DNA of 64,000 nt from an uncultured cyanobacterium. Lineage in GTDB: Bacteria; Cyanobacteriota; Cyanobacteriia; Cyanobacteriales; CAWCAG01. Position 1 is the first letter of the stretch, and each line of letters begins with the position of its first letter. Position numbers and translations under genes: made by a program. The notes under the pieces were generated by a model. It was not told the DNA's origin. It worked only from the letters and a program-made list of their open reading frames with translations, and searched no databases. Of this stretch, positions 1 to 64,000 are shown one piece after another. The DNA is taken from positions 64,001 through 128,000 of the forward strand of contig CAWDOD010000009.1 of the NCBI GenBank assembly GCA_963803805.1, written 5' to 3'.

Positions 1-114
1 AAATTTGTTAGTGAGGGTGAAGAAGTTTACTTTTGCTATTGTCAATACTCTCCTGTGGAGAAAAACTGGCAACCTGTACCCAGAACAGAAGAACTACTAA
101 AGCCTTCAAGCTAA
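1..114 (+). CDS. 3' end of a CDS entering from the left edge (unknown product)
   Basis: Open frame from base 1 (KFVSEGEEVYFCYCQYSPVEKNWQPVPRTEELLKPSS) ending at TAA 112-114. Confidence 0.5.
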   Translation, partial: KFVSEGEEVYFCYCQYSPVEKNWQPVPRTEELLKPSS

Positions 115-223
115 TACTAATAACTAGCTTTATGAAGAAAAGTTAAAAGAAAACAGATATTGCGAAAAGCTACCTTTTTTGACCTGACGACTAACTGTAG
201 AGATTAATAAGCCCCAACAAGCC

Positions 224-1225
224 ATGAACTACAGCCACCGCCTTGCAGTTACCGAAGATACAAATGCGATCGCAACTCTTTGGCAAGCCTTTGCCCAGGA
301 AAGAGCAACAATTGACCCTTCAATGGCTATTAAGCCAGACTTTGACTTTACCCAATACATTACCAATCAACTAGCCAATCCTCTTAACTATGCTTGGGTT
401 TTGGAACATAATAAAGAGACTACAAAAGAAATCGTCGGTTGCATAATCATCTACTTCTATGATGAAGCCCCCCCTTCTAACCTTCCTCAAGAAATGTTGG
501 AACAACATGAAATTGATAACCCCTTCATTTCTCGCCGGGTTGCCTCTGTTTTAGGTCTTTATGTCAAACTAGAACATCGTCAAGCAGAAGTAATTCAACT
601 CCTTGCCAAAGTAGCCATTGCTAAAGCAGAGGAAATGCAAGTTAACGATATTGATCTACTCATTAGTGCTGACAAAACGGGTATCCAAGCATTGCTGCAA
701 AGGGCTGGGTTTACTAAAGCTGCTGTACAATATACGAAGCATTATGACCTCTCTGTGAATGCTAAATTACCTAATCTCCATCCCTCTCACCCTGAAGTTG
801 ACTTCCCCCAACCTCCATTACCAAAAGCAATTCCCCTGCGCGCCCCCCAAACAGGAGAATTGGTACGCAATCATGAAGGGGAACCAGTTTTTCTTTTCCC
901 CCTAGAAACAGAAGCAATTGAAGCAAGCAAGTTACCCATTTATCCTACTCCAATACGCCACCCCCAAACCCAAGACTTTATCTTTAATAGCCAAGGAGAA
1001 TTAGTTGTTTCTCCGGTTTTACGGGACAAAGACGGTAAAGTTATTGAATATAAGGGCATTCCTCAGTTTCATCCTCCTGCTTATCAAACTATTCAAGGAA
1101 AACTCCACCTTAAACAGAACGAAGCGGGGGATTACATTTTTTGTGAAGTGGAGCTAGACAAAGAAGGAGAAATAATTTTTACTCCAGAAGGTCAACCAGT
1201 TTTTAAGCAATCTTTAACCGCGTAG
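224..1225 (+). CDS. GNAT-family N-acetyltransferase-like protein with a Pro-rich, internally repetitive C-terminal domain
   Basis: GNAT-like N-terminus (RLAVTEDTNAIATLW...LGLYVKLEHRQ...ALLQRAGF); C-terminus has repeated P-x-R-x-P-Q-T...G-E-x-V units. Confidence 0.6.
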   Translation: MNYSHRLAVTEDTNAIATLWQAFAQERATIDPSMAIKPDFDFTQYITNQLANPLNYAWVLEHNKETTKEIVGCIIIYFYDEAPPSNLPQEMLEQHEIDNPFISRRVASVLGLYVKLEHRQAEVIQLLAKVAIAKAEEMQVNDIDLLISADKTGIQALLQRAGFTKAAVQYTKHYDLSVNAKLPNLHPSHPEVDFPQPPLPKAIPLRAPQTGELVRNHEGEPVFLFPLETEAIEASKLPIYPTPIRHPQTQDFIFNSQGELVVSPVLRDKDGKVIEYKGIPQFHPPAYQTIQGKLHLKQNEAGDYIFCEVELDKEGEIIFTPEGQPVFKQSLTA

Positions 1226-1242
1226 CTACAGCTTATACGTTG

Positions 1243-1277
1243 AGCCAGAAGTGTTGCACGAGGGGGGTGTTCTGGCT
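1243..1277. repeat. Inverted repeat AGCCAGAA...TTCTGGCT (hairpin; terminator or relic IS end)
   Basis: 8-bp perfect arms directly after the stop of 224..1225 and just before the ISKra4 end. Confidence 0.4.
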
Positions 1278-1376
1278 AAACCCCTTTTGGTCACTCTCCG
1301 GAATAAACAAGTAAGAATAATTGGGAGCTATCCGTCAGGATAATAAGGTGAAAATTGATTCATCACTCCGATTAAA

Positions 1377-2024
1377 CGGGAGCATCCCAAAAATGTAATG
1401 AGTAATAATACCCGGAGGGAAAAAGTAAAGTTGTGAGAGATTAGAGGCAGAAGAGAAAAAAGGAGAGCAGAAGATGAGTCCAGCACAAGAGCGGAAACTG
1501 AAGTATCACCTCAAAGAAGTAGCCAAACTGCTCAAAGAAGAAACACCGAAGGAAAAATTAGAGGAGTTTGAAAGCAGTGGCTCAAGCAGGGTGTGAGTGG
1601 CGAGATTACAAAGCAGTGAGTCTGAATGATTCGGTGTGCGGAGCATACTTTCAAGACAATGAAGCTCTGATTAAATGGGTGAGTGAGCAACCTTTGTCGG
1701 CAATGGTGACCTGCTTGGGGGATGGCCATGCTGGGGTCTGGAATTTGATTGCCCAATTCAATCACGAACAACAGAAGCGCGAAGTTCTCGACTGGTATCA
1801 TTTAGTGGAGAATCTCTATAAGCTCGGTGGCTCACTCAAACAATTGAAGCGAATTAAAGCTTCTCTGTACTCATGGCATTTAAAGCGTTGTTTGCCATTG
1901 TGGATATGACCATTTTTGACAACTTGCTGGGAGTTACATTGAGGACAATTAAGCATGGAGAGCATTCTTCGTTCACCAGGTTTTCTCTCCTCAATGTTAT
2001 TATCATTACCTCTACATGACTACC
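1377..2024 (+). mobile_element. 648-bp chimeric non-autonomous element: ISKra4 left end plus internally deleted transposase, fused to an inverted IS1 left end (left copy)
   Basis: Begins CGGGAGCATCCCAAAAATG; 1474 ATG gives MSPAQERKLKYHLKEVAKLL (ISKra4 N-terminus); then WRDYKAV...CLGDGHAGVWN...EVLDWYHLVENL (ISKra4/UPF0236 core); minus strand starts GGTAGTCATGTAG at 2024 and encodes MLNCPQCNSQQVVKNGHIHNGKQRFKCHE (IS1 InsA zinc ribbon). Reverse complement of 35444..36091. Confidence 0.9.
1474..1909 (+). pseudogene. ISKra4-family transposase fragments (internal deletion, 3' truncated)
   Basis: N-terminal 33 aa joined out of frame to the WRDYKAV/LGDG/DWYHL core; C-terminus replaced by IS1 sequence. 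Confidence 0.8.
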
Positions 2025-2047
2025 ACTTATTTAATTGGACTTCCCAA

Positions 2048-2938
2048 TTAGTGATACCTACGGTGGGCTTTGCCTACGCAACAAGAAATAATTGATTGTT
2101 CTGCTAAGGATTCTAAACCCACATACTCTGATTTTAATAAATCTCGTAAGTATAGTTTAGCTAGTTCTGAATCGAGAGGGTATAACTCTTGCAAAATAGT
2201 GGTTATCGTTTCATTCCAAAGACCATCTTGAGCATAAAGAATGACTTTTTCTTCTGGTTTTGCTGTAGGTATAGGAGTTAGTTGAGGTGTTGCATTTACT
2301 CTTCTTAGATTACCTTCTACATAAACATCAGAATCTCTATTTTCGGGGTCACAAATAATTGTCAAACTCCAATAATAATTTTTTCCTACTACTAGAGGTT
2401 TATCCTGTAAAATAATACTAACAATTCCCGGAGTTTTATCTATTTTATAGATGCCATTGTGGGCAACCTCTTGGCTTTCATTGGTCATGACTAGAAACTC
2501 TGCTTCTAGTTCTCCTTTAGCAGGATAAGGAATATAGAACCAGAAAGTAGGAGATTCTTGAGCAGTGATAGACCAAAGAGTTTTATCTTCTGCAACTTGA
2601 TTGTTATCCTGTGAGGCCAAACCTTCACCTGGAACTAAAGCTGTTAAGTTAGGGATAGATTGAGGGCATCTATCTTCACCATAACTGCCAGTAGCAGACT
2701 GACTAGATGGCCCTTGTTCAGATCCTTTTTTAGCTCTGGGAATAAATATTAATTCATTATTAGTGTTGGTAGTAATTTCTTCGGTAACACTAGGAGTTTG
2801 TGCTACTATTTTCTCTTCAACTAGAGACAAGATACTAAGAGTAAAAAATGCTACAAGAGCAAGCTTACTGATTAGGAGAAATGAGAAAAATAGTTTCATA
2901 ATTTTAGGTTTGAGATTGTAATATTTTGTATAAAGCAA
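2048..2938 (-). CDS. DUF928 domain protein (probably exported; true start may be the second Met)
   Basis: Hydrophobic N-terminus; LTALVP...PTFWFYIPY...YYWSLTIIC...YAQDGLWNE motifs; usual CHAT/CHASE2 neighbourhood. Confidence 0.85.
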   Translation of the reverse strand: MLYTKYYNLKPKIMKLFFSFLLISKLALVAFFTLSILSLVEEKIVAQTPSVTEEITTNTNNELIFIPRAKKGSEQGPSSQSATGSYGEDRCPQSIPNLTALVPGEGLASQDNNQVAEDKTLWSITAQESPTFWFYIPYPAKGELEAEFLVMTNESQEVAHNGIYKIDKTPGIVSIILQDKPLVVGKNYYWSLTIICDPENRDSDVYVEGNLRRVNATPQLTPIPTAKPEEKVILYAQDGLWNETITTILQELYPLDSELAKLYLRDLLKSEYVGLESLAEQSIISCCVGKAHRRYH

Positions 2939-5306
2939 CCGAAAAACTAGTTAACAAGAAAGCTAAAATTGTTGGGATTAAAGGTAGCCAAATATCCTTA
3001 CCAAAAGCATACCAACAGATACCGTAAGTTATGGTCAAAGCAACTCCATTAATGAGCAAAAACTCAAATTTAGTTTGCCAGTTAGGCCAATTTTTAATAG
3101 CAGCGATACTACCACCTGCTAATGCCCCAAACCAAATTATGAGGCCGTCTTGCCACCATAGTAAAGTAGAAATTAAATTGCGTTTTCCCAGCACCACATC
3201 AAGCACTTGACTAACCTTTTGGGCTTGTATTAGTACTCCTGGTGAGGTATTAAGACCTTTCGCAAAAGGGGTATGATGGCGATCTCGTCCAGGTCTATCT
3301 GCCCCAATAAGAACAATTTTGTCTTTAACTTCTTTAGCTGTAAGATTACCTCGCAAGACATCTACTATTGAAACTACTTGGGCGATATCTTCTAAGTTTC
3401 GGTAAGGGCGATAATTAAGCATAGTTTGATAAGCTTTGTCTACCTCCGAGTCGGCACGGTGATAGCCACCAAGATGGGCTTTTAAGTAAGGAAAATCTAC
3501 ACCACCGATAGTCAAAAAAGGTTCTTCAGGGGTATCTTCCCGCTTAATTCCCTGAGAGGTAAGATAACTAAGAGCTAACTTAAGACTCAAGGATTCTACT
3601 TCGACTTGAGGGGAACGGCAAAAGTATTGATTTCTTACGCCTCTTAACATTAAATAGCGACGAATGATATTATCTTGGTCTACTACCGCATTAACAAAGC
3701 CTGCTTTTCCCAGTGGTGCATCTAGAGGGGCAGCTATTATCCCAGGATCTGACTTGGATGCCCCTTTACAAGCAGTTATTAAGCGTCCTTGCTGGATACT
3801 TGCTTGTAAGTTTGGGTAATCATTACCATCTATCTTCCCTTCCCGAAATATATCTAAACCGATAATTGCAGGTTGGTATTTTTGCAATTGCTGCACAAGA
3901 CTATCTAGGGATTTATCAGAGAGTGATCGCGCTCCATCGCCAATTTCTATTAGTGGTTGTTGTAGTTGTTTAATGTCTTCTTCGGTTACTGACACAACTA
4001 ATAAACGAGAGTCTACTTCAGCAATAGGTTGCTGACGCATTAATAGATCAAAAGCCTTTAATTCCCAACTTTGTAAATGTCCTTGCCATCTAGCAGTAAA
4101 AACTAGTAAAGTTAAGCAAAAGCTAGCAATCAAAGCAGTACGCAGGAAAGAGGTAACAGAGGGAAAAAGCTTGACAGGTAAAGCTTTTTGAGATTGGTAA
4201 AGGTCAGTCCATTTGTGGGAACTCAAAGAAGGATTTTGAAACATTATCGGCAACCAAGTGCAGCCTGGCAAACTAGTAAACTCTTCTAGCCTCTCTTGGG
4301 CTAATCTCACTGCTATTTGTAGAGTTTTTCCCCCAGCATATTCTTGTAGGAATTCCCTTAAAAAACATTGAGCAACTTGGTCTGGGACTTGTTCTTGCAT
4401 AACAATAACCACAGGAATTTGCAAATCTGCTAAATCCTGGGCTAAACCTAAACCATCACAGGAATTAAAAATGGCGATTTGTAAGCCCCCTTGAACTGCT
4501 GAGTGCAAAGCATATTTAAACTGCTTTATTGTCAAACTCTCCTCTTCATCAAGATAAATACGTCCTCTTTCTCCTTCTGTATTGCTATGGCCAGCGAAGA
4601 AAAAGACTGTCCAGTTAGCTTTTCTCAAAGTTTCTACTAATACCTTTCCGGGGGGGTGCTGTAAAAAAGTAGGGGTAGCCCCAGGTAAACTCCCAATCAA
4701 CTGCTGATCTACTTCGGTATCTATATGGCTACTGTTACCTAAAACCGCCAGGATAGGGACTTGTTTTTGGGGAACAAAATTATCTAGTTGAGGAGGTGCA
4801 AACTCTTGAAAACTATAAACTACACTAACATCAGTATATTGCTGCAACAAATCCCAACTATGCCAAGGCAACTTCCATAGTTGTGGTTCTGAGGTGTGAA
4901 TTACCAAACGTAGTTCAGCAGAGTTGCTAGCTAATTCTTGAAGTAACTTTTCCCTAATTCTTTGCCAGGGCTGATTATCTGTAGATTGTAGCCAAATTTG
5001 CATTTGTGCTTCTAAATTTTCTACCCAGTGCTGACAGGTTTCAATTTCTTGAGAAGCTATATTTGTAGGTAGGTTTTCTTCAATAATCCAGGTATTACTA
5101 CGACTAGATTTCAGAAGTAAGTTGAAGGAATTACGCCAACAAGCATATAAACCTCTCAATTGGGAATTACTAGGTAAACTTCCTTCAAGATCACTCGAAG
5201 GAGATTGACCATCACTCCATACTTGTAAAGCGAGGGATAGCCCCTCCTCCAGAGTGCCAGTTCGTATTTTTAGTATAGCTACTCTACTCATTGCTTTAGT
5301 TCCCAA
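2904..5306 (-). CDS. CHAT (caspase-like) plus CHASE2 transmembrane sensor protein
   Basis: LWKLPWH, FFFAGHS and IFNSCDG (His/Cys dyad); TM; LQSWELKAFD...SLSDKSL...IGLDIFR...KDKIVLIG...PGVLIQAQ (CHASE2); three C-terminal TM helices. Likely start MSRVAIL at 5291. Confidence 0.9.
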   Translation of the reverse strand: MGTKAMSRVAILKIRTGTLEEGLSLALQVWSDGQSPSSDLEGSLPSNSQLRGLYACWRNSFNLLLKSSRSNTWIIEENLPTNIASQEIETCQHWVENLEAQMQIWLQSTDNQPWQRIREKLLQELASNSAELRLVIHTSEPQLWKLPWHSWDLLQQYTDVSVVYSFQEFAPPQLDNFVPQKQVPILAVLGNSSHIDTEVDQQLIGSLPGATPTFLQHPPGKVLVETLRKANWTVFFFAGHSNTEGERGRIYLDEEESLTIKQFKYALHSAVQGGLQIAIFNSCDGLGLAQDLADLQIPVVIVMQEQVPDQVAQCFLREFLQEYAGGKTLQIAVRLAQERLEEFTSLPGCTWLPIMFQNPSLSSHKWTDLYQSQKALPVKLFPSVTSFLRTALIASFCLTLLVFTARWQGHLQSWELKAFDLLMRQQPIAEVDSRLLVVSVTEEDIKQLQQPLIEIGDGARSLSDKSLDSLVQQLQKYQPAIIGLDIFREGKIDGNDYPNLQASIQQGRLITACKGASKSDPGIIAAPLDAPLGKAGFVNAVVDQDNIIRRYLMLRGVRNQYFCRSPQVEVESLSLKLALSYLTSQGIKREDTPEEPFLTIGGVDFPYLKAHLGGYHRADSEVDKAYQTMLNYRPYRNLEDIAQVVSIVDVLRGNLTAKEVKDKIVLIGADRPGRDRHHTPFAKGLNTSPGVLIQAQKVSQVLDVVLGKRNLISTLLWWQDGLIIWFGALAGGSIAAIKNWPNWQTKFEFLLINGVALTITYGICWYAFGKDIWLPLIPTILAFLLTSFSVALYKILQSQT

Positions 5307-8040
5307 CTAATACAAAAGGTGACCAATGATAAGGACTGGTATATCTACTTTCTTCTAGTAAATATTGTTGGGCTAAATGTAATGCTTCTGCTTTGCTAAC
5401 TTCTTTATTGACTAAATTTTCATAAAACTTTTCAATTATTAAATTAGAAGAGGCTTGGTCTACCGTCCATAAAGGAGCAACTGTTCCTTTTGCTCCTGAT
5501 TTTACAGCAACTCCTGCAATACCCAAGACAGCCCGATTGTCTCCTTCTGCTGATTCACAGGCGCTGAGAACTAATAGTTCTATTCTTTGCTTTTGTGGTG
5601 TAGTTTTAAGCAGGTTTTCAAATTCATTGATGTTTAGAGAATAACCTTCTATGGTTGCGGCTAGATCGTCAGTAAGAATGAATGTTTCTTGGGGGTTAGA
5701 ACTAAATTGACCGTGGGTTACTAGGTGGATGATGGGATAGTAATTATTGACTAGTTCTTGTTTGATTGCTGCTTTAGTGAAGTTACCATTACTAAGGATT
5801 TTGTAGTCGGGTAGAATGTTTTTTATGGCAGTAATTTGGGCTTTGACGTTTGCTTCTAGAGGATTATAGTTATCGCGCTGTTTGATTGCACCACCTACTA
5901 AGGCAGTTAAGTTTTGCGATTGAAAGCTTAGGGGTTGGAGAAGTTGTACGGTGGGAACAACGAGGGTGGCATAATTTTGGGCGGCTAGATAGTTTTCTCC
6001 ATTGTGTAAGGCACTCATGGGGATGGGACGGAAGATGTTATCGAGGATGAAGATTAAAGTTTTGATTTGTGCTTGTTCTAAATTAGAAAGAGATTTAGCT
6101 AGTAAGAGTTGGTACAACTCTTGTAAGGGTTGTTTTTGATTGGGCAGGAGGCGACGTTTGGTTTGTAAGGTTTTTTGGGCGGCTTGGACAATTTTTCCTA
6201 CTTGGTTTTTATCTTGGGCTGTTACTTGATAAACTAGTTTTTCTTGGTTGGGTAGTTTGAGAATTACTGCTACTTGTTCCGGTAAGAGAATGGGATAAAG
6301 GAAGGCGGTCTTTTGCTCAGGATCATTTTGAATTACTCTCTCGATACGCTTGATTAATAGCTCGATTTGTGCTTGCTGGGTAGTGATTTCTGTCGGTAGC
6401 AAACCTTCAGTGTCTTGGCTTTGAACGGTACAGCGTAGGAAGTTTTCTAATTCTGCTAATTGTAGGGCTTCGACGTAGTAAAGGGACTTTCTAAGATGTT
6501 CTTGGGGAGGATTAGTTTCTCCTTTTGGTAGCAACAGAGAGACTAGTTGACGATATAAAGGTTCGACGTTATCTCGAAAGGAAAATTGGACATCGGAATT
6601 GATGATAAGTAGGTCACGACGCACTTTGTCTAGGGTTTGGGCTGCTGATTCATAAGCTGCGATCGCCTCTTTCCTTTTACCTTGACTAGCCAAGAGTCTA
6701 CCTAGTTGCCATTGCCATTGATAAGCAATGCCAGGACTTCCTTGGGGTTGGACAATCAGTAAGGCTTGTTGTGTTAAGCGTTGGGCTTGTTCACGCCACT
6801 GTTGGGCCATTGTCGGTTGTGAAGCAACGTTGGCAAAGTACTCTTCTAGACCACCTAAGTTCCCCAAAGTGTATGCTTGGGCGTAGTTATCTTCTAATTC
6901 TTGGGCTTCGTTTAAGGCTGTGTTAAGGAGATTAGTTATGGTTTGCCAGCTAGTAGGTAATAGGTGTTGCTTAGGTGTTGACTTTTTTGACTCTTGACCT
7001 CTAGCCCTATTTGGACTTGGGGGTTTTTGGGAGATTTGCTGTAGAAAGGCTAGGCTTTTGGCTAGGTTGATGCGGAGGTAGATTTTGGTGCGACTTAAGG
7101 GTAGAGTTTCTAGATTGATTTGTAAATCTTGGGGTTGGGGTTGCAGTCCTCTTTCTAATAGCAAGCTGAGATGGTTAATTTTACTCCTAGTTTTTAAGGA
7201 CAGAGGTAAGGAAGTATTTTTAATTAAAGCCAGATAAAGATTATCTGCTTGTTCGTAAAATGTCTTTGCATCGTCAGGAATAGATTTAGTTTCATAACGC
7301 CAAGGGAGATGTTGATATTCTGGTTGAGAGAGGCGATCGCGTTCTAAATTTCCCCTTGCCCTGAAAGTATTAGCTAAGCTAAGTTGTGTTGCACCTTTAG
7401 TTTCGGGATCAACCGCTTTAGTGGCAGCCTGTTGCAACACGAATTCTGAATCTTCTAACCTGCCCATTCCCCGAAATAAGTTACCCCAAGAGCGTAAACC
7501 ATCTACCTGTATTAGTATAGAAGGAAGGCGATTATAGCTAGCTAATAGTTGTAATTTCTCCCCAGTTAATTCGCTACAGTGGAGAGGGGCAAGTTGAAAG
7601 GCAGCAATGAGGGTATTGCAGGCGCGAGGATATAAGCCTAAAGCTTGCAGTCCCCTGCTTTGGTTAATTTGACTAAGGGTGACACCAGCATAATCGGCTA
7701 AATTTTCATAAACAGTCTGGGCTTCTTGCCAGGTTTCTAAGGCTTGTTGTGGTTTTCCTAGAGTTAACTGGATGTTACCTAAATTAGTTAAAGTAATGGC
7801 AACATTCTCCTGTTGTTCCTCCTCGCGAAACAATTCTACAGCTTCTTGTAAAGATGCGATCGCATCATTTAATTTCCCTGCTTGATAATAAGTTTTCCCT
7901 TCCTGTACCAACTGTTGGGGAGTAGTTTGCGCCCGCAACATAGTCGGACAAAGAGTAATAAACAAAGCCAACAAAAAAGCCAAAACCTGTCGCAAAGCCA
8001 ACCAACGAAAACCCAAAAAATATCTATGCACCATCATCAA
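5296..8040 (-). CDS. Exported TPR plus CHAT domain protein
   Basis: Signal-like N-terminus, TPR repeats, AYQWQWQLGRLL, QFSFRDNVEPLYRQL, IIHLVTHGQFSS, LLVLSACESAEGD, PYHWSPFVLVGN. Confidence 0.92.
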   Translation of the reverse strand: MMMVHRYFLGFRWLALRQVLAFLLALFITLCPTMLRAQTTPQQLVQEGKTYYQAGKLNDAIASLQEAVELFREEEQQENVAITLTNLGNIQLTLGKPQQALETWQEAQTVYENLADYAGVTLSQINQSRGLQALGLYPRACNTLIAAFQLAPLHCSELTGEKLQLLASYNRLPSILIQVDGLRSWGNLFRGMGRLEDSEFVLQQAATKAVDPETKGATQLSLANTFRARGNLERDRLSQPEYQHLPWRYETKSIPDDAKTFYEQADNLYLALIKNTSLPLSLKTRSKINHLSLLLERGLQPQPQDLQINLETLPLSRTKIYLRINLAKSLAFLQQISQKPPSPNRARGQESKKSTPKQHLLPTSWQTITNLLNTALNEAQELEDNYAQAYTLGNLGGLEEYFANVASQPTMAQQWREQAQRLTQQALLIVQPQGSPGIAYQWQWQLGRLLASQGKRKEAIAAYESAAQTLDKVRRDLLIINSDVQFSFRDNVEPLYRQLVSLLLPKGETNPPQEHLRKSLYYVEALQLAELENFLRCTVQSQDTEGLLPTEITTQQAQIELLIKRIERVIQNDPEQKTAFLYPILLPEQVAVILKLPNQEKLVYQVTAQDKNQVGKIVQAAQKTLQTKRRLLPNQKQPLQELYQLLLAKSLSNLEQAQIKTLIFILDNIFRPIPMSALHNGENYLAAQNYATLVVPTVQLLQPLSFQSQNLTALVGGAIKQRDNYNPLEANVKAQITAIKNILPDYKILSNGNFTKAAIKQELVNNYYPIIHLVTHGQFSSNPQETFILTDDLAATIEGYSLNINEFENLLKTTPQKQRIELLVLSACESAEGDNRAVLGIAGVAVKSGAKGTVAPLWTVDQASSNLIIEKFYENLVNKEVSKAEALHLAQQYLLEESRYTSPYHWSPFVLVGN

Positions 8041-8075
8041 AAAAACTCCATCTCATACCTATTACTGATTACCCA

Positions 8076-11000
8076 TTACTTAGAATAGCGATCACAAGAA
8101 GCAATTAATTCAGCCATTTCAGCAGCAACTTGAGGCGGGAAAGATTCCTCTGTGGAAGCACTTTCTTCTGCCAAAGCTAACCACCTCCAACTCTCAGCAT
8201 TCACAGGTTCATCTGGGTTTGTTAAGGTTCCCCCTTTACCAATATCAAAAAAAGCTACCGCTTCATCTTCTTCTATCGCTTCACAACTGTCATTCACATC
8301 TGGGGCTACTGCATCATTAGGTAAGGTGCTTAAGCCCCGGCTAGGATCTATCCCAGGAGTGTTAATATTTACCGTACCATCAACTCCTAACTCGGAACTG
8401 GCGGTAATATCGCTTAGGGGTGTGAGTTCGTCGCGGAATTTTAAGCCAAAAATTGCTTGGGTAGTAATATTAATATTGCCCCCACGTCCTTCAAAAGCAT
8501 TGGCAGTAATATCGCTGTTTTCACTGGGAAGAGCGACAATAAAATCAGCATTAATATTAATGTTGCCCCCGTTTCCCCCTTGTTGTGCTGTACCTGCGGT
8601 GGTGGAAATGAGGCTATTGCGACGCATTAGTAAGAGGTTTGAGTCCCGCAGAGTAATATTACCACCGTCACCAGATTTAGTTTCTGCAATTAGTTGCCCT
8701 TGATTATCCAGAAAAAGGGTATTGGCAGTGATAGTTAAATCTCCTGCTTTAGCTGCTGTACCAGTACTGCTAACATTGATTTCACCACCGTTTAGGAGGT
8801 TGATTCGGTTAGCTATGATAGCGATATTACCTGTATCCCCTGCGTTGATAGAGTTGGCAACGATACCGCTACGCACTTGTTCATCGGCGGAAGTCCCCCT
8901 AACTTCAATAAGGTCAGTAGCTTGTATGTTGATGTTGCCCCCTGTACCTGAATTGGCAGTAGCAGACCCAAGGCGGGAACCATTGATAATATGGAGTTGA
9001 TTGGTGATGATGTCTAATTTTCCTGCATTTCCGGAACCACTAACCGCAGTATCCGTAGAGATAACTGCACCGTCTTTGAGAGTAACGCTGTCGGCATCGA
9101 CAAATAAATTTCCTGAATCACCTCCTCCTGTAGTTGCTGCTACTATCCCTGCTAGTCCCTGTAACTCGACTTCATTAGCATTAATATTCAATTCCCCACC
9201 ATTTCCTTGGGGAGAAACAGTTCCGGTTGTTACCCCTGCACCATTTTTAATGGTTAATCTTCCTGTGTTAATAGTTAATTTACCTGAATTGCCAAAACCT
9301 AAAGTTCCTGTAGAAATGCCTGTAGGTATGGAAGCCACAGCAAAAACAGAACCTGGTTGGGTAATATCTGGAGTAAAGGAACCTGGTTGATTGCCAATTA
9401 TTTCTACAGACTCGGAAACATCAATTAAAATATTGCCTCCCTCACCACTACTACCTATAGCTGTTAAGCTACTAATTCCTGTTTCTCCAGTTGACCCAAA
9501 ATTGCTACTATCAATTCGCAAATTTCTTGCTTTGATAGTTACTTCTCCAGCATCGCCCCTTGAGAAGGTATTACTTTCTACTCCGCTACCATCAAGAATC
9601 TCGACAACATCTGTTACATCGATTTTAATTTTTCCTCCTTCGCCTTCGCTAAAGGTTGCAGCAGAAATTAGGGCATTATCTCTCAAAGACAAGGAATTAG
9701 CTTCTATTCTTATATCCCCTGGTTTTCCTAACCCAAAAGTACTGCTGGATATTTCGCTATTTGCTACTGTGATTTCTCCTTTAGTTGTGAGGGTTATATT
9801 ACCACCGGAAGTAGAAATATTTTCAGTGGTAATGTTTCCTTGGGCGTTGATTACTAGATTGCCTGAAACTGAAGAATCGCCTAAGTTAATGCCGTTTATA
9901 TCTTCAATGGCGACATTTTGACCACGGTTAATAGCTAAAGTGCTAAAGTCGTTGTTGTCTTGCAAGGTGATGTCGCTATTACCAGAGTTGAGAGTAGTGT
10001 TTCCTGCTACGTTCCAAGTTCCTGTTTGACTAATCTCACCTCCAGAATTGATAGTTAAGTCACCGAGTAAATTGGTTTCTGCTATTTGGGTAGGAACGAG
10101 GAAGTTAGCTAAGCTGACATCTCCTTTTCCGTTTGTAGCAAAGCTGATGATGCCGTTGAGTTGATTGTTAGCGTTTAAACTAATATCTGCGTCAGGAGAA
10201 AGGGTGACAAAGTTTGATTCTCCAGTAACTTTCAGTCCACCACTTTGAGTTATGGCCCCGTTTGCGGTTAGTAGCAAATTTTCTGTAGCTATGGAGTTGA
10301 GGAGATTGGTTGTATCATTTTCCTGGATAGAAACATTTGCCCCCTGAAAGGCTAGCTTACCAAACTGATTGCTGGAGTCATTGAGGGTAATATCTCCATC
10401 TTCTGCATTAAAAGTGGCTGTGCCATTAACTTGGAGAGAATTGCTTTGAGTAATGCCAGGAGTACCACTAGCAACAACAATAGTATTAGCATCGGTTTCT
10501 AGTCTGAGTGTACCACCAAAGCTATTGGCTGATTCATCGAGAGTTATGGCTGCGGCATTGTCATAAATTCCGGCAAACTTCAGGGCCTCTTTTAAACTAT
10601 TGACAGTGAGGTTGCCAGAGATAGTTTCTCCTTCAAGATTCACTGTTCCTACTTGAGTAATAATTACATCACCATTGCCTAACTCTATTCTCGCTACAAG
10701 ACTACCGTTGCCGTTGGGAGTTAACTGAGGATTATTAAGCACAAAATTCGGGTCGCTAATATTAAAACTGGGGGCAAGAATAAACTCTCCGGGGACTTGG
10801 GAAACTGAACCACCAGAAGTTATGGTTAAATTGCCACCAACTAAAGATTGTCCAATTGTGGTGCTATTGCTGTTGTTAATGGTGACATTTCCTGCTTGAG
10901 CTAAAGTTGTGGTGAAGCTAGCATCTCCAGCGATACTTAAAGCGCCAGTTTGGGTAATTGCACCACCGGAAGTTAGTTCTAGGTTTCCTGTGGCAGCAGA

Positions 11001-14000
11001 AGTTAGGAGGTTGGTTGCGTTGTTTTCTTGAATAGAGACGTTGTTACCCACAAAAGCAAGATTACCAAAGCGATTTCCTGAATCTTCTAGACTAATGTTG
11101 CCTGTATCTGCTTTGAAGGTAGCAGTACCAGCAACGTCTAAGGAACCACTTTGAATAATACCGGGAGTTCCTTCAACAGTAACAGCATCTCCTATGGCTG
11201 TATTAAAGCGTAGTGTACCGCCAAAGGAGTTGGCTTGGTTTAGGGTGATAGCTGGTGCAGCTAAGACTTCGTTAAATTGTAGAACAGCTTTGGGTAAGCT
11301 ATTGACGGTTAGATTGCCAGCAATAGTTTGTGATTCAAGGTTAACAGTTCCTACCTGAGTGATGATTTTGTCACCATTAGGGAGGATGGTAACGGGAGTT
11401 GGTGTACCGATGGTGTTGACGAGGGGATTACTACCACCACCGTTAACAGAAATGTTGCCTGCTAATTGTAATATTTCTCCTGGTGCTTGAGAAACTGCAC
11501 CATTAGAGTTGAGGCTGAAATTGCCACCAATGATTGAATTGCCTATGTTTGTAGCTTGAGTATTGGTGACGGAAACACTACCTACACCAGTTAAGGTACT
11601 GGTAAAACTTGCATCCCCTTTGATGTCAAGTATACCGTTGCCGATAATTGCACCACTGGAGTTGACAGTTAGATTGTTGGCAAGAATGTTGTTTAAGGTG
11701 ACATCACCACTAGAGTTGTTAGTTAAGCCTGCACCGTTATCTAAGTTGATATTAATATTACCTGTTCCAGTATCAATAGTAGTTCCTGGCAACATAGTAA
11801 TAGTTGCTATACCGGGGTCTCGTTCATTGTTTACTACACCATTGTTGAGGACATCGTTGGCAATGAGAGTAAGGTTGCCATTATCTGTAGTGATGTCTTG
11901 GTTGATGAAGATACTGCGTCCTGCTTGTAGAGTTAGTGAACCGCCATCGCCTAGGGAATTGTTGCTAGTAATTGCTTGGTTGACAGTAATGTCATTGTTG
12001 GCTTGGAGAATGACGGATGTGCCTGTATCAGTAACACTGGTGATGATTTTAGGGGTAAGGGTTATGCTGCGGTCTGGGAAATAGTTGTAGGTTAGGGTGT
12101 TAGGATTGGCGATGCCTATGTCTACTCTTCCTGAATTATTGTTAACTTCTGGGCTTGCTATTAGGTAATTACCATTGGGTAGGGATGATATGCCGTTTGA
12201 GCTAAAAATGCCATAAAAATTTGAGCCAAGCGAGTCACCAGGATTAGCTCCAGAAATACGGCTGATTTCTGTACCAGTAGTACCATCAGCCAGAATTACT
12301 GTTCCTGCATTTCCTATACCCCCAATATCAGCTCCAGCGTTAGCAAAAACGTAATTGCCATGAGGTAGAACTACTATTTGGTTGGAGCCAAATAAATCAT
12401 CTGGATTGATCCCGGAAATACGGCTGATTTCTGTGCCAGTAGTACCATCAGCTAGAATTACTGTTCCGGCATTTCTTGTACCGATATCAGCGTGCCTGTT
12501 GCCAATAATATAATTGCCATTGGGTAGGACTACTATTTGGTTGGAGCCATGCGAATCGCTAGGATTAGCCACAGAAATACGGCTGATTTCTGTGCCAGTA
12601 GTACCATCAGCTAGAATTACTGTTCCAGCATTTCTTGTACCGATATCAGCTAGCCTGTTACCAAAAACATAATTGCCATTGGGTAGGGCTAATATGTCAT
12701 CTGAGCCAAACTTGTCATCTGGATTGATCCCGGAAATACGGCTGATTTCTGTACCAGTAGTACCATCAGCTAGAATTACTGTTCCGGCATATTCTCTACC
12801 CCCAATATCAGCTAGCCTGTTACCAAAAACATAATTGCCATTGGGTAAGGCTAATATGTCATCTGAGCCAAACATATCAGAAGGGTTGGTCCCAGAAATA
12901 CGGCTGATTTCTGTGCCAGTAGTACCATCAGCTAGAATTACTGTTCCGGCATTTCTTATACCCCTTATACTAGCTATAGCATTACCAAAAACATAATTGC
13001 CGTTGGGTAGGGCTAATATGTCATTTGAGCCAAACGAGTCACCAGGATTAACCCCAGAAATACGGCTGATTTCTGTGCCAGTAGTACCATCAGCTAAAAT
13101 TACTGTTCCGGCATCTTCTCTGCCCTCAATATCAGTTAGCCTGTTACCAAAAACATAATTGCTATTGGGTAGGGCAAATATGTCATCTGAGCCAAACGAG
13201 TCACCAGGATTAACCCCAGAAATACGGCTGATTTCTGTGCCAGTAGTACCATCAGCTAAAATTACTGTTCCGGCATTTCTTATACCCTCGATATCAGCTA
13301 GCCTGTTACCAAAAACATAATTGCTATTGGGTAGAGTTAATATTTGTCCTAAGCCAAACCTGTCATCAAGATTTGGCCCAGAAATACGGTTTATCTCTGT
13401 GCCAGTAGTACCATCAACAAGAATCACTGTTCCAGCATTTCCTATACTCTCGATATCAGCTAGTATGCTATCAAAAACATAATTGCCATTGGGTAGGACT
13501 ACTATTTGGTGGAAGCCAAACGAGTCACCAGGATTGACCCCAGAAATACGGTTTATCTCTGTGCCAGTAGTACCATCAACAAGAATCACTGTTCCGGCAT
13601 CTTCTCTACCGCCGATATTAGCTCCCCCGTTACCAAAAACATAATTGCTATTGGGTAGGGCTAATATGTCATCTGAGCCAAACCTGTCATCAGGATTCGC
13701 TCCAGAAATACTACCTAAAATCGCACTTGTATGCGGCTCAAAAAGATACACACTTCCTGCATCTGTCGCTGTCAAATCATCAAATGGTGAACTAATGACA
13801 ATATTCCCATTCTTCAAAACAGTAGTATTTTCGCCAAACCCATTCCCAGGGGCAGGATTAGGATCATACAACTGAAAAGAATTACCTTGAACAACAGTAT
13901 CAATAACAATATTCTTCGGATCTAACAACAACTGCCCCGCCACCCCATCAACAGCCCCAGCATCCGCACTCCCAGCAAAAACCAACTCCTCCTTCCCCGA

Positions 14001-15554
14001 AACCTCAATAAATCCTCCATCACCACCTAACTTTCCACCCCGCGCCGTCACACTGCCATAAAACTCTGTCTCCTCATCCGCCCAAACAATTACTTTTCCC
14101 CCATCTCCAGCCACCCTAGCATCCGCCTGTAAACTACTACTATGATTAACAATCACCTTCTGGGCATTCTCCACCCCCTCACTCTGCCCCTGAAAATCTC
14201 CCCCTACCAAAATCTCTCCCCCACCACTATCACCACGAACATCCACACCAGCAGCCAAAAGTTGCACCGTCTCCCCAAACAAATGCACCTTTCCACCTTC
14301 TTCTCCCGCCGCCGCCAACTGCCCAGAAGTAGTCAAAACCCTACCTCCTTGCAATCTAATTACTCCCCCCACCTCACTGCCACTAGCATCAGTCACCGCG
14401 CTAGCAGTCTGAATTACCGTCCCTGTATAATCAACCGCAATTGTCCCACCATCACCAGCACTGCCTACTGCATTCAACTCTCCAGTATCCAAAAAATTAT
14501 TAGTTTCAATAGCAATCTTGCCCCCAGTTTCCCCATTAACAAAAACTTCTCCCCGATTCTCCAAATAACGACTACTAAGGTTAACTTCTCCCCCTTTAAC
14601 ACCAGAAGCATCAATTACCCCCGCAACCTTAACCCTATCTCCAGAAACATTAACCGTCCCTCCCACCTCAGCAGCAACATCCACCTCACCATTAATCACA
14701 ACAGTTTCCGGATTAACATAAACTGAATCTAACCCAGCCCCTACCAACAACTCAGCCACCGACAAAGCAGCCTTCCCATCAACACTTCCCCTCAACTCCT
14801 GCCAACCCAAAACCTCACCTCCACTCCCCAACTCAACCAAACTACTGCCAGGTAGCGCCACCAAACTTACTTCCCCACCAGAGGCAACCAACTCCCCATC
14901 ATTAACCACCGTACCCCCCAACAAACTCAAACTCTGCCCCGCCTCAACCACCAAATTTCCAGCATTAACAATTGCTCCACTACTCCCCTCAAACTGCAAA
15001 CCAATAGGAGCAACTACATTCACTGTCAACAACGGCGCAGCCTCCGGATTAGTAGCACTAAAAACCTCTCCCCCAGGAAAAACAAAACTATCCCCTGTAC
15101 TAGCCACAAAAGCCCCCCGCAGATCCAAACTGGCATTAGGGCCAAAAACAATACCGTTAGGATTGAGGAAAAACAAATTAGCCTCCCCCAAAACCCCCAA
15201 CTTGCCAAACAAATGAGAAGGATTACTCCCTGTCACCCGACTAAAAATATTCTCCACCGCCACCGGATTAGCAAAATAAGCAGCAGAATCCTCAGCAATA
15301 TTAAACTCAGCAAAACTATGAAAGAGATTATCCCCCCGCAACGCCCCACCATCAAGACGTTGAACCTGAGAATTGATAGGAGTAACTACAGAACTTTCCC
15401 CACCAAGGGTACTATCAGGAATAATCTGTGCAGAAACACCGCCAGGAACAGTAAAAATAGCACCAGTAAAACCAAAAGCTAGCCAGAGTAGTTGAGATGC
15501 ACGTTTCATGATCATCGAAGGGAACAGGAGACTACATAAATTACTCTGGTTCAA
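8076..15554 (-). CDS. Filamentous haemagglutinin-family (TpsA-like) exoprotein, 2492 aa
   Basis: AQIIPDSTLG...NLFHSFAEFNI...FFLNPNGIVFGPNASLD secretion domain; beta-helix repeats; C-terminal SDITANAFEGRGGNINITTQAIFG...SDITASS motif. Confidence 0.93.
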   Translation of the reverse strand: MNQSNLCSLLFPSMIMKRASQLLWLAFGFTGAIFTVPGGVSAQIIPDSTLGGESSVVTPINSQVQRLDGGALRGDNLFHSFAEFNIAEDSAAYFANPVAVENIFSRVTGSNPSHLFGKLGVLGEANLFFLNPNGIVFGPNASLDLRGAFVASTGDSFVFPGGEVFSATNPEAAPLLTVNVVAPIGLQFEGSSGAIVNAGNLVVEAGQSLSLLGGTVVNDGELVASGGEVSLVALPGSSLVELGSGGEVLGWQELRGSVDGKAALSVAELLVGAGLDSVYVNPETVVINGEVDVAAEVGGTVNVSGDRVKVAGVIDASGVKGGEVNLSSRYLENRGEVFVNGETGGKIAIETNNFLDTGELNAVGSAGDGGTIAVDYTGTVIQTASAVTDASGSEVGGVIRLQGGRVLTTSGQLAAAGEEGGKVHLFGETVQLLAAGVDVRGDSGGGEILVGGDFQGQSEGVENAQKVIVNHSSSLQADARVAGDGGKVIVWADEETEFYGSVTARGGKLGGDGGFIEVSGKEELVFAGSADAGAVDGVAGQLLLDPKNIVIDTVVQGNSFQLYDPNPAPGNGFGENTTVLKNGNIVISSPFDDLTATDAGSVYLFEPHTSAILGSISGANPDDRFGSDDILALPNSNYVFGNGGANIGGREDAGTVILVDGTTGTEINRISGVNPGDSFGFHQIVVLPNGNYVFDSILADIESIGNAGTVILVDGTTGTEINRISGPNLDDRFGLGQILTLPNSNYVFGNRLADIEGIRNAGTVILADGTTGTEISRISGVNPGDSFGSDDIFALPNSNYVFGNRLTDIEGREDAGTVILADGTTGTEISRISGVNPGDSFGSNDILALPNGNYVFGNAIASIRGIRNAGTVILADGTTGTEISRISGTNPSDMFGSDDILALPNGNYVFGNRLADIGGREYAGTVILADGTTGTEISRISGINPDDKFGSDDILALPNGNYVFGNRLADIGTRNAGTVILADGTTGTEISRISVANPSDSHGSNQIVVLPNGNYIIGNRHADIGTRNAGTVILADGTTGTEISRISGINPDDLFGSNQIVVLPHGNYVFANAGADIGGIGNAGTVILADGTTGTEISRISGANPGDSLGSNFYGIFSSNGISSLPNGNYLIASPEVNNNSGRVDIGIANPNTLTYNYFPDRSITLTPKIITSVTDTGTSVILQANNDITVNQAITSNNSLGDGGSLTLQAGRSIFINQDITTDNGNLTLIANDVLNNGVVNNERDPGIATITMLPGTTIDTGTGNININLDNGAGLTNNSSGDVTLNNILANNLTVNSSGAIIGNGILDIKGDASFTSTLTGVGSVSVTNTQATNIGNSIIGGNFSLNSNGAVSQAPGEILQLAGNISVNGGGSNPLVNTIGTPTPVTILPNGDKIITQVGTVNLESQTIAGNLTVNSLPKAVLQFNEVLAAPAITLNQANSFGGTLRFNTAIGDAVTVEGTPGIIQSGSLDVAGTATFKADTGNISLEDSGNRFGNLAFVGNNVSIQENNATNLLTSAATGNLELTSGGAITQTGALSIAGDASFTTTLAQAGNVTINNSNSTTIGQSLVGGNLTITSGGSVSQVPGEFILAPSFNISDPNFVLNNPQLTPNGNGSLVARIELGNGDVIITQVGTVNLEGETISGNLTVNSLKEALKFAGIYDNAAAITLDESANSFGGTLRLETDANTIVVASGTPGITQSNSLQVNGTATFNAEDGDITLNDSSNQFGKLAFQGANVSIQENDTTNLLNSIATENLLLTANGAITQSGGLKVTGESNFVTLSPDADISLNANNQLNGIISFATNGKGDVSLANFLVPTQIAETNLLGDLTINSGGEISQTGTWNVAGNTTLNSGNSDITLQDNNDFSTLAINRGQNVAIEDINGINLGDSSVSGNLVINAQGNITTENISTSGGNITLTTKGEITVANSEISSSTFGLGKPGDIRIEANSLSLRDNALISAATFSEGEGGKIKIDVTDVVEILDGSGVESNTFSRGDAGEVTIKARNLRIDSSNFGSTGETGISSLTAIGSSGEGGNILIDVSESVEIIGNQPGSFTPDITQPGSVFAVASIPTGISTGTLGFGNSGKLTINTGRLTIKNGAGVTTGTVSPQGNGGELNINANEVELQGLAGIVAATTGGGDSGNLFVDADSVTLKDGAVISTDTAVSGSGNAGKLDIITNQLHIINGSRLGSATANSGTGGNINIQATDLIEVRGTSADEQVRSGIVANSINAGDTGNIAIIANRINLLNGGEINVSSTGTAAKAGDLTITANTLFLDNQGQLIAETKSGDGGNITLRDSNLLLMRRNSLISTTAGTAQQGGNGGNININADFIVALPSENSDITANAFEGRGGNINITTQAIFGLKFRDELTPLSDITASSELGVDGTVNINTPGIDPSRGLSTLPNDAVAPDVNDSCEAIEEDEAVAFFDIGKGGTLTNPDEPVNAESWRWLALAEESASTEESFPPQVAAEMAELIASCDRYSK
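10210..11618 (-). repeat. Two diverged ~230-aa (690 bp) tandem modules inside the haemagglutinin
   Basis: GDASFT...IITQVGTVNLE..TI.GNLTVNSL...ANSFGGTLR...GTPGI.QS.SL.V.GTATF...NVSIQEN..TNLL occurs twice. Confidence 0.8.
12176..13812 (-). repeat. Intragenic tandem array of ~162-bp (53-54 aa) repeats: nine near-identical units plus a degenerate first and partial last unit (DUF5650-like)
   Basis: LPNGNYVFGN..ADI...AGTVILADGTTGTEISRISG.NP.D.FGS repeated; DNA motif GTGCCAGTAGTACCATCAGC recurs at ~160-bp spacing. Confidence 0.9.
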
Positions 15555-15638
15555 TGCCCTCCTTTTTATGCAGCTATCCCCGGATTTGCTATATATTTTA
15601 ATATTTGTTAATAATTTGCAATAGCTAAATCACTTCTC

Positions 15639-17093
15639 CTAAGCAACAAAAGACTGCAAAATATCAGTTTCTCCAATAGAAATTCTCACCTCAAAAACTG
15701 CCCCAACCGGAGGGTAAAAACGTAACTGTAAAGATTGATCTCCTTTACCTTCATTATCCTGTCTTGCCGTTACTTCCCTATACACCTCTCCCGAAATCAC
15801 TAAAGCAAGTTTAACTCCTGGGGGCAACTTCGCTTTTTTCCCTACACTCTTCAACTCCAACCATACACCAACCTTACTATCCTCGCGGGGCATCAATGCC
15901 ACCACCAAGGCAATATGTTTCCCCTCTAGCTGCCAAGCCAAATCAATCAACCTCCCCTTTCTAATCCCTCCTTGGGGGTGTTGGGGGGCAACCTTACCCA
16001 AACTAAGGGCTGCTTGCCAACGGGTTTCTTCTTCCTTGCTAGTAGAGAGTAAATCTTCTAAAGCCTGCACAACTTCAGGATTACCGATACCAAGTTCCCC
16101 TAAAACTCCCGCAGCTTGACGACGAACATTTTCAGTGCGATCGTTCCTCAACAACTCCATTATCGACTTTAACTCCTGGGGATTATTACCAGGTTGAGAA
16201 GCCGTTACACCTCTAACTGACACTGTTTCTGGAGGGATTAATAAATCTTCAACTCCATGCCAACCTTCTTCAATTACCTCCGTTACCCTTTGCAACCAGC
16301 TACGCAAATTAATAGCTGTAACTGTCTTGCTTCCTCGTCTTCGGTACAATTCCAATTCCTGCCGCCATTTCTCGTTGCTAATCAAAGCTGCCCACTGTTG
16401 AAAATCTATTGCTAATCTAGGGTTATGTAAATTGCGATCGCTTAACTTCCTTAGCAAATCTTCAGCCTGTTGATTAGATAACTTGGAAATTGGTTGAGAC
16501 AGAGTTACTTGATTAGGAGTAGGTTGTAATTCTGTGAGTAAATTAGTCAAGCCCTCAGTTAAATATTTGGCTGGTAAATTGTAAGTGCGATCGCCTTGAT
16601 TATATTTACCCTGACTTTTTATTTTCCCATAACTTGCCCCTCCCCACAAACGTAACCAAGATTGTTCAGGGTTAACTTGTACAGCTAAATAATGATCTGC
16701 TTGCCAATCCAGAATATCTACCCATTCTTGAGGAATAACCAACTCATCAGTTTCACTCATGTCTCCAGGTAACAAAACTAGCCTTACCCGTTCTAAATTA
16801 ATAGCACTACCATTAACTACCTCCCACATACTAGCTAAAGATTGTTCTTGAAAAATATCTAGCTTAACTAAAATGTTTTCATGATCATTTTCGAGTAATA
16901 AATCTTCCTCTAACCAACCTTGAAGCCAAGGGATAAATGTATGCAGACATAGATAATTTAAATAAGCATTACAACGAGCTGTCGTATTAGAATGTTGCCG
17001 TGATACTTGCCAAGCTTCCTTGTGAATTTGGGGAGATATTTCCAACCACAATTGCTGAGAAAAGACTGTTGCTAGTTTTTCAATATCAAACAT
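15639..17093 (-). CDS. DUF1822 family protein with inserted HEAT-like repeats
   Basis: NAYLNYLCL...WEVVNGSAI...ELVIPQEWVDI.DW.ADHYLAVQV...WLRLWG; VRRQAAGVLGELG and TRWQAALSLG HEAT repeats; C-terminal LPPGVKL...LQLRF. Confidence 0.88.
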   Translation of the reverse strand: MFDIEKLATVFSQQLWLEISPQIHKEAWQVSRQHSNTTARCNAYLNYLCLHTFIPWLQGWLEEDLLLENDHENILVKLDIFQEQSLASMWEVVNGSAINLERVRLVLLPGDMSETDELVIPQEWVDILDWQADHYLAVQVNPEQSWLRLWGGASYGKIKSQGKYNQGDRTYNLPAKYLTEGLTNLLTELQPTPNQVTLSQPISKLSNQQAEDLLRKLSDRNLHNPRLAIDFQQWAALISNEKWRQELELYRRRGSKTVTAINLRSWLQRVTEVIEEGWHGVEDLLIPPETVSVRGVTASQPGNNPQELKSIMELLRNDRTENVRRQAAGVLGELGIGNPEVVQALEDLLSTSKEEETRWQAALSLGKVAPQHPQGGIRKGRLIDLAWQLEGKHIALVVALMPREDSKVGVWLELKSVGKKAKLPPGVKLALVISGEVYREVTARQDNEGKGDQSLQLRFYPPVGAVFEVRISIGETDILQSFVA

Positions 17094-17135
17094 AGTTATA
17101 GTTCCTAAAAATAATCATTTAATTACTACTACAAA

Positions 17136-18893
17136 TTAGTCAATTAAATTAGAAGAGTAAACCAAATTACTTAACCACTCTTCAATCACTCTAGCTAAGT
17201 GCTTTTCTTCCTTACTATCAAAATCAATACTGAACTGAGACTTAATCCATTGATGCAGTTGAGTCTGTAAATATTGTCTAGCATGAGCGATAGTACTAGA
17301 AATGTTTAGATGAGAATAATTACTTTGTATTTGCTCTTGCTGCTGTTGCTGACAGTAATACAGCTTGATAATCTCTCTACTCTCTTGATCTACCGTTTGT
17401 AAAAAATTTAGCAAAACCAAATCAATAACTCTTCTATAGTGAGAACTTAACCAGAAGTGAACCATTCCTTGCTTAGATTTTTGCATTTCAGTAAATAACG
17501 AATTTGCCAATTCTTTTTTTAAATCGTGAATTTTTTCCTCAATATATTCTTTTGTTTTATTTAGTTGCTCAACAATTTGTTCGATACTTATTTTTTGAAT
17601 AAATTTTAATTTGACTATTATTTTTAACTCAGCATCAAATTCTTGTAGGACATCACTTAAAACTTCTTTTACAAAGCTATTGTCACTCTCATTACTAATG
17701 CCTGAATCAAGAAAATCATTCACACAATTTTCAACCCAAGTTTCTTCTGTGATTGCTAATTGTCTGTTAATTAAAAATTCAAGTTTCCTAAGTAAAGTCT
17801 GTCTATAATGGGCATCTATGTATCGTGAAACAGTACCTTGATGAACCCCAACTTTAGCTGCGAATTGTGACTGTCTAAGTAAATAAAAAGAATGGTTGTA
17901 ACATAGTAGCATTAGTCCCTTGCGAAATTGCTTTGGTATGCGACTACGAAAATTTTCCTCTTTCTTCTCTACATTACTAAGTTCCTCTCTAAAAGCTTGT
18001 TCTACTTGTTGAGCAAAACTAGAGTGTTCTTCTTGATTCTCTAATCTTTGCCAAGGACTACCTGAAAACTCATTTCCCCTAGCATACTTTTCATAGTCAT
18101 TGGCATCACGAGAAACTTCTAAAATATTTTGATAGTCGTATAATGCTGCGATAGTTTGGTTTAACAATACTTCTAACTCTTTGGTTGTCAAGTCTAAATC
18201 ATAAGACAAACTAGGGGGAACATCAGGTTGAAATCGTCTACTATTATAATCCTTCGTTGCTGCGGTAAAATCTGCCTGTTCTGGACTGGGCGAACTATCG
18301 TTAGAATTTCTATAGGGATTGTAAATATGATTTTCCTTGTAAACTCTAATAAAACATTCCCACGCCAGTACATAGCGAGAAATTGCCCTAGGAGACAGTC
18401 CTGATCTAGCTAGAGCTTGTTTGATATCTTTTCGAGAACTATGACCTAATAAATGCCAAGAGGATTGCAGTTTTAACCTTTCCTTGATACGACGCTCTAC
18501 TACACTAGCAAAATAACCTCTGAAACTAGACTGGCTAATATGTTGAGGATTGTATCTGTTGAGGATTGTTTTCAAACCATTTCTATCAGTTAAAAGATCC
18601 GTAATTACTTCTGAGTAAGAATCCTCTCCTTCTTCATAGTTGTATAACTTCAAAGATAACTTTTTAATAACTTGCTTTATAACTGGATATAGGTGAACAA
18701 TAAACCACAGATAAGCAGTTTTTTTAAGGCTATTCGCTTGATAATCATCGTTAATAATGTGCAGAAAATGTCTAAAGTAATCATTTTCTGTCCAGTTAGG
18801 ATGTTGTTTGGCTAGTCTATCTAAGCACCTAGCTAATTTAGGGTCATAAAACTGGTTCCAATACATTACTCTTTTCGCTTGAGGTAGACGCAA
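17136..18893 (-). CDS. Sigma-70-like / multi-HTH regulator of the type found beside DUF1822 genes
   Basis: LNRYNPQH..SSFRGYFA (region-2-like), SSWHLL..SS, YVLAWECF..VY, QSQFAAKVGVHQGTVSRY HTH and two further region-4-like segments; start codon uncertain. Confidence 0.7.
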   Translation of the reverse strand: MRLPQAKRVMYWNQFYDPKLARCLDRLAKQHPNWTENDYFRHFLHIINDDYQANSLKKTAYLWFIVHLYPVIKQVIKKLSLKLYNYEEGEDSYSEVITDLLTDRNGLKTILNRYNPQHISQSSFRGYFASVVERRIKERLKLQSSWHLLGHSSRKDIKQALARSGLSPRAISRYVLAWECFIRVYKENHIYNPYRNSNDSSPSPEQADFTAATKDYNSRRFQPDVPPSLSYDLDLTTKELEVLLNQTIAALYDYQNILEVSRDANDYEKYARGNEFSGSPWQRLENQEEHSSFAQQVEQAFREELSNVEKKEENFRSRIPKQFRKGLMLLCYNHSFYLLRQSQFAAKVGVHQGTVSRYIDAHYRQTLLRKLEFLINRQLAITEETWVENCVNDFLDSGISNESDNSFVKEVLSDVLQEFDAELKIIVKLKFIQKISIEQIVEQLNKTKEYIEEKIHDLKKELANSLFTEMQKSKQGMVHFWLSSHYRRVIDLVLLNFLQTVDQESREIIKLYYCQQQQQEQIQSNYSHLNISSTIAHARQYLQTQLHQWIKSQFSIDFDSKEEKHLARVIEEWLSNLVYSSNLID

Positions 18894-19037
18894 TAAGGGT
18901 TGGCCGTTAGATATTTGTAATTCTGTTGCATAGAACTTTTGCCCCAGGATAATCCCTAGGGTGGCTTGCTCTAATTATTCCTTATGGTCGAAGGATAGGT
19001 TTTATGCACTTACACTTCAAGAGAACAAAGAGGATAT

Positions 19038-19112
19038 TTGACATCCTCCCCGACCTATTCGCGTAGCGTTGCCGCAGGCTAACCGCGAGGTCTTAAACCT
19101 TTTTTTATTTTG
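19038..19112. mobile_element. Relic IS200/IS605-type end sequences with an embedded short dispersed repeat
   Basis: TTGACATCCTCCCCGACC...TTCGCGTAGCGTTGCCGCAGG...CGCGAGGTCTTAAACC resembles collapsed cyanobacterial IS605 ends; GC-rich patch in an AT-rich spacer. Confidence 0.45.
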
Positions 19113-19239
19113 ATAAACTTTTGTAACTTAAAACCCTATATCTGCATAAAAATTCATCGTTGCTACCAAGGAAGAAATAAGAACACTTGTTCAGGAAGCA
19201 AGCTTCTTTATGTAAAATCATACTTTTTAGTAAACCGCT

Positions 19240-21069
19240 ATGGAAATAACTACTTATTTAAGCAATACCAAGTATGAAATTCAAACTTTTGTAGAGCTAC
19301 TAAATTATAGAGGGCAAAATCAGCCTGATACAATAGCCTATACCTTTTTGAAGGATGGAGAAACACAGGTAAATACGCTAACTTATCAAGAATTAGATAA
19401 ACAGGCACGGGCGATCGCTGCTACGCTTCAAAGTCTCGTTTTTACTGGTTCCCGCGCCTTACTACTCTACCCATCAGGTTTAGAGTTTATTAATGCTTTT
19501 TTTGGGTGTTTGTATGCTGGGGTTATAGCTGTTCCTGCATATCTACCCCGACGCAACCAGAATATGTCTAGGTTACAAGCGATTATAGCTTCTTCACAGG
19601 CAGCAGTAGCACTGACTACAACCTCTTCCTTGGACTATCTCGAAAGCCGCTTCACTAAAGAGCCAGAATTAGCTCAGTTACCTTGGATAACTACGGATAA
19701 TATTGCTAGCGACCAAGCTCAAGCTTGGCGGCAACCGGACATAAAAAGCACTACCCTAGCGCTTCTTCAGTACACATCAGGTTCAACTGGTACACCAAAA
19801 GGGGTGATGGTTAGCCATAGCAATTTGCTACACAATGCTGCTTCAATCAACGAAAGTTTTGACGATACACCCAATAGTCAGGGGGTCATTTGGCTACCTC
19901 ACTACCACGATATGGGATTAATTGGAGGAATACTGCAACCTCTCTATATTGGTATGCCAACAGTTTTAATGCCAGCCACAATGTTTATACAAAAGCCTTG
20001 GCGCTGGTTACAGGCAATTTCCCGCTACAACGCAACCACTAGCGGCGGACCAAATTTTGCCTATGACCTTTGTATTCGTAAGATTACTCCTGAACAAAGG
20101 GCAAGTCTTGACTTAAGTAGCTGGGAAGTAGCTTTTACCGGGGCTGAACCCATTCGTGCTGAAACCTTAGAGCAGTTTGCTGCTACGTTTGCTGATTGTG
20201 GTTTTCGACGAGAGGCATTTCATCCCTGTTACGGAATGGCAGAAACAACTTTGATGGTTTCGGGGGGTTTGAGAAATACTCCACCCATTATTCGCCAAGT
20301 TAATGGGGAAGCACTTGAACGAAATCAAGTTGTGACAGCCACGAGTAAGCAAGAAATCACTCGCACAATAGTTAGCTGTGGTCAGGGTTTATTAGACCAA
20401 AAAATTGTGATTGTTGACCCTCAATCCCTAACTCCTTGTCCTCCTAACAGAGTGGGGGAGATTTGGATATCAGGTTTGAGTGTGGCTCAAGGCTATTGGA
20501 ATCAGCAGAAGGAAACAGAACAGACATTTCATGGCAATCTAGGGAATACGGATGACAGAACTTTTCTACGGACAGGGGATTTGGGATTTGTACAGGATGG
20601 TGAGTTATTTATTACCGGGCGCATTAAAGATGTGATTATCATCCGAGGACGAAACCATTATCCTCAAGACATTGAACTGACCGTAGAGAAGAGCCATGCA
20701 GCACTAAAGTCTGGTTGTGGAGCAGCATTTGCAGTAGAAGTAAAGGGTGAAGAGCGACTGGTAGTTGTTCAAGAGGTGGAACGGAGTTACCTACGGAAGC
20801 TGAATGCAAATGAGGTAATAGAGAGTATCCGTCGGGCTGTGACAGCAGAACACGCCCTACAGCTTTATGCAATAGTTCTAGTTAAGACTGGGAGTATCCC
20901 TAAGACTTCAAGTGGCAAGATTCAGCGCCACATATGTCGGTATAGATTTCTAACTGGAAGCTTGAATGTGGTAGGAGATTGGAGTCAAACGGCTCAGGGC
21001 AAATCGAAATTCATTCATCTACAAGTTGAGGTCGAATCTATGTTGAAGGAACTATCAACTAGTTTGTGA
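19240..21069 (+). CDS. Fatty acyl-AMP ligase (FAAL)
   Basis: LQYTSGSTGTPKGV, WLPHYHDMGLIG, CYGMAETTL followed by FAAL insertion, LRTGDLGF, IPKTSSGKIQR. Confidence 0.95.
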   Translation: MEITTYLSNTKYEIQTFVELLNYRGQNQPDTIAYTFLKDGETQVNTLTYQELDKQARAIAATLQSLVFTGSRALLLYPSGLEFINAFFGCLYAGVIAVPAYLPRRNQNMSRLQAIIASSQAAVALTTTSSLDYLESRFTKEPELAQLPWITTDNIASDQAQAWRQPDIKSTTLALLQYTSGSTGTPKGVMVSHSNLLHNAASINESFDDTPNSQGVIWLPHYHDMGLIGGILQPLYIGMPTVLMPATMFIQKPWRWLQAISRYNATTSGGPNFAYDLCIRKITPEQRASLDLSSWEVAFTGAEPIRAETLEQFAATFADCGFRREAFHPCYGMAETTLMVSGGLRNTPPIIRQVNGEALERNQVVTATSKQEITRTIVSCGQGLLDQKIVIVDPQSLTPCPPNRVGEIWISGLSVAQGYWNQQKETEQTFHGNLGNTDDRTFLRTGDLGFVQDGELFITGRIKDVIIIRGRNHYPQDIELTVEKSHAALKSGCGAAFAVEVKGEERLVVVQEVERSYLRKLNANEVIESIRRAVTAEHALQLYAIVLVKTGSIPKTSSGKIQRHICRYRFLTGSLNVVGDWSQTAQGKSKFIHLQVEVESMLKELSTSL

Positions 21070-21173
21070 GAAAGGGAGTGCTTTTGTAACGGCGAAATAA
21101 ATAGTGTTTGCTCTTTAAGCGAACAAGAGTCACAAGAATGAAAAGCTAATCCAAATAATTAAGGGTTTAAACA

Positions 21174-21509
21174 ATGGAAAATCAGGGTTTCCAAAAAATG
21201 GCATCTTCAGGTTCAGCAGGCTTTCTAACTACTATTCAAGACAATGTAAGCAAGAATCCACTAACAGCGACAGAGATTCAAGAGTGGATCGTTTCTTACT
21301 TAAGCCAACTATTAGAAATTGATCCTGATGAAGTAGATATCACAGTTCCCTTCGACCAATATGGTTTTGATTCCTCAGTTGCTGTAGGTATGACTGGTGA
21401 TTTGGAGGATTGGGTGGGTAGAAAAATTGATCCAACCCTGCTATACGATTACCCTACCATCGAAACTCTCGCTCAGCATTTGGTCGAGGAGTTCAAGACC
21501 AAAGAGTAG
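21174..21509 (+). CDS. Acyl carrier protein
   Basis: PFDQYGFDSSVAV (phosphopantetheine Ser), PTLLYDYPTIETLAQHL. Confidence 0.93.
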   Translation: MENQGFQKMASSGSAGFLTTIQDNVSKNPLTATEIQEWIVSYLSQLLEIDPDEVDITVPFDQYGFDSSVAVGMTGDLEDWVGRKIDPTLLYDYPTIETLAQHLVEEFKTKE

Positions 21510-21575
21510 AACACCTTATATTAGCTGACTCAGAAATGCCACTTGTCCTTGCTTGAAGGTTTTTAGGAGAATGCC

Positions 21576-22967
21576 ATGAGCAATACCACTAAAGATTTAG
21601 GTTTACCAAATAAAAATTTAGTCCCACCTGATGGAAAGATAAAGAAACACCTCAAACTAGCTGCAATCACCTATCAGCATAATACTGAGTCTGACTTCAC
21701 TGAAAAAATAGAAGAACTAGATAGTAAATTCAACTACAGCAGTAATAGCAATGACTATTGGAGCGAACCCGAACTCTCACTGCTTTATGGTACTCCACTC
21801 TACGAGCAAGCTTCCTCTTCTCAAAAATTGGCTCTCAATCACCTTTACTGGGCAACTCAGTATAACCAGACGGCTGCAACCGAAGCAAATGCTGTACTTT
21901 ATAATCAGGTGACGGCTGGAGTTTTCAGAGCGTTTAGTGGTTACGAAGCGCTGTGCAAAGAGCTAGACCTTGAAACAGTACAGGAACGGCATCATATTCA
22001 TGCCTTTCATATGATGGGCTACAAAACAAAAAAGGCTTTGTTAGGTTCCACGTTTAATACTTTTATTCAAGGAAAGTCTTATAAAAAGAAGGATTCTTGT
22101 CGAGGAGTTATACCAAGACAAATATTCACCTTTAATATGCTAAGTTCACCTTTGTCAGGATTTCAGGAAACTGCCCTGCGTTTCGCCACCAAAAAAGTGG
22201 TGCTGAAAAATCCAGCTTGTTGCTATTCTCGGTATTTGAAAGAGTTGGAAGCCAAAGGTGAATCAATTCCTGCTCAAACAACTGGTTTGTTAGGACAATT
22301 AGCACCTCGGCCTTTTCTACAATTCTTCACCTTGAACTGCGGAACTTCACCTTTCTTAGCTTGCCTGTTCTACGTTACGCGCTTCATGGCAAATATGCTG
22401 ATTAAGAATTACGAATACCGCTATTCCCAGTATTATAGAGAATTGGAAAAGCAAGGGAAATTTATTCCCGCCCCACTAGCTGTTTCTCACTACCATCTTT
22501 TGGATGAGGCTTTCCACACCACAACGTCTCAACTAATTGCTCGAGAACTATACAAGGATTTTCCGAAGCCTACAGCCTACGAGAAGTTTTTAGCTAATCT
22601 AATCATCTACAGGGCGCAAGTCGTGGTTCTCAGTGGGCTTTCTGGGGGAATACCTGCAATCTTTCGGAATGATGATACGTTCATGCTTTCGTTCTACAGG
22701 CTGCTACAGTCTCCTGTTTTCAATATGTCTAATCGAGAAGCCTTAGAGTGGCTCAGAGTGTGTATGTGTCAAGAACATGAAGGGTTTTATCTCACTCTCA
22801 AATACCACCAACGCCTCTTGTCAGATCTCCGCCGGCTTTTTGAACCTATTGATTACCTTTGGTCTGTCAACCGCGAGATGAACATTATGGCCGTCGGAGG
22901 TGTAATTAGTAAAGCTATCTCCAACAACATTAAGGCTTTTGAAAAGTTTTCTCAAACTTTTGTTTAA
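21576..22967 (+). CDS. CylC-type dimetal-carboxylate halogenase (AurF/ferritin-like fold)
   Basis: YWSEPELSLLYGTPLYEQAS..QKLALNHLYW, LDLET.QERHHIHAF, SHYHLLDEAFHTTTS (two EXXH-type motifs); FAAL-ACP-halogenase order as in cyl/col clusters. Confidence 0.88.
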   Translation: MSNTTKDLGLPNKNLVPPDGKIKKHLKLAAITYQHNTESDFTEKIEELDSKFNYSSNSNDYWSEPELSLLYGTPLYEQASSSQKLALNHLYWATQYNQTAATEANAVLYNQVTAGVFRAFSGYEALCKELDLETVQERHHIHAFHMMGYKTKKALLGSTFNTFIQGKSYKKKDSCRGVIPRQIFTFNMLSSPLSGFQETALRFATKKVVLKNPACCYSRYLKELEAKGESIPAQTTGLLGQLAPRPFLQFFTLNCGTSPFLACLFYVTRFMANMLIKNYEYRYSQYYRELEKQGKFIPAPLAVSHYHLLDEAFHTTTSQLIARELYKDFPKPTAYEKFLANLIIYRAQVVVLSGLSGGIPAIFRNDDTFMLSFYRLLQSPVFNMSNREALEWLRVCMCQEHEGFYLTLKYHQRLLSDLRRLFEPIDYLWSVNREMNIMAVGGVISKAISNNIKAFEKFSQTFV

Positions 22968-23029
22968 AGAAAGTTCAACATTATGAATGTTTGAATTGGT
23001 TTGTTTGCAAATTAACTAGAGGTTTAGTA

Positions 23030-26000
23030 GTGGAACCCATAGCAATTATCGGTATTGGTTGTCGTTTTCCCAAAGCAAAAGACCCTGAATCCTTCTGGCA
23101 GTTGTTGCGTGATGGTGGAGATGCGATCACACAAGTGCCTCAAGAGCGGTGGAATATTGATGCATTCTATGACCCAGAACCCGGTACACCAGGAAAAATG
23201 AGTACCCGTTGGGGTGGATTCCTGGAGCAGGTTGACCAATTCGATCCTGCTTTCTTCGGGATTTCCCCTCGTGAAGCAGAGCGAATAGACCCTCAGCAAA
23301 GGCTAGTTTTGGAAGTCGCTTGGGAAGCATTAGAAAATGCCGGGATTGCACCTAACAAGCTAGCTGGAAGTCAGACAGGGGTTTTCATGGGAGTTGGTAA
23401 CTACGATTATTGCAGGTTACTAGCTAAGGATATAAATCTTGTAAACGCCTATGACGGCACTGGAAATACTCTTTCTATTACAGCTAATCGCCTATCGTAC
23501 ATTCTGAATCTGCGGGGGCCGAGTGTACTTATTGAGACAGCCTGCTCCTCGTCTTTGGTAGCATTGCATTTTGCCTGTCGGAGTTTGCAAAGTGGAGAAT
23601 CTAATTTGTGCTTAGTGGGTGGAGCCAGTCTGATGCTATCTCCAGAACCGTTTATCACCTACTCCCATGCGCGGATGATGGCAGCCGATGGTCGCTGTAA
23701 AACTTTTGACGCTAGTGCAGATGGTTATGTTCGGGGGGAAGGATGTGGTGTGGTTGTCATCAAGCGCCTCTATGATGCTCTCAGGGAAGAAGATAATATT
23801 CTAGCAGTTATTAAAGGTACAGCAGTTAACCAGGATGGTCTGAGCAATGGACTGACCGCTCCTAATAGCCTTTCCCAGCAGGAAGTTATCCGTCAGGCTT
23901 TGAAAAATGCTGAAGTGACTCCTGCTCAAATTAGCTACGTTGAAGCTCATGGTACTGGTACATCTTTAGGAGATCCCATTGAAGTTAAATCCTTAAAAGC
24001 TGTGTTGATGAAGGAGCGGGAGGCAGACCAACCCTGTTGGCTAGGTTCAGTCAAAACGAATATTGGTCATTTGGAAGCCGCTTCTGGAATGGCTGGTTTA
24101 ATTAAAGTAGTTCTTTCCCTAAAACATAAAGAAATTCCTCCTCACCTGCACCTAAAGCAGCTCAACTCCCTAATTTCCCTAGAAGGGACTACTTTTGCTA
24201 TTCCCACCGAGTGTCAACCTTGGTTGGCTGGTGCAGAAAGCTGCTTAGCTGGACTCAGTGCATTTGGCTTCGGTGGCACTAACTGCCACGTAGTTTTAGA
24301 AGAAGCTCCCTCTCAGGAAGTGGGGAAAATTCCAGAGCTAAATTCTACATTAGGGCAAAACTCTATTAAGAGCGATCGCCCTCTCCATCTTCTCAGTCTT
24401 TCAGCAAAAAATGAGCAGGCTTTAAAAGAGTTAGCCAAACGTTATACAGATTTCTTAGTTGCTCATCCTGAGAAATCCTTAGCAGATGTCTGTTTTACAG
24501 CAAATACGGGGCGATCGCATTTTGATTATCGCCTAGCTGTAGTAGCTGAATCGACTAAACCGATGCAAGGAGTACTAGAAGCTTTCACTGCTGGTAGGGA
24601 GACTACGGGACTAATAAGTGGACGGGTACAACCTAAGAAGTACCGGAAAGTAGCTTTCCTTTTCACAGGTCAGGGGTCACAGTATGTAGGCATGGGACAG
24701 CAACTCTATGACACCCAACCTATTTTCCGCCAAACCCTTGAGCGCTGTGATGAAATTTTACGTCCCTATCTAAAGCAACCCTTGCTTTCAGTAATCTATC
24801 CTGAATCAGGAGTAAGTTCTCTCCTTAATGAAACAGGCTATACTCAACCTGCCTTATTTGCCTTGGAGTATGCTCTGTTTCAGTTATGGAAATCTTTGGG
24901 AATAGAACCTTCTGTTGTCATGGGTCATAGTGTGGGGGAATATGTTGCGGCTTGTGTTGCTGGAGTATTCAGCCTTGAAGATGGTTTGAAATTAATGGCA
25001 GAACGGGGCCGTTTGATGCAGGCTCTACCTCAGAATGGTGAGATGGTAGCCGTGCTAGCAAGGGAAACCCAAGTAGCAAAAGCCATTCAACCCTACACTC
25101 AAGATATCTCAATTGCCGCCATCAACGGCCCTCAAAGTATTGTCATTTCTGGGAGACGTGAAGCAGTTCGAGCAGCGATCGCAGCTTTAAACACTAAAGG
25201 AATAAAAACAAAAAGGTTAACTGTATCTCATGCTTTCCACTCTCCTTTAATGGAGCCTATGTTAGCTACTTTTGAGAAAGTCGCGGCCTCCGTATCATAC
25301 TCTCTGCCAAAAATTAAGTTAATTTCTAACCTCACTGGAGAACTTGCCACAACTGAGGTAACAAATCCTCAATATTGGTGCCATCATGTGCGACAACCAG
25401 TAAAATTTGCTGCCAGTATGGAAACCCTTTACCAACAGGGTTACGAAATGTTTCTAGAAATTGGAGCGCGACCGACTCTATTAGGTATGGGTCGCTACTG
25501 CTTACCAGAAAATCTAGGCATTTTTCTTCCTAGCTTGTCTCCAACCCAAGAAGATTGGCAACAGCTTCTGCAAAGTTTAGCAGCATTATATGTACGCGGC
25601 CTACCAGTAGATTGGTCTGCCTTTGACCAAGATTATTCCCGTCGCCGCCTCCAACTACCGACTTATCCATTTCAACGGCAACGCTACTGGGCAAACATTT
25701 CTGAAGATAGTCCTCAAAAGTCCTTGTCTAAAGATAATCCACTCACTAATTTGCTACTCAAAGGCAATACCAAACAGTTAGCTCAGCATTTAGAAACCAC
25801 AGGAAAACTATCAAAAGATGAGTTGAAATTACTGCCTAAGCTGCTACAACTATTAGTTCATCACAATCAGGAGCAACTTAAGGTAACATCCATTGAAGAT
25901 TGGTTTTGTGAAATAGAATGGCAGCTACAGCCACGCAGATCCACCAACCATAAGCAAAACGGGTTCCATAAACCTGGTAGTTGGTTAATTTTAGCTGACG

Positions 26001-28909
26001 AGGGAAGTGTAGGACAAACCATAGCTAAGCTTCTTTACCAACAGGGTCACACCTGTATTCTGGTTTATGTTGGAGATGCTTACCAGATTAAAGAAGACGG
26101 AACATACATCATCAATCCTGCTAGTCCAACAGACTTTGAGCGTCTTTTCCAAGAAGTTGTAGGAAACCTAAATCCACCTTTACAGAAAGTTATTCACCTT
26201 TGGAGTTTACAGGCTCAAGTCGCTTCAGAATTGACAATCTCCTCTTTGAAACAGGCTCAAATTCTAGGTGTTGGTAGCACACTCCATTTGTTACAAGCAT
26301 TAGTGAAATTTAATCATTTTCCTCGGTTGTGGTTAGTGACACGGGGGGCGACACCAGTTGGAAGTAAACTTCCTGGAATTGCTCAAGCACCTCTTTGGGG
26401 ATTGGGTAAAGTTGTTTCTCTAGAACACCCAGAACTATGGGGAGGAATGCTGGATTTAGCTTTTGAGGCTACAGAAGACGAAGTAACAAAGCTTTTAGCC
26501 GAAATTCAAGATTATCAAGACGAAGATCATTTAGCTTTCCGAGAGGGAAACCGTTATGTAGCTCGCTTGGTAAAAAAGCCACTACCGGAAGTCAAAGAAA
26601 TTTCTTTTCATTCAGATGGTACTTACCTAATTACTGGTGGTTTAGGAGCGTTGGGGCTGAAAGTTGCTTGCTGGATGGTAGAACGGGGTGTCCGACAACT
26701 GGTACTCACCAGCCGCCGTGGAACTGTAACTCCGGTACAGGAAACCTTAAGACAACTGGAGCAGGCAGGAGCCAAGGTTGTCGTGGCTAGGGCAGATGTA
26801 TCTCAAGAAGAGGATATGGTCAGAATTTTTGAAGAAATTGAAACATCAATGCTACCTCTGCGAGGTATTGTTCATGCTGCTGGCGTTCCTGGCTACGAAG
26901 CGATTAAAGATATGAACTTTAACAGCTTTGAGTCTGTGCTTCGTCCCAAAGTAGAAGGGACATGGATTCTACATCAACTGACCAAAGGGATGAAGTTAGA
27001 CTTTTTTGTTAACTTTTCCTCTATTTCGTCAGTGTGGGGGTCTAAAGGACAGGCCCACTATACAGCAGCAAATTGTTTTCTTGATCTGTTAGCTCACTAT
27101 CGTCAGGGACTAGGACTACCTGCTTTAAGTGTGAATTGGGGGCCGTGGCAAGGTGGCGGCATGGCTGTTGAAGAATTTCAGACCTGGATGACTAAGCTAG
27201 GGATGGAAGTCTTGCAGCCAGAGCAGGCGCTTACTGCCCTAGAATATCTACTTGAAGCAGGCTGTGTTCAAACAACTGTGGCTAATGTTGATTGGACTCG
27301 ATTCAAAAGTATCTATGAAACACGAGGAAAGCGATTGCTGTTAGAACAAATTGAAGTAGGCGAAGCCACTGAGCAACAGGATTCAAAGCAACAATCGGAG
27401 ATTTTAGAGAAATTAGATGCAGCTTCGGTACAAGATTACTATTCCATTCTGGTAGCTTACCTTCAAAGCTTAGTTGCCAAAGTATTAAGGCTTGCCTCAT
27501 CTCAACTAGTTTCTCCTCAACAAGGTCTTTTTGAGATGGGTATGGACTCACTAATGACAGTTGAGTTGGTTGAATTGGTTCAGTCTCAGTTAAAGTTAAA
27601 ATTATCGATGTTAGAGGTTTTGCAGGCACATAATATTGATAAGTTAGCTAAGCTATTACTTCAACAACTTGCTCCGAATATCTCCACTCCGTCTGCTACC
27701 GAGAATGAGTTGAATCTCACTCATGAGGCTGTTCTAGAAGATTCAATCACTCCAGAAAACGTCGATGTTGAGCTTGCTCAAATAAGTTCAATCTTTTTGA
27801 CTGGCGCAACAGGTTTCTTAGGGGCGTTTTTACTAAAAGAACTTCTAGAAAAAACCGATGCAAAGCTTTATTGTTTAGTTCGTGCAACCGACCCTACTTC
27901 AGGATTGCAGAAAATTTACAAAAACTTATACAAATACTCCTTATTAGAGGGGCAACTAAGTCCTAGAATTATTCCTGTTGTTGGCAATCTATCTCAACCT
28001 AGATTAGGTCTTGGAGCAGAACAGTTTAAAGAATTAGCTGAGGGAATTGATGTTATTTATCACAATGGAGCAGTTCTAAACTTTGTCTACCCTTATTCAG
28101 CTTTGAAGCCAACTAACGTTCTGGGTACGCAGGAAATACTGCGCTTAGCTTGTCAGTCTAAGGTTAAACCTCTCCACTATGTTTCTACTGACGCTGTGTT
28201 TGATTCGTCTGCTTATTACGGCAAGGAAGTCAGAGAATCAGAGGCAATTTTTCACGCAGAAGGAATTGACCTTGGCTATACCCAAAGTAAGTGGGTAGCA
28301 GAAAAATTAGTTACCATTGCTCGCGATCGCGGACTTCCAGTTTCTATCTACAGACCGCCTTTGATTGCTGGGGATAGTAAAAGTGGTATTTGGAAGACCG
28401 ATGACTTTACCTGCCGATTCATCAAAGGCTGCATTCAAATGGGAAGCATACCGGATATGAGTTGTGATGTTACCTTAGTTCCAGTGGATTATGTTAGCCA
28501 AGCAATCGTTCATCTGTCCTTGAAAAAGGGGTCGCTAAGCAGGGCATTTCACTTAAATAATCCCAATGCTTCTAGCTGGGATAAAGTGACCGATTGCATC
28601 AATGAGCTAGGTTATCCTCTTCGGACATTGCCTTATGAGAAATGGGAAGCCGAACTTATCGCAATAGTAGGAGCGAAGGAGAATGCTTTAAGTAGCCTCT
28701 TACCCTTCTTTTTACGGCGATGGTCACAGGAAAAACTAACTTTTGCTGGGCTTGGTCAAAGAAGAGTCAAACTTAACTGTAAAGAGACAATTGCTAGTCT
28801 TGCAGATAGTTTTATTAATTGTCCTGCCGTGGATTATCAATTACTGAACACCTATTTTTCTTATTTCAATCGCAGCAGTTTCTTAGAGACTCCCAAACAA
28901 CGGATTTGA
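23030..28909 (+). CDS. Type I PKS: KS-AT-KR-ACP-thioester reductase
   Basis: GTG start (VEPIAIIGIGCRFP) after AGAGGT; KS ETACSSS/EAHGTGT/NIGHLE; AT GHSVG and HAFH (malonyl); KR GGLGALG and YTAAN; ACP GMDSL; R domain FLTGATGFLG and YTQSK. Confidence 0.95.
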   Translation: MEPIAIIGIGCRFPKAKDPESFWQLLRDGGDAITQVPQERWNIDAFYDPEPGTPGKMSTRWGGFLEQVDQFDPAFFGISPREAERIDPQQRLVLEVAWEALENAGIAPNKLAGSQTGVFMGVGNYDYCRLLAKDINLVNAYDGTGNTLSITANRLSYILNLRGPSVLIETACSSSLVALHFACRSLQSGESNLCLVGGASLMLSPEPFITYSHARMMAADGRCKTFDASADGYVRGEGCGVVVIKRLYDALREEDNILAVIKGTAVNQDGLSNGLTAPNSLSQQEVIRQALKNAEVTPAQISYVEAHGTGTSLGDPIEVKSLKAVLMKEREADQPCWLGSVKTNIGHLEAASGMAGLIKVVLSLKHKEIPPHLHLKQLNSLISLEGTTFAIPTECQPWLAGAESCLAGLSAFGFGGTNCHVVLEEAPSQEVGKIPELNSTLGQNSIKSDRPLHLLSLSAKNEQALKELAKRYTDFLVAHPEKSLADVCFTANTGRSHFDYRLAVVAESTKPMQGVLEAFTAGRETTGLISGRVQPKKYRKVAFLFTGQGSQYVGMGQQLYDTQPIFRQTLERCDEILRPYLKQPLLSVIYPESGVSSLLNETGYTQPALFALEYALFQLWKSLGIEPSVVMGHSVGEYVAACVAGVFSLEDGLKLMAERGRLMQALPQNGEMVAVLARETQVAKAIQPYTQDISIAAINGPQSIVISGRREAVRAAIAALNTKGIKTKRLTVSHAFHSPLMEPMLATFEKVAASVSYSLPKIKLISNLTGELATTEVTNPQYWCHHVRQPVKFAASMETLYQQGYEMFLEIGARPTLLGMGRYCLPENLGIFLPSLSPTQEDWQQLLQSLAALYVRGLPVDWSAFDQDYSRRRLQLPTYPFQRQRYWANISEDSPQKSLSKDNPLTNLLLKGNTKQLAQHLETTGKLSKDELKLLPKLLQLLVHHNQEQLKVTSIEDWFCEIEWQLQPRRSTNHKQNGFHKPGSWLILADEGSVGQTIAKLLYQQGHTCILVYVGDAYQIKEDGTYIINPASPTDFERLFQEVVGNLNPPLQKVIHLWSLQAQVASELTISSLKQAQILGVGSTLHLLQALVKFNHFPRLWLVTRGATPVGSKLPGIAQAPLWGLGKVVSLEHPELWGGMLDLAFEATEDEVTKLLAEIQDYQDEDHLAFREGNRYVARLVKKPLPEVKEISFHSDGTYLITGGLGALGLKVACWMVERGVRQLVLTSRRGTVTPVQETLRQLEQAGAKVVVARADVSQEEDMVRIFEEIETSMLPLRGIVHAAGVPGYEAIKDMNFNSFESVLRPKVEGTWILHQLTKGMKLDFFVNFSSISSVWGSKGQAHYTAANCFLDLLAHYRQGLGLPALSVNWGPWQGGGMAVEEFQTWMTKLGMEVLQPEQALTALEYLLEAGCVQTTVANVDWTRFKSIYETRGKRLLLEQIEVGEATEQQDSKQQSEILEKLDAASVQDYYSILVAYLQSLVAKVLRLASSQLVSPQQGLFEMGMDSLMTVELVELVQSQLKLKLSMLEVLQAHNIDKLAKLLLQQLAPNISTPSATENELNLTHEAVLEDSITPENVDVELAQISSIFLTGATGFLGAFLLKELLEKTDAKLYCLVRATDPTSGLQKIYKNLYKYSLLEGQLSPRIIPVVGNLSQPRLGLGAEQFKELAEGIDVIYHNGAVLNFVYPYSALKPTNVLGTQEILRLACQSKVKPLHYVSTDAVFDSSAYYGKEVRESEAIFHAEGIDLGYTQSKWVAEKLVTIARDRGLPVSIYRPPLIAGDSKSGIWKTDDFTCRFIKGCIQMGSIPDMSCDVTLVPVDYVSQAIVHLSLKKGSLSRAFHLNNPNASSWDKVTDCINELGYPLRTLPYEKWEAELIAIVGAKENALSSLLPFFLRRWSQEKLTFAGLGQRRVKLNCKETIASLADSFINCPAVDYQLLNTYFSYFNRSSFLETPKQRI

Positions 28910-28932
28910 TAATTATTTCAACAGTATGAGGC

Positions 28933-30153
28933 TTGAACAGAATGAAACCTCTCAAAATCCACACTCTGGCTTTTTTAGTAACTGGTTTTCCTCCAGACGT
29001 AAGCGGCGTTTCTCACTTTAATTGGGAACGTGTCCAATGGTTTGCCCAGCAAGAAATGTATCGTGTTGTTGTCTTTGCACCTGATTGGCAAAAACAGTCC
29101 AATGAGTTATTGGGGTTGTCAAAATTAGAGGGGAAATTGATTATTGAACGCTATCCCTCAAAGCCTTGGCTTCCCTACAAACTAACTCATGTTCCCAAGT
29201 TTCGTGCAGCCCGTGAAATCAATCAAAAGTTAGCTGATTACCAACCCGACTTGATTGTTGTGACAGACGTAGAGCGCTTTTTCTTATTAAGTGCGTGGCA
29301 ATTGCCAGGTCAGCGTTATGCCAAGGAGCATTGTATTCCCTACCTAGCTGAATACCACACAGACCTTTACAATTTTTCAGCCGCTTATCCAGGTTGGCAG
29401 TGGTTACGAAAGCTGGTTCGTAGTTCTCATTTAGTAAGTTATTTATATAGTGATATCAATATGACAATATGTTCGAGTAATGCTGCTAGTCAAAGCTGTA
29501 AAGAACTGGGGATTAACAAAGTTCAGACGATTCCTTTTTTAGGCATTGACGTTTCCACCTATAGCCCCAATCGGGGTCACCGAAAATGGTTAGAACCTTG
29601 GTTGAGTCATCAGGAAAGGGATAATAAAGTCTTGCTTTTCTTGGGTCGTCTTGGTTTCGAGAAAAGAGTAGATTTACTCATCGAAGCATTTGCAAAGTTA
29701 AAGAGTAAAGAACCTAATTATTCTCTTCTTATCGCCGGGGATGGGCCTGTTGAAGTTGTAAACAAACTCAGACGCCTTGCTGAAACGGTTGACAACATCC
29801 ACTTTACAGGCTTTCTCGTTGGAGAAACCAAGGCTAATGTGCTGTCTTCGTGTGATGTGTTTTGCAGTCCTTCTCCTTACGAAACTTTTGGACGGACAAT
29901 TGTGGAAGCGATGGCTTCAGGAGTTCCGGTTGTAACTGTCGATAGCGGCGCGGTATCTGAATACATAATTCACGGTGTAAATGGATATCTCGTTCCAAGT
30001 GGCGATGTTGAAGGATTAGCTAATGGTATTCACAAAGCTTTATCAAGCGACAATACACAAATGATTAAGCAGGTATTGCGGGATGCAAAGCAGTTCTCCC
30101 TCTCTCAAGGCTGTCGGAATTTGCATGACTACTATCAGCAATTATTGAATTGA
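28933..30153 (+). CDS. Glycosyltransferase family 4 (GT-B)
   Basis: FPPDVSGVS, LFLGRLGFEKRVDLLIEAF, ETFGRTIVEAMASGVPVV. Confidence 0.92.
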   Translation: MNRMKPLKIHTLAFLVTGFPPDVSGVSHFNWERVQWFAQQEMYRVVVFAPDWQKQSNELLGLSKLEGKLIIERYPSKPWLPYKLTHVPKFRAAREINQKLADYQPDLIVVTDVERFFLLSAWQLPGQRYAKEHCIPYLAEYHTDLYNFSAAYPGWQWLRKLVRSSHLVSYLYSDINMTICSSNAASQSCKELGINKVQTIPFLGIDVSTYSPNRGHRKWLEPWLSHQERDNKVLLFLGRLGFEKRVDLLIEAFAKLKSKEPNYSLLIAGDGPVEVVNKLRRLAETVDNIHFTGFLVGETKANVLSSCDVFCSPSPYETFGRTIVEAMASGVPVVTVDSGAVSEYIIHGVNGYLVPSGDVEGLANGIHKALSSDNTQMIKQVLRDAKQFSLSQGCRNLHDYYQQLLN

Positions 30154-30176
30154 GCTAAATATACGGTAATCAAACG

Positions 30177-30998
30177 ATGAAACAAAAACATAGTATTTCT
30201 AGAAAACAGCCAGTTGCAAGTAGCTCCACTACTGCATTCACCGAAAACACGAAAAACCTTCAGGTAAAGGTAAGCCTTCCTGCAACATGGGGACTGGGAG
30301 AACGACTAGTTCCTGACCAAATGGCGTGTGATCCGACAAGTCGAAGGATTGTTGAGATTAATTTTCACCATTATGAAATTGCGGGACACTATGCTAGAGG
30401 AAAAAAAGTTTTAGACATTGCGTGCGGTGTAGGATATGGCAGTCAAATATTACACCTCGCTGGAGCAAGCAAGGTGGTGGGAGTCGATGTATGTCCAGAC
30501 ACAATACAGTATGCCCAGCAACACTACTCTGCATTTGGAATAGAGTTTGTTTGTAGTGAGGCAGAGCAGTTTGAATACCCAGAGCTATTTGATGTAGTAG
30601 TTTCATTTGAAACTCTAGAGCATCTTCGCTACCCAGAGAAATTTCTTGAACGTATTCGTAGTTACTTAACTCCAAAAGGTGAATTTTTACTGTCAGTGCC
30701 GTTAGGCGAAACGCGACACTTTGACCCTTATCATCTTCACAAATACACCAAAGGAGAAATCTTTGCTCTTCTTGAGAAAGCAGGATTTTCAATAAATCTG
30801 TATCGCTGTGACGATTTATTTTTGAGTTGTTCTGACTTGGAACATTGGGAAAAGCTTTATCCAGAGGCTCCACAACCATCAGTCTATGAGTTGCTGTTTA
30901 CTCAAAGAGGAAGAAAAGTGATGTATGACTTGATTTTTCAGGGCGGATTTAAGTTTCAGCAGCTACTTGTCAGTACTTCAGTAAATATTACTAAGTGA
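30177..30998 (+). CDS. Class I SAM-dependent methyltransferase
   Basis: VLDIACGVGYGS, VVGVD, FDVVVSFETLEHL. Confidence 0.92.
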   Translation: MKQKHSISRKQPVASSSTTAFTENTKNLQVKVSLPATWGLGERLVPDQMACDPTSRRIVEINFHHYEIAGHYARGKKVLDIACGVGYGSQILHLAGASKVVGVDVCPDTIQYAQQHYSAFGIEFVCSEAEQFEYPELFDVVVSFETLEHLRYPEKFLERIRSYLTPKGEFLLSVPLGETRHFDPYHLHKYTKGEIFALLEKAGFSINLYRCDDLFLSCSDLEHWEKLYPEAPQPSVYELLFTQRGRKVMYDLIFQGGFKFQQLLVSTSVNITK

Positions 30999-31073
30999 AG
31001 AGTTAGTAATTGTAAGTTTGCTGAAACAAAAGCTTCAAACCGAATCATTTTAATTTTTATTAGGAAAGCTCAA

Positions 31074-33143
31074 GTGCAACTATCAGCTCCATTACCTCAA
31101 ACCTATTCCCCCGGTAGCGATATTGCTGCTGGCTTTAGACCAAATCAAATTGTCTGGGGTCGCACAGGAAACGATACCGTTTTAGGTTCTTTACCTATCA
31201 GTTTTGATACAGAAGAGCCAATAATAGATGTTCTTTTAGGAGATTTTGAAATTCCTCTACTAGTAGATCCGGTTCCTCGTGATTGGAGTGACTCTTTTGT
31301 TTTAGGAGATTGGAGTCGAGCCTATTATGCAACTGATGATTTCTTTGTCACCCAGCTAGAAGACATCGGGTTGAACAATTTTGCTGTGATTGCTGACTTC
31401 AACTCTAATCTAGATTCCATTCAGCTATACGGTACTCCATCAGACTACCAACTAACGAGTTTTACCTTTGGGACTGCAATTTGGTCGCCGAGAACAATAT
31501 TTTCAGATTTTACCTATGTACCGGATGTTATTGGGGTTTTGCCGGTATTCGACCTAGAACTAGATGCTGATTATTTTCAGTTTTTGGGCTATGCTCCCCC
31601 AGATAGACCCGAAACAAGACAATCTCAACAGATAGGAACTTCTGGTTTTGATTTCTCTAATGCTGTTGCTGTAGATGCCTCCAATAACCTTTATGTAGCA
31701 GGGGTGACAACTGGCTCTTTAGGAGATTTTTTGAATTCTGGAGTTCGCGATGTTTGGTTAAGCAAGTATAACAGTGCAGGGGAATTATTATGGACTAATC
31801 AATTTGGCAGTTCTGAAACTGATTTTGTGATTTCAATAGCAACTAACAATGCAGGTGAGTTGTATTTAACTGGATTAACAGAGGGAGATTTAGGAGGTGA
31901 AAGAGGGGAAGGAATCTCAGATGCGTGGATTGCTAAATTTGACTCTGATGGCAACCAAAGTTGGATACAAAAGATTGAGGGAACAACTGGTCGTCCCACA
32001 TCTGGAAATAGTCTCGATATTGATGCTGATGGCAATATTTATTTGTCAGGTGTAACTGATAGTTTTAACCCTGAAGGGTCTGTGCTTCCTGTTTCGACAG
32101 ACTTCTGGGTATCTAAATATGATTCTAATGGTAGTCAGCTTTGGTTTCAACAATTAGGAATGCTTGAGGACGGCAGCGAGTTTGATGAAAATTACAGCAA
32201 TGCTGTTGATCAAAATGGCAATGTTTACTCTACAGGATTTACAACAAGCGATTTAGCAAGTCCTAATGCTGGTCTTTATGACGTTTGGCTGACCAAACAT
32301 GATACAAACGGTCAGCTAGAGTGGATTAGGCAATTTGGCACTGAGGATTATGAATGGGCTTGGGGAGTAGATACTGACAGCCAAGATGACATTTACTTAG
32401 GGGGATATACTCTCGGAAATCTTGGAGGAACTAATGCAGGTTCTTTTGATGCTTGGCTAGCTAAATATGACAAACAAGGAAATCAGTTATGGACTCAGCA
32501 GTTTGGTACTCCTGGAGATGACGAAGTTTTTAGCTTGAAGATTGATTCAAACGATAATATTTTCTTAGCAGGCTACACGGATGATAGTTTAGGAGGAACT
32601 AATAGCGGTTCTTATGATGCTTGGGTAGCTAAATATGATAGCAATGGAGAACAAGCTTGGATTCAGCAGTTTGGCACTCCTCAGTTGGAACAAGCTTACG
32701 ATATTACCTTCGATGATATTGGTAATCTCTATGTTACAGGAATCTCGGATGGCTCTTGGGGAGACTTTAATGCCGGGTCTTTTGATGCTTGGATAACGAA
32801 GCTCGACATAGAATCTGGAAACATTGAAGCCTTTGGTAATCCTTTGCAACCAGTGCCGCCAGAAGTTATCTTACCTCCTACTGATAGAGGTGAACCTCTA
32901 TTTACTGATGGGGAAATAGCTACTATTCTTGATAATTTTTTTCTGAATCTTTCTCTTGGGGGAATAAATCCGAGTCCTTATGCACCCTACACTCTTCCTT
33001 CCAACGAAATACCACCAAATTGGTATGTGTCTACTTCAACCCAAGTACCAGAACCATCTTTAGGAATCGGTATTCTTTTATTTGCTATCTCTGGGGTTAT
33101 TTCCAAGAAGGTACTAAAGTTTTGCATTTCACGAAGAAGGTAG
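31074..33143 (+). CDS. CylK/BrtB-like protein: N-terminal Ca-binding-type domain plus SBBP beta-propeller, with C-terminal PEP-CTERM
   Basis: GRTGNDT...LLGD...RDWSDSFVLGDW..YY...AVIADF...DSIQLYG; about seven propeller repeats (GSFDAWLAKYD..GNQLW.QQFGT); ends QVPEPSLGIGILLFAISGVISKKVLKFCISRRR; lies in a CylC-homologue cluster. Confidence 0.75.
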   Translation: MQLSAPLPQTYSPGSDIAAGFRPNQIVWGRTGNDTVLGSLPISFDTEEPIIDVLLGDFEIPLLVDPVPRDWSDSFVLGDWSRAYYATDDFFVTQLEDIGLNNFAVIADFNSNLDSIQLYGTPSDYQLTSFTFGTAIWSPRTIFSDFTYVPDVIGVLPVFDLELDADYFQFLGYAPPDRPETRQSQQIGTSGFDFSNAVAVDASNNLYVAGVTTGSLGDFLNSGVRDVWLSKYNSAGELLWTNQFGSSETDFVISIATNNAGELYLTGLTEGDLGGERGEGISDAWIAKFDSDGNQSWIQKIEGTTGRPTSGNSLDIDADGNIYLSGVTDSFNPEGSVLPVSTDFWVSKYDSNGSQLWFQQLGMLEDGSEFDENYSNAVDQNGNVYSTGFTTSDLASPNAGLYDVWLTKHDTNGQLEWIRQFGTEDYEWAWGVDTDSQDDIYLGGYTLGNLGGTNAGSFDAWLAKYDKQGNQLWTQQFGTPGDDEVFSLKIDSNDNIFLAGYTDDSLGGTNSGSYDAWVAKYDSNGEQAWIQQFGTPQLEQAYDITFDDIGNLYVTGISDGSWGDFNAGSFDAWITKLDIESGNIEAFGNPLQPVPPEVILPPTDRGEPLFTDGEIATILDNFFLNLSLGGINPSPYAPYTLPSNEIPPNWYVSTSTQVPEPSLGIGILLFAISGVISKKVLKFCISRRR

Positions 33144-33251
33144 TGCTTTTGATGAATGCAACTATCTGAAAGTAAACGTTTCTAACGTAGATGCGTTGAC
33201 TAGTTTCCAATTTTTAAATTAGTCCAACTTAATTTTTTAGGAGTTTTAACT

Positions 33252-35291
33252 ATGACTTTACGCGATGAATTAATAGAAGACAGATTCAGGGGTATTCAAA
33301 TTAGTGATTTACCTGATGTATTTGTAGGAGATACCAGTAACAATACTCTGGATGGAGATAGGGGAGGGGATGCAAACAAGATAACTATCTGTCTCGTAGA
33401 AGATCCTATATTTGGTATTTGTCTGATTGATGAAGAAGTTACTCTGCCTAATGGCGCTAATGACTTTATTTTCGGTTTTGGTGGCAGCGATACTATCCGA
33501 GGTGATATTAATGGGCCTGATTTACCAGGCAACGATATCATATTTGGAGACGGTGTTGTTGTTAACGAAGTTGGAATTGATGGAGACGACTTCATTAATG
33601 CTCAAGGAGGCGATGATATTGCCTTTGGTGGTGGTGCTGATGACACGCTCCTTGGTGGTAGTGGTAATGATATTTTGATAGGTGACTACCTACTTGGCTT
33701 TGAGTTTGCTATTCCTCCTATCACAATTGTTAATGACTTTATTGAAACTGGCAGCATCGAAGTTGGTGGGACTGGAAATGAAGGGAATGACTTTATCTCA
33801 GGAGGAGCAGGTGATGACCTTGCTATTGGAGATAGAGGTAATGATACGATCAATGGCGATGAAGGGAACGATTCTCTCATTGGTAGTGCTGATGACGACA
33901 TCATCAATGGTGGAGATGGAGATGATCTAATCATTGGTGACTATTTAGTGCCAGAAGGATTTTCAATATCTTCACCTGATGGGGATGAATTCACTATTGA
34001 TTTTGGTCCTGCGGGTAACGACATACTGTCAGGTGGTGCTGGTAACGATGTCATCTCAGGCGATGCTGGTATCGATACAGTGACTTATGCTCAAGATCCA
34101 AATGGAGTTACAGTCACTCTAGGTCTTCTGTTTATTCCGGGAGTTGGTAATGCTCAAGATGGTTTTGGTGGCAATGATCTTTTGTTCGGCATTGAGAACA
34201 TAACTGGTTCCTCATTTAATGATACTCTCACAGGTGACTTAGTAGGCAACGTTATTACCGCAGGCGCAGGGGATGACTTTGTATCTGGTGGTGAAGGTAA
34301 CGACACTCTCTTTGGCGAAGAGGGGAAAGATATCCTCAATGGCGATGGCGGTGACGATGTATTGAATGGAGGTAAGGGAGCCGATATTCTTAACGGTGGT
34401 TTCTTCGGCAGTGACACAGCATCCTATGCTACTTCAGATATTGGGGTAGAAGTAAGTTTGACCACAGGTACAGGTACTTCTGGCGATGCACGAGGGGACT
34501 GGCTGATTGACATTGAAAACCTCGAAGGTTCAAGGTTTGGAGACATTCTCACTGGTAACTCGTTCAATAACAAAATCTCCGGATTAGGAGGCGATGATAA
34601 GATTTATGGCGAAGCTGGAGATGATCAACTTTTTGGTCAACTAGGCGACGATTTCTTGTTTGGTGGATTAGGCAACGATGAACTTTTCGGTGAACAAGGA
34701 AGGGATGTACTCTTTGGTGAAGCAGGAGATGACCAACTTTTTGGTGGCAACGACCTTGACGAGTTAGATGGTGGTGCAGGGGATGACCGACTCTTCGGTG
34801 AAGCCGGCAATGATCGACTCTTTGGTGAAGCAGGGAATGACCAACTTTTTGGTGGTACTGGTAATGACACTATAGATGGCGGCACTGATGTAGATATTCT
34901 CTGGGGCGATGGAGGCAACGATGTTTTGTTAGGAAGAGCAGGAAACGATGCCCTCGACGGTGGTGATGGCAATGACGAACTCAACGGCGGTCAAGGTAAC
35001 GATATTCTAGAAGGCGGTCAAGGTAATGATATTCTAGAAGGCGGTCAAGGTCGGGATCTGTTCATACTTGCTCCTGGCCTTGGAGATGATACCATTGTCG
35101 ATTTTCAGGCTGAGCAAGATCTTCTAGGATTGAAAAATTATCTCACCTTTGGACAACTTAGCATTGTTCAAGGTACTGGAACTAATGCCGATAATTCCCT
35201 GATTAGTATTCAGGCTAGTGGTGAACTTTTAGCTACCCTAATTAATGTAGAAGCTAGTACTTTCACTGCTCAAAACTTTGTTGGTGTCTGA
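33252..35291 (+). CDS. RTX / haemolysin-type calcium-binding protein
   Basis: Many GGxGxDxLx nonapeptides; IENLEGS..GD.LTG units; C-terminal DTIVDF...LTFGQLSIVQG...LLATL tail. Confidence 0.93.
   Translation: MTLRDELIEDRFRGIQISDLPDVFVGDTSNNTLDGDRGGDANKITICLVEDPIFGICLIDEEVTLPNGANDFIFGFGGSDTIRGDINGPDLPGNDIIFGDGVVVNEVGIDGDDFINAQGGDDIAFGGGADDTLLGGSGNDILIGDYLLGFEFAIPPITIVNDFIETGSIEVGGTGNEGNDFISGGAGDDLAIGDRGNDTINGDEGNDSLIGSADDDIINGGDGDDLIIGDYLVPEGFSISSPDGDEFTIDFGPAGNDILSGGAGNDVISGDAGIDTVTYAQDPNGVTVTLGLLFIPGVGNAQDGFGGNDLLFGIENITGSSFNDTLTGDLVGNVITAGAGDDFVSGGEGNDTLFGEEGKDILNGDGGDDVLNGGKGADILNGGFFGSDTASYATSDIGVEVSLTTGTGTSGDARGDWLIDIENLEGSRFGDILTGNSFNNKISGLGGDDKIYGEAGDDQLFGQLGDDFLFGGLGNDELFGEQGRDVLFGEAGDDQLFGGNDLDELDGGAGDDRLFGEAGNDRLFGEAGNDQLFGGTGNDTIDGGTDVDILWGDGGNDVLLGRAGNDALDGGDGNDELNGGQGNDILEGGQGNDILEGGQGRDLFILAPGLGDDTIVDFQAEQDLLGLKNYLTFGQLSIVQGTGTNADNSLISIQASGELLATLINVEASTFTAQNFVGV
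34600..35055 (+). repeat. 27-bp (nonapeptide) RTX tandem repeats
   Basis: GEAGDDQLF/GEAGNDRLF/GGQGNDILE units; near-exact DNA repeats such as GGCGGTCAAGGTAAYGATATTCTAGAA. Confidence 0.85.
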
Positions 35292-35314
35292 GTTCGGGTT
35301 TACCAATTTAATTT

Positions 35315-35443
35315 ATGGTAGAGCTGAATATCGATTCTCGTAAATTGGAGGTTGCACGGGCTAACTTCTATCCACAGCATAGTAATCGGGCAGAGTTTAT
35401 CGAGAGGAGATGCTTATGCTCTGCCTTTTGATGATAATTCGTG
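35315..35443 (+). pseudogene. Remnant of a class I methyltransferase, frameshifted and cut by the IS1 end
   Basis: ELNIDSRKLEVARANFYPQHSNRAEFIE then, after a 1-nt shift, GDAYALPFDDNS abutting 35444. Confidence 0.65.
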
Positions 35444-36091
35444 GGTAGTCATGTAGAGGTAATGATAATAACATTGAGGAGAGAAAACCTGGTGAACGAA
35501 GAATGCTCTCCATGCTTAATTGTCCTCAATGTAACTCCCAGCAAGTTGTCAAAAATGGTCATATCCACAATGGCAAACAACGCTTTAAATGCCATGAGTA
35601 CAGAGAAGCTTTAATTCGCTTCAATTGTTTGAGTGAGCCACCGAGCTTATAGAGATTCTCCACTAAATGATACCAGTCGAGAACTTCGCGCTTCTGTTGT
35701 TCGTGATTGAATTGGGCAATCAAATTCCAGACCCCAGCATGGCCATCCCCCAAGCAGGTCACCATTGCCGACAAAGGTTGCTCACTCACCCATTTAATCA
35801 GAGCTTCATTGTCTTGAAAGTATGCTCCGCACACCGAATCATTCAGACTCACTGCTTTGTAATCTCGCCACTCACACCCTGCTTGAGCCACTGCTTTCAA
35901 ACTCCTCTAATTTTTCCTTCGGTGTTTCTTCTTTGAGCAGTTTGGCTACTTCTTTGAGGTGATACTTCAGTTTCCGCTCTTGTGCTGGACTCATCTTCTG
36001 CTCTCCTTTTTTCTCTTCTGCCTCTAATCTCTCACAACTTTACTTTTTCCCTCCGGGTATTATTACTCATTACATTTTTGGGATGCTCCCG
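35444..36091 (-). mobile_element. 648-bp chimeric ISKra4/IS1 element (right copy, inverted relative to 1377..2024)
   Basis: Starts GGTAGTCATGTAGAGG (IS1-type end) and ends TTTTTGGGATGCTCCCG (ISKra4 end); the ORF track gives translations identical to the left copy. Confidence 0.9.
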
Positions 36092-36462
36092 CTGATGTTT
36101 CTCATATCGCACACTGTTGCCAGTGTAGTTTTTCTCATTCTGCGATCGCCTCACCCCGCAGTTTTGAAGAAGCAGGCTCTCATTACATTCTTATGTTCTC
36201 TCATAAAGATAGGAAACTTGCATTCACACTTACTGAAAAAGAGAATTTTATGCCAAGTGACAAAGATTATATTGATAGTTTTATAACGAAAATTAAGGGG
36301 AATATTACTTTAGGCAAGCACTTAATTGATAATATTTTAAGTTGTACATACATACATGAAATCAGTTTAAATCTTATAGCTTCTGCTATAGTTGAAGCAT
36401 TTTATGAATGCTATACAGGCGAAGAAGGATTCATAAATATAGATTACCTCTTTGAAAGTTAA
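36091..36462 (+). pseudogene. Hypothetical gene probably 5'-truncated by the IS end
   Basis: The frame of ORF 36193..36462 stays open for 34 more codons upstream (ADVSHIAHCCQC...) up to the element boundary. Confidence 0.45.
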
Positions 36463-36553
36463 AATACCCCTGTTTTTCTGTATTCAAAAATTAAGCTTAT
36501 ATAAAAGCCAATATTTTATATAAATAAGTAACTTAGAAAAATGGTATGAATAA

Positions 36554-37069
36554 ATGGAGAAAAGATTAGCTAATCTTTTGATTCGACCAGGAATAAAGCA
36601 AGATTTTGCAGCAGTTGCTGCTATTTATAATCAGTCTATTGCTGCTGGAAATAGCACGATGGATGAGAACTTTTATACTGCTAAGGATATGGAAGCGCGC
36701 TTAAAAAAATTCGATGAACGAGAGACTATTTTAGTTGCTCAAAAAGAACAGCAAGTTATTGGTTGGGGAACAATTAAAAAATATAGCGATCGCCCAGGAT
36801 ATAGATTTTGTTGCGAGACTTCTATTTATTTTTCTTTAACAGAAACAGGTCAAGGTTATGGTCGAATTTTACAAACAGCATTATTAGAGAAAGTTAGAGA
36901 ATTTGGCTATCACCATATTGTTGCTAAAATTTTTGCTTCTAATCAAGGAAGTATTGCTTTTCATCAGCAATTTGGCTTTGAGGTTGTAGGAGTGCAAAAA
37001 GAAATTGGTTATATTCAAGAAAGTTGGCAAGATATTATCATTATGCAGCTTGTTATGAACCGGATTTAG
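36554..37069 (+). CDS. GNAT acetyltransferase, phosphinothricin/methionine-sulfoximine acetyltransferase (MnaT/YncA-like) family
   Basis: AAIYNQSI, YSDRPGYRFCCETSIY, GQGYGR, NQGSIAFHQQFGFEVVG...W.D. Confidence 0.85.
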   Translation: MEKRLANLLIRPGIKQDFAAVAAIYNQSIAAGNSTMDENFYTAKDMEARLKKFDERETILVAQKEQQVIGWGTIKKYSDRPGYRFCCETSIYFSLTETGQGYGRILQTALLEKVREFGYHHIVAKIFASNQGSIAFHQQFGFEVVGVQKEIGYIQESWQDIIIMQLVMNRI

Positions 37070-37144
37070 CATAACTCTCCTCAAGGCGCAGACTTAGTTT
37101 GCTACCAATCTTTTTACTTTTAGGAAGTTTCCTTTTGTTTAGCT

Positions 37145-40100
37145 CTACCCAGTAATTAACTGCAATAGCTCACCCGTGGACATCTTACCACTCATATTGC
37201 TATCTTCGAGAAGGCTATCAGCTAAATCTCTTTTGTGATGATGCAGTGCCACAATTTTATCTTCAATAGTATCCTTAGCCACCAGACGATAAATAGTTAC
37301 AGGCCTTTGCTGTCCAAGGCGATGGGCCCGATCTGAAGCTTGGTCTTCTACAGCAGGATTCCACCAAGGGTCCATGTGAATAACATAATCCGCCGCAGTG
37401 AGGTTTAGACCTGTCCCACCAGCTTTAAGACTAATTAAGAAAACTTCCCCTTCTCCAGCTTGAAAAGCCTTAACCCGTTTCTGACGCTTGGGATTGGGGG
37501 TGCTGCCATCCAAATATTGGTAAAGAACTTCTTGCTCATCTAAATAAGCACGAATAATTTGTAAATGACTGACAAACTGACTGAATATCAAAGCTTTGTG
37601 ACCATTTTCTCTCAATTCAGCTAGTATCTCCCCAAAAACTTGTAACTTAGAACCAGGAAGATCAGTTTCAGGCATAACCAAACTAGGATGACAACAACAG
37701 CGACGTAACTTCATCAACTCTGCTAAAACTTGCAAATGTTTCTGGCCAGCAGTAGCATCACTATCATTGAGTTTAGCGATCGCTTCCCGACGTAGAGCCT
37801 CGTAAAGGGCCATCTCCTCTTTAGTCAACTCCACGTGCAAAGTAATCTCTGTACGAGAAGGTAACTCTGTAAGTACTTGGCTCTTAGTACGTCTTAGTAG
37901 GAAAGGTTGCAGTAACTTTTTCAGAGTACTGCGAGCTTGCTTATCCTTTTGTTTCTCAATAGGTATAGCAAAGTTTTGATTAAAATCCTTGAGGGAACCA
38001 AGTAGTCCGGGGTTAATGAAGCGGAAGAGATTCCACAACTCCCCCAAGTGGTTTTCTAAAGGAGTACCTGTAGTAATCAGCTTAAATTGCCCTTGAAGTT
38101 TCATCGCGGCTTGGGAGCGCTTAGTAGCAAAATTTTTAATAAATTGCCCTTCATCAAGAACAATATTTTGCCATGCCACCTCAGACAATATTTGCGCCAC
38201 TTCTTCCTGTTGCAGCAAACCATAGCTACAAACCAGTAAATCAAAGGACTTTAACTGAGCAAGAACTTTTTGTCGGTCTGCACTGCCAAATTGTTTGGGG
38301 TTAAGAGTGGGTGCAAAGCGCTTTGTTTCACTAAGCCAGTTGTAACACACTGAAGTAGGTGCAACAACTAGAGTCGGACCTTCACTAGCTCGAAGCAGAA
38401 TAGCAGCTAGGGCTTGCAAAGTTTTACCTAAACCCATATCATCAGCTAAGCAAGCACCAACTCCCCAATGGGAAAGACGTGCCAACCAGCGAAATCCTTC
38501 TATTTGGTAATCTCGTAGTTCTGCTTTAAGGGTAGAAGGTACTTCTGGTTCTAGATGCTCTATTTCCCGAAGTTTTTTGAGATGTTGCCGCCAATGCTTA
38601 TCAGCTTTGACTTGACCAACCTCATCAAAGAAATCTTCTAAAGCTAAACCTGCTAAAGGATGAAAACGTCGCCCCTGCTTATGTTTTTCTGAAAAAGCTT
38701 GAAATTCACTCAGGCGATCGCGAAAGGCTTGGGTAAGAGCAATAAATTGGCCATCCCCCAGAGGAACAAAGCGCCCTGGACTTTGTTTTAATAGTTCCAG
38801 CAATTGCTGCATATCCATTACCAGATCATCAGCTAGTTTGAGCTTGCCGCTAGCAGCAAACCAGTCCTGTTGCCGACTAATTTTGAGTTGAAGGTTATCA
38901 AAACCAGCAGAGTGACTCACCTTCATTTTTTCTCCTTCTGGCCAAGCTATAACCACTCTATCTTCCAACTCCTTCAGCTCTAGGAGCAACTCCAAGCAGT
39001 CTTCTGCTTCTTCTATGAACCATTCACCATCTTCTGCGGAGTAGCCTTTAAGAAAGGACAAGCAGTAATAGCTTCCTGAGCAAGTGCTTGTTCTTTTTGA
39101 AGATCGCGGCTAGTTTGCAGACGCTGGCCTTTAATTTCGGTAATAACTGTTGCTCCTCCTTGACCAGGGTAATAGTAGGATTGTCCTTGAGCAAAAGGAC
39201 AAGTGAGTATTGTTAGCTTCAAGCCATCTCCTGCGGGCAAAATATGAATGTGAGGAGTCGGGTCTGCATTTACTTCCACTGCATTTTCAAGTTCCGCATC
39301 AATGTCAGAATGTACAGTGACGCTGTGGGAAACACCATTAAGAGCGGCTAAAACCTGTTCTTTGGCTGTACTGGGAACTTCCAAGCGATTTTTCTGACCG
39401 AGAAGGGTTGCAATACGGCGATGTTCTTCTTTGATTTCAATTACTCTGATCCTAGTGAGGGTTTCTTTTATTACTACCAAGTCCTCATCTTCTTGGGGTT
39501 GAGGAGATAATTCTAGAATAATTTTTCCCTGATTCTTTTGTTTAACCATAAATTTTGGTTCTCCTTTCACTACTTCTACAGGAGTAGTAGGGCTATCTTC
39601 CCAAAAAACAAGAGGATGACCAATTAAAGGGAGCATCGCTTTTTTATTAAAGGTGTATTCGGTAGTGCGAGAGTACCGATAACCACCGGAGGAATAACCT
39701 TCAATCAGATTACAGATTTTAATGTCTTGAGGTGTTAAATAATTAAAAGAATCCAGGTCTTTATAAAGGCGTTTGAGGGCAATAACTCGGCCCTTACTCC
39801 ATTCTCCTTTGGCATTGATTTTCTGCTCTCTGGGTTGAAGTAACCAGCTATTAGAGTAGAGAGTAATAAACCAAGCCAGACGTTGAGTTGTTGCTGAAGT
39901 CTGAGGCTGCTGTAAATTGGCAAGGGCATTTAAGGAAAGTTCCCAAGGTTCTTGAAGACGTATTATCTCCACTAGAGGGGTAATTTGTTCATCCTGGCGC
40001 AGGATTGCTGCTTGTGTATCGTAGCTGCTGCGGGGTTTGATGCGGGCTAATATTTCCGCGGCTTCCATTGCTAACCAGTTATAGCCGCCATTGCTAGCTT

Positions 40101-41340
40101 GTTTATAGAAGCTCAAGAGTTTAGCTGGACGCTTTTTTAGCTCTTCTACATCGACCCAGTAGAGGCACAGTAGGCAAAAGAATTTTTCCCAACTATTGTA
40201 GTCTGGCCCAAACTCATTATAAACTTCGTGCAGTAACTCTTGTTGCTCAATATTTCCCTGACGGACTTTAATAACTATTGCTAAGAGTGTGTAGGTCAGC
40301 TTTAACCAAGAGTGATAGTCTTCGGAGACAAGGTTGGCATAGGTTTGTGCTTCTTGGAGAGATTGGGGTGAGCCGTCTTTGAGTAAGGCAAGTAGAAAAA
40401 ATACACCGCTAATTGTATTAAAGTAAATTTTACGTTTACTTCTTCTTTTCCGAAGGCTTTTGAGGGCTTTTTTATAGTAGGCAATAGCTTGCGGATAGTC
40501 ACCACGCAATACCTTTAACCATCCCCAGAATACAGCACCGCCTTCATTATTATGAGGTAAATTAGTTAAAATCTGCTCCGCTTCTTGGAGATGGCCCCGT
40601 ATAATTAACTGTTCTATCAAAACTAAACGAAGGAAATTGCTTTGTTTTTCTCCTCCTCGATAATACTCTTCCCGCAACAGGGTAAATGCTTCTTCTACCC
40701 GAATAAGCTCTTTGGTTGCTGTAATAAGAATATTCGATAAGGCAGTTTCAAACATCTGGAATGGTAGGGTGCGAAACCATTCGGGATCAAAAGGATTATT
40801 GCAAACTTCTAGGAAGAGGCGCTCAAGAATTTTATCTGGCTTACCATAGTTGAAGCGCTCATAACTTTCTATAACTTTACCCATCAGTGACCAATCATGA
40901 CTATAAATAGCGAGACGCGCTACCTGTAAAAACTGTTGTTCACTCCGTAGATAAAGGGAACCATGTTGCTTACGGGGTAATAACTTCTCTTTCACTACTT
41001 CAACCAGGGCTACAAAGCTGCCTACTTTAATCGCATCACGGGTAATTATTTCCACCACCAGGGGATTGCATCGCGCCCCTTGATTACCTTTTTGGAGTAA
41101 TAGACCCTCTTCGAGTAAATTGTCTAGATGGAGTTTTAAGCTTTGTTGAGTAAACGACTGATACTGTTTATCTTTTTGAGCTAATTGCTGCCAACAATCT
41201 AGTACTAAACTCCTTGAAGCTGACCCATAAATAAGGGAGAATAGTTGTAGAATCATTTGCTCAACGGTGGGTAAGTCACTATAAACCGTGATTAGTTCCT
41301 GGCGTAATGGCGTAATGGAGTCTACACTGATATCAGTCAT
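37145..41340 (-). pseudogene. SNF2/DEAD-H helicase (~1398 aa) split by a -1 frameshift near 39045-39055
   Basis: ORFs 39013..41340 and 37145..39061 overlap; the C-terminal part has LRDYQIEG, LADDMGLGKT, LDEGQ, TGTPLEN, SLKAGGTGLNL, QASDRAHRLGQ; ...ITACPFL continues as KGYSAEDGEW in the -1 frame. Confidence 0.85.
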
Positions 41341-41434
41341 GGTTAGGAAATCAAACTAGTTTAGTAGAGCGGATTAAAGGTAATTTAAGTTAATACTAAA
41401 GTACATTGTGACCAGAGAATCCGTTCTATCCTAG

Positions 41435-41494
41435 GGTGGGTTTCTTTAAGATAATCTTTTCTCTCAACTCTCAGCTTTAAGAGCGGAACCCACC
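41435..41494. repeat. REP-like inverted repeat GGTGGGTT...AACCCACC
   Basis: 8-bp arms downstream of shc. Confidence 0.4.
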
Positions 41495-41516
41495 ATCCCC
41501 ATTATTAAATATGCCG

Positions 41517-43466
41517 CTATCTATTGCTAAACAAACTGCATTGCTGATACTTCCCTAAAGCAGTTAAGGGAAAGTTTTGCCGATAAAGGTGATAGCGAAT
41601 GTAAAAATGGCTAGGAAAGCCTGTACCTGTAAACTCTGCTTCTTCCCAACTGCCATCGGTTTGTTGAGTGGTAATTAAATAATCAATGCCTGCGGTGATT
41701 TCTTCTTGATACCAATTACCCGTTGCTTCCCCAGCAGCCATTAAACCAATTAATGCCCAAGCTGTTTGCGAGGCTGTACTTACCCCTTGCCCTTTTAAGC
41801 GGGAATCATCATAACTGCGACAGGTTTCTCCCCAACCGCCATCAAAGTTTTGACAACTTGCTAACCAGGCTGCCCCCCGTTCAATTACTTTACCCTGGCT
41901 TTGGGGAGCAATGAGTGCCAATGCAGAGAGTACACCACTTGTACCGTAGATGTAGTTTACTCCCCAACGCCCAAACCAACTACCATCAGCTTCTTGTTCT
42001 TTAATTAAATAGGCGATCGCACTGTCAATTTTTTCTTGACTTAAATCACTATTGCTGGTTGTGTAACTTTCCCCTAATCTACCCACCATTTCTAAAACCC
42101 TGGCTGTTACATCGGCGGTATTGGGGTCAATCATCGCCTTCAAATCAGCATAGGGTAAGTAGTTAAGCCAATTTTGGTTATTATTAAGGTCAAAAGCTGC
42201 CCAGCCAAAATCTTGACATTGCATAGAGGCTATCCAATTCAGGGTACGGGCGATCGCCGCTTGTTTTGACTCTTCGTTAGGCAATTTAACACCTTTGAGT
42301 GCCATCACCACAACTGCTGAATCATCCACATCAGGATAAAAGCGGTTAGTAAATTCAAAAGCCCAAGCCCCCGGTTTGCCTCTTTTGTTCTTAACTGCCC
42401 AGTCACCATAATCGAGGATTTGTTGTTTTAAAAGCCATTCTCCCCCCTTAACCAAAGCGGTATGATCCGAGGCTAATCCTGAATCTACCAAAGCACGCAT
42501 AGTTAAAGCCGTATCCCATACCGGAGAGACACAAGCTTGTACTCGATAGCTATCTTCTGTTTCAATGGCAAAGTTGTCAATAGCTTGCAAACCCCTATGG
42601 ATAATAGGGTCAGCGGCATTGTAATTTAAAGAACGCAGTGCCAATAAAGAGTTCAACATCGCAGGGATAATGCCTCCCCAATCCCCCGTTGTTTCCTGCC
42701 TTTCTAACACCCACTTCTCTGCCGCTTCTAACCCAGCTTCTCGCCAAGGAACCAGGTTGAGACTCTCTCCCAATTTAAACAGGTTGTCTAGTTGGACAAA
42801 AATATCCGTCCAATCCCCGCTGCGAGGCAATTCGTAGCGAACATTGTTGATGCTTTCTGTGTATAGTTCATCTAAATTAATTGCTGGGTTAATCTTAAAT
42901 ACTGGTTTGCGGTCAAATACAATTAATAAAGGAACAGTACTTCCCCTTGCCCAACTAGACATTTCATAAATGCTAAAAGGAAAGGGAATAGGATCACCTA
43001 AAAACATGATCCAAGGGGGAATAGAAGGAATACCGCGCCAGTCATAACAACCAATTAAAGCCAGGTGGAATTTAGTAAAAATACGACTCTTACTAATCCC
43101 ACCTTGCTGAACAATAAATTCTCGCCCCCTAACTAAATCAGGATCACTTGCCGGAACCCCCAACAACCGCAAAGCCAAATAAGCTTCCACCGAAGTACTC
43201 AAATCTCCCCCATCACCATAAAATAGTTCCCAGCCGCCATGTTCGGTTTGTTGAGAAAGTAGGTACTTTTTAGCCTTATGTAAAGCCCTGGTAGTATCTG
43301 TTCCCCAAATTTTATGGAGTAAAATCGCCTCAGCAGTGATAGTTACATTAGATTCTAATTCTGCCCACCAATAACCTTGAGGATCTTGGAGAGAAAGTAA
43401 ATAATTCTGACTAGCTGCGATTGCTTCTTGAATTTGAGAGTTGCTAGTTTGGTTTTGAAGTTGCAT
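41517..43466 (-). CDS. shc: Squalene-hopene cyclase
   Basis: GYWWAELESN, QACVSPVWDT, YPDVDDSAVV (DXDD), QW repeats, GSWFGRWGVNYIYGT, FTGTGFP; start taken at MQLQNQ. Confidence 0.96.
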   Translation of the reverse strand: MQLQNQTSNSQIQEAIAASQNYLLSLQDPQGYWWAELESNVTITAEAILLHKIWGTDTTRALHKAKKYLLSQQTEHGGWELFYGDGGDLSTSVEAYLALRLLGVPASDPDLVRGREFIVQQGGISKSRIFTKFHLALIGCYDWRGIPSIPPWIMFLGDPIPFPFSIYEMSSWARGSTVPLLIVFDRKPVFKINPAINLDELYTESINNVRYELPRSGDWTDIFVQLDNLFKLGESLNLVPWREAGLEAAEKWVLERQETTGDWGGIIPAMLNSLLALRSLNYNAADPIIHRGLQAIDNFAIETEDSYRVQACVSPVWDTALTMRALVDSGLASDHTALVKGGEWLLKQQILDYGDWAVKNKRGKPGAWAFEFTNRFYPDVDDSAVVVMALKGVKLPNEESKQAAIARTLNWIASMQCQDFGWAAFDLNNNQNWLNYLPYADLKAMIDPNTADVTARVLEMVGRLGESYTTSNSDLSQEKIDSAIAYLIKEQEADGSWFGRWGVNYIYGTSGVLSALALIAPQSQGKVIERGAAWLASCQNFDGGWGETCRSYDDSRLKGQGVSTASQTAWALIGLMAAGEATGNWYQEEITAGIDYLITTQQTDGSWEEAEFTGTGFPSHFYIRYHLYRQNFPLTALGKYQQCSLFSNR

Positions 43467-43521
43467 ATTTTTGTGCTTTGATGCTTTGGCTATATTTTGC
43501 AGGAGACTGTGAACAATATTT

Positions 43522-43992
43522 TTACTTTCTAATATCTTCAAATTGAAGGGCATCTGCAAAACGATTTAAGTGTCTTACATTCTCAGTCGCAATCACTACA
43601 TAACGCCCAGGATTATTTCGTTTCAAAACTCTAAATTGAGCGCAGATTATTATATCTATGTTAATATCTACTTCTGGCGCTGTAGGGATTCCTTGAATAA
43701 GAGACTCTGCCCAGATTTCCGCAGCAATGTCTAATTCTTCACCTGTGATTGAAAGGAATTCAATTTCGTTTCTCAATTCTTCTAAACGCTTAATTCCTTC
43801 ACTATTGCTCTTATTTCTTATCTGTTCTAATATCAAACTTCTTTTAACCTCATATTTGCAAATTTCTGAGGTTATGATTGTAGCGCCCCTGGCCATAACT
43901 CTATAAAGCCACCTTTTGCATTTTTGAGATTTTTCTGAAGGATTAGGATTGCATAAATAACCCAAAACTCCTGTATCTAAAAAAATAATCAT
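43522..43992 (-). CDS. PIN-domain (VapC-like) toxin
   Basis: IIFLDTGVLG, EICKYEVKR, DIDIIICAQ-like motif (INIDIIICAQ), IATENVRHL. Confidence 0.85.
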   Translation of the reverse strand: MIIFLDTGVLGYLCNPNPSEKSQKCKRWLYRVMARGATIITSEICKYEVKRSLILEQIRNKSNSEGIKRLEELRNEIEFLSITGEELDIAAEIWAESLIQGIPTAPEVDINIDIIICAQFRVLKRNNPGRYVVIATENVRHLNRFADALQFEDIRK

Positions 43993-44858
43993 TCCTGCGA
44001 AAACACTTTTTGTCCAGGTAATCTGTAACTATCAACAATTTCTTGGAAATCCTCAAAAGACTTTCTCGATTCAGGTGTTTCCTCTTTTAATTCATCTTCT
44101 TTTATCCATCTTGCCAAAGTCTTCAGAGCAGACTGATTAGCCTTGGCAGGGTTTTCTCTATACCATTCTTCTAACCATTCTAACTGTTTAATTCCAGCTA
44201 GAGAAGTTCTTCTTATGGCAACTACGTTGTTATGTGAATCTCTTTCTTCTGGAATCTCTTCTATTTCTTTTAAGGCTTCTCTAAAAACGTCTGAAAGCAA
44301 GTCTTTTAAATCTTTATCTAAGACAAATTTGCTTGAAACCTGCATTTGCATAGCCCTATAAAGCCCGCCTTCAAAAAAATCAACTGCTGTATAGAGCGCA
44401 CCTAAATACAGATTTTTGTTAGAACCTTGTTCTTTTAGTCTGTTAACTTGAGATATCCAGTACAAACCTCTGTATAATTCGGTGTACAAGCAAGATTCCA
44501 AGTACAAATACTCTATATCTTCTGCTAAATCGACTTGAATATTATCTTTATTTTCTTCTTGGAACTCTAACAAAAACTGCATCAATTTAGATAGTTGATC
44601 AGACTTGCTTTCAAAGCTTTCTTGTGCAGTAACTTTTTGAGTATAAGCAGTGATTTTATTTGCTAGTTTAGATAATACTTGATTGTCAGTTTGCTTAATT
44701 TCTAGCTTGAGGTTGTCTTTGAGCAGATCAACTTTAGCTTTGTCTAATATGCTCTGTAACATCTCTATACCTAATACTAAAAGACCTAGTACTGATTCTA
44801 CCGAATAACCATATACAGTTAATAGTCTAAGTTTTGATTCTACTATTTGATTATTCAT
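43989..44858 (-). CDS. Hypothetical protein, probable antitoxin partner with long N-terminal extension
   Basis: ATGA overlap with the PIN gene; C-terminus NQSALKTLARWIKED...FEDFQEIVDSYRLPGQKVFS resembles small cyanobacterial PIN-associated proteins. Confidence 0.55.
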   Translation of the reverse strand: MNNQIVESKLRLLTVYGYSVESVLGLLVLGIEMLQSILDKAKVDLLKDNLKLEIKQTDNQVLSKLANKITAYTQKVTAQESFESKSDQLSKLMQFLLEFQEENKDNIQVDLAEDIEYLYLESCLYTELYRGLYWISQVNRLKEQGSNKNLYLGALYTAVDFFEGGLYRAMQMQVSSKFVLDKDLKDLLSDVFREALKEIEEIPEERDSHNNVVAIRRTSLAGIKQLEWLEEWYRENPAKANQSALKTLARWIKEDELKEETPESRKSFEDFQEIVDSYRLPGQKVFSQE

Positions 44859-44898
44859 AGAACAGAATAATCATAAAAACACCGAGTGATAGTATCTA

Positions 44899-44924
44899 TA
44901 GAGATGTTCTGACAAACATCTCTA
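44899..44924 (-). terminator. Perfect hairpin TAGAGATGTT-ctgaca-AACATCTCTA downstream of gyrB (REP-like or terminator)
   Basis: 10-bp perfect inverted repeat 17 bp past the gyrB stop. Confidence 0.55.
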
Positions 44925-44941
44925 CTACTAAAAAAATAGAC

Positions 44942-46897
<1,956 letters not shown>

Positions 46898-47027
46898 CTA
46901 ATATCTGACTTTCTTATACCAAAATCTTCAAAAATTCTAACACAAAAGGGTTCAAGACTGCTCTAGACCAATCTCAAGGTAGATTAGTGAAGAGGTCTAT
47001 CCCTTGTTTTACCCTCGGTTATAATTA

Positions 47028-47909
47028 ATGCTTATCGTTATTTGCGGTGCTACCGCTACGGGAAAGTCAGGTTTGGGAGTTAAATTAGCTCAAAGACTTA
47101 ACTCAGTGATTATCAGTGCTGACTCTCGGCAGGTATATAAAGAGTTAAATATCGGTACTGCTAAGGCTTCAGAGATTGATAGAGCAAATGTACCACATTA
47201 TTTGCTTGATATTTGTGAACCGACAGAAAGCTTAACTGTAGCTGAGTACCAGCAAAAAGCTCAAGCTTTAATTGCTGATTATCCTTGTCCCCTTTTAGTG
47301 GGAGGAACGGGACTATATATTAAAGCAATAGTACGGGGATTAATTGTACCAAGAGTTGCTCCCCAACCTCAACTGCGATTACAACTCGAATCTTTAGGGC
47401 AAACTCAACTATATACTTTCTTGTCCCAAGTAGATCCTCTTGCTACCAAAAAAATCCATCCTAACGATTTAGTAAGAACTTTAAGAGCGTTAGAAGTTTT
47501 TTATGTTACCGGAGTTCCTATATCTAAGCAACAGGGAGAAAATCCTCCTAACTATCCGATTTTGCAGATTGGTTTAGATTGCGAGCAAGAAGTTTTACAT
47601 CAACGTATTCGTGATCGCACCACAAAAATGCTCGAAGCAGGTTTGGTAACTGAAGTGGAAAAGTTAGTACAGAAATATGGTTGGGATTTACCTTTATTAA
47701 ATACTTTGGGATATGGCGAAATCAAACAATTTTTAGTCGGTAAATTATCTCTCCAACAAGCAGAAGATTTAATTGTTCTCCATACGCGCCAATTTGCTAA
47801 GCGGCAAAGAACTTGGTTTCGGAAGTATCCTGAAATTGAATGGTTTGATGTTAATTGTTCGGACTTATTAGAGCAAGTATGGTTGAGGGTGGAATCAGAT
47901 TTCAGATAG
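47028..47909 (+). CDS. miaA: tRNA dimethylallyltransferase
   Basis: GATATGKS, SADSRQVY, IGTAK, VGGTGLY, TRQFAKRQRTWFR. Confidence 0.97.
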   Translation: MLIVICGATATGKSGLGVKLAQRLNSVIISADSRQVYKELNIGTAKASEIDRANVPHYLLDICEPTESLTVAEYQQKAQALIADYPCPLLVGGTGLYIKAIVRGLIVPRVAPQPQLRLQLESLGQTQLYTFLSQVDPLATKKIHPNDLVRTLRALEVFYVTGVPISKQQGENPPNYPILQIGLDCEQEVLHQRIRDRTTKMLEAGLVTEVEKLVQKYGWDLPLLNTLGYGEIKQFLVGKLSLQQAEDLIVLHTRQFAKRQRTWFRKYPEIEWFDVNCSDLLEQVWLRVESDFR

Positions 47910-47994
47910 TGATTTGGTACATTGATAATGTCAATAGAGATAGAGATAGTTATACTTTATATCTCAGACTTTAAATTGGTTTAAAGCAATTTTA

Positions 47995-49065
47995 ATGCCT
48001 AACAACTTACTTCAAATTACCGAACAATATTTGCAGGAATTTGTTGCCCCCCAAGCAGACAAAATAGATAAAGATAGCCAAGCCTTAGCAATCGCTTTAC
48101 GAGGCATGGGCGATTGCAACTTACTTGCTTTGCGAGTATCTCAAAATTGGGGTGGCGGTGGCTTTAGTACCAAAGAATTCCGGTTATTTCAAGAAATCAT
48201 TTCTCGTTATTCTGGTGCATTAGCTTTTCTGCAAACTCAACATCAAAGTGCCGCTTATCGTTTGATGAAAAGTAGCAATGAGTTTTTGAAGCAAAAGTAT
48301 TTACCTTTCACCCCTTCGGGTGAAATATTATTAGGTATTGGTTTTTCCCATGTACGTCGCCCCGGAAAACCCATCGCTAAAGCATTTCCCGTAGCTGGAG
48401 GCTATCGTTTAGAAGGAAAGATTCCTTGGTTAACTGGTTTGAGTTTTTTCCATCACTTTATTATTGGGGCAACTTTACCTAATGGAGAGGTTGTTTATGG
48501 CATGATGCCCTTTCAAAATAGCCAGCAAGAAGAAGGAGGTGAGATTAGCTTTTCTCCTCCTCAAAAACTAGCAGCAGCGAACTCTACAAATACAGTTAGT
48601 GCTACCTTGCAAAACTGGTTTTTACCCCAACAACAAGTAGTTTCTTTACAGCCAGCAGGAAAGATTCATCAACAAGATAAAAATAATGTTTTACAACAAG
48701 GTTTTTATAGTTTAGGTTGCGCCAGGGCAGGGCTTGATATTATGGTGGCAAGCTATGATAAAAAACGACTTTCTTTTATTAAAGAAGCTTTCCTTACTCT
48801 GGAACAAGAATTAATTGAACTGAGAGAAAAGATGTTAAAAGCTGAGGGAGATACAGAACTATCTTTTGATGTCAAACTAATCTTAAGAGCTAAAGCCATT
48901 AACTTAGCTGGACGTTGCGCCCAAGGTGCAGTAGCAGTATCTAGTGGTGCTGCTAATTATGAAAATAATCCTGCTCAAAGAGTTTATCGAGAAGCTTTGC
49001 TATTTGCCGTTTCTGGACAAACTACCAATGTCATGGCAGCAACATTAGATAAATTAATTAACTAA
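47995..49065 (+). CDS. Acyl-CoA dehydrogenase family protein
   Basis: VAPQADKID, LAFLQTQHQSA, GYRLEGKIPWLTG, AQRVYREA. Confidence 0.85.
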   Translation: MPNNLLQITEQYLQEFVAPQADKIDKDSQALAIALRGMGDCNLLALRVSQNWGGGGFSTKEFRLFQEIISRYSGALAFLQTQHQSAAYRLMKSSNEFLKQKYLPFTPSGEILLGIGFSHVRRPGKPIAKAFPVAGGYRLEGKIPWLTGLSFFHHFIIGATLPNGEVVYGMMPFQNSQQEEGGEISFSPPQKLAAANSTNTVSATLQNWFLPQQQVVSLQPAGKIHQQDKNNVLQQGFYSLGCARAGLDIMVASYDKKRLSFIKEAFLTLEQELIELREKMLKAEGDTELSFDVKLILRAKAINLAGRCAQGAVAVSSGAANYENNPAQRVYREALLFAVSGQTTNVMAATLDKLIN

Positions 49066-49174
49066 AAAAGAGCGGTTTAGGGGCTGAAAATTACTTACAA
49101 AGCCTTTGCTTATTAGAATGACATTTTATCTAAGCTATCTGTAAGTTAAATCGGAAATTTATAGAGGGAATAAG

Positions 49175-49885
49175 ATGCAAGTTGAACAGAAAGAAATAAC
49201 AATTATTACTTCTGACGGAGAAATGCCCGCTTTTATGTGTTTTCCTACTGAAAATAGCCGTAAACCAGCCATAGTACTGCTAATGGAGGCTTTTGGATTA
49301 ACACAGCACATTAAAGATGTAGCTCTTCAAATTGCTGACGAGGGTTATGTCGTCATTGCACCCGACTTATATTATCGTGAATTGCCAAATAATAAATTTG
49401 AATATGATGAAGTGGAAGAAGCGATGGCCATGATGTGGCAACTCGATTTTGGCAAGCCAATGGAGAACGATATTAAGGCAACTTTGAGCTATATTAAATC
49501 TAGAGTAGATGTCTATCCGAATCGAGTGGGTGTTACAGGATTTTGCTTAGGTGGTGGTCTTACTTTTTTTACTGCTACCAACTTTTCGGATCAAATCGCC
49601 GTGGCTGCACCTTTCTACGGTATGGTTTTTGATGAGTGGCTCGAAGCAGTTAAAAATATTTCAATTCCTGTATATTTATTTTTTGGTGGAGTAGATCAGT
49701 TTATTCCTAGTGATCGCATCAAGCAAATTGATTCCCGATTTAAAGAACTCGATAAAAACTACAGGTTAAAAGTTTATCCAAATGCAGGTCACGGATTTTT
49801 CTGTCACGAACGTTCTTCTTATGATCCCTTAGCTGCTAATGACTCCTGGCAAGAACTTATGAAGTTTTTTCAGGAATATTTGTAA
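49175..49885 (+). CDS. Dienelactone hydrolase family protein
   Basis: EAFGL, APDLY, GFCLGG nucleophile, YPNAGHGFFC. Confidence 0.92.
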   Translation: MQVEQKEITIITSDGEMPAFMCFPTENSRKPAIVLLMEAFGLTQHIKDVALQIADEGYVVIAPDLYYRELPNNKFEYDEVEEAMAMMWQLDFGKPMENDIKATLSYIKSRVDVYPNRVGVTGFCLGGGLTFFTATNFSDQIAVAAPFYGMVFDEWLEAVKNISIPVYLFFGGVDQFIPSDRIKQIDSRFKELDKNYRLKVYPNAGHGFFCHERSSYDPLAANDSWQELMKFFQEYL

Positions 49886-50025
49886 AAAGGGATGGAATAA
49901 TTTGGCCAATAATTTTAGATACTATTTCGATTTTCAATTCTGTGCATAATCTGAAGTAAGTGGTAGTAGGTTAGCGATCGCGTTACTATTTTGAGATGTA
50001 GTCCCCCATACATTTTGATACAAAA

Positions 50026-50379
50026 ATGGAGCCAGATTCTCTACCAACGGAGCTTATTCTGACGCACCCTCGTCAGAAACTTGGGAAAATTAGTCTTGAC
50101 TGGATACCGCAACCAGGCAATTATCTTGATTTTGCCGGTAAAACCTATGCTGTTCTAGAACGTCACCACCATTATCAATATAAGCTTAGTGGTTACCGTT
50201 TACAGAAAGTTTCTCTCTACGTTCAATCCGCCAAAACACCTACAGAAAAAAGTTATATAGAAGGACGTTGGGTAATTGGTGATGCGAAGTGCAATTTTAA
50301 TGCTAAATCAGAACTTGTCCGTTGTGCGGTTAATCCGGAAGGCCCCTGTGAAGGGTGTCGATTTTTTGAAGATAGCTAA
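50026..50379 (+). CDS. Conserved cyanobacterial protein (DUF6464-like)
   Basis: PQPGNYL...YAVLERHHHYQ...IGDAKCNFNAKSELVRCAVNPEGPCEGC. Confidence 0.75.
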   Translation: MEPDSLPTELILTHPRQKLGKISLDWIPQPGNYLDFAGKTYAVLERHHHYQYKLSGYRLQKVSLYVQSAKTPTEKSYIEGRWVIGDAKCNFNAKSELVRCAVNPEGPCEGCRFFEDS

Positions 50380-50434
50380 TTGCTAGTAGTTTTGACCTTT
50401 CTTGCTTCCACCTCAATTTAAAATAGAAAGACCA

Positions 50435-51691
50435 TTAATTGCCGATAAAACTTAAGAAGTTTCCTACTAGGTAAAGGGAGCCGCAAAGGACAATTAATCT
50501 TTTGGGGTTGTTGTTCCCCTGTAAAGCTGTTTCTAAGGCTGCTAGGAGATTGCTGAAGGTTTGGCAATCCTTTAAATTGGGGCAGACCTCGGTGGCTAAA
50601 GAAGCTAAGTCTTCCGGGTTAGCTGAACTGTGGTCAGGTACAGGTACTAAGTATAATTGCTCCGAAGGTCGTAATAAAACTTGGAAAATATCTTTATGGT
50701 CTTTGGTGCTTAACATACCCATAACCCAGGTAATGTTAACCCCTAAACTATCAACATATTGCCGTAAAGATTTAGCTGCGGCAGTGTTATGTGCGCCATC
50801 AATTAAAATATTTCTCTCACGCCAAGTTAGCCATTGCAACCTTCCCTCCCAGGTAGTTTTGGCCATACCATCTTGAATAGCCTTTAAAGGAATCTGCCAA
50901 CCTTTGCTTTGTAGAGTTTTGAGAGTTGCGATCGCCAAAGCCGAGTTAGTTAATTGAATGTTACCTTGTAAGGGTAAAGGGTAGTTAATTCCCTGATAAC
51001 TTGCCCCTCTAATCCCGTTTTCCAAAGTAATTTCTTGGGCTGGTTTAATCCAAACAGCAGGACAATTTAACTCAGTAACTCGCTTCGCCACAACCTCCTT
51101 TGCTTCTGGCGGCAAAACACCAATTACCGCCGGACAACCTAACTTAAGAATACCAGCCTTTTCCCTAGCAATATCTGCTAATTCAGGTCCAAGGCGTTGC
51201 CAATGTTCTCGACTCAGGGAAGTTATTACACTAACCAAGGGATCATTACAGACATTAGTTGCATCTAACCTACCTCCCAAACCTACTTCTACCACCGCAA
51301 CATCAACCTGAGATTGGGCAAAATATAACCATGCGGCTGCTGTAATAACCTCAAACTGAGTCGGACTTTCTTGGTTTGGTTCAATGACTGCTTGAATTTT
51401 TAGTAGTAGTTCCTGTAAAGTTTCTGAGGCGATGGGCTGTTCGTTAAGGCAGATTCTTTCTGTCCAATCTACTAAATGAGGAGAAGTATAGCGCCCAACG
51501 CAATAACCAGCCGTGGTTAATACAGAGGAGAGGTAAGCACAAACCGAACCCTTACCATTAGTCCCTGCCACATGGATAATTGGTACATTTTGATGAGGGT
51601 TGCCTAATTTTGCTAACAGCCGCTCAATGCGTTCTAATCCTAGATGAACACCGAAGCGCTGAAAAGATTGAAGTAAGGAGTCTATTGTCAC
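50435..51691 (-). CDS. folC: Folylpolyglutamate synthase/dihydrofolate synthase
   Basis: HVAGTNGKGS, YTSPHL, EVGLGGRLDATN, DGAHN, CGSLYLVG. Confidence 0.96.
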   Translation of the reverse strand: MTIDSLLQSFQRFGVHLGLERIERLLAKLGNPHQNVPIIHVAGTNGKGSVCAYLSSVLTTAGYCVGRYTSPHLVDWTERICLNEQPIASETLQELLLKIQAVIEPNQESPTQFEVITAAAWLYFAQSQVDVAVVEVGLGGRLDATNVCNDPLVSVITSLSREHWQRLGPELADIAREKAGILKLGCPAVIGVLPPEAKEVVAKRVTELNCPAVWIKPAQEITLENGIRGASYQGINYPLPLQGNIQLTNSALAIATLKTLQSKGWQIPLKAIQDGMAKTTWEGRLQWLTWRERNILIDGAHNTAAAKSLRQYVDSLGVNITWVMGMLSTKDHKDIFQVLLRPSEQLYLVPVPDHSSANPEDLASLATEVCPNLKDCQTFSNLLAALETALQGNNNPKRLIVLCGSLYLVGNFLSFIGN

Positions 51692-51725
51692 TCTTTGCTT
51701 AGTAGATTAAATAAGATTGTTATAT

Positions 51726-52496
51726 ATGAGCGAGCAAAAGTTACGTAACTGGTTAAAAAAAAACTTAGGAATTACTCCTGAAGACTTACATAAGTATAAA
51801 ATGGCCGTTACGATGCAACAATATGAAGTTTTAGAATTTTTCGGCGATTCTGTTCTCGGTTTTATTGTTGCGGAATATTTGGTTACTCAGTATAAATTTA
51901 TTGACCAGCCGGGTCTATTTACTCATATTAAAGCTAAGCTCGTTAAAAATCAAAACTTAGCTGAGATTGCCAAAAAGATTGATTTAGCTTCTTTGGCTGT
52001 AATACCTAGCACCAGCAATAGGGAACAAATTGGCGAACAAATGCTAGCTGATATGTTAGAAGCCTTACTCGGCGCTACTTATTTAGATTATGGCTTAGAA
52101 ACTTGTCAAGAAATCATTAAAAAACTATTCAACTTAGAACAGATTACCTTAAGAGAATTAATGGTAGGTAATCAACCCAAGGTTTATAATCCTCGTGAAT
52201 TAAGAAAACAAGTAGAAGCTAAAGTTAAAGAAGAAAATATATCTTCTGTACAGCATAAAAATCCTGTTTCAGCCTTACAGGAGTTTTTAGCAAAAAAAGG
52301 GGAATCCCCACCAGAGTATATAGAGATTAAAAGGATGGGTGAACCCCATTTACCCACTTTTACCATTAAAGCAAGTTGTCGGTTCGGAGGTCGAAATTTA
52401 TCGGCACAAGCCCAGGGAAAGAAATTAAAGGAAGCGAAAAAAAGCGCGGCTTATAAGTTATTAAATAGAGTTTTGAAATTATATTCGGATTCTTGA
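51726..52496 (+). CDS. Ribonuclease III family protein with dsRBD
   Basis: YEVLEFFGDSVLG signature, LADMLEALLGA, NPVSALQE...GEPHLPTF...KEAKKSAA. Confidence 0.85.
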   Translation: MSEQKLRNWLKKNLGITPEDLHKYKMAVTMQQYEVLEFFGDSVLGFIVAEYLVTQYKFIDQPGLFTHIKAKLVKNQNLAEIAKKIDLASLAVIPSTSNREQIGEQMLADMLEALLGATYLDYGLETCQEIIKKLFNLEQITLRELMVGNQPKVYNPRELRKQVEAKVKEENISSVQHKNPVSALQEFLAKKGESPPEYIEIKRMGEPHLPTFTIKASCRFGGRNLSAQAQGKKLKEAKKSAAYKLLNRVLKLYSDS

Positions 52497-52622
52497 TCAA
52501 TGAATAGAAAGCTGAGTAGTCTCAACTTCTTCTCTGTTCCCCGTTCCCTAAATAAAGAAATATTCCTGCAATGATATAATATAGGTTTGTGAATTTTCAT
52601 TTGTCTAGGAGAATTACAGTTC

Positions 52623-52760
52623 GTGAGTAAGCGTACCTTTGGCGGTAGCAACCGTAAGCAAAAGAGAAAATCTGGTTTCCGTAAACGAATGCGGACAAAA
52701 ACTGGCCGTCGAGTTATCAACGCTCGCCGCAGTAAAGGAAGACAACGCCTTGCTGTTTAA
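52623..52760 (+). CDS. rpmH: 50S ribosomal protein L34 (missing from the ORF track)
   Basis: GTG start, [45 protein letters not shown], directly upstream of rnpA. Confidence 0.97.
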
Positions 52761-52805
52761 GCTAAGGCCTCAAGCTATTTTATTCAAACTTTCAGCACCT
52801 GCCCC

Positions 52806-53168
52806 GTGGGATTGCCCAAAGCAAACCGACTCAGACACAGAAAAGACTTCCAGCAAGTTTACCGCAAAGGAATTCGTTGCTCAGGGGGTTATTTAACTCT
52901 AAGAGCTTGGCAAGAATTCCCCCAGACAGAGATAATACCTAGTCGATTTGGTATTTCTATTAGTAAGAAAGTTAGCAAAAAAGCAGTGGTTCGTAATCGT
53001 ATTAAAAGGCAACTTAAAGGGGCTATACGCGAATTACTAAAACAAATCTCCCCAGGCTGGAAAGTAGTCTTAGTGGTTAAACCAGAAGCGCGAGGATGCG
53101 AATATGAACATTTTTTGCGAGAATTGAAGAAGTTATTGACAAAAGCTGAGGTATTACATGGGCATTAA
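52806..53168 (+). CDS. rnpA: Ribonuclease P protein component
   Basis: LPKANRL, RFGISISKKVSKKAVVRNRIKR. Confidence 0.97.
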   Translation: MGLPKANRLRHRKDFQQVYRKGIRCSGGYLTLRAWQEFPQTEIIPSRFGISISKKVSKKAVVRNRIKRQLKGAIRELLKQISPGWKVVLVVKPEARGCEYEHFLRELKKLLTKAEVLHGH

Positions 53169-53550
53169 AGAAGAAACTTTTTATGAAGGAGGGCCTCACG
53201 TCGGCGATCTAATTATCGGAATTCTATTAGGCTTTACTGTTATCTGCTTGCCCTTAACTGTAGGAGCAATAGTCCGCGCCCTTTGGTTGAGATACCGAAT
53301 CACCGACCGCCGCATCTCGATAACTGGGGGATTTAGAGGCCGCGATCGCATGGATATTATTTATTCAGAAGTTATTAAAGTAGTTAAAGTTGCCAGGGGT
53401 GTTGGACTGTGGGGAGATATAGTTGTTACCCTCCGAGATAAGAGTCGTTTAGAAATGCGGGCAGTTCCTAACCATCGGGAAATTTATAATTACATAGCCG
53501 AAAAAGCAGCAGCGAAAACAGGTAGACCCGTCGATGCAATTAAAAGTTAA
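53158..53550 (+). CDS. Bacterial PH-domain membrane protein
   Basis: FYEGGPH.GDL, WLRYRITDRRISITGG; conserved position between rnpA and yidC. Confidence 0.85.
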   Translation: MGIKEETFYEGGPHVGDLIIGILLGFTVICLPLTVGAIVRALWLRYRITDRRISITGGFRGRDRMDIIYSEVIKVVKVARGVGLWGDIVVTLRDKSRLEMRAVPNHREIYNYIAEKAAAKTGRPVDAIKS

Positions 53551-53610
53551 CGGCTCAAGTAAGTAATAATAATCACAGATCATTAATCAATAATTACTAA
53601 TAACAGACGA

Positions 53611-54762
53611 ATGGACTTTGGTATTGGGTTTCTTTCCACTAACATCATGTTGCCAATCCTGGATTTTTTCTACGGGATTGTGCCATCTTACGGATTTGCG
53701 ATTGTTGCTCTCACCCTAGTAATTCGCTTTGCTGTCTATCCCCTCAGCGCAAAATCCATTCGCAGTATGAGGCAAATGCGAATCTCCCAACCGGCAATGC
53801 AAAAAAGGGTCAAGGAGATTCAGGAACGTTATAAAAACGATCCTACCAAGCAACAGCAAGCGATGAGCGAAGTATACAAAGAATTTGGTAATCCCTTGGG
53901 GGGCTGTTTGCCAATTTTGTTGCAAATGCCAATTCTGTTTGCTTTATTTGCTACTTTAAGGGGATCACCTTTTAGCAACATCAACTATACAGTCGATTTA
54001 CAAGTTTTTCCCAGGGAACAGATAGAGTTGATCCAACCTGAACCCTTTAGTACTAAACCTCAAACAATTTATGTTGATAATGGTGTTCGTTACCCAGTGG
54101 TAGCCAATGCCCCAGCCGGCAAAAAATTGGTTGTCGGGGAAAAGACACAACTTCAATTCCAAACACCTAGCGGTAAAAGCTTACAAACCTTAATTGCGGA
54201 AAATTCAGACGAAAAGATTAAACCCCAATGGCAAATTACCAAGGGGGAAGATAAGGTTAAAATCAACTCTGACGGCACTCTCGAAGCCCTAGCACCAGGA
54301 GAAGTCACGGTACAAGGGACAGTACCTGGATTAGCAGCTAACGAAGGTTTCTTGTTCATTAAAGCCCTTGGTCGTGTTGGTGCTACCGGAGAAAATGGTG
54401 CTATCCACTGGGATATCTTTGGTATGGTGCTATTCTTTGGGCTTAGCTTGTATGCTAACCAGCTTTTATCTGGACAGCAAAACAATGCGGCAAATCCTCA
54501 ACAACAAACTATTAGTAAAATAACTCCGGTACTTTTTTCAGGGATGTTCTTATTCTTCCCTTTGCCCGCCGGTGTATTAATGTACATGGTTATTGCTAAT
54601 ATTTTCCAAACTCTTCAGACTTTCATTTTAATGCGAGAACCTTTACCAGAAAACTTACAAAAAATTGTTGAAGAGCAAGAGAAGAAAGAGAAAAAGGAAG
54701 AAGGTACAGATATCTTACCTTTTGAAAAACGTTCCAAGAAAAAAGAAAAACCATCAGGGTAG
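53611..54762 (+). CDS. yidC: Membrane protein insertase YidC
   Basis: [38 protein letters not shown]. Confidence 0.97.
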
Positions 54763-54767
54763 ATAGC

Positions 54768-54802
54768 AAGTAATAAGTAACAAGTAATAAGTAATAAGTA
54801 AG
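54768..54802 (+). repeat. Heptamer tandem repeat (AAGTAAT x5, STRR-like)
   Basis: AAGTAAT AAGTAAC AAGTAAT AAGTAAT AAGTAAG, followed by a partly complementary tract. Confidence 0.75.
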
Positions 54803-54858
54803 ATTAACTATTATTCCTATTACTTGATTGCCTGTCGAGTGAATTCAAGGGGTATTAA

Positions 54859-55350
54859 GTGATGATTGATCAAGCACAACATGGCCAGGAATGGTTAGAA
54901 AAACTGTTAACTTTGATGGGGCTTTCTCCCCAAGTAGAAATATCTCAACCCGATTTTGAGAGTGACTCAAAAGCTTGTTGGCTAACTATCAACCAAGCTG
55001 AACTAGACCAAGAACAAATTGAAACCTTAATTGGGCCCCAAGGTAAAACCCTAGATGCCATTCAGTACTTAGCTAATGCTTTAGTTAATTTAGGACAAGA
55101 ATCTGATACCCAAAGGGCGCTTACCATCGAACTCGACAGTTACCGAATCCGCCGCCAAAAAGAACTGCACACCATGGCAACGGAAGTAGCCCAACAAGTA
55201 CGAGAAACTGGGCAAGAACAAGAAATTCAATCTCTATCCTCCGCAGAACGCCGTCAAATTCATAACTTTTTAGAAAAGTCGGAAGATTTGATCACAGAAA
55301 GTCGAGGACAAGAACCCCATCGAAATTTAGTGGTAAGATTGCGAGATTGA
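54859..55350 (+). CDS. jag: Jag/EloR-family KH-R3H RNA-binding protein
   Basis: LIGPQGKTLDAIQYL, LSSAERRQIH, SRGQEPHR. Confidence 0.9.
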   Translation: MMIDQAQHGQEWLEKLLTLMGLSPQVEISQPDFESDSKACWLTINQAELDQEQIETLIGPQGKTLDAIQYLANALVNLGQESDTQRALTIELDSYRIRRQKELHTMATEVAQQVRETGQEQEIQSLSSAERRQIHNFLEKSEDLITESRGQEPHRNLVVRLRD

Positions 55351-55488
55351 GATGGGAAATAAAAGACATTAAGGAGTAGGGGAAGTAATAACTAACCTTT
55401 CTTTAACAAGTAGCAACTAGTAATTAGCTGTTAGCTATTACCTAACCCAAAGCGATATAGAAATACATTTTTTAGACAAAAAAGAACT

Positions 55489-55989
55489 ATGGAACCTATC
55501 CATATTCCCCAATTACTCAAAGCACCAGAGAAGACAGAGGAAATTCAACTTCAAGAGTCTTTTGCTGAGCTAAAAACCCTGATGCCAGTGCGAGGATTAC
55601 TACGAGTGACTCATCAAGGTACTTATTTAGAAGTGACAGCTAAAGCAGAAGCTATTGTTACTTTAAGTTGTGATCGTTGTTTACAACAGTACAATCATCG
55701 CCTATCTCTAGATACGCAGGAACTAATTTGGTTAGAAGAAACCCCTTTAAATTCCTTGCCTTTAGAACAAGAAATTGCTTTTGAAGAGTTAACAGAAACC
55801 TTAAATCCTCAAGGCTATTTTGAAGTTAATACTTGGTTATATGAACAGCTTTGTTTAGCTTTACCCTGGAAAAAAGTTTGTTCTTCTGATTGTCAAATTA
55901 CTCCAGTAAATTCTGCCCAAGAGTCCCTTTTAGATAGTCGTTGGTCAAGTCTAGAAACCCTCAAGAAACAATTGATAGTTGATAATTGA
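55489..55989 (+). CDS. YceD/DUF177 family protein
   Basis: CDRCL, YEQLCLALP...C..DC, DSRWSSL. Confidence 0.9.
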   Translation: MEPIHIPQLLKAPEKTEEIQLQESFAELKTLMPVRGLLRVTHQGTYLEVTAKAEAIVTLSCDRCLQQYNHRLSLDTQELIWLEETPLNSLPLEQEIAFEELTETLNPQGYFEVNTWLYEQLCLALPWKKVCSSDCQITPVNSAQESLLDSRWSSLETLKKQLIVDN

Positions 55990-56025
55990 ATACCTTGATA
56001 ACTGCTCACATTAAGCATTGAAAAA

Positions 56026-57540
56026 ATGAGCTTTGGTGAAGAATTTGAATTACTCCTACGGGCTTGTTATCCTTTAATTTATATTCCTACCTTAGAGGAA
56101 GAAAGGTTAGAAAAAGCGATCAGCACTTCCGCTAACCGGTTGGGAAAGCGGGTTGTTTATACTTGGGATTTTGTTGATGGCTATCAAGATAATCCCAATA
56201 ATGCTGGGGTAGGAAAACGTAACCCTTTACAAGCGCTAGAATATATCGAAAAGTTACCTCAACAGGCTAAGGGAATTTTTATTCTGCGGGACTTTCAAAG
56301 GTTTTTAGAAGATGTTGCTATCTCTCGCAAGTTGCGTAATTTAGCCAGGGTGTTGAAGGCGCAACAAAAAAATATTGTAATCATTTCTGCTAACGTTAAT
56401 ATTCCTGCTGATTTAACAGAAGTTTTGACGGTGGTAGATTTCCCCTTACCTACAGCGAAAGAAATTAGGGAGGAAGTAACACGATTGCTATCTGGTACTA
56501 ACCAGTCTTTAGCTAATAATTTATTGGATGAGTTGGTACGTTCAGCTAGGGGTTTATCCCTAGAAAGAATACGCCGAGTTCTCACTTTAGCCATTGCTAC
56601 CCACGGGCAATTACAGCCAGAAGATGTGGAATTAGTCTTAGAAGAAAAGCGTCAGTCCATTCGCCAAACTCAAATTCTTGACTTTTACCCTGCTACTGAA
56701 AAGATTGACGATATTGGTGGTTTAGATAATTTAAAAGATTGGTTATTGCGGCGGGGGGGGGCTTTTAGTGAAAAAGCGAGGGCTTATGGTTTGCCTCATC
56801 CCCGTGGTTTACTGTTGGTAGGAATTCAAGGGACAGGAAAATCTCTCACTGCCAAAGCTATTGCCCATCATTGGCATCTGCCCCTACTACGCTTAGATGT
56901 GGGACGTTTATTCGCTGGCTTAGTCGGAGAATCAGAATCTCGGACTCGACAAACCATTAACTTAGCAGAAGCTCTTTCCCCCTGTATCCTCTGGATTGAT
57001 GAAATTGATAAAGCTTTTTCTGGGTTGGAAGGCAAAGGTGACTCTGGGACAACTAGCCGGGTTTTTGGGACTTTTATTAACTGGTTAGCAGAAAAACAAT
57101 CTCCTGTATTTGTAGTAGCCACAGCGAATAATATTCGTTCCTTACCTGCGGAAATGTTGCGTAAAGGCAGATTTGATGAAATATTTTTTGTAGGCTTGCC
57201 CTCCCAAGAAGAACGTCGGGCTATTTATGCTGTACATTTGTCTCGATTGCGCCCCCACAACTTACCAAATTACGACTTAGAAAGACTCGCCTATGAAACA
57301 CCCGATTTTTCCGGGGCAGAAATTGAACAAACCATCATTGAAGCAATGCACATTGGCTTTAGCCAAAATCGTGACTTCACCACCGATGATATCCTAGAAG
57401 CAGCGAGTCAAACTATCCCCTTAGCTAGGACAGCCCAAGAACAAATTCAATTCTTACAAGACTGGGCAGCAGCAGGAAAAGCACGTCTTGCCTCTAAGGA
57501 TAGCCGTTTAAGCGATCGCATTCAACGCCATCTTAAGTGA
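56026..57540 (+). CDS. ycf46: Ycf46-family AAA+ ATPase
   Basis: GIQGTGKS, LRLDVGRLFAGLVGESE, WIDEIDKAF, LRKGRFDEIFFV. Confidence 0.92.
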   Translation: MSFGEEFELLLRACYPLIYIPTLEEERLEKAISTSANRLGKRVVYTWDFVDGYQDNPNNAGVGKRNPLQALEYIEKLPQQAKGIFILRDFQRFLEDVAISRKLRNLARVLKAQQKNIVIISANVNIPADLTEVLTVVDFPLPTAKEIREEVTRLLSGTNQSLANNLLDELVRSARGLSLERIRRVLTLAIATHGQLQPEDVELVLEEKRQSIRQTQILDFYPATEKIDDIGGLDNLKDWLLRRGGAFSEKARAYGLPHPRGLLLVGIQGTGKSLTAKAIAHHWHLPLLRLDVGRLFAGLVGESESRTRQTINLAEALSPCILWIDEIDKAFSGLEGKGDSGTTSRVFGTFINWLAEKQSPVFVVATANNIRSLPAEMLRKGRFDEIFFVGLPSQEERRAIYAVHLSRLRPHNLPNYDLERLAYETPDFSGAEIEQTIIEAMHIGFSQNRDFTTDDILEAASQTIPLARTAQEQIQFLQDWAAAGKARLASKDSRLSDRIQRHLK

Positions 57541-57642
57541 ATAGATACTTTTTCTCGGAATTATTCTAGAAGAGAAGAAAAGAGAAAATAGTTTTAAAAT
57601 AAGCTACGAAAGAAAACTCCTAAGCAAAATTCAAAGAAAATA

Positions 57643-58116
57643 ATGAAGACAATTTCCCGGCTTTTACAATTTATTATTGGCTTTATTGTCGGTATAACTA
57701 TTTTGGGGGGGGTAGGTTTTGCTGCTGGGTATTATTTCTTTACAAAAATGTCAGCAAGTCCTCCCAGGCCAGTTTTTGCCGAAGAACAAGGTAAAGAAGC
57801 TGAATCAGCTTCCAAGAAAGAAGAAAAGCCTCAAGCTGAAGTAAGTCCTACAGAAGAGGATGAGGAAGAAGACAATAAGGAAGAGGAAGAGGAATTAGAA
57901 CCGGGGGCTTACAAAGCAACAGTAAATTGGCCCGATGGTTTGATTTTACGGGATCAACCCGATGAAGATGCTGGGCAACTGGGGGGTATTGGTTTTGAGG
58001 AAGAAGTTATTGTCCTCAAAGAAAGCGAGAATGGCAAATGGCAACAAGTACGTATTCCTGACAGCGATCGCCAAGGTTGGGTTAAGGGGGGAAATGTGGA
58101 TAAGGTGGAGGAATAA
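57643..58116 (+). CDS. Membrane-anchored SH3-domain protein
   Basis: N-terminal TM, acidic linker, GLILRDQP...WQQVR...GWVKGGNV. Confidence 0.85.
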   Translation: MKTISRLLQFIIGFIVGITILGGVGFAAGYYFFTKMSASPPRPVFAEEQGKEAESASKKEEKPQAEVSPTEEDEEEDNKEEEEELEPGAYKATVNWPDGLILRDQPDEDAGQLGGIGFEEEVIVLKESENGKWQQVRIPDSDRQGWVKGGNVDKVEE

Positions 58117-58133
58117 GGTAAGTAGGGCTGGTT

Positions 58134-59726
58134 TTAAGTTTTTGTTTCCAGTAGATCAAGAATTTCCTCGTAACGGAAATTCTTAACCAAATCCACCAGT
58201 TGATTTTTCAAGTTTACTTGTTCTGATGGGATTTGCTCTAAAATTTCAAAAATCAACTTATCATTTAATTTAGCCACTGCTTCATATAGTTGAGTTGCCC
58301 ATTCTTTGGGCATGATCTCTAAGCTTTCTGGAGTCAAATTATTAGCTGTAACCTTGGATATTAGCTCTTTGGAAGTTATACTAACTTCTGAGAATTGCTG
58401 ATTAGGACTTTGAGTTTGACTTGACTTTTCTACTAAAATATTAAACTGAAAAATACTCCCTTTACCAACTTGAGAATTAACAGAAATATCCCCTCCCATC
58501 ATTTGTACAAATTTGCGACTAATAGCTAGTCCTAACCCAGTTCCTTGGTGTGATTTTCGCCCTATTTCTGTTTGGATAAAAGCTTTAAACAATTGCTCTA
58601 TTTCTTCTAGGGCAATACCTGCTCCAGTATCTTCTATGGTAAAAGTGAGACTTGTTAATTCGTTTTTTTGATCTCCTGCTGATTCTTTCACTCCCAGGGT
58701 AACTTGTCCTTTCTCAGTAAATTTAATTGCATTGTCCAAAAGATTAATCAAAACCTGGCGTAACTTACTTTCATCAGTGCGGATATATTGAGAGATATTG
58801 GGAGAGTAATCAAAAATAAGCTGTAAACCTTTATTGTCTGCTTGCAATTTAAGCATCTTCTGAAGAAAGTTTAAAAGGTAATGTAGGTCAAAATTCTTCT
58901 TATTTAAGGCGGTTTTATTTGCTTCAATTCTTGACATTTCCAGGACATTATTAATTAAACCGAGCAAGTGTTGTCCACTTTGGTTAATAATGTTGAGAGT
59001 TTCTTTTTCTTGGGGAGTAGTAGAAGAAGTTCGGTAAAGTAATTGACTGAAGCCGATAATAGAATTGAGGGGAGTACGGAATTCGTGACTCATGTTAGCC
59101 AGGAAAGTACTTCTTGCTCTGTTGGCAGATTCTGCTTCATGTTTAGCTTGGACAAGGGCCACATTTTTGCTGGCTAGTTCTCGACGATGGTTCTCTATAG
59201 TTACTAAATCTCGATAACTTCTTAAAGCAGAGATAGTTGTGGTCAAGAGCTTTTTTTTAGTTAAGTCTACTTTAAGTTTGTAATCATTAATATCATAATC
59301 TAGAATTACTGATTCTTCTGGGGCCTCTCCTGGTTGTCCAGTACGTAAAATAATGCGAATCAAGTCGTTCTTTAATTTTTGCCGTATATATTGAACAACT
59401 TCTAAACCAGAGTTATCTGTTTCCATAACCACATCTAACAACATAAACGCAGTATCTGGATTAGCTAGTATTAACTCTTTAGCTACTTGCCCCGAATAAG
59501 CTGACAAAAAGGTTAGGGGTTTGCCTTCAAAATGAAATCTTTTTAAAGCCAATTTAGTAGCTTGATGCACTTCAGGATCATCATCTACAATCATGACTTT
59601 CCAGACATCAGTTTCTATACTTGTTTGGCTACTGTCCTGTTGTAAATTAGGATTAGTTTCTTCTTCTTCTTCAAAAACTAAAACATCATCCTCTTCTGGA
59701 ACAGAATTTAGGTTTTCATTGCCCAT
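58134..59726 (-). CDS. Hybrid sensor kinase (REC-HisKA-HATPase)
   Basis: VMIVDDD...LLDVVME, FLANMSHEFRTPLN, NLLDNAIKFT, DTGAGI, GTGLGL. Confidence 0.92.
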   Translation of the reverse strand: MGNENLNSVPEEDDVLVFEEEEETNPNLQQDSSQTSIETDVWKVMIVDDDPEVHQATKLALKRFHFEGKPLTFLSAYSGQVAKELILANPDTAFMLLDVVMETDNSGLEVVQYIRQKLKNDLIRIILRTGQPGEAPEESVILDYDINDYKLKVDLTKKKLLTTTISALRSYRDLVTIENHRRELASKNVALVQAKHEAESANRARSTFLANMSHEFRTPLNSIIGFSQLLYRTSSTTPQEKETLNIINQSGQHLLGLINNVLEMSRIEANKTALNKKNFDLHYLLNFLQKMLKLQADNKGLQLIFDYSPNISQYIRTDESKLRQVLINLLDNAIKFTEKGQVTLGVKESAGDQKNELTSLTFTIEDTGAGIALEEIEQLFKAFIQTEIGRKSHQGTGLGLAISRKFVQMMGGDISVNSQVGKGSIFQFNILVEKSSQTQSPNQQFSEVSITSKELISKVTANNLTPESLEIMPKEWATQLYEAVAKLNDKLIFEILEQIPSEQVNLKNQLVDLVKNFRYEEILDLLETKT

Positions 59727-59758
59727 TGTTATATTTTATCAAGTAAGCTATTGGAAAT

Positions 59759-61042
59759 TTAAGAGGTTTGATTTAATAAAGAAGGTAGGCTAATCTTAAA
59801 TATTGTTCCCGAACCCTCCTTACTTTGAACTTGGACTGTTCCTTGGAGCTTTTGTGTTACTAAGTTGTAAACAAGATGCAATCCTAAACCACTACCTCCT
59901 CTGTTTCTAGCTGTAGTGAAAAAAGGCTCAAAGATTTTAGCCAGATTTTCTTGATTAATACCTTGGCCATCATCTCTATACTCAATTTCTACTCTATCTT
60001 TTTGTTGCTCAATTGCAAAGTGTAATGAACCTGACTTTCCTGGCTGATAGCCATGGATGAGAGAATTCATCACTAAGTTAGTAACAATTTGTGAAAAAGC
60101 ACCGGGATAACTTTCTACCTCAATAGTGTCATCTCCTTCCAAGGTTAAGGTATGGGAAGTTTTTTTCAATTGTGGTTTGAGGCTGATGATAACTTCGCTT
60201 AAATAGGGTTTAATAGCAAAACGACGTACTTCTAAGTTGGCTTGGTCTACAGCAACTTGTTTGAAGCTTTGGACTAATTCTCCAGCACGCTGTAAATTAT
60301 GAAGAATGAGTTGGCTGCTTTCTTGGGCTAAGTCTAAATATTCTTCTAAGATAGAACGTTTTAAATTCCCTTGATTAAAAGCGGTATGCAAAGCTCTTGT
60401 TTCATCAGCTAATGTAGAAGCAGCAGTAATTCCTGTACCGACAGGGGTATTGATTTCATGGGCAACTCCAGCCACCAAATTACCTAAAGCTGCCATTTTT
60501 TCTACTTCAATTAGTTGTTTTTGAGTTGCTTTGAGTTGCTGTAAAGTCTTTTGTAATCCCTGTTCTGCTAATTTTCTTTGCTCAATTTCTTCTTGCAGGA
60601 GAAGATTTTTATTTTCTAAGGCATTAGTTAAACTTTGTAAGTGTAAATGAACCTTGATGCGAGCTAAAACTTCTTCTGAGCGGATTGGTTTGGTAATATA
60701 ATCTACTGCCCCTAAAGACAAACCTTTTACTTTGTTAATCGTATCATTAAGAGCCGTCATAAAAATCACAGGAATAGCTGTAGTTAAGCTATTTTCCTTG
60801 AGACGGCGACAGGTTTCAAATCCGTCAATTCCCGGCATCATTACGTCTAACAAAATTAAGTCTGGCGGTCTATATTTGGCGAGTTCAAGAGTACTTTCAC
60901 CATCGGTAGCAACCGCAACTTTAAAACCATTATTGTTTAAAGTTGTAGAGATCACTTCTAAGTTGGTAGGATTATCGTCAACTACTAAGATAATGTAATT
61001 ATGGCTACTAAAATCACTGGGATTTTCTAAGAGCAAACCCAT
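59759..61042 (-). CDS. Hybrid sensor kinase (REC-HisKA-HATPase)
   Basis: ILVVDDN...LLDVMMPG, AGVAHEINTPVG, DDGQGI, GGSGLGL. Confidence 0.92.
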   Translation of the reverse strand: MGLLLENPSDFSSHNYIILVVDDNPTNLEVISTTLNNNGFKVAVATDGESTLELAKYRPPDLILLDVMMPGIDGFETCRRLKENSLTTAIPVIFMTALNDTINKVKGLSLGAVDYITKPIRSEEVLARIKVHLHLQSLTNALENKNLLLQEEIEQRKLAEQGLQKTLQQLKATQKQLIEVEKMAALGNLVAGVAHEINTPVGTGITAASTLADETRALHTAFNQGNLKRSILEEYLDLAQESSQLILHNLQRAGELVQSFKQVAVDQANLEVRRFAIKPYLSEVIISLKPQLKKTSHTLTLEGDDTIEVESYPGAFSQIVTNLVMNSLIHGYQPGKSGSLHFAIEQQKDRVEIEYRDDGQGINQENLAKIFEPFFTTARNRGGSGLGLHLVYNLVTQKLQGTVQVQSKEGSGTIFKISLPSLLNQTS

Positions 61043-61114
61043 GAACTTCCTATAAAAAACAAATGTTTTTTTATCTTAACCCTTGCTCTTTTTATTGACC
61101 TGAGAGCAAAAAGC

Positions 61115-61486
61115 TTATCTTAGGGTCATAGCTATACTAATAATTAAAATAATTAGCAAAACTACTAGCCATCGATTGTGCCAACACCAATTTTTAATGG
61201 TTTGGCTTAAGCCATAGGTCTGATAAACAGGTCGTTCTAACTGAGCTTCGGTAGGTTTATTGATATCTTGGTAGAGAGTACAGGTTTTAGCATAGGGGCG
61301 CTTAGGGAAAGTACAAGTATCATCTAGATGATACTTGCAGCTAGGGCAAAGAAATGTTCTTTCTGGAGCATGGTATAAAGGCATACCAGGATGACCAAAA
61401 GCCTTAAGCTCATAACCACAATGAGGACAGTTAACGTTCTCTGTATCGATGTTTTGGTGGCAACGAGGGCAATTGGATATAGACAT
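61115..61486 (-). CDS. Zinc-ribbon protein with C-terminal TM helix
   Basis: CPRC, CPHC, CPSC motifs; hydrophobic C-terminus. Confidence 0.75.
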   Translation of the reverse strand: MSISNCPRCHQNIDTENVNCPHCGYELKAFGHPGMPLYHAPERTFLCPSCKYHLDDTCTFPKRPYAKTCTLYQDINKPTEAQLERPVYQTYGLSQTIKNWCWHNRWLVVLLIILIISIAMTLR

Positions 61487-61657
61487 TGGTTAAAGTTGTA
61501 TGGGCTTATCTTTAGGGGAGGTTGATTTACAAAGTAAGGGCGAATCACCGATTCCTGGTAGGGTAAACCGTCCTCAGCTAACTATTTAAGTAATAGTTTA
61601 ATTGTGCCATCATAAAAGGGTCGTGGCTTTAGCTGACTTACTATCTAAAAAAGTATT

Positions 61658-61981
61658 ATGGATGATAATAATTTTCTCAAACAACTATTAATGGTCGGTG
61701 TCGGCACAACTTCTTTAGCGGCAGAAAGATTACGAGAAGTTAGCCAAGAATGGGTAAAAGAAGGCAAAATTAATCCCGATCAGGCTAAGGGTATGGTAGA
61801 TGATCTTATGGATCATCTCAAGTCTGAACAAGGCAACTTTGAAGGCCAGATGGAACGGCAATTGCGTAATATGTTGCAAGACTTAGGAGTATCTCGCCAA
61901 TCAGAAGTGGATGAATTGCGCGGACGCATAGACCGTCTAGAACGTCAAGTGCGGGATCTAGAAAATAAACTGTGGCGTTAG
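61658..61981 (+). CDS. Phasin-family / coiled-coil protein
   Basis: LLMVGVG...EWVKEGKI...QSEVDELRGRIDRLE. Confidence 0.75.
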   Translation: MDDNNFLKQLLMVGVGTTSLAAERLREVSQEWVKEGKINPDQAKGMVDDLMDHLKSEQGNFEGQMERQLRNMLQDLGVSRQSEVDELRGRIDRLERQVRDLENKLWR

Positions 61982-62023
61982 GCTGTATACTGCCAACCTG
62001 TAGCCCTCCCAGAGGAAGAGTAA

Positions 62024-62584
62024 ATGAAAGAGATATTAATTAGTTTTGGGGTAATTGTTGTTTGTGGTTTAGTATTAGCAGTCTCTATGTTGTTTACTAA
62101 CGGTAAACCTCAAGAGTCTATTGCTGCTGAGTTGAATCAACCTCAAGTAATAACAACCCAAGTACCACAAGCTAAAGTAAATAATGATGCTAGGACTCTA
62201 GCTGCAAATATTAAAGCAAATAAGGAAAACATTGATATGGACAACGCTGTAACAACTTCTTCTGGACTAAAGTACATTGATATTGAAGAAGGAGATGGTG
62301 CTAGCCCCAGTAAAGGGCAAACTGTAGTTGTTCACTACACAGGAACTTTAGAAGATGGTAAAAAGTTTGATAGTTCCCGCGATCGCAACCAACCTTTTGC
62401 TTTTAAAATTGGTGTTGGTCAGGTAATTAAAGGCTGGGATGAAGGTGTCGCTTCGATGAAAGTGAGTGGTCGTCGCCAACTTATTATTCCCTCAGAGTTA
62501 GGTTATGGAGCTAGAGGTGCTGGGGGTGTAATTCCTCCGAACGCAACCTTGATTTTTGATGTAGAACTTTTGGATATTAAGTAG
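62024..62584 (+). CDS. FKBP-type peptidyl-prolyl isomerase
   Basis: VVHYTGTLEDGKKFDSS, GQVIKGWDEG, IPPNATLIFDVEL. Confidence 0.96.
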   Translation: MKEILISFGVIVVCGLVLAVSMLFTNGKPQESIAAELNQPQVITTQVPQAKVNNDARTLAANIKANKENIDMDNAVTTSSGLKYIDIEEGDGASPSKGQTVVVHYTGTLEDGKKFDSSRDRNQPFAFKIGVGQVIKGWDEGVASMKVSGRRQLIIPSELGYGARGAGGVIPPNATLIFDVELLDIK

Positions 62585-62623
62585 GGACAAGGGGCAGATC
62601 GCCCCTATACCTATATTACCAAA

Positions 62624-63790
62624 ATGCAAATTTATCTTGATTACAGCGCCACCACCCCAGCTAGATCAGAAGTTATTGCGACTATGCAAGAAATTCTTTC
62701 TCAGCAGTGGGGAAATCCTTCTAGCTTGCATGAATGGGGGCAACGTGCCGCAACGGTTCTAGAAAGGGCTAGGATGCAAGTGGCTAGCTTGATTAATGCT
62801 TATAATCCCGAAGAAGTTATTTTTACCTCTGGAGGGACAGAAGCTGATAATCTTGCCATTATGGGGGTTGTGGGGCAATATCCAACTCCTGAGCATTTAA
62901 TTATTTCTAGTGTGGAACATTCTGCCATTGCTGAACCAGTTAAGCTGTTGGAAAAATGGGGTTGGCAAGTTACTCAGTTGCCAGTTAATGAAAGAGGAAG
63001 AGTAAGCCCTTTAGATTTACAAGCTGCTTTGCAACCAAATACGGTTTTAGCTTCAGTTATATATGGGCAAAGCGAAGTAGGAACCTTGCAACCTATCGAA
63101 GATTTGGCGGAAATTGCTCACAATCGAGGGGTATTATTCCATACTGATGCAGTACAAGTGGTTGGTAGATTACCTATTGATGTACAAAGTTTAAAGGTAG
63201 ATTTACTTTCCCTTTCTGGACACAAAATTTATGGGCCTCAAGGTTCTGGTGCTTTGTATGTTAGAAAAGGTGTAGAATTAGTCCCTTTATTATCAGGAGG
63301 GGGGCAGGAGTTGAACTTGCGTTCAGGAACTCAAGCTGTGGCTACTATGGCAGGATTGGGAATAGCAGCAGAGTTAGCAGCCGTAGAAATGGCCACAGAA
63401 ACAATAAGATTGAGAGAGATGCGGAATCACCTTTTTGAACTTCTAGCAGATTCTCCTTACTTAATACCAACAGGAGAAAGATTACACAGACTTCCCCATC
63501 ACCTTAGTTTTCGTTTAACCCCAACTTCTTCTCAGGTAACAGGTAAAACTTTGGTACGCCAGTTGAATTTAGCTGGAATTGGTATTAGTGCTGGTTCAGC
63601 TTGTCACAGTGGTAAACTCTCTCCTAGCCCCATTTTGCTAGCTATGGGCTATGGTGAAGTAGCTGCTTTAGGGGGAATTCGCTTGAGTTTAGGCAAAGAT
63701 ACCACTAAAGCGGATGTCGATTGGGTGGCAGTGGTGTTAAAACAAATTTTAGCAAGACTGCTAAATCCTCTAGTCTCAGCTAAAGTTTAG
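62624..63790 (+). CDS. Cysteine desulfurase (IscS/NifS family)
   Basis: IYLDYSATT, FTSGGTEADN, HTDAVQ, SGHKIYGP, SAGSAC. Confidence 0.95.
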   Translation: MQIYLDYSATTPARSEVIATMQEILSQQWGNPSSLHEWGQRAATVLERARMQVASLINAYNPEEVIFTSGGTEADNLAIMGVVGQYPTPEHLIISSVEHSAIAEPVKLLEKWGWQVTQLPVNERGRVSPLDLQAALQPNTVLASVIYGQSEVGTLQPIEDLAEIAHNRGVLFHTDAVQVVGRLPIDVQSLKVDLLSLSGHKIYGPQGSGALYVRKGVELVPLLSGGGQELNLRSGTQAVATMAGLGIAAELAAVEMATETIRLREMRNHLFELLADSPYLIPTGERLHRLPHHLSFRLTPTSSQVTGKTLVRQLNLAGIGISAGSACHSGKLSPSPILLAMGYGEVAALGGIRLSLGKDTTKADVDWVAVVLKQILARLLNPLVSAKV

Positions 63791-63952
63791 TTGCATTTAT
63801 AACCAATAAAGTCGTCTTTCTTTTACCCGGTTGTACTTTCCCTAATCCGGAGTTAGGTAAAGTTAGTATTAAGTTAATCCATATACTGCTGTGGGTGTCT
63901 CTACCCTTATTCTAAGTCACCATCTTTTCTGTAGTGAAGACACAACTAAAGT

Positions 63953-64000
63953 ATGACTACCCTGGCAGATTATCGAATTATCGCTCAAATTTACGAGAGC
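63953..64000 (+). CDS. Start of a probable Ser/Thr kinase or multi-sensor kinase (runs off the window)
   Basis: MTTLADYRIIAQIYES resembles the N-terminus of cyanobacterial STK-AAA proteins; only 16 codons visible. Confidence 0.55.
   Translation, partial: MTTLADYRIIAQIYES

Follow-up and report, generated by a model that had tools for sequence, protein, structure and literature searches.

Eight genes from an uncultured cyanobacterium probably belong, on balance, to a single operon that would make a small halogenated glycolipid and then couple it through the carbon that carries its chlorine. The window here is the whole 64,000-nucleotide stretch of DNA that was analysed; the genes fill about 16 kb of it (19240-35291) as tightly spaced, co-oriented reading frames on the plus strand. 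Judged from its sequence, the cluster is a shorter counterpart, itself uncharacterised, of a pathway described in Nostoc, and most likely would make a chlorinated sugar-lipid linked through the chlorinated carbon. The initial annotation had read the genes as a cluster for a chlorinated alkyl-diol glycolipid, and that reading is supported.

The gene order is fatty acyl-AMP ligase (FAAL), ACP, CylC-type halogenase, PKS, GT4, methyltransferase, CylK homologue and RTX protein (Table 1), with successive intergenic gaps of 104, 66, 23, 23, 23, 75 and 108 nt. Just these eight had been proposed initially; the starts and ends of the reading frames agree exactly, and so does their domain content (Pfam, NCBIfam). 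The complete set is syntenic in one other genome (G001), with protein identities of 70-89%, and the core cassette of FAAL, ACP, halogenase and PKS, with or without GT4, is found at 17 loci in 17 species genomes. This recurrence argues that the arrangement is not a product of chance. The flanking genes are unrelated and have no synteny in the relative that carries all eight, which implies that the borders are sound. Genes for HlyD and FtsX/MacB exporters adjoin related clusters. Unlike most of these relatives, the window cluster includes neither an exporter nor a regulator gene; the closest HlyD homologue in the genome (47% identity) lies on a different contig.

Table 1. Features of the eight-gene locus, in positions of the window
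Feature	Position	Strand	Length	Evidence
Fatty acyl-AMP ligase (FAAL-like)	19240..21069	+	609 aa	Pfam AMP-binding, 234 bits; AMP-dom_DIP2-like C-terminal domain
Free-standing acyl carrier protein	21174..21509	+	111 aa	Pfam PP-binding, 58.7 bits; GFDS phosphopantetheine site
CylC-type dimetal-carboxylate (diiron) halogenase	21576..22967	+	463 aa	Both CylC-family motifs
Single-module type I PKS	22991..28909	+	1972 aa	Pfam and NCBIfam domains
PKS: KS	~23033-24154	+		
PKS: AT	~24656-25507	+		
PKS: KR	~26618-27151	+		
PKS: ACP	~27458-27658	+		
PKS: thioester reductase	~27791-28885	+		
GT4-family glycosyltransferase	28933..30153	+	406 aa	Glycos_transf_1, 142 bits; Glyco_transf_4, 34.8 bits
Class I SAM-dependent (probably O-) methyltransferase	30177..30998	+	273 aa	Methyltransf_11/31/23/25
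CylK/BrtB/NglO-family alkyl-halide-utilising enzyme homologue	31074..33143	+	689 aa	SBBP propeller; PDB match CylK
PEP-CTERM-like C-terminal tail of CylK homologue	33045..33140	+		VPEPS, ~14 hydrophobic residues, Lys/Arg-rich end
RTX (beta-roll) calcium-binding repeat protein	33252..35291	+	679 aa	HemolysinCabind, 263.7 bits, 15 stretches

In the proposed pathway, the FAAL would adenylate a free fatty acid and load it onto the stand-alone ACP. The best stand-alone NCBIfam matches of this ligase are FAAL families (PRK05850, 463 bits; FadD32, 454 bits), all below their curated cut-offs. It adjoins the halogenase in 13 of the 17 related loci, and a stand-alone ACP is present in 16.

The halogenase would then chlorinate an unactivated carbon of the acyl-ACP. 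The CylC family is marked by the motifs QExxH and HxxDExxH; nine motif residues are conserved across CylC homologues, and alanine at each of them abolished chlorination in NocO (PMC12101540). In the window protein the motifs read QERHH (Q136, E137, H140) and HLLDEAFH (H307, D310, E311, H314), and their residues are invariant among 26 homologues. Whether the protein might instead be an AurF N-oxygenase had been set beforehand as a test, and the motifs decide for CylC: AurF carries DExxH, and the match to Pfam AurF (23.1 bits) falls below the 29.6 cut-off. The AF2 model is moderate (pLDDT 69.7), and its top Foldseek matches are mostly ferritin-like diiron proteins, all of them weak, with none reaching E 0.001. 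The gene is present as a single copy in the genome.

The PKS would add one malonyl unit and reduce the beta-keto group to a 3-hydroxyl without dehydration. The claim of a KS-AT-KR-ACP-R enzyme stands, since there is one module, neither Pfam nor NCBIfam matches a DH or ER family in it, and the active-site motifs are intact: ETACSS, HGTGT and NIGH (the Cys-His-His of the KS), GHSVG, HAFH, the KR Tyr, GMDS, GATGFLG and YTQSK. By the usual motif rules, HAFH in the AT would signal malonyl specificity, and the absence of LDD in the KR would indicate its type. This is the only modular PKS in a genome that is 97% complete, and no type III PKS (CylI-type) is found above cut-off in the same genome; thus, one extension is all that the genome could support. 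The thioester reductase (NAD_binding_4; TIGR01746 at 351 bits, cut-off 213) would free the product by reduction, most likely as a chloro-alkane-1,3-diol, the same end-game as for the aglycones of heterocyst glycolipids. There, by the published account, a thioester reductase and a glycosyltransferase serve 1,3-diol aglycones (PMC11804610). GT4 would add a sugar, and the methyltransferase would O-methylate the sugar or a lipid hydroxyl. The methyltransferase has many cyanobacterial homologues (46-87% identity) and a counterpart in only one of the 17 related loci (L001, 86%); its NCBIfam matches, to UbiG, phthiotriol methyltransferase and fatty-acid O-methyltransferase, are weak and sub-threshold. 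Chain length, the position of chlorination, the choice of two- or four-electron release, the identity of the sugar and the site of methylation are, of course, features that we infer.

The initial annotation had seen a CylK-like propeller; the protein is indeed homologous to CylK in both domains and is the only full-length homologue in the genome. It comprises an N-terminal Ca-binding domain, a beta-propeller, a Pro-rich linker and a hydrophobic tail. Its best PDB match is CylK (7FH8/7RON, E 1.4e-131), over both domains (residues 24-589 against CylK 99-662). Here, R30, Y402 and E372 align with CylK R105, Y473 and D440, and none of the three varies among 14 homologues. The Arg and Tyr that bind the alkyl chloride are kept; Glu at the Asp440 base position is also described for NglO (PMC10849952) and BrtB (PMC8916777). 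In the alignment, counted by hand and with the numbering compared with the published one (PMC8916777), the resorcinol-side residues of CylK, Glu374, Ser318, Trp320 and Asn334, become Ser, Phe, Ile and Leu.

Two further features bear on where such an enzyme might act. BrtB is reported to be secreted and associated with the outer membrane, and to be acidic, Gly-rich, and without signal peptide or Cys (bioRxiv 10.64898/2026.03.17.712404). The window homologue has these secretion-type traits: it is acidic, residues 1-600 hold no Cys, and no signal peptide or N-terminal hydrophobic segment is found. Its PEP-CTERM-like tail, a motif common to 6 of 13 aligned CylK homologues, scores 13.2 bits (E 0.13) against TIGR02595, below the 16-bit cut-off and outside the 27 matches in the genome, which has two exosortase genes. 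Against an HMM of the genome's own 25 tails it comes 30th among 5420 frame ends, with a score that is again sub-threshold (14.0 bits, E 0.011). The RTX protein, in which domain search finds no catalytic domain, shares 42% identity across 432 columns with the C-terminal half of P0014, a protein in which CylK and RTX parts are fused, and in the closest relative its homologue (70-75% identity) immediately follows the CylK homologue. In NglO, as published, an RTX-type domain is fused to the CylK-like enzyme (PMC10849952).

Displacement of chloride would probably occur at the cell envelope, where the free-standing RTX protein would take the place of the domain fused in NglO-type enzymes. The traits shared with BrtB and the exporter genes beside related clusters speak for this location; the sub-threshold score of the tail, the lack of a signal peptide and the lack of an exporter in the window cluster weaken the case. 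Arg30 and Tyr402 would bind the alkyl chloride, and an oxygen nucleophile activated by Glu372 would displace it; both nucleophile and location we infer. By analogy with NglO, the favoured nucleophile is a lipid hydroxyl, which would give ether-linked dimers or oligomers. The main alternative is a fatty-acid carboxylate, as with BrtB. Here the pathway would be the same as far as the chlorinated glycoside, and free fatty acids captured at the envelope would be esterified onto its chlorinated carbon. The Glu at the base position, reported for both BrtB and NglO, and the likeness to an envelope-located, acidic, Cys-free enzyme that lacks a signal peptide suit this alternative, as does the reported occurrence of nostochlorosides as fatty-acid esters (PMC10849952). 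However, those esters are described as sitting on a hydroxyl and not as products of NglO (PMC10849952), and BrtB has, at the Glu374 position, an Arg for which contact with carboxylate nucleophiles has been proposed (PMC8916777), where the window protein has the Ser counted above. Esterification is therefore unlikely, if still worth keeping in view.

We give rather little weight to a product that simply keeps its chlorine, a stable chlorinated (methyl-)glycolipid, with the CylK homologue and RTX protein acting elsewhere or as accessory surface proteins. Of the 17 related loci, 5 have a CylK homologue within 10 kb; in the other 12 none is found within up to 10 kb on each side, less at contig ends. 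The window homologue shares 89% identity with that of L001 but just 45-51% with its counterparts at the other four loci, whereas core enzymes are 60-82% identical across loci, which suggests separate recruitment of the CylK homologue. Chlorinated monomers are also reported to accumulate in Nostoc (PMC10849952). Against this, the Arg and Tyr for alkyl-chloride activation are kept; homologues with both residues are reported to come almost exclusively from CylC-encoding organisms (42 of 53; PMC8916777); and the two genes follow the methyltransferase on the same strand, closely spaced and syntenic in G001.

Thioester reductase domains of this kind are capable of two- or four-electron reduction, and nothing in the sequence or profile matches of the domain separates the two. 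Release as an aldehyde, to give a lipid derived from a 3-hydroxy aldehyde (cyclised or condensed, for example) in which GT4 would glycosylate the 3-hydroxyl, unless it used another acceptor, is nevertheless very improbable. Neither an aminotransferase nor a second reductase nor a condensing enzyme is encoded in or beside the operon, and in 10 of the 17 loci a GT4 homologue (68-88% identity) comes after the PKS, which suits an alcohol as the acceptor, like that of heterocyst glycolipids.

The nostochloroside cluster ngl (pks3), from Nostoc punctiforme ATCC 29133, is compared here by published description (PMC10849952). The kinship had been claimed at the outset, and ngl is indeed the nearest characterised system, yet clearly different. 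As described, both share a FAAL-activated fatty-acid starter, a CylC homologue, a glycosyltransferase, a CylK homologue with Arg, Tyr and Glu (NglO, which displaces chloride), an associated RTX sequence and the lack of a resorcinol-forming enzyme; the ngl product is a sugar lipid with O-methylation, as predicted for the window cluster. However, ngl spans 36,029 bp (NglA-NglR); DH and ER are among its PKS domains, as is an inactive KS*, and no reductase domain is named in its figure legend. It also encodes an epimerase for sugars (NglK), and its product has a C21 chain bearing a vicinal diol, presumably cleaved from a longer one (PMC10849952). The window cluster has 16 kb, eight genes, one KS-AT-KR-ACP-R module with reductive release, no epimerase gene, a separate RTX frame, and a CylK homologue with the sub-threshold tail.

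The cylindrocyclophane system (PMC8916777) shares the FAAL-ACP-CylC cassette and a CylK with which the window homologue aligns over both domains, keeping the Arg105 and Tyr473 equivalents. The absence of a type III PKS, which the initial annotation had asserted and which holds, above cut-off, across the genome, and the changed CylK residues (Glu for Asp440 among them) mean that C-C paracyclophane formation is not expected. The bartoloside enzymes BrtJ and BrtB have in common with the proposed pathway a chlorinated glycolipid as substrate and O-alkylation through a CylK homologue whose base is Glu (PMC7081238), and BrtB likewise has secretion-type traits and a C-terminal anchor region (bioRxiv 10.64898/2026.03.17.712404). 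The window protein differs by its Ser, and the operon, as also claimed, has no dialkylresorcinol (DarA/DarB-type) genes. The heterocyst glycolipid (hgl) system resembles the cluster in thioester-reductase release to a 1,3-diol-type aglycone, in glycosylation as the last step and in its HlyD/ABC-type exporters, a kind that adjoins loci related to the window cluster; as described, it has neither halogenase nor CylK homologue (PMC11804610). The window cluster, in turn, lacks the PUFA-synthase-like HglE/F/G/D/C set and the long C26-C28 chain.

Literature searches gave no product for the eight-gene architecture, and the initial annotation, too, could match the gene set to no characterised compound. 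The orphan "type I PKS" CylC class of Eusebio et al. [quoted passage not shown] By their text description, the named members of this class, chlorosphaerolactylate, columbamide, microginin and puwainaphycin, lack the combination of R domain, GT4 and CylK homologue (PMC8406957). The cluster belongs to the widespread orphan CylC/CylK class, which published accounts already call unexplored (PMC8406957, PMC8916777, PMC7081238). Because most related loci have no CylK homologue nearby, the core cassette can evidently do without chloride displacement, and the chlorine in its products may simply be retained.

Eight co-oriented genes between 19240 and 35291, proposed in the initial annotation, were recovered as open reading frames with exactly those boundaries, and Pfam and NCBIfam agree with the contents proposed for them, from FAAL and ACP through halogenase, PKS, GT4 and methyltransferase to propeller and RTX protein. 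The genes are separated, 5' to 3', by 104, 66, 23, 23, 23, 75 and 108 nt. The FAAL scores below the curated NCBIfam cut-offs for every family (463 against 775 for PRK05850, for example).

Genes of the cluster, with window positions and the basis of each assignment
Feature	Position	Strand	Basis
FAAL-like AMP-binding enzyme	19240-21069	+	Pfam/NCBIfam; closest stand-alone matches fall in fatty acyl-AMP ligase families
ACP	21174-21509	+	Pfam PP-binding
CylC-type halogenase (predicted)	21576-22967	+	motifs; weak Pfam AurF
PKS, 1972 aa	22991-28909	+	KS, AT, KR, ACP and thioester reductase domains
GT4 glycosyltransferase	28933-30153	+	Pfam/NCBIfam
Class I SAM methyltransferase	30177-30998	+	Pfam/NCBIfam
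CylK homologue, SBBP propeller	31074-33143	+	Pfam; PDB match CylK
RTX protein	33252-35291	+	RTX nonapeptide repeats, 15 stretches

The borders of the cluster are fixed, because the flanking genes differ between the window and the genome of the closest related locus (L001). In the window, the upstream neighbours, on the minus strand, encode a sigma-70-like protein, a DUF1822 protein and a giant TPS-domain protein, while those downstream encode a GNAT protein, an SNF2 helicase, a squalene-hopene cyclase and gyrB; all are unrelated to the cluster. The L001 genome has an amino-acid ABC transporter upstream and an HlyD-family protein downstream, both unlike the flanks in the window. The GNAT gene (36554-37069) was considered as a ninth member, and was ruled out because it is not syntenic there. 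A scan for promoters and terminators found 24 promoter-like sites against 33.2 in shuffles, which is fewer than chance, and 19 terminator-like sites against 14.5, which is near chance; it is therefore uninformative on the operon ends. A composition profile of the window revealed no compositional island, and a search of sequencing runs with this DNA returned no RNA runs among its matches; the single run listed is a metagenome.

The surroundings have features of their own. The TPS-domain (two-partner-secretion, filamentous-haemagglutinin-like) protein is 2492 aa long (8076-15554, minus strand) and carries DUF5649/DUF5650 repeats; the local GC skew at its gene is strong (-0.49 at 14001-16000). 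Adjoining it are minus-strand genes for a DUF1822/HEAT protein (15639-17093) and the sigma-70-like protein, of 585 aa (17136-18893). Directly upstream of the TPS-domain protein, on the same strand, lies a trio of DUF928, CHASE2-CHAT and TPR-CHAT genes (2048-8040), a recurrent cyanobacterial set of signalling or protease-like character. On the other side of the cluster, a 775-aa reading frame without a Pfam or NCBIfam family (39013-41340, minus strand) overlaps the start of the SNF2-family helicase gene (37145-39061, minus strand) by ~50 nt, and the two may constitute a two-gene helicase module.

The cluster very probably encodes a pathway of the CylC/CylK kind for a halogenated glycolipid derived from a fatty acid. 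Here, the FAAL would place a fatty acid onto the ACP, and the halogenase would chlorinate the acyl-ACP. The PKS would then lengthen the chain by one malonyl unit and reduce its keto group, and reductive release would deliver a chloro-1,3-diol. Glycosylation and O-methylation would follow, after which the CylK homologue, at the envelope, would displace the chloride with an oxygen nucleophile. We regard this six-step sequence, taken whole from FAAL loading to chloride displacement at the envelope, as reasonably likely; confidence is, of course, much lower for each single chemical detail.

The halogenase contains QERHH at residues 136-140 and HLLDEAFH at 307-314, which are instances of the motifs QExxH and HxxDExxH. 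Within these, Q136, E137, H140, H307, D310, E311 and H314 represent seven of the nine published active-site residues, and none of the seven varies across 26 aligned homologues. According to passages of PMC12101540, CylC homologues conserve nine residues of the active site, of which the two motifs contain seven, and have Gln in the first motif where AurF has Asp; alanine at any of the nine is reported to abolish chlorination by NocO (PMC12101540). An AurF-type N-oxygenase was ruled out here, because the first motif has Gln rather than the Asp of AurF (DExxH) and the Pfam AurF score is sub-threshold (23.1 bits against a cut-off of 29.6, with only residues 59-151 covered). Thus, the choice of CylC over AurF made in the initial annotation stands.

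An AlphaFold2 model of the halogenase, of moderate confidence (pLDDT 69.7), is all-helical. Its top Foldseek matches in the PDB are mostly the ferritin-like diiron proteins RNR R2, CmlI and AurF, with probabilities of 0.98-1.0 and weak E values of 0.03-0.13; nothing in the PDB matched the model at E <=0.001, and the sequence itself had 0 PDB matches at E up to 1. The model is thus weakly supportive of a ferritin-like four-helix-bundle diiron fold. The gene is single-copy in the genome. The FAAL and ACP genes lie directly upstream of it, an order that recurs in 12 of 17 related loci; a thirteenth locus (L010) has a FAAL on the opposite strand. On these sequence features, the enzyme is filed as a CylC-family halogenase, with the ACP-tethered fatty acyl chain from the neighbouring FAAL and ACP as its predicted substrate.

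Database searches with the halogenase gave 6767 candidates, including 827 homologues at E <=0.001. The best 120 of these 827 are all at least 64% identical to the window's halogenase, and none of those 120 has a specific functional name; the named ones are "hypothetical" or "uncharacterized", one UniRef AurF label excepted. A precomputed Pfam label, PF28091, is attached to all of the same best 120 of 827, and a newer Pfam release may hold a dedicated family for these halogenases. In one related locus (L014), two tandem halogenase genes (3-1103 and 1541-2821, with 82% and 50% identity to that of the window) precede the PKS, which suggests double chlorination in that variant.

The CylK homologue, encoded 8 kb downstream of the halogenase gene in the same operon, matches crystallised CylK with an E value of 1.4e-131 (438.5 bits), residues 24-589 aligning with CylK 99-662 in a single alignment that covers the N-terminal Ca-binding domain as well as the C-terminal beta-propeller. 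This bears out the CylK-like enzyme foreseen in the initial annotation. Residue equivalences were counted by hand on this alignment, with a numbering that reproduces the Ser318, Trp320 and Asn334 named in PMC8916777. Arg105 and Tyr473 of CylK, which bind the alkyl chloride, correspond to R30 and Y402, and the nucleophile-activating base Asp440 to E372; all three are invariant in 14 homologues of the window's protein. On the resorcinol side, Glu374 is replaced by S310, and at the second bromide site Ser318, Trp320 and Asn334 are replaced by F251, I253 and L268. Since the former are kept and the latter changed, the enzyme would be of the alkyl-chloride-activating kind and not of the paracyclophane type. 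A cyl-type paracyclophane pathway was likewise ruled out; these binding residues are changed, and no type III PKS scores above cut-off in the 97%-complete genome, in agreement with the earlier statement that this is not a cyl cluster.

Excerpts of the literature place Glu at the base position both in NglO (Glu428; PMC10849952) and in BrtB (PMC8916777). By its residues, the window's protein is most like the O-alkylating members of the CylK family. BrtB-like capture of free fatty acids is the foremost rival to the proposed displacement on the glycolipid. BrtB is described in part of a preprint as acidic, Cys-free and without a signal peptide (bioRxiv 10.64898/2026.03.17.712404), and the window's protein has the same traits (it is acidic, has no Cys in its first 600 residues and has no signal peptide). 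BrtB, however, has Arg at the Glu374 position in the portion of PMC8916777 consulted, whereas the window's protein has Ser310. We consider such capture unlikely.

The proposed pathway may also be viewed through its relatives. A scan with the halogenase, using one genome per species, gave 17 loci with 71-87% identity; their hosts include Coleofasciculaceae, Microseira, Waterburya, Calothrix, Scytonematopsis and Elainellales. Twelve window proteins were compared with these by tblastn. The ACP is present in 16 of the 17 loci and the FAAL in 13. A PKS lies directly downstream in 16, in 12 of them at full length including the reductase and in the other 4 cut at contig ends. GT4 was found in 10, the CylK homologue (up to 10 kb on each side) in five (L001, L004, L013, L015 and L017), and the window's methyltransferase in L001 only. 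In the L001 genome, the contig with the CylK homologue continues with an RTX homologue (70-75% identity), so that all eight genes have syntenic counterparts in a second genome.

Other loci vary the theme. An AraC-type response regulator adjoins the FAAL in five of them; in L004, L006, L007 and L017 it stands between FAAL and ACP, and in L010 it is on the opposite strand. Divergent exporter genes for HlyD and FtsX/MacB accompany L006, L010, L013 and L015, and FtsX/MacB only L007. Extra genes encode a free KS (L007), a P450 (L010) and a desaturase with a different methyltransferase (L006), and L013 has a thioesterase and a GT28-like enzyme instead of GT4. The cassette is a common orphan one, and the version in the window is a compact variant. 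Seven database homologues of the methyltransferase (P0248, P0255, P0275, P0289, P0309, P0324 and P0341) have longest-contig sizes equal to those of CylK or halogenase homologues (233210, 72779, 46574, 11609, 18999, 10626 and 5842 are examples); these matching sizes hint that the methyltransferase family is often on the same contigs as CylC/CylK genes.

The lack of a CylK homologue in 12 of the 17 loci, within up to 10 kb on each side, is the weightiest fact against obligatory cryptic halogenation. It would suit a pathway whose end product is a stable chlorinated lipid, the last two genes of the window's cluster acting otherwise. The window's own CylK homologue has both alkyl-chloride-binding residues and the catalytic base in place, and we hold this second rival to be quite improbable.

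Extension and release of the chain are predicted for the PKS. This is a single module of KS, AT, KR, ACP and thioester reductase, with neither DH nor ER found by Pfam and NCBIfam, much as the initial annotation had it when it proposed ketoreduction without dehydration. In the KS, ETACSS supplies the Cys and the two His motifs are present. GHSVG and HAFH mark the AT, GMDS the ACP, and GATGFLG and YTQSK the reductase; the KR keeps its Tyr and shows no LDD. HAFH in an AT suggests specificity for malonyl-CoA, and LDD in a KR is a stereochemical indicator. TIGR01746 matches the protein with 351.1 bits against a cut-off of 213.35. The AT is followed by the KR structural subdomain after 160 residues, a stretch too short for a dehydratase, and no DH family matched. 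The genome has just three KS-family matches, the cluster PKS and two FAS-sized reading frames (430 and 379 aa). With no type III PKS above cut-off either, what this 97%-complete genome encodes is a single ketoreduced extension that is released reductively. The heterocyst glycolipid end-game, as set out in part of PMC11804610, is similar, in that a thioester reductase releases a 1,3-diol-type aglycone which is then glycosylated; a reductase could of course stop at the aldehyde, which we think very unlikely here. A heterocyst glycolipid (hgl) island itself was ruled out, since PUFA-type synthase genes are absent.

For the place of the last step, the tail of the CylK homologue and the RTX protein offer hints. 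The propeller of the CylK homologue is followed by a Pro-rich linker, then VPEPS, ~14 hydrophobic residues and a Lys/Arg-rich end (33045-33140). Among 13 aligned CylK homologues, six have a VPEPS-type tail, two have a fused RTX domain in its place, and two finish with a short module that resembles the C-terminus of the window's RTX protein. TIGR02595 gave the isolated tail 13.2 bits (E 0.13), under its 16-bit cut-off, and the tail is not among the 27 genome-wide matches to that model. A genome-specific HMM, trained on 25 PEP-CTERM tails of this genome, placed it 30th among 5420 frame ends (14.0 bits, E 0.011), whereas the 25 training tails score 38-55 bits. The tail resembles PEP-CTERM, sub-threshold in both tests, and is offered as a lead. 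The genome has two exosortase genes and at least 25 clear PEP-CTERM proteins. The N-terminus of the CylK homologue has no hydrophobic segment; its highest 19-residue hydropathy, over the first 40 windows, is 0.85, versus 1.87 in the tail.

Over 432 columns, the RTX protein shares 42% identity with the C-terminal half of P0014, a fused CylK-RTX protein. NglO likewise has its RTX domain fused, by the description in part of PMC10849952. We infer from the sequences that the separate CylK homologue and RTX protein may be a split form of an NglO-type enzyme, and that coupling probably takes place at the envelope. In the L001 genome, an HlyD-family membrane-fusion gene (L022:2819-4048) follows the RTX gene. 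Its best homologue in the window's genome (47% identity) lies on another contig (G000:C8:53991-55169), so that the window's cluster has no linked exporter.

These parts might be assembled into a bolder picture, in which a CylK-family enzyme with a PEP-CTERM-like envelope anchor, possibly exosortase-processed, and a separate RTX partner polymerises an exported chloro-glycolipid at the cell surface or tethers it there. As a whole we rate this as speculative and rather unlikely. If coupling were extracytoplasmic, the alkyl chloride would be a stable, pre-activated "latent electrophile" with which the cell could form ether or ester cross-links beyond the cytoplasm at no cost of ATP. In turn, the widespread FAAL-ACP-halogenase-PKS(R)-GT cassette would specify a previously unrecognised envelope or sheath lipid layer in non-heterocystous filamentous cyanobacteria.

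The closest characterised system is the nostochloroside (ngl) cluster of Nostoc punctiforme ATCC 29133, to which the initial annotation had also pointed; the two, compared by published description, have a common logic and different architectures. As far as PMC10849952 was accessible, ngl comprises 36,029 bp (NglA-NglR), with PKS domains that include DH, ER and an inactive KS (KS*) and with an epimerase, NglK; its product is a C21 chloro-lipid with 6-O-methylgulose, etherified into oligomers by NglO. The window's cluster has 16 kb where ngl has ~36 kb, and one module with neither DH nor ER and with reductive release where ngl is multi-modular. It has no separate epimerase gene, it carries the RTX protein as its own reading frame rather than fused to the CylK homologue, and its CylK homologue differs from the ngl enzyme in the C-terminal tail.

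Many clusters of this orphan type, in which FAALs and type I PKSs accompany CylC and CylK homologues, are already recognised in the accessible parts of PMC10849952, PMC8406957, PMC8916777 and PMC7081238. The consulted portions of PMC10088813 and PMC12101540 do not mention the present architecture. The literature search found no published product for it, as the initial annotation had anticipated, and the supplements of PMC8406957, PMC8916777 and PMC10849952 may show the architecture. The initial reading is supported as far as sequence goes. The cluster is real; its kind of pathway is known already, and its compact architecture would be a further variant.

Apart from CylC/CylK pairs, no enzymatic route is known to us in which an unactivated carbon is chlorinated and the alkyl chloride then serves as electrophile, and we know of only three characterised CylK-family reactions, the formation of C-C, ester and ether bonds. 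The 36-kb size of ngl is said by its authors, in the part of PMC10849952 consulted, to hamper heterologous expression. A 16-kb, one-module, eight-gene version that retains all key parts would be a far easier system than ngl. It could show which substrate a CylK-type etherification or esterification uses and what it forms, where in the cell CylK-type coupling takes place, and what is made by a cassette known from 17 or more cyanobacterial species genomes and from more than 100 metagenomic protein clusters. Nothing known is overturned, of course; the value is practical, a minimal version of the pathway and a handle on a widespread orphan cassette.
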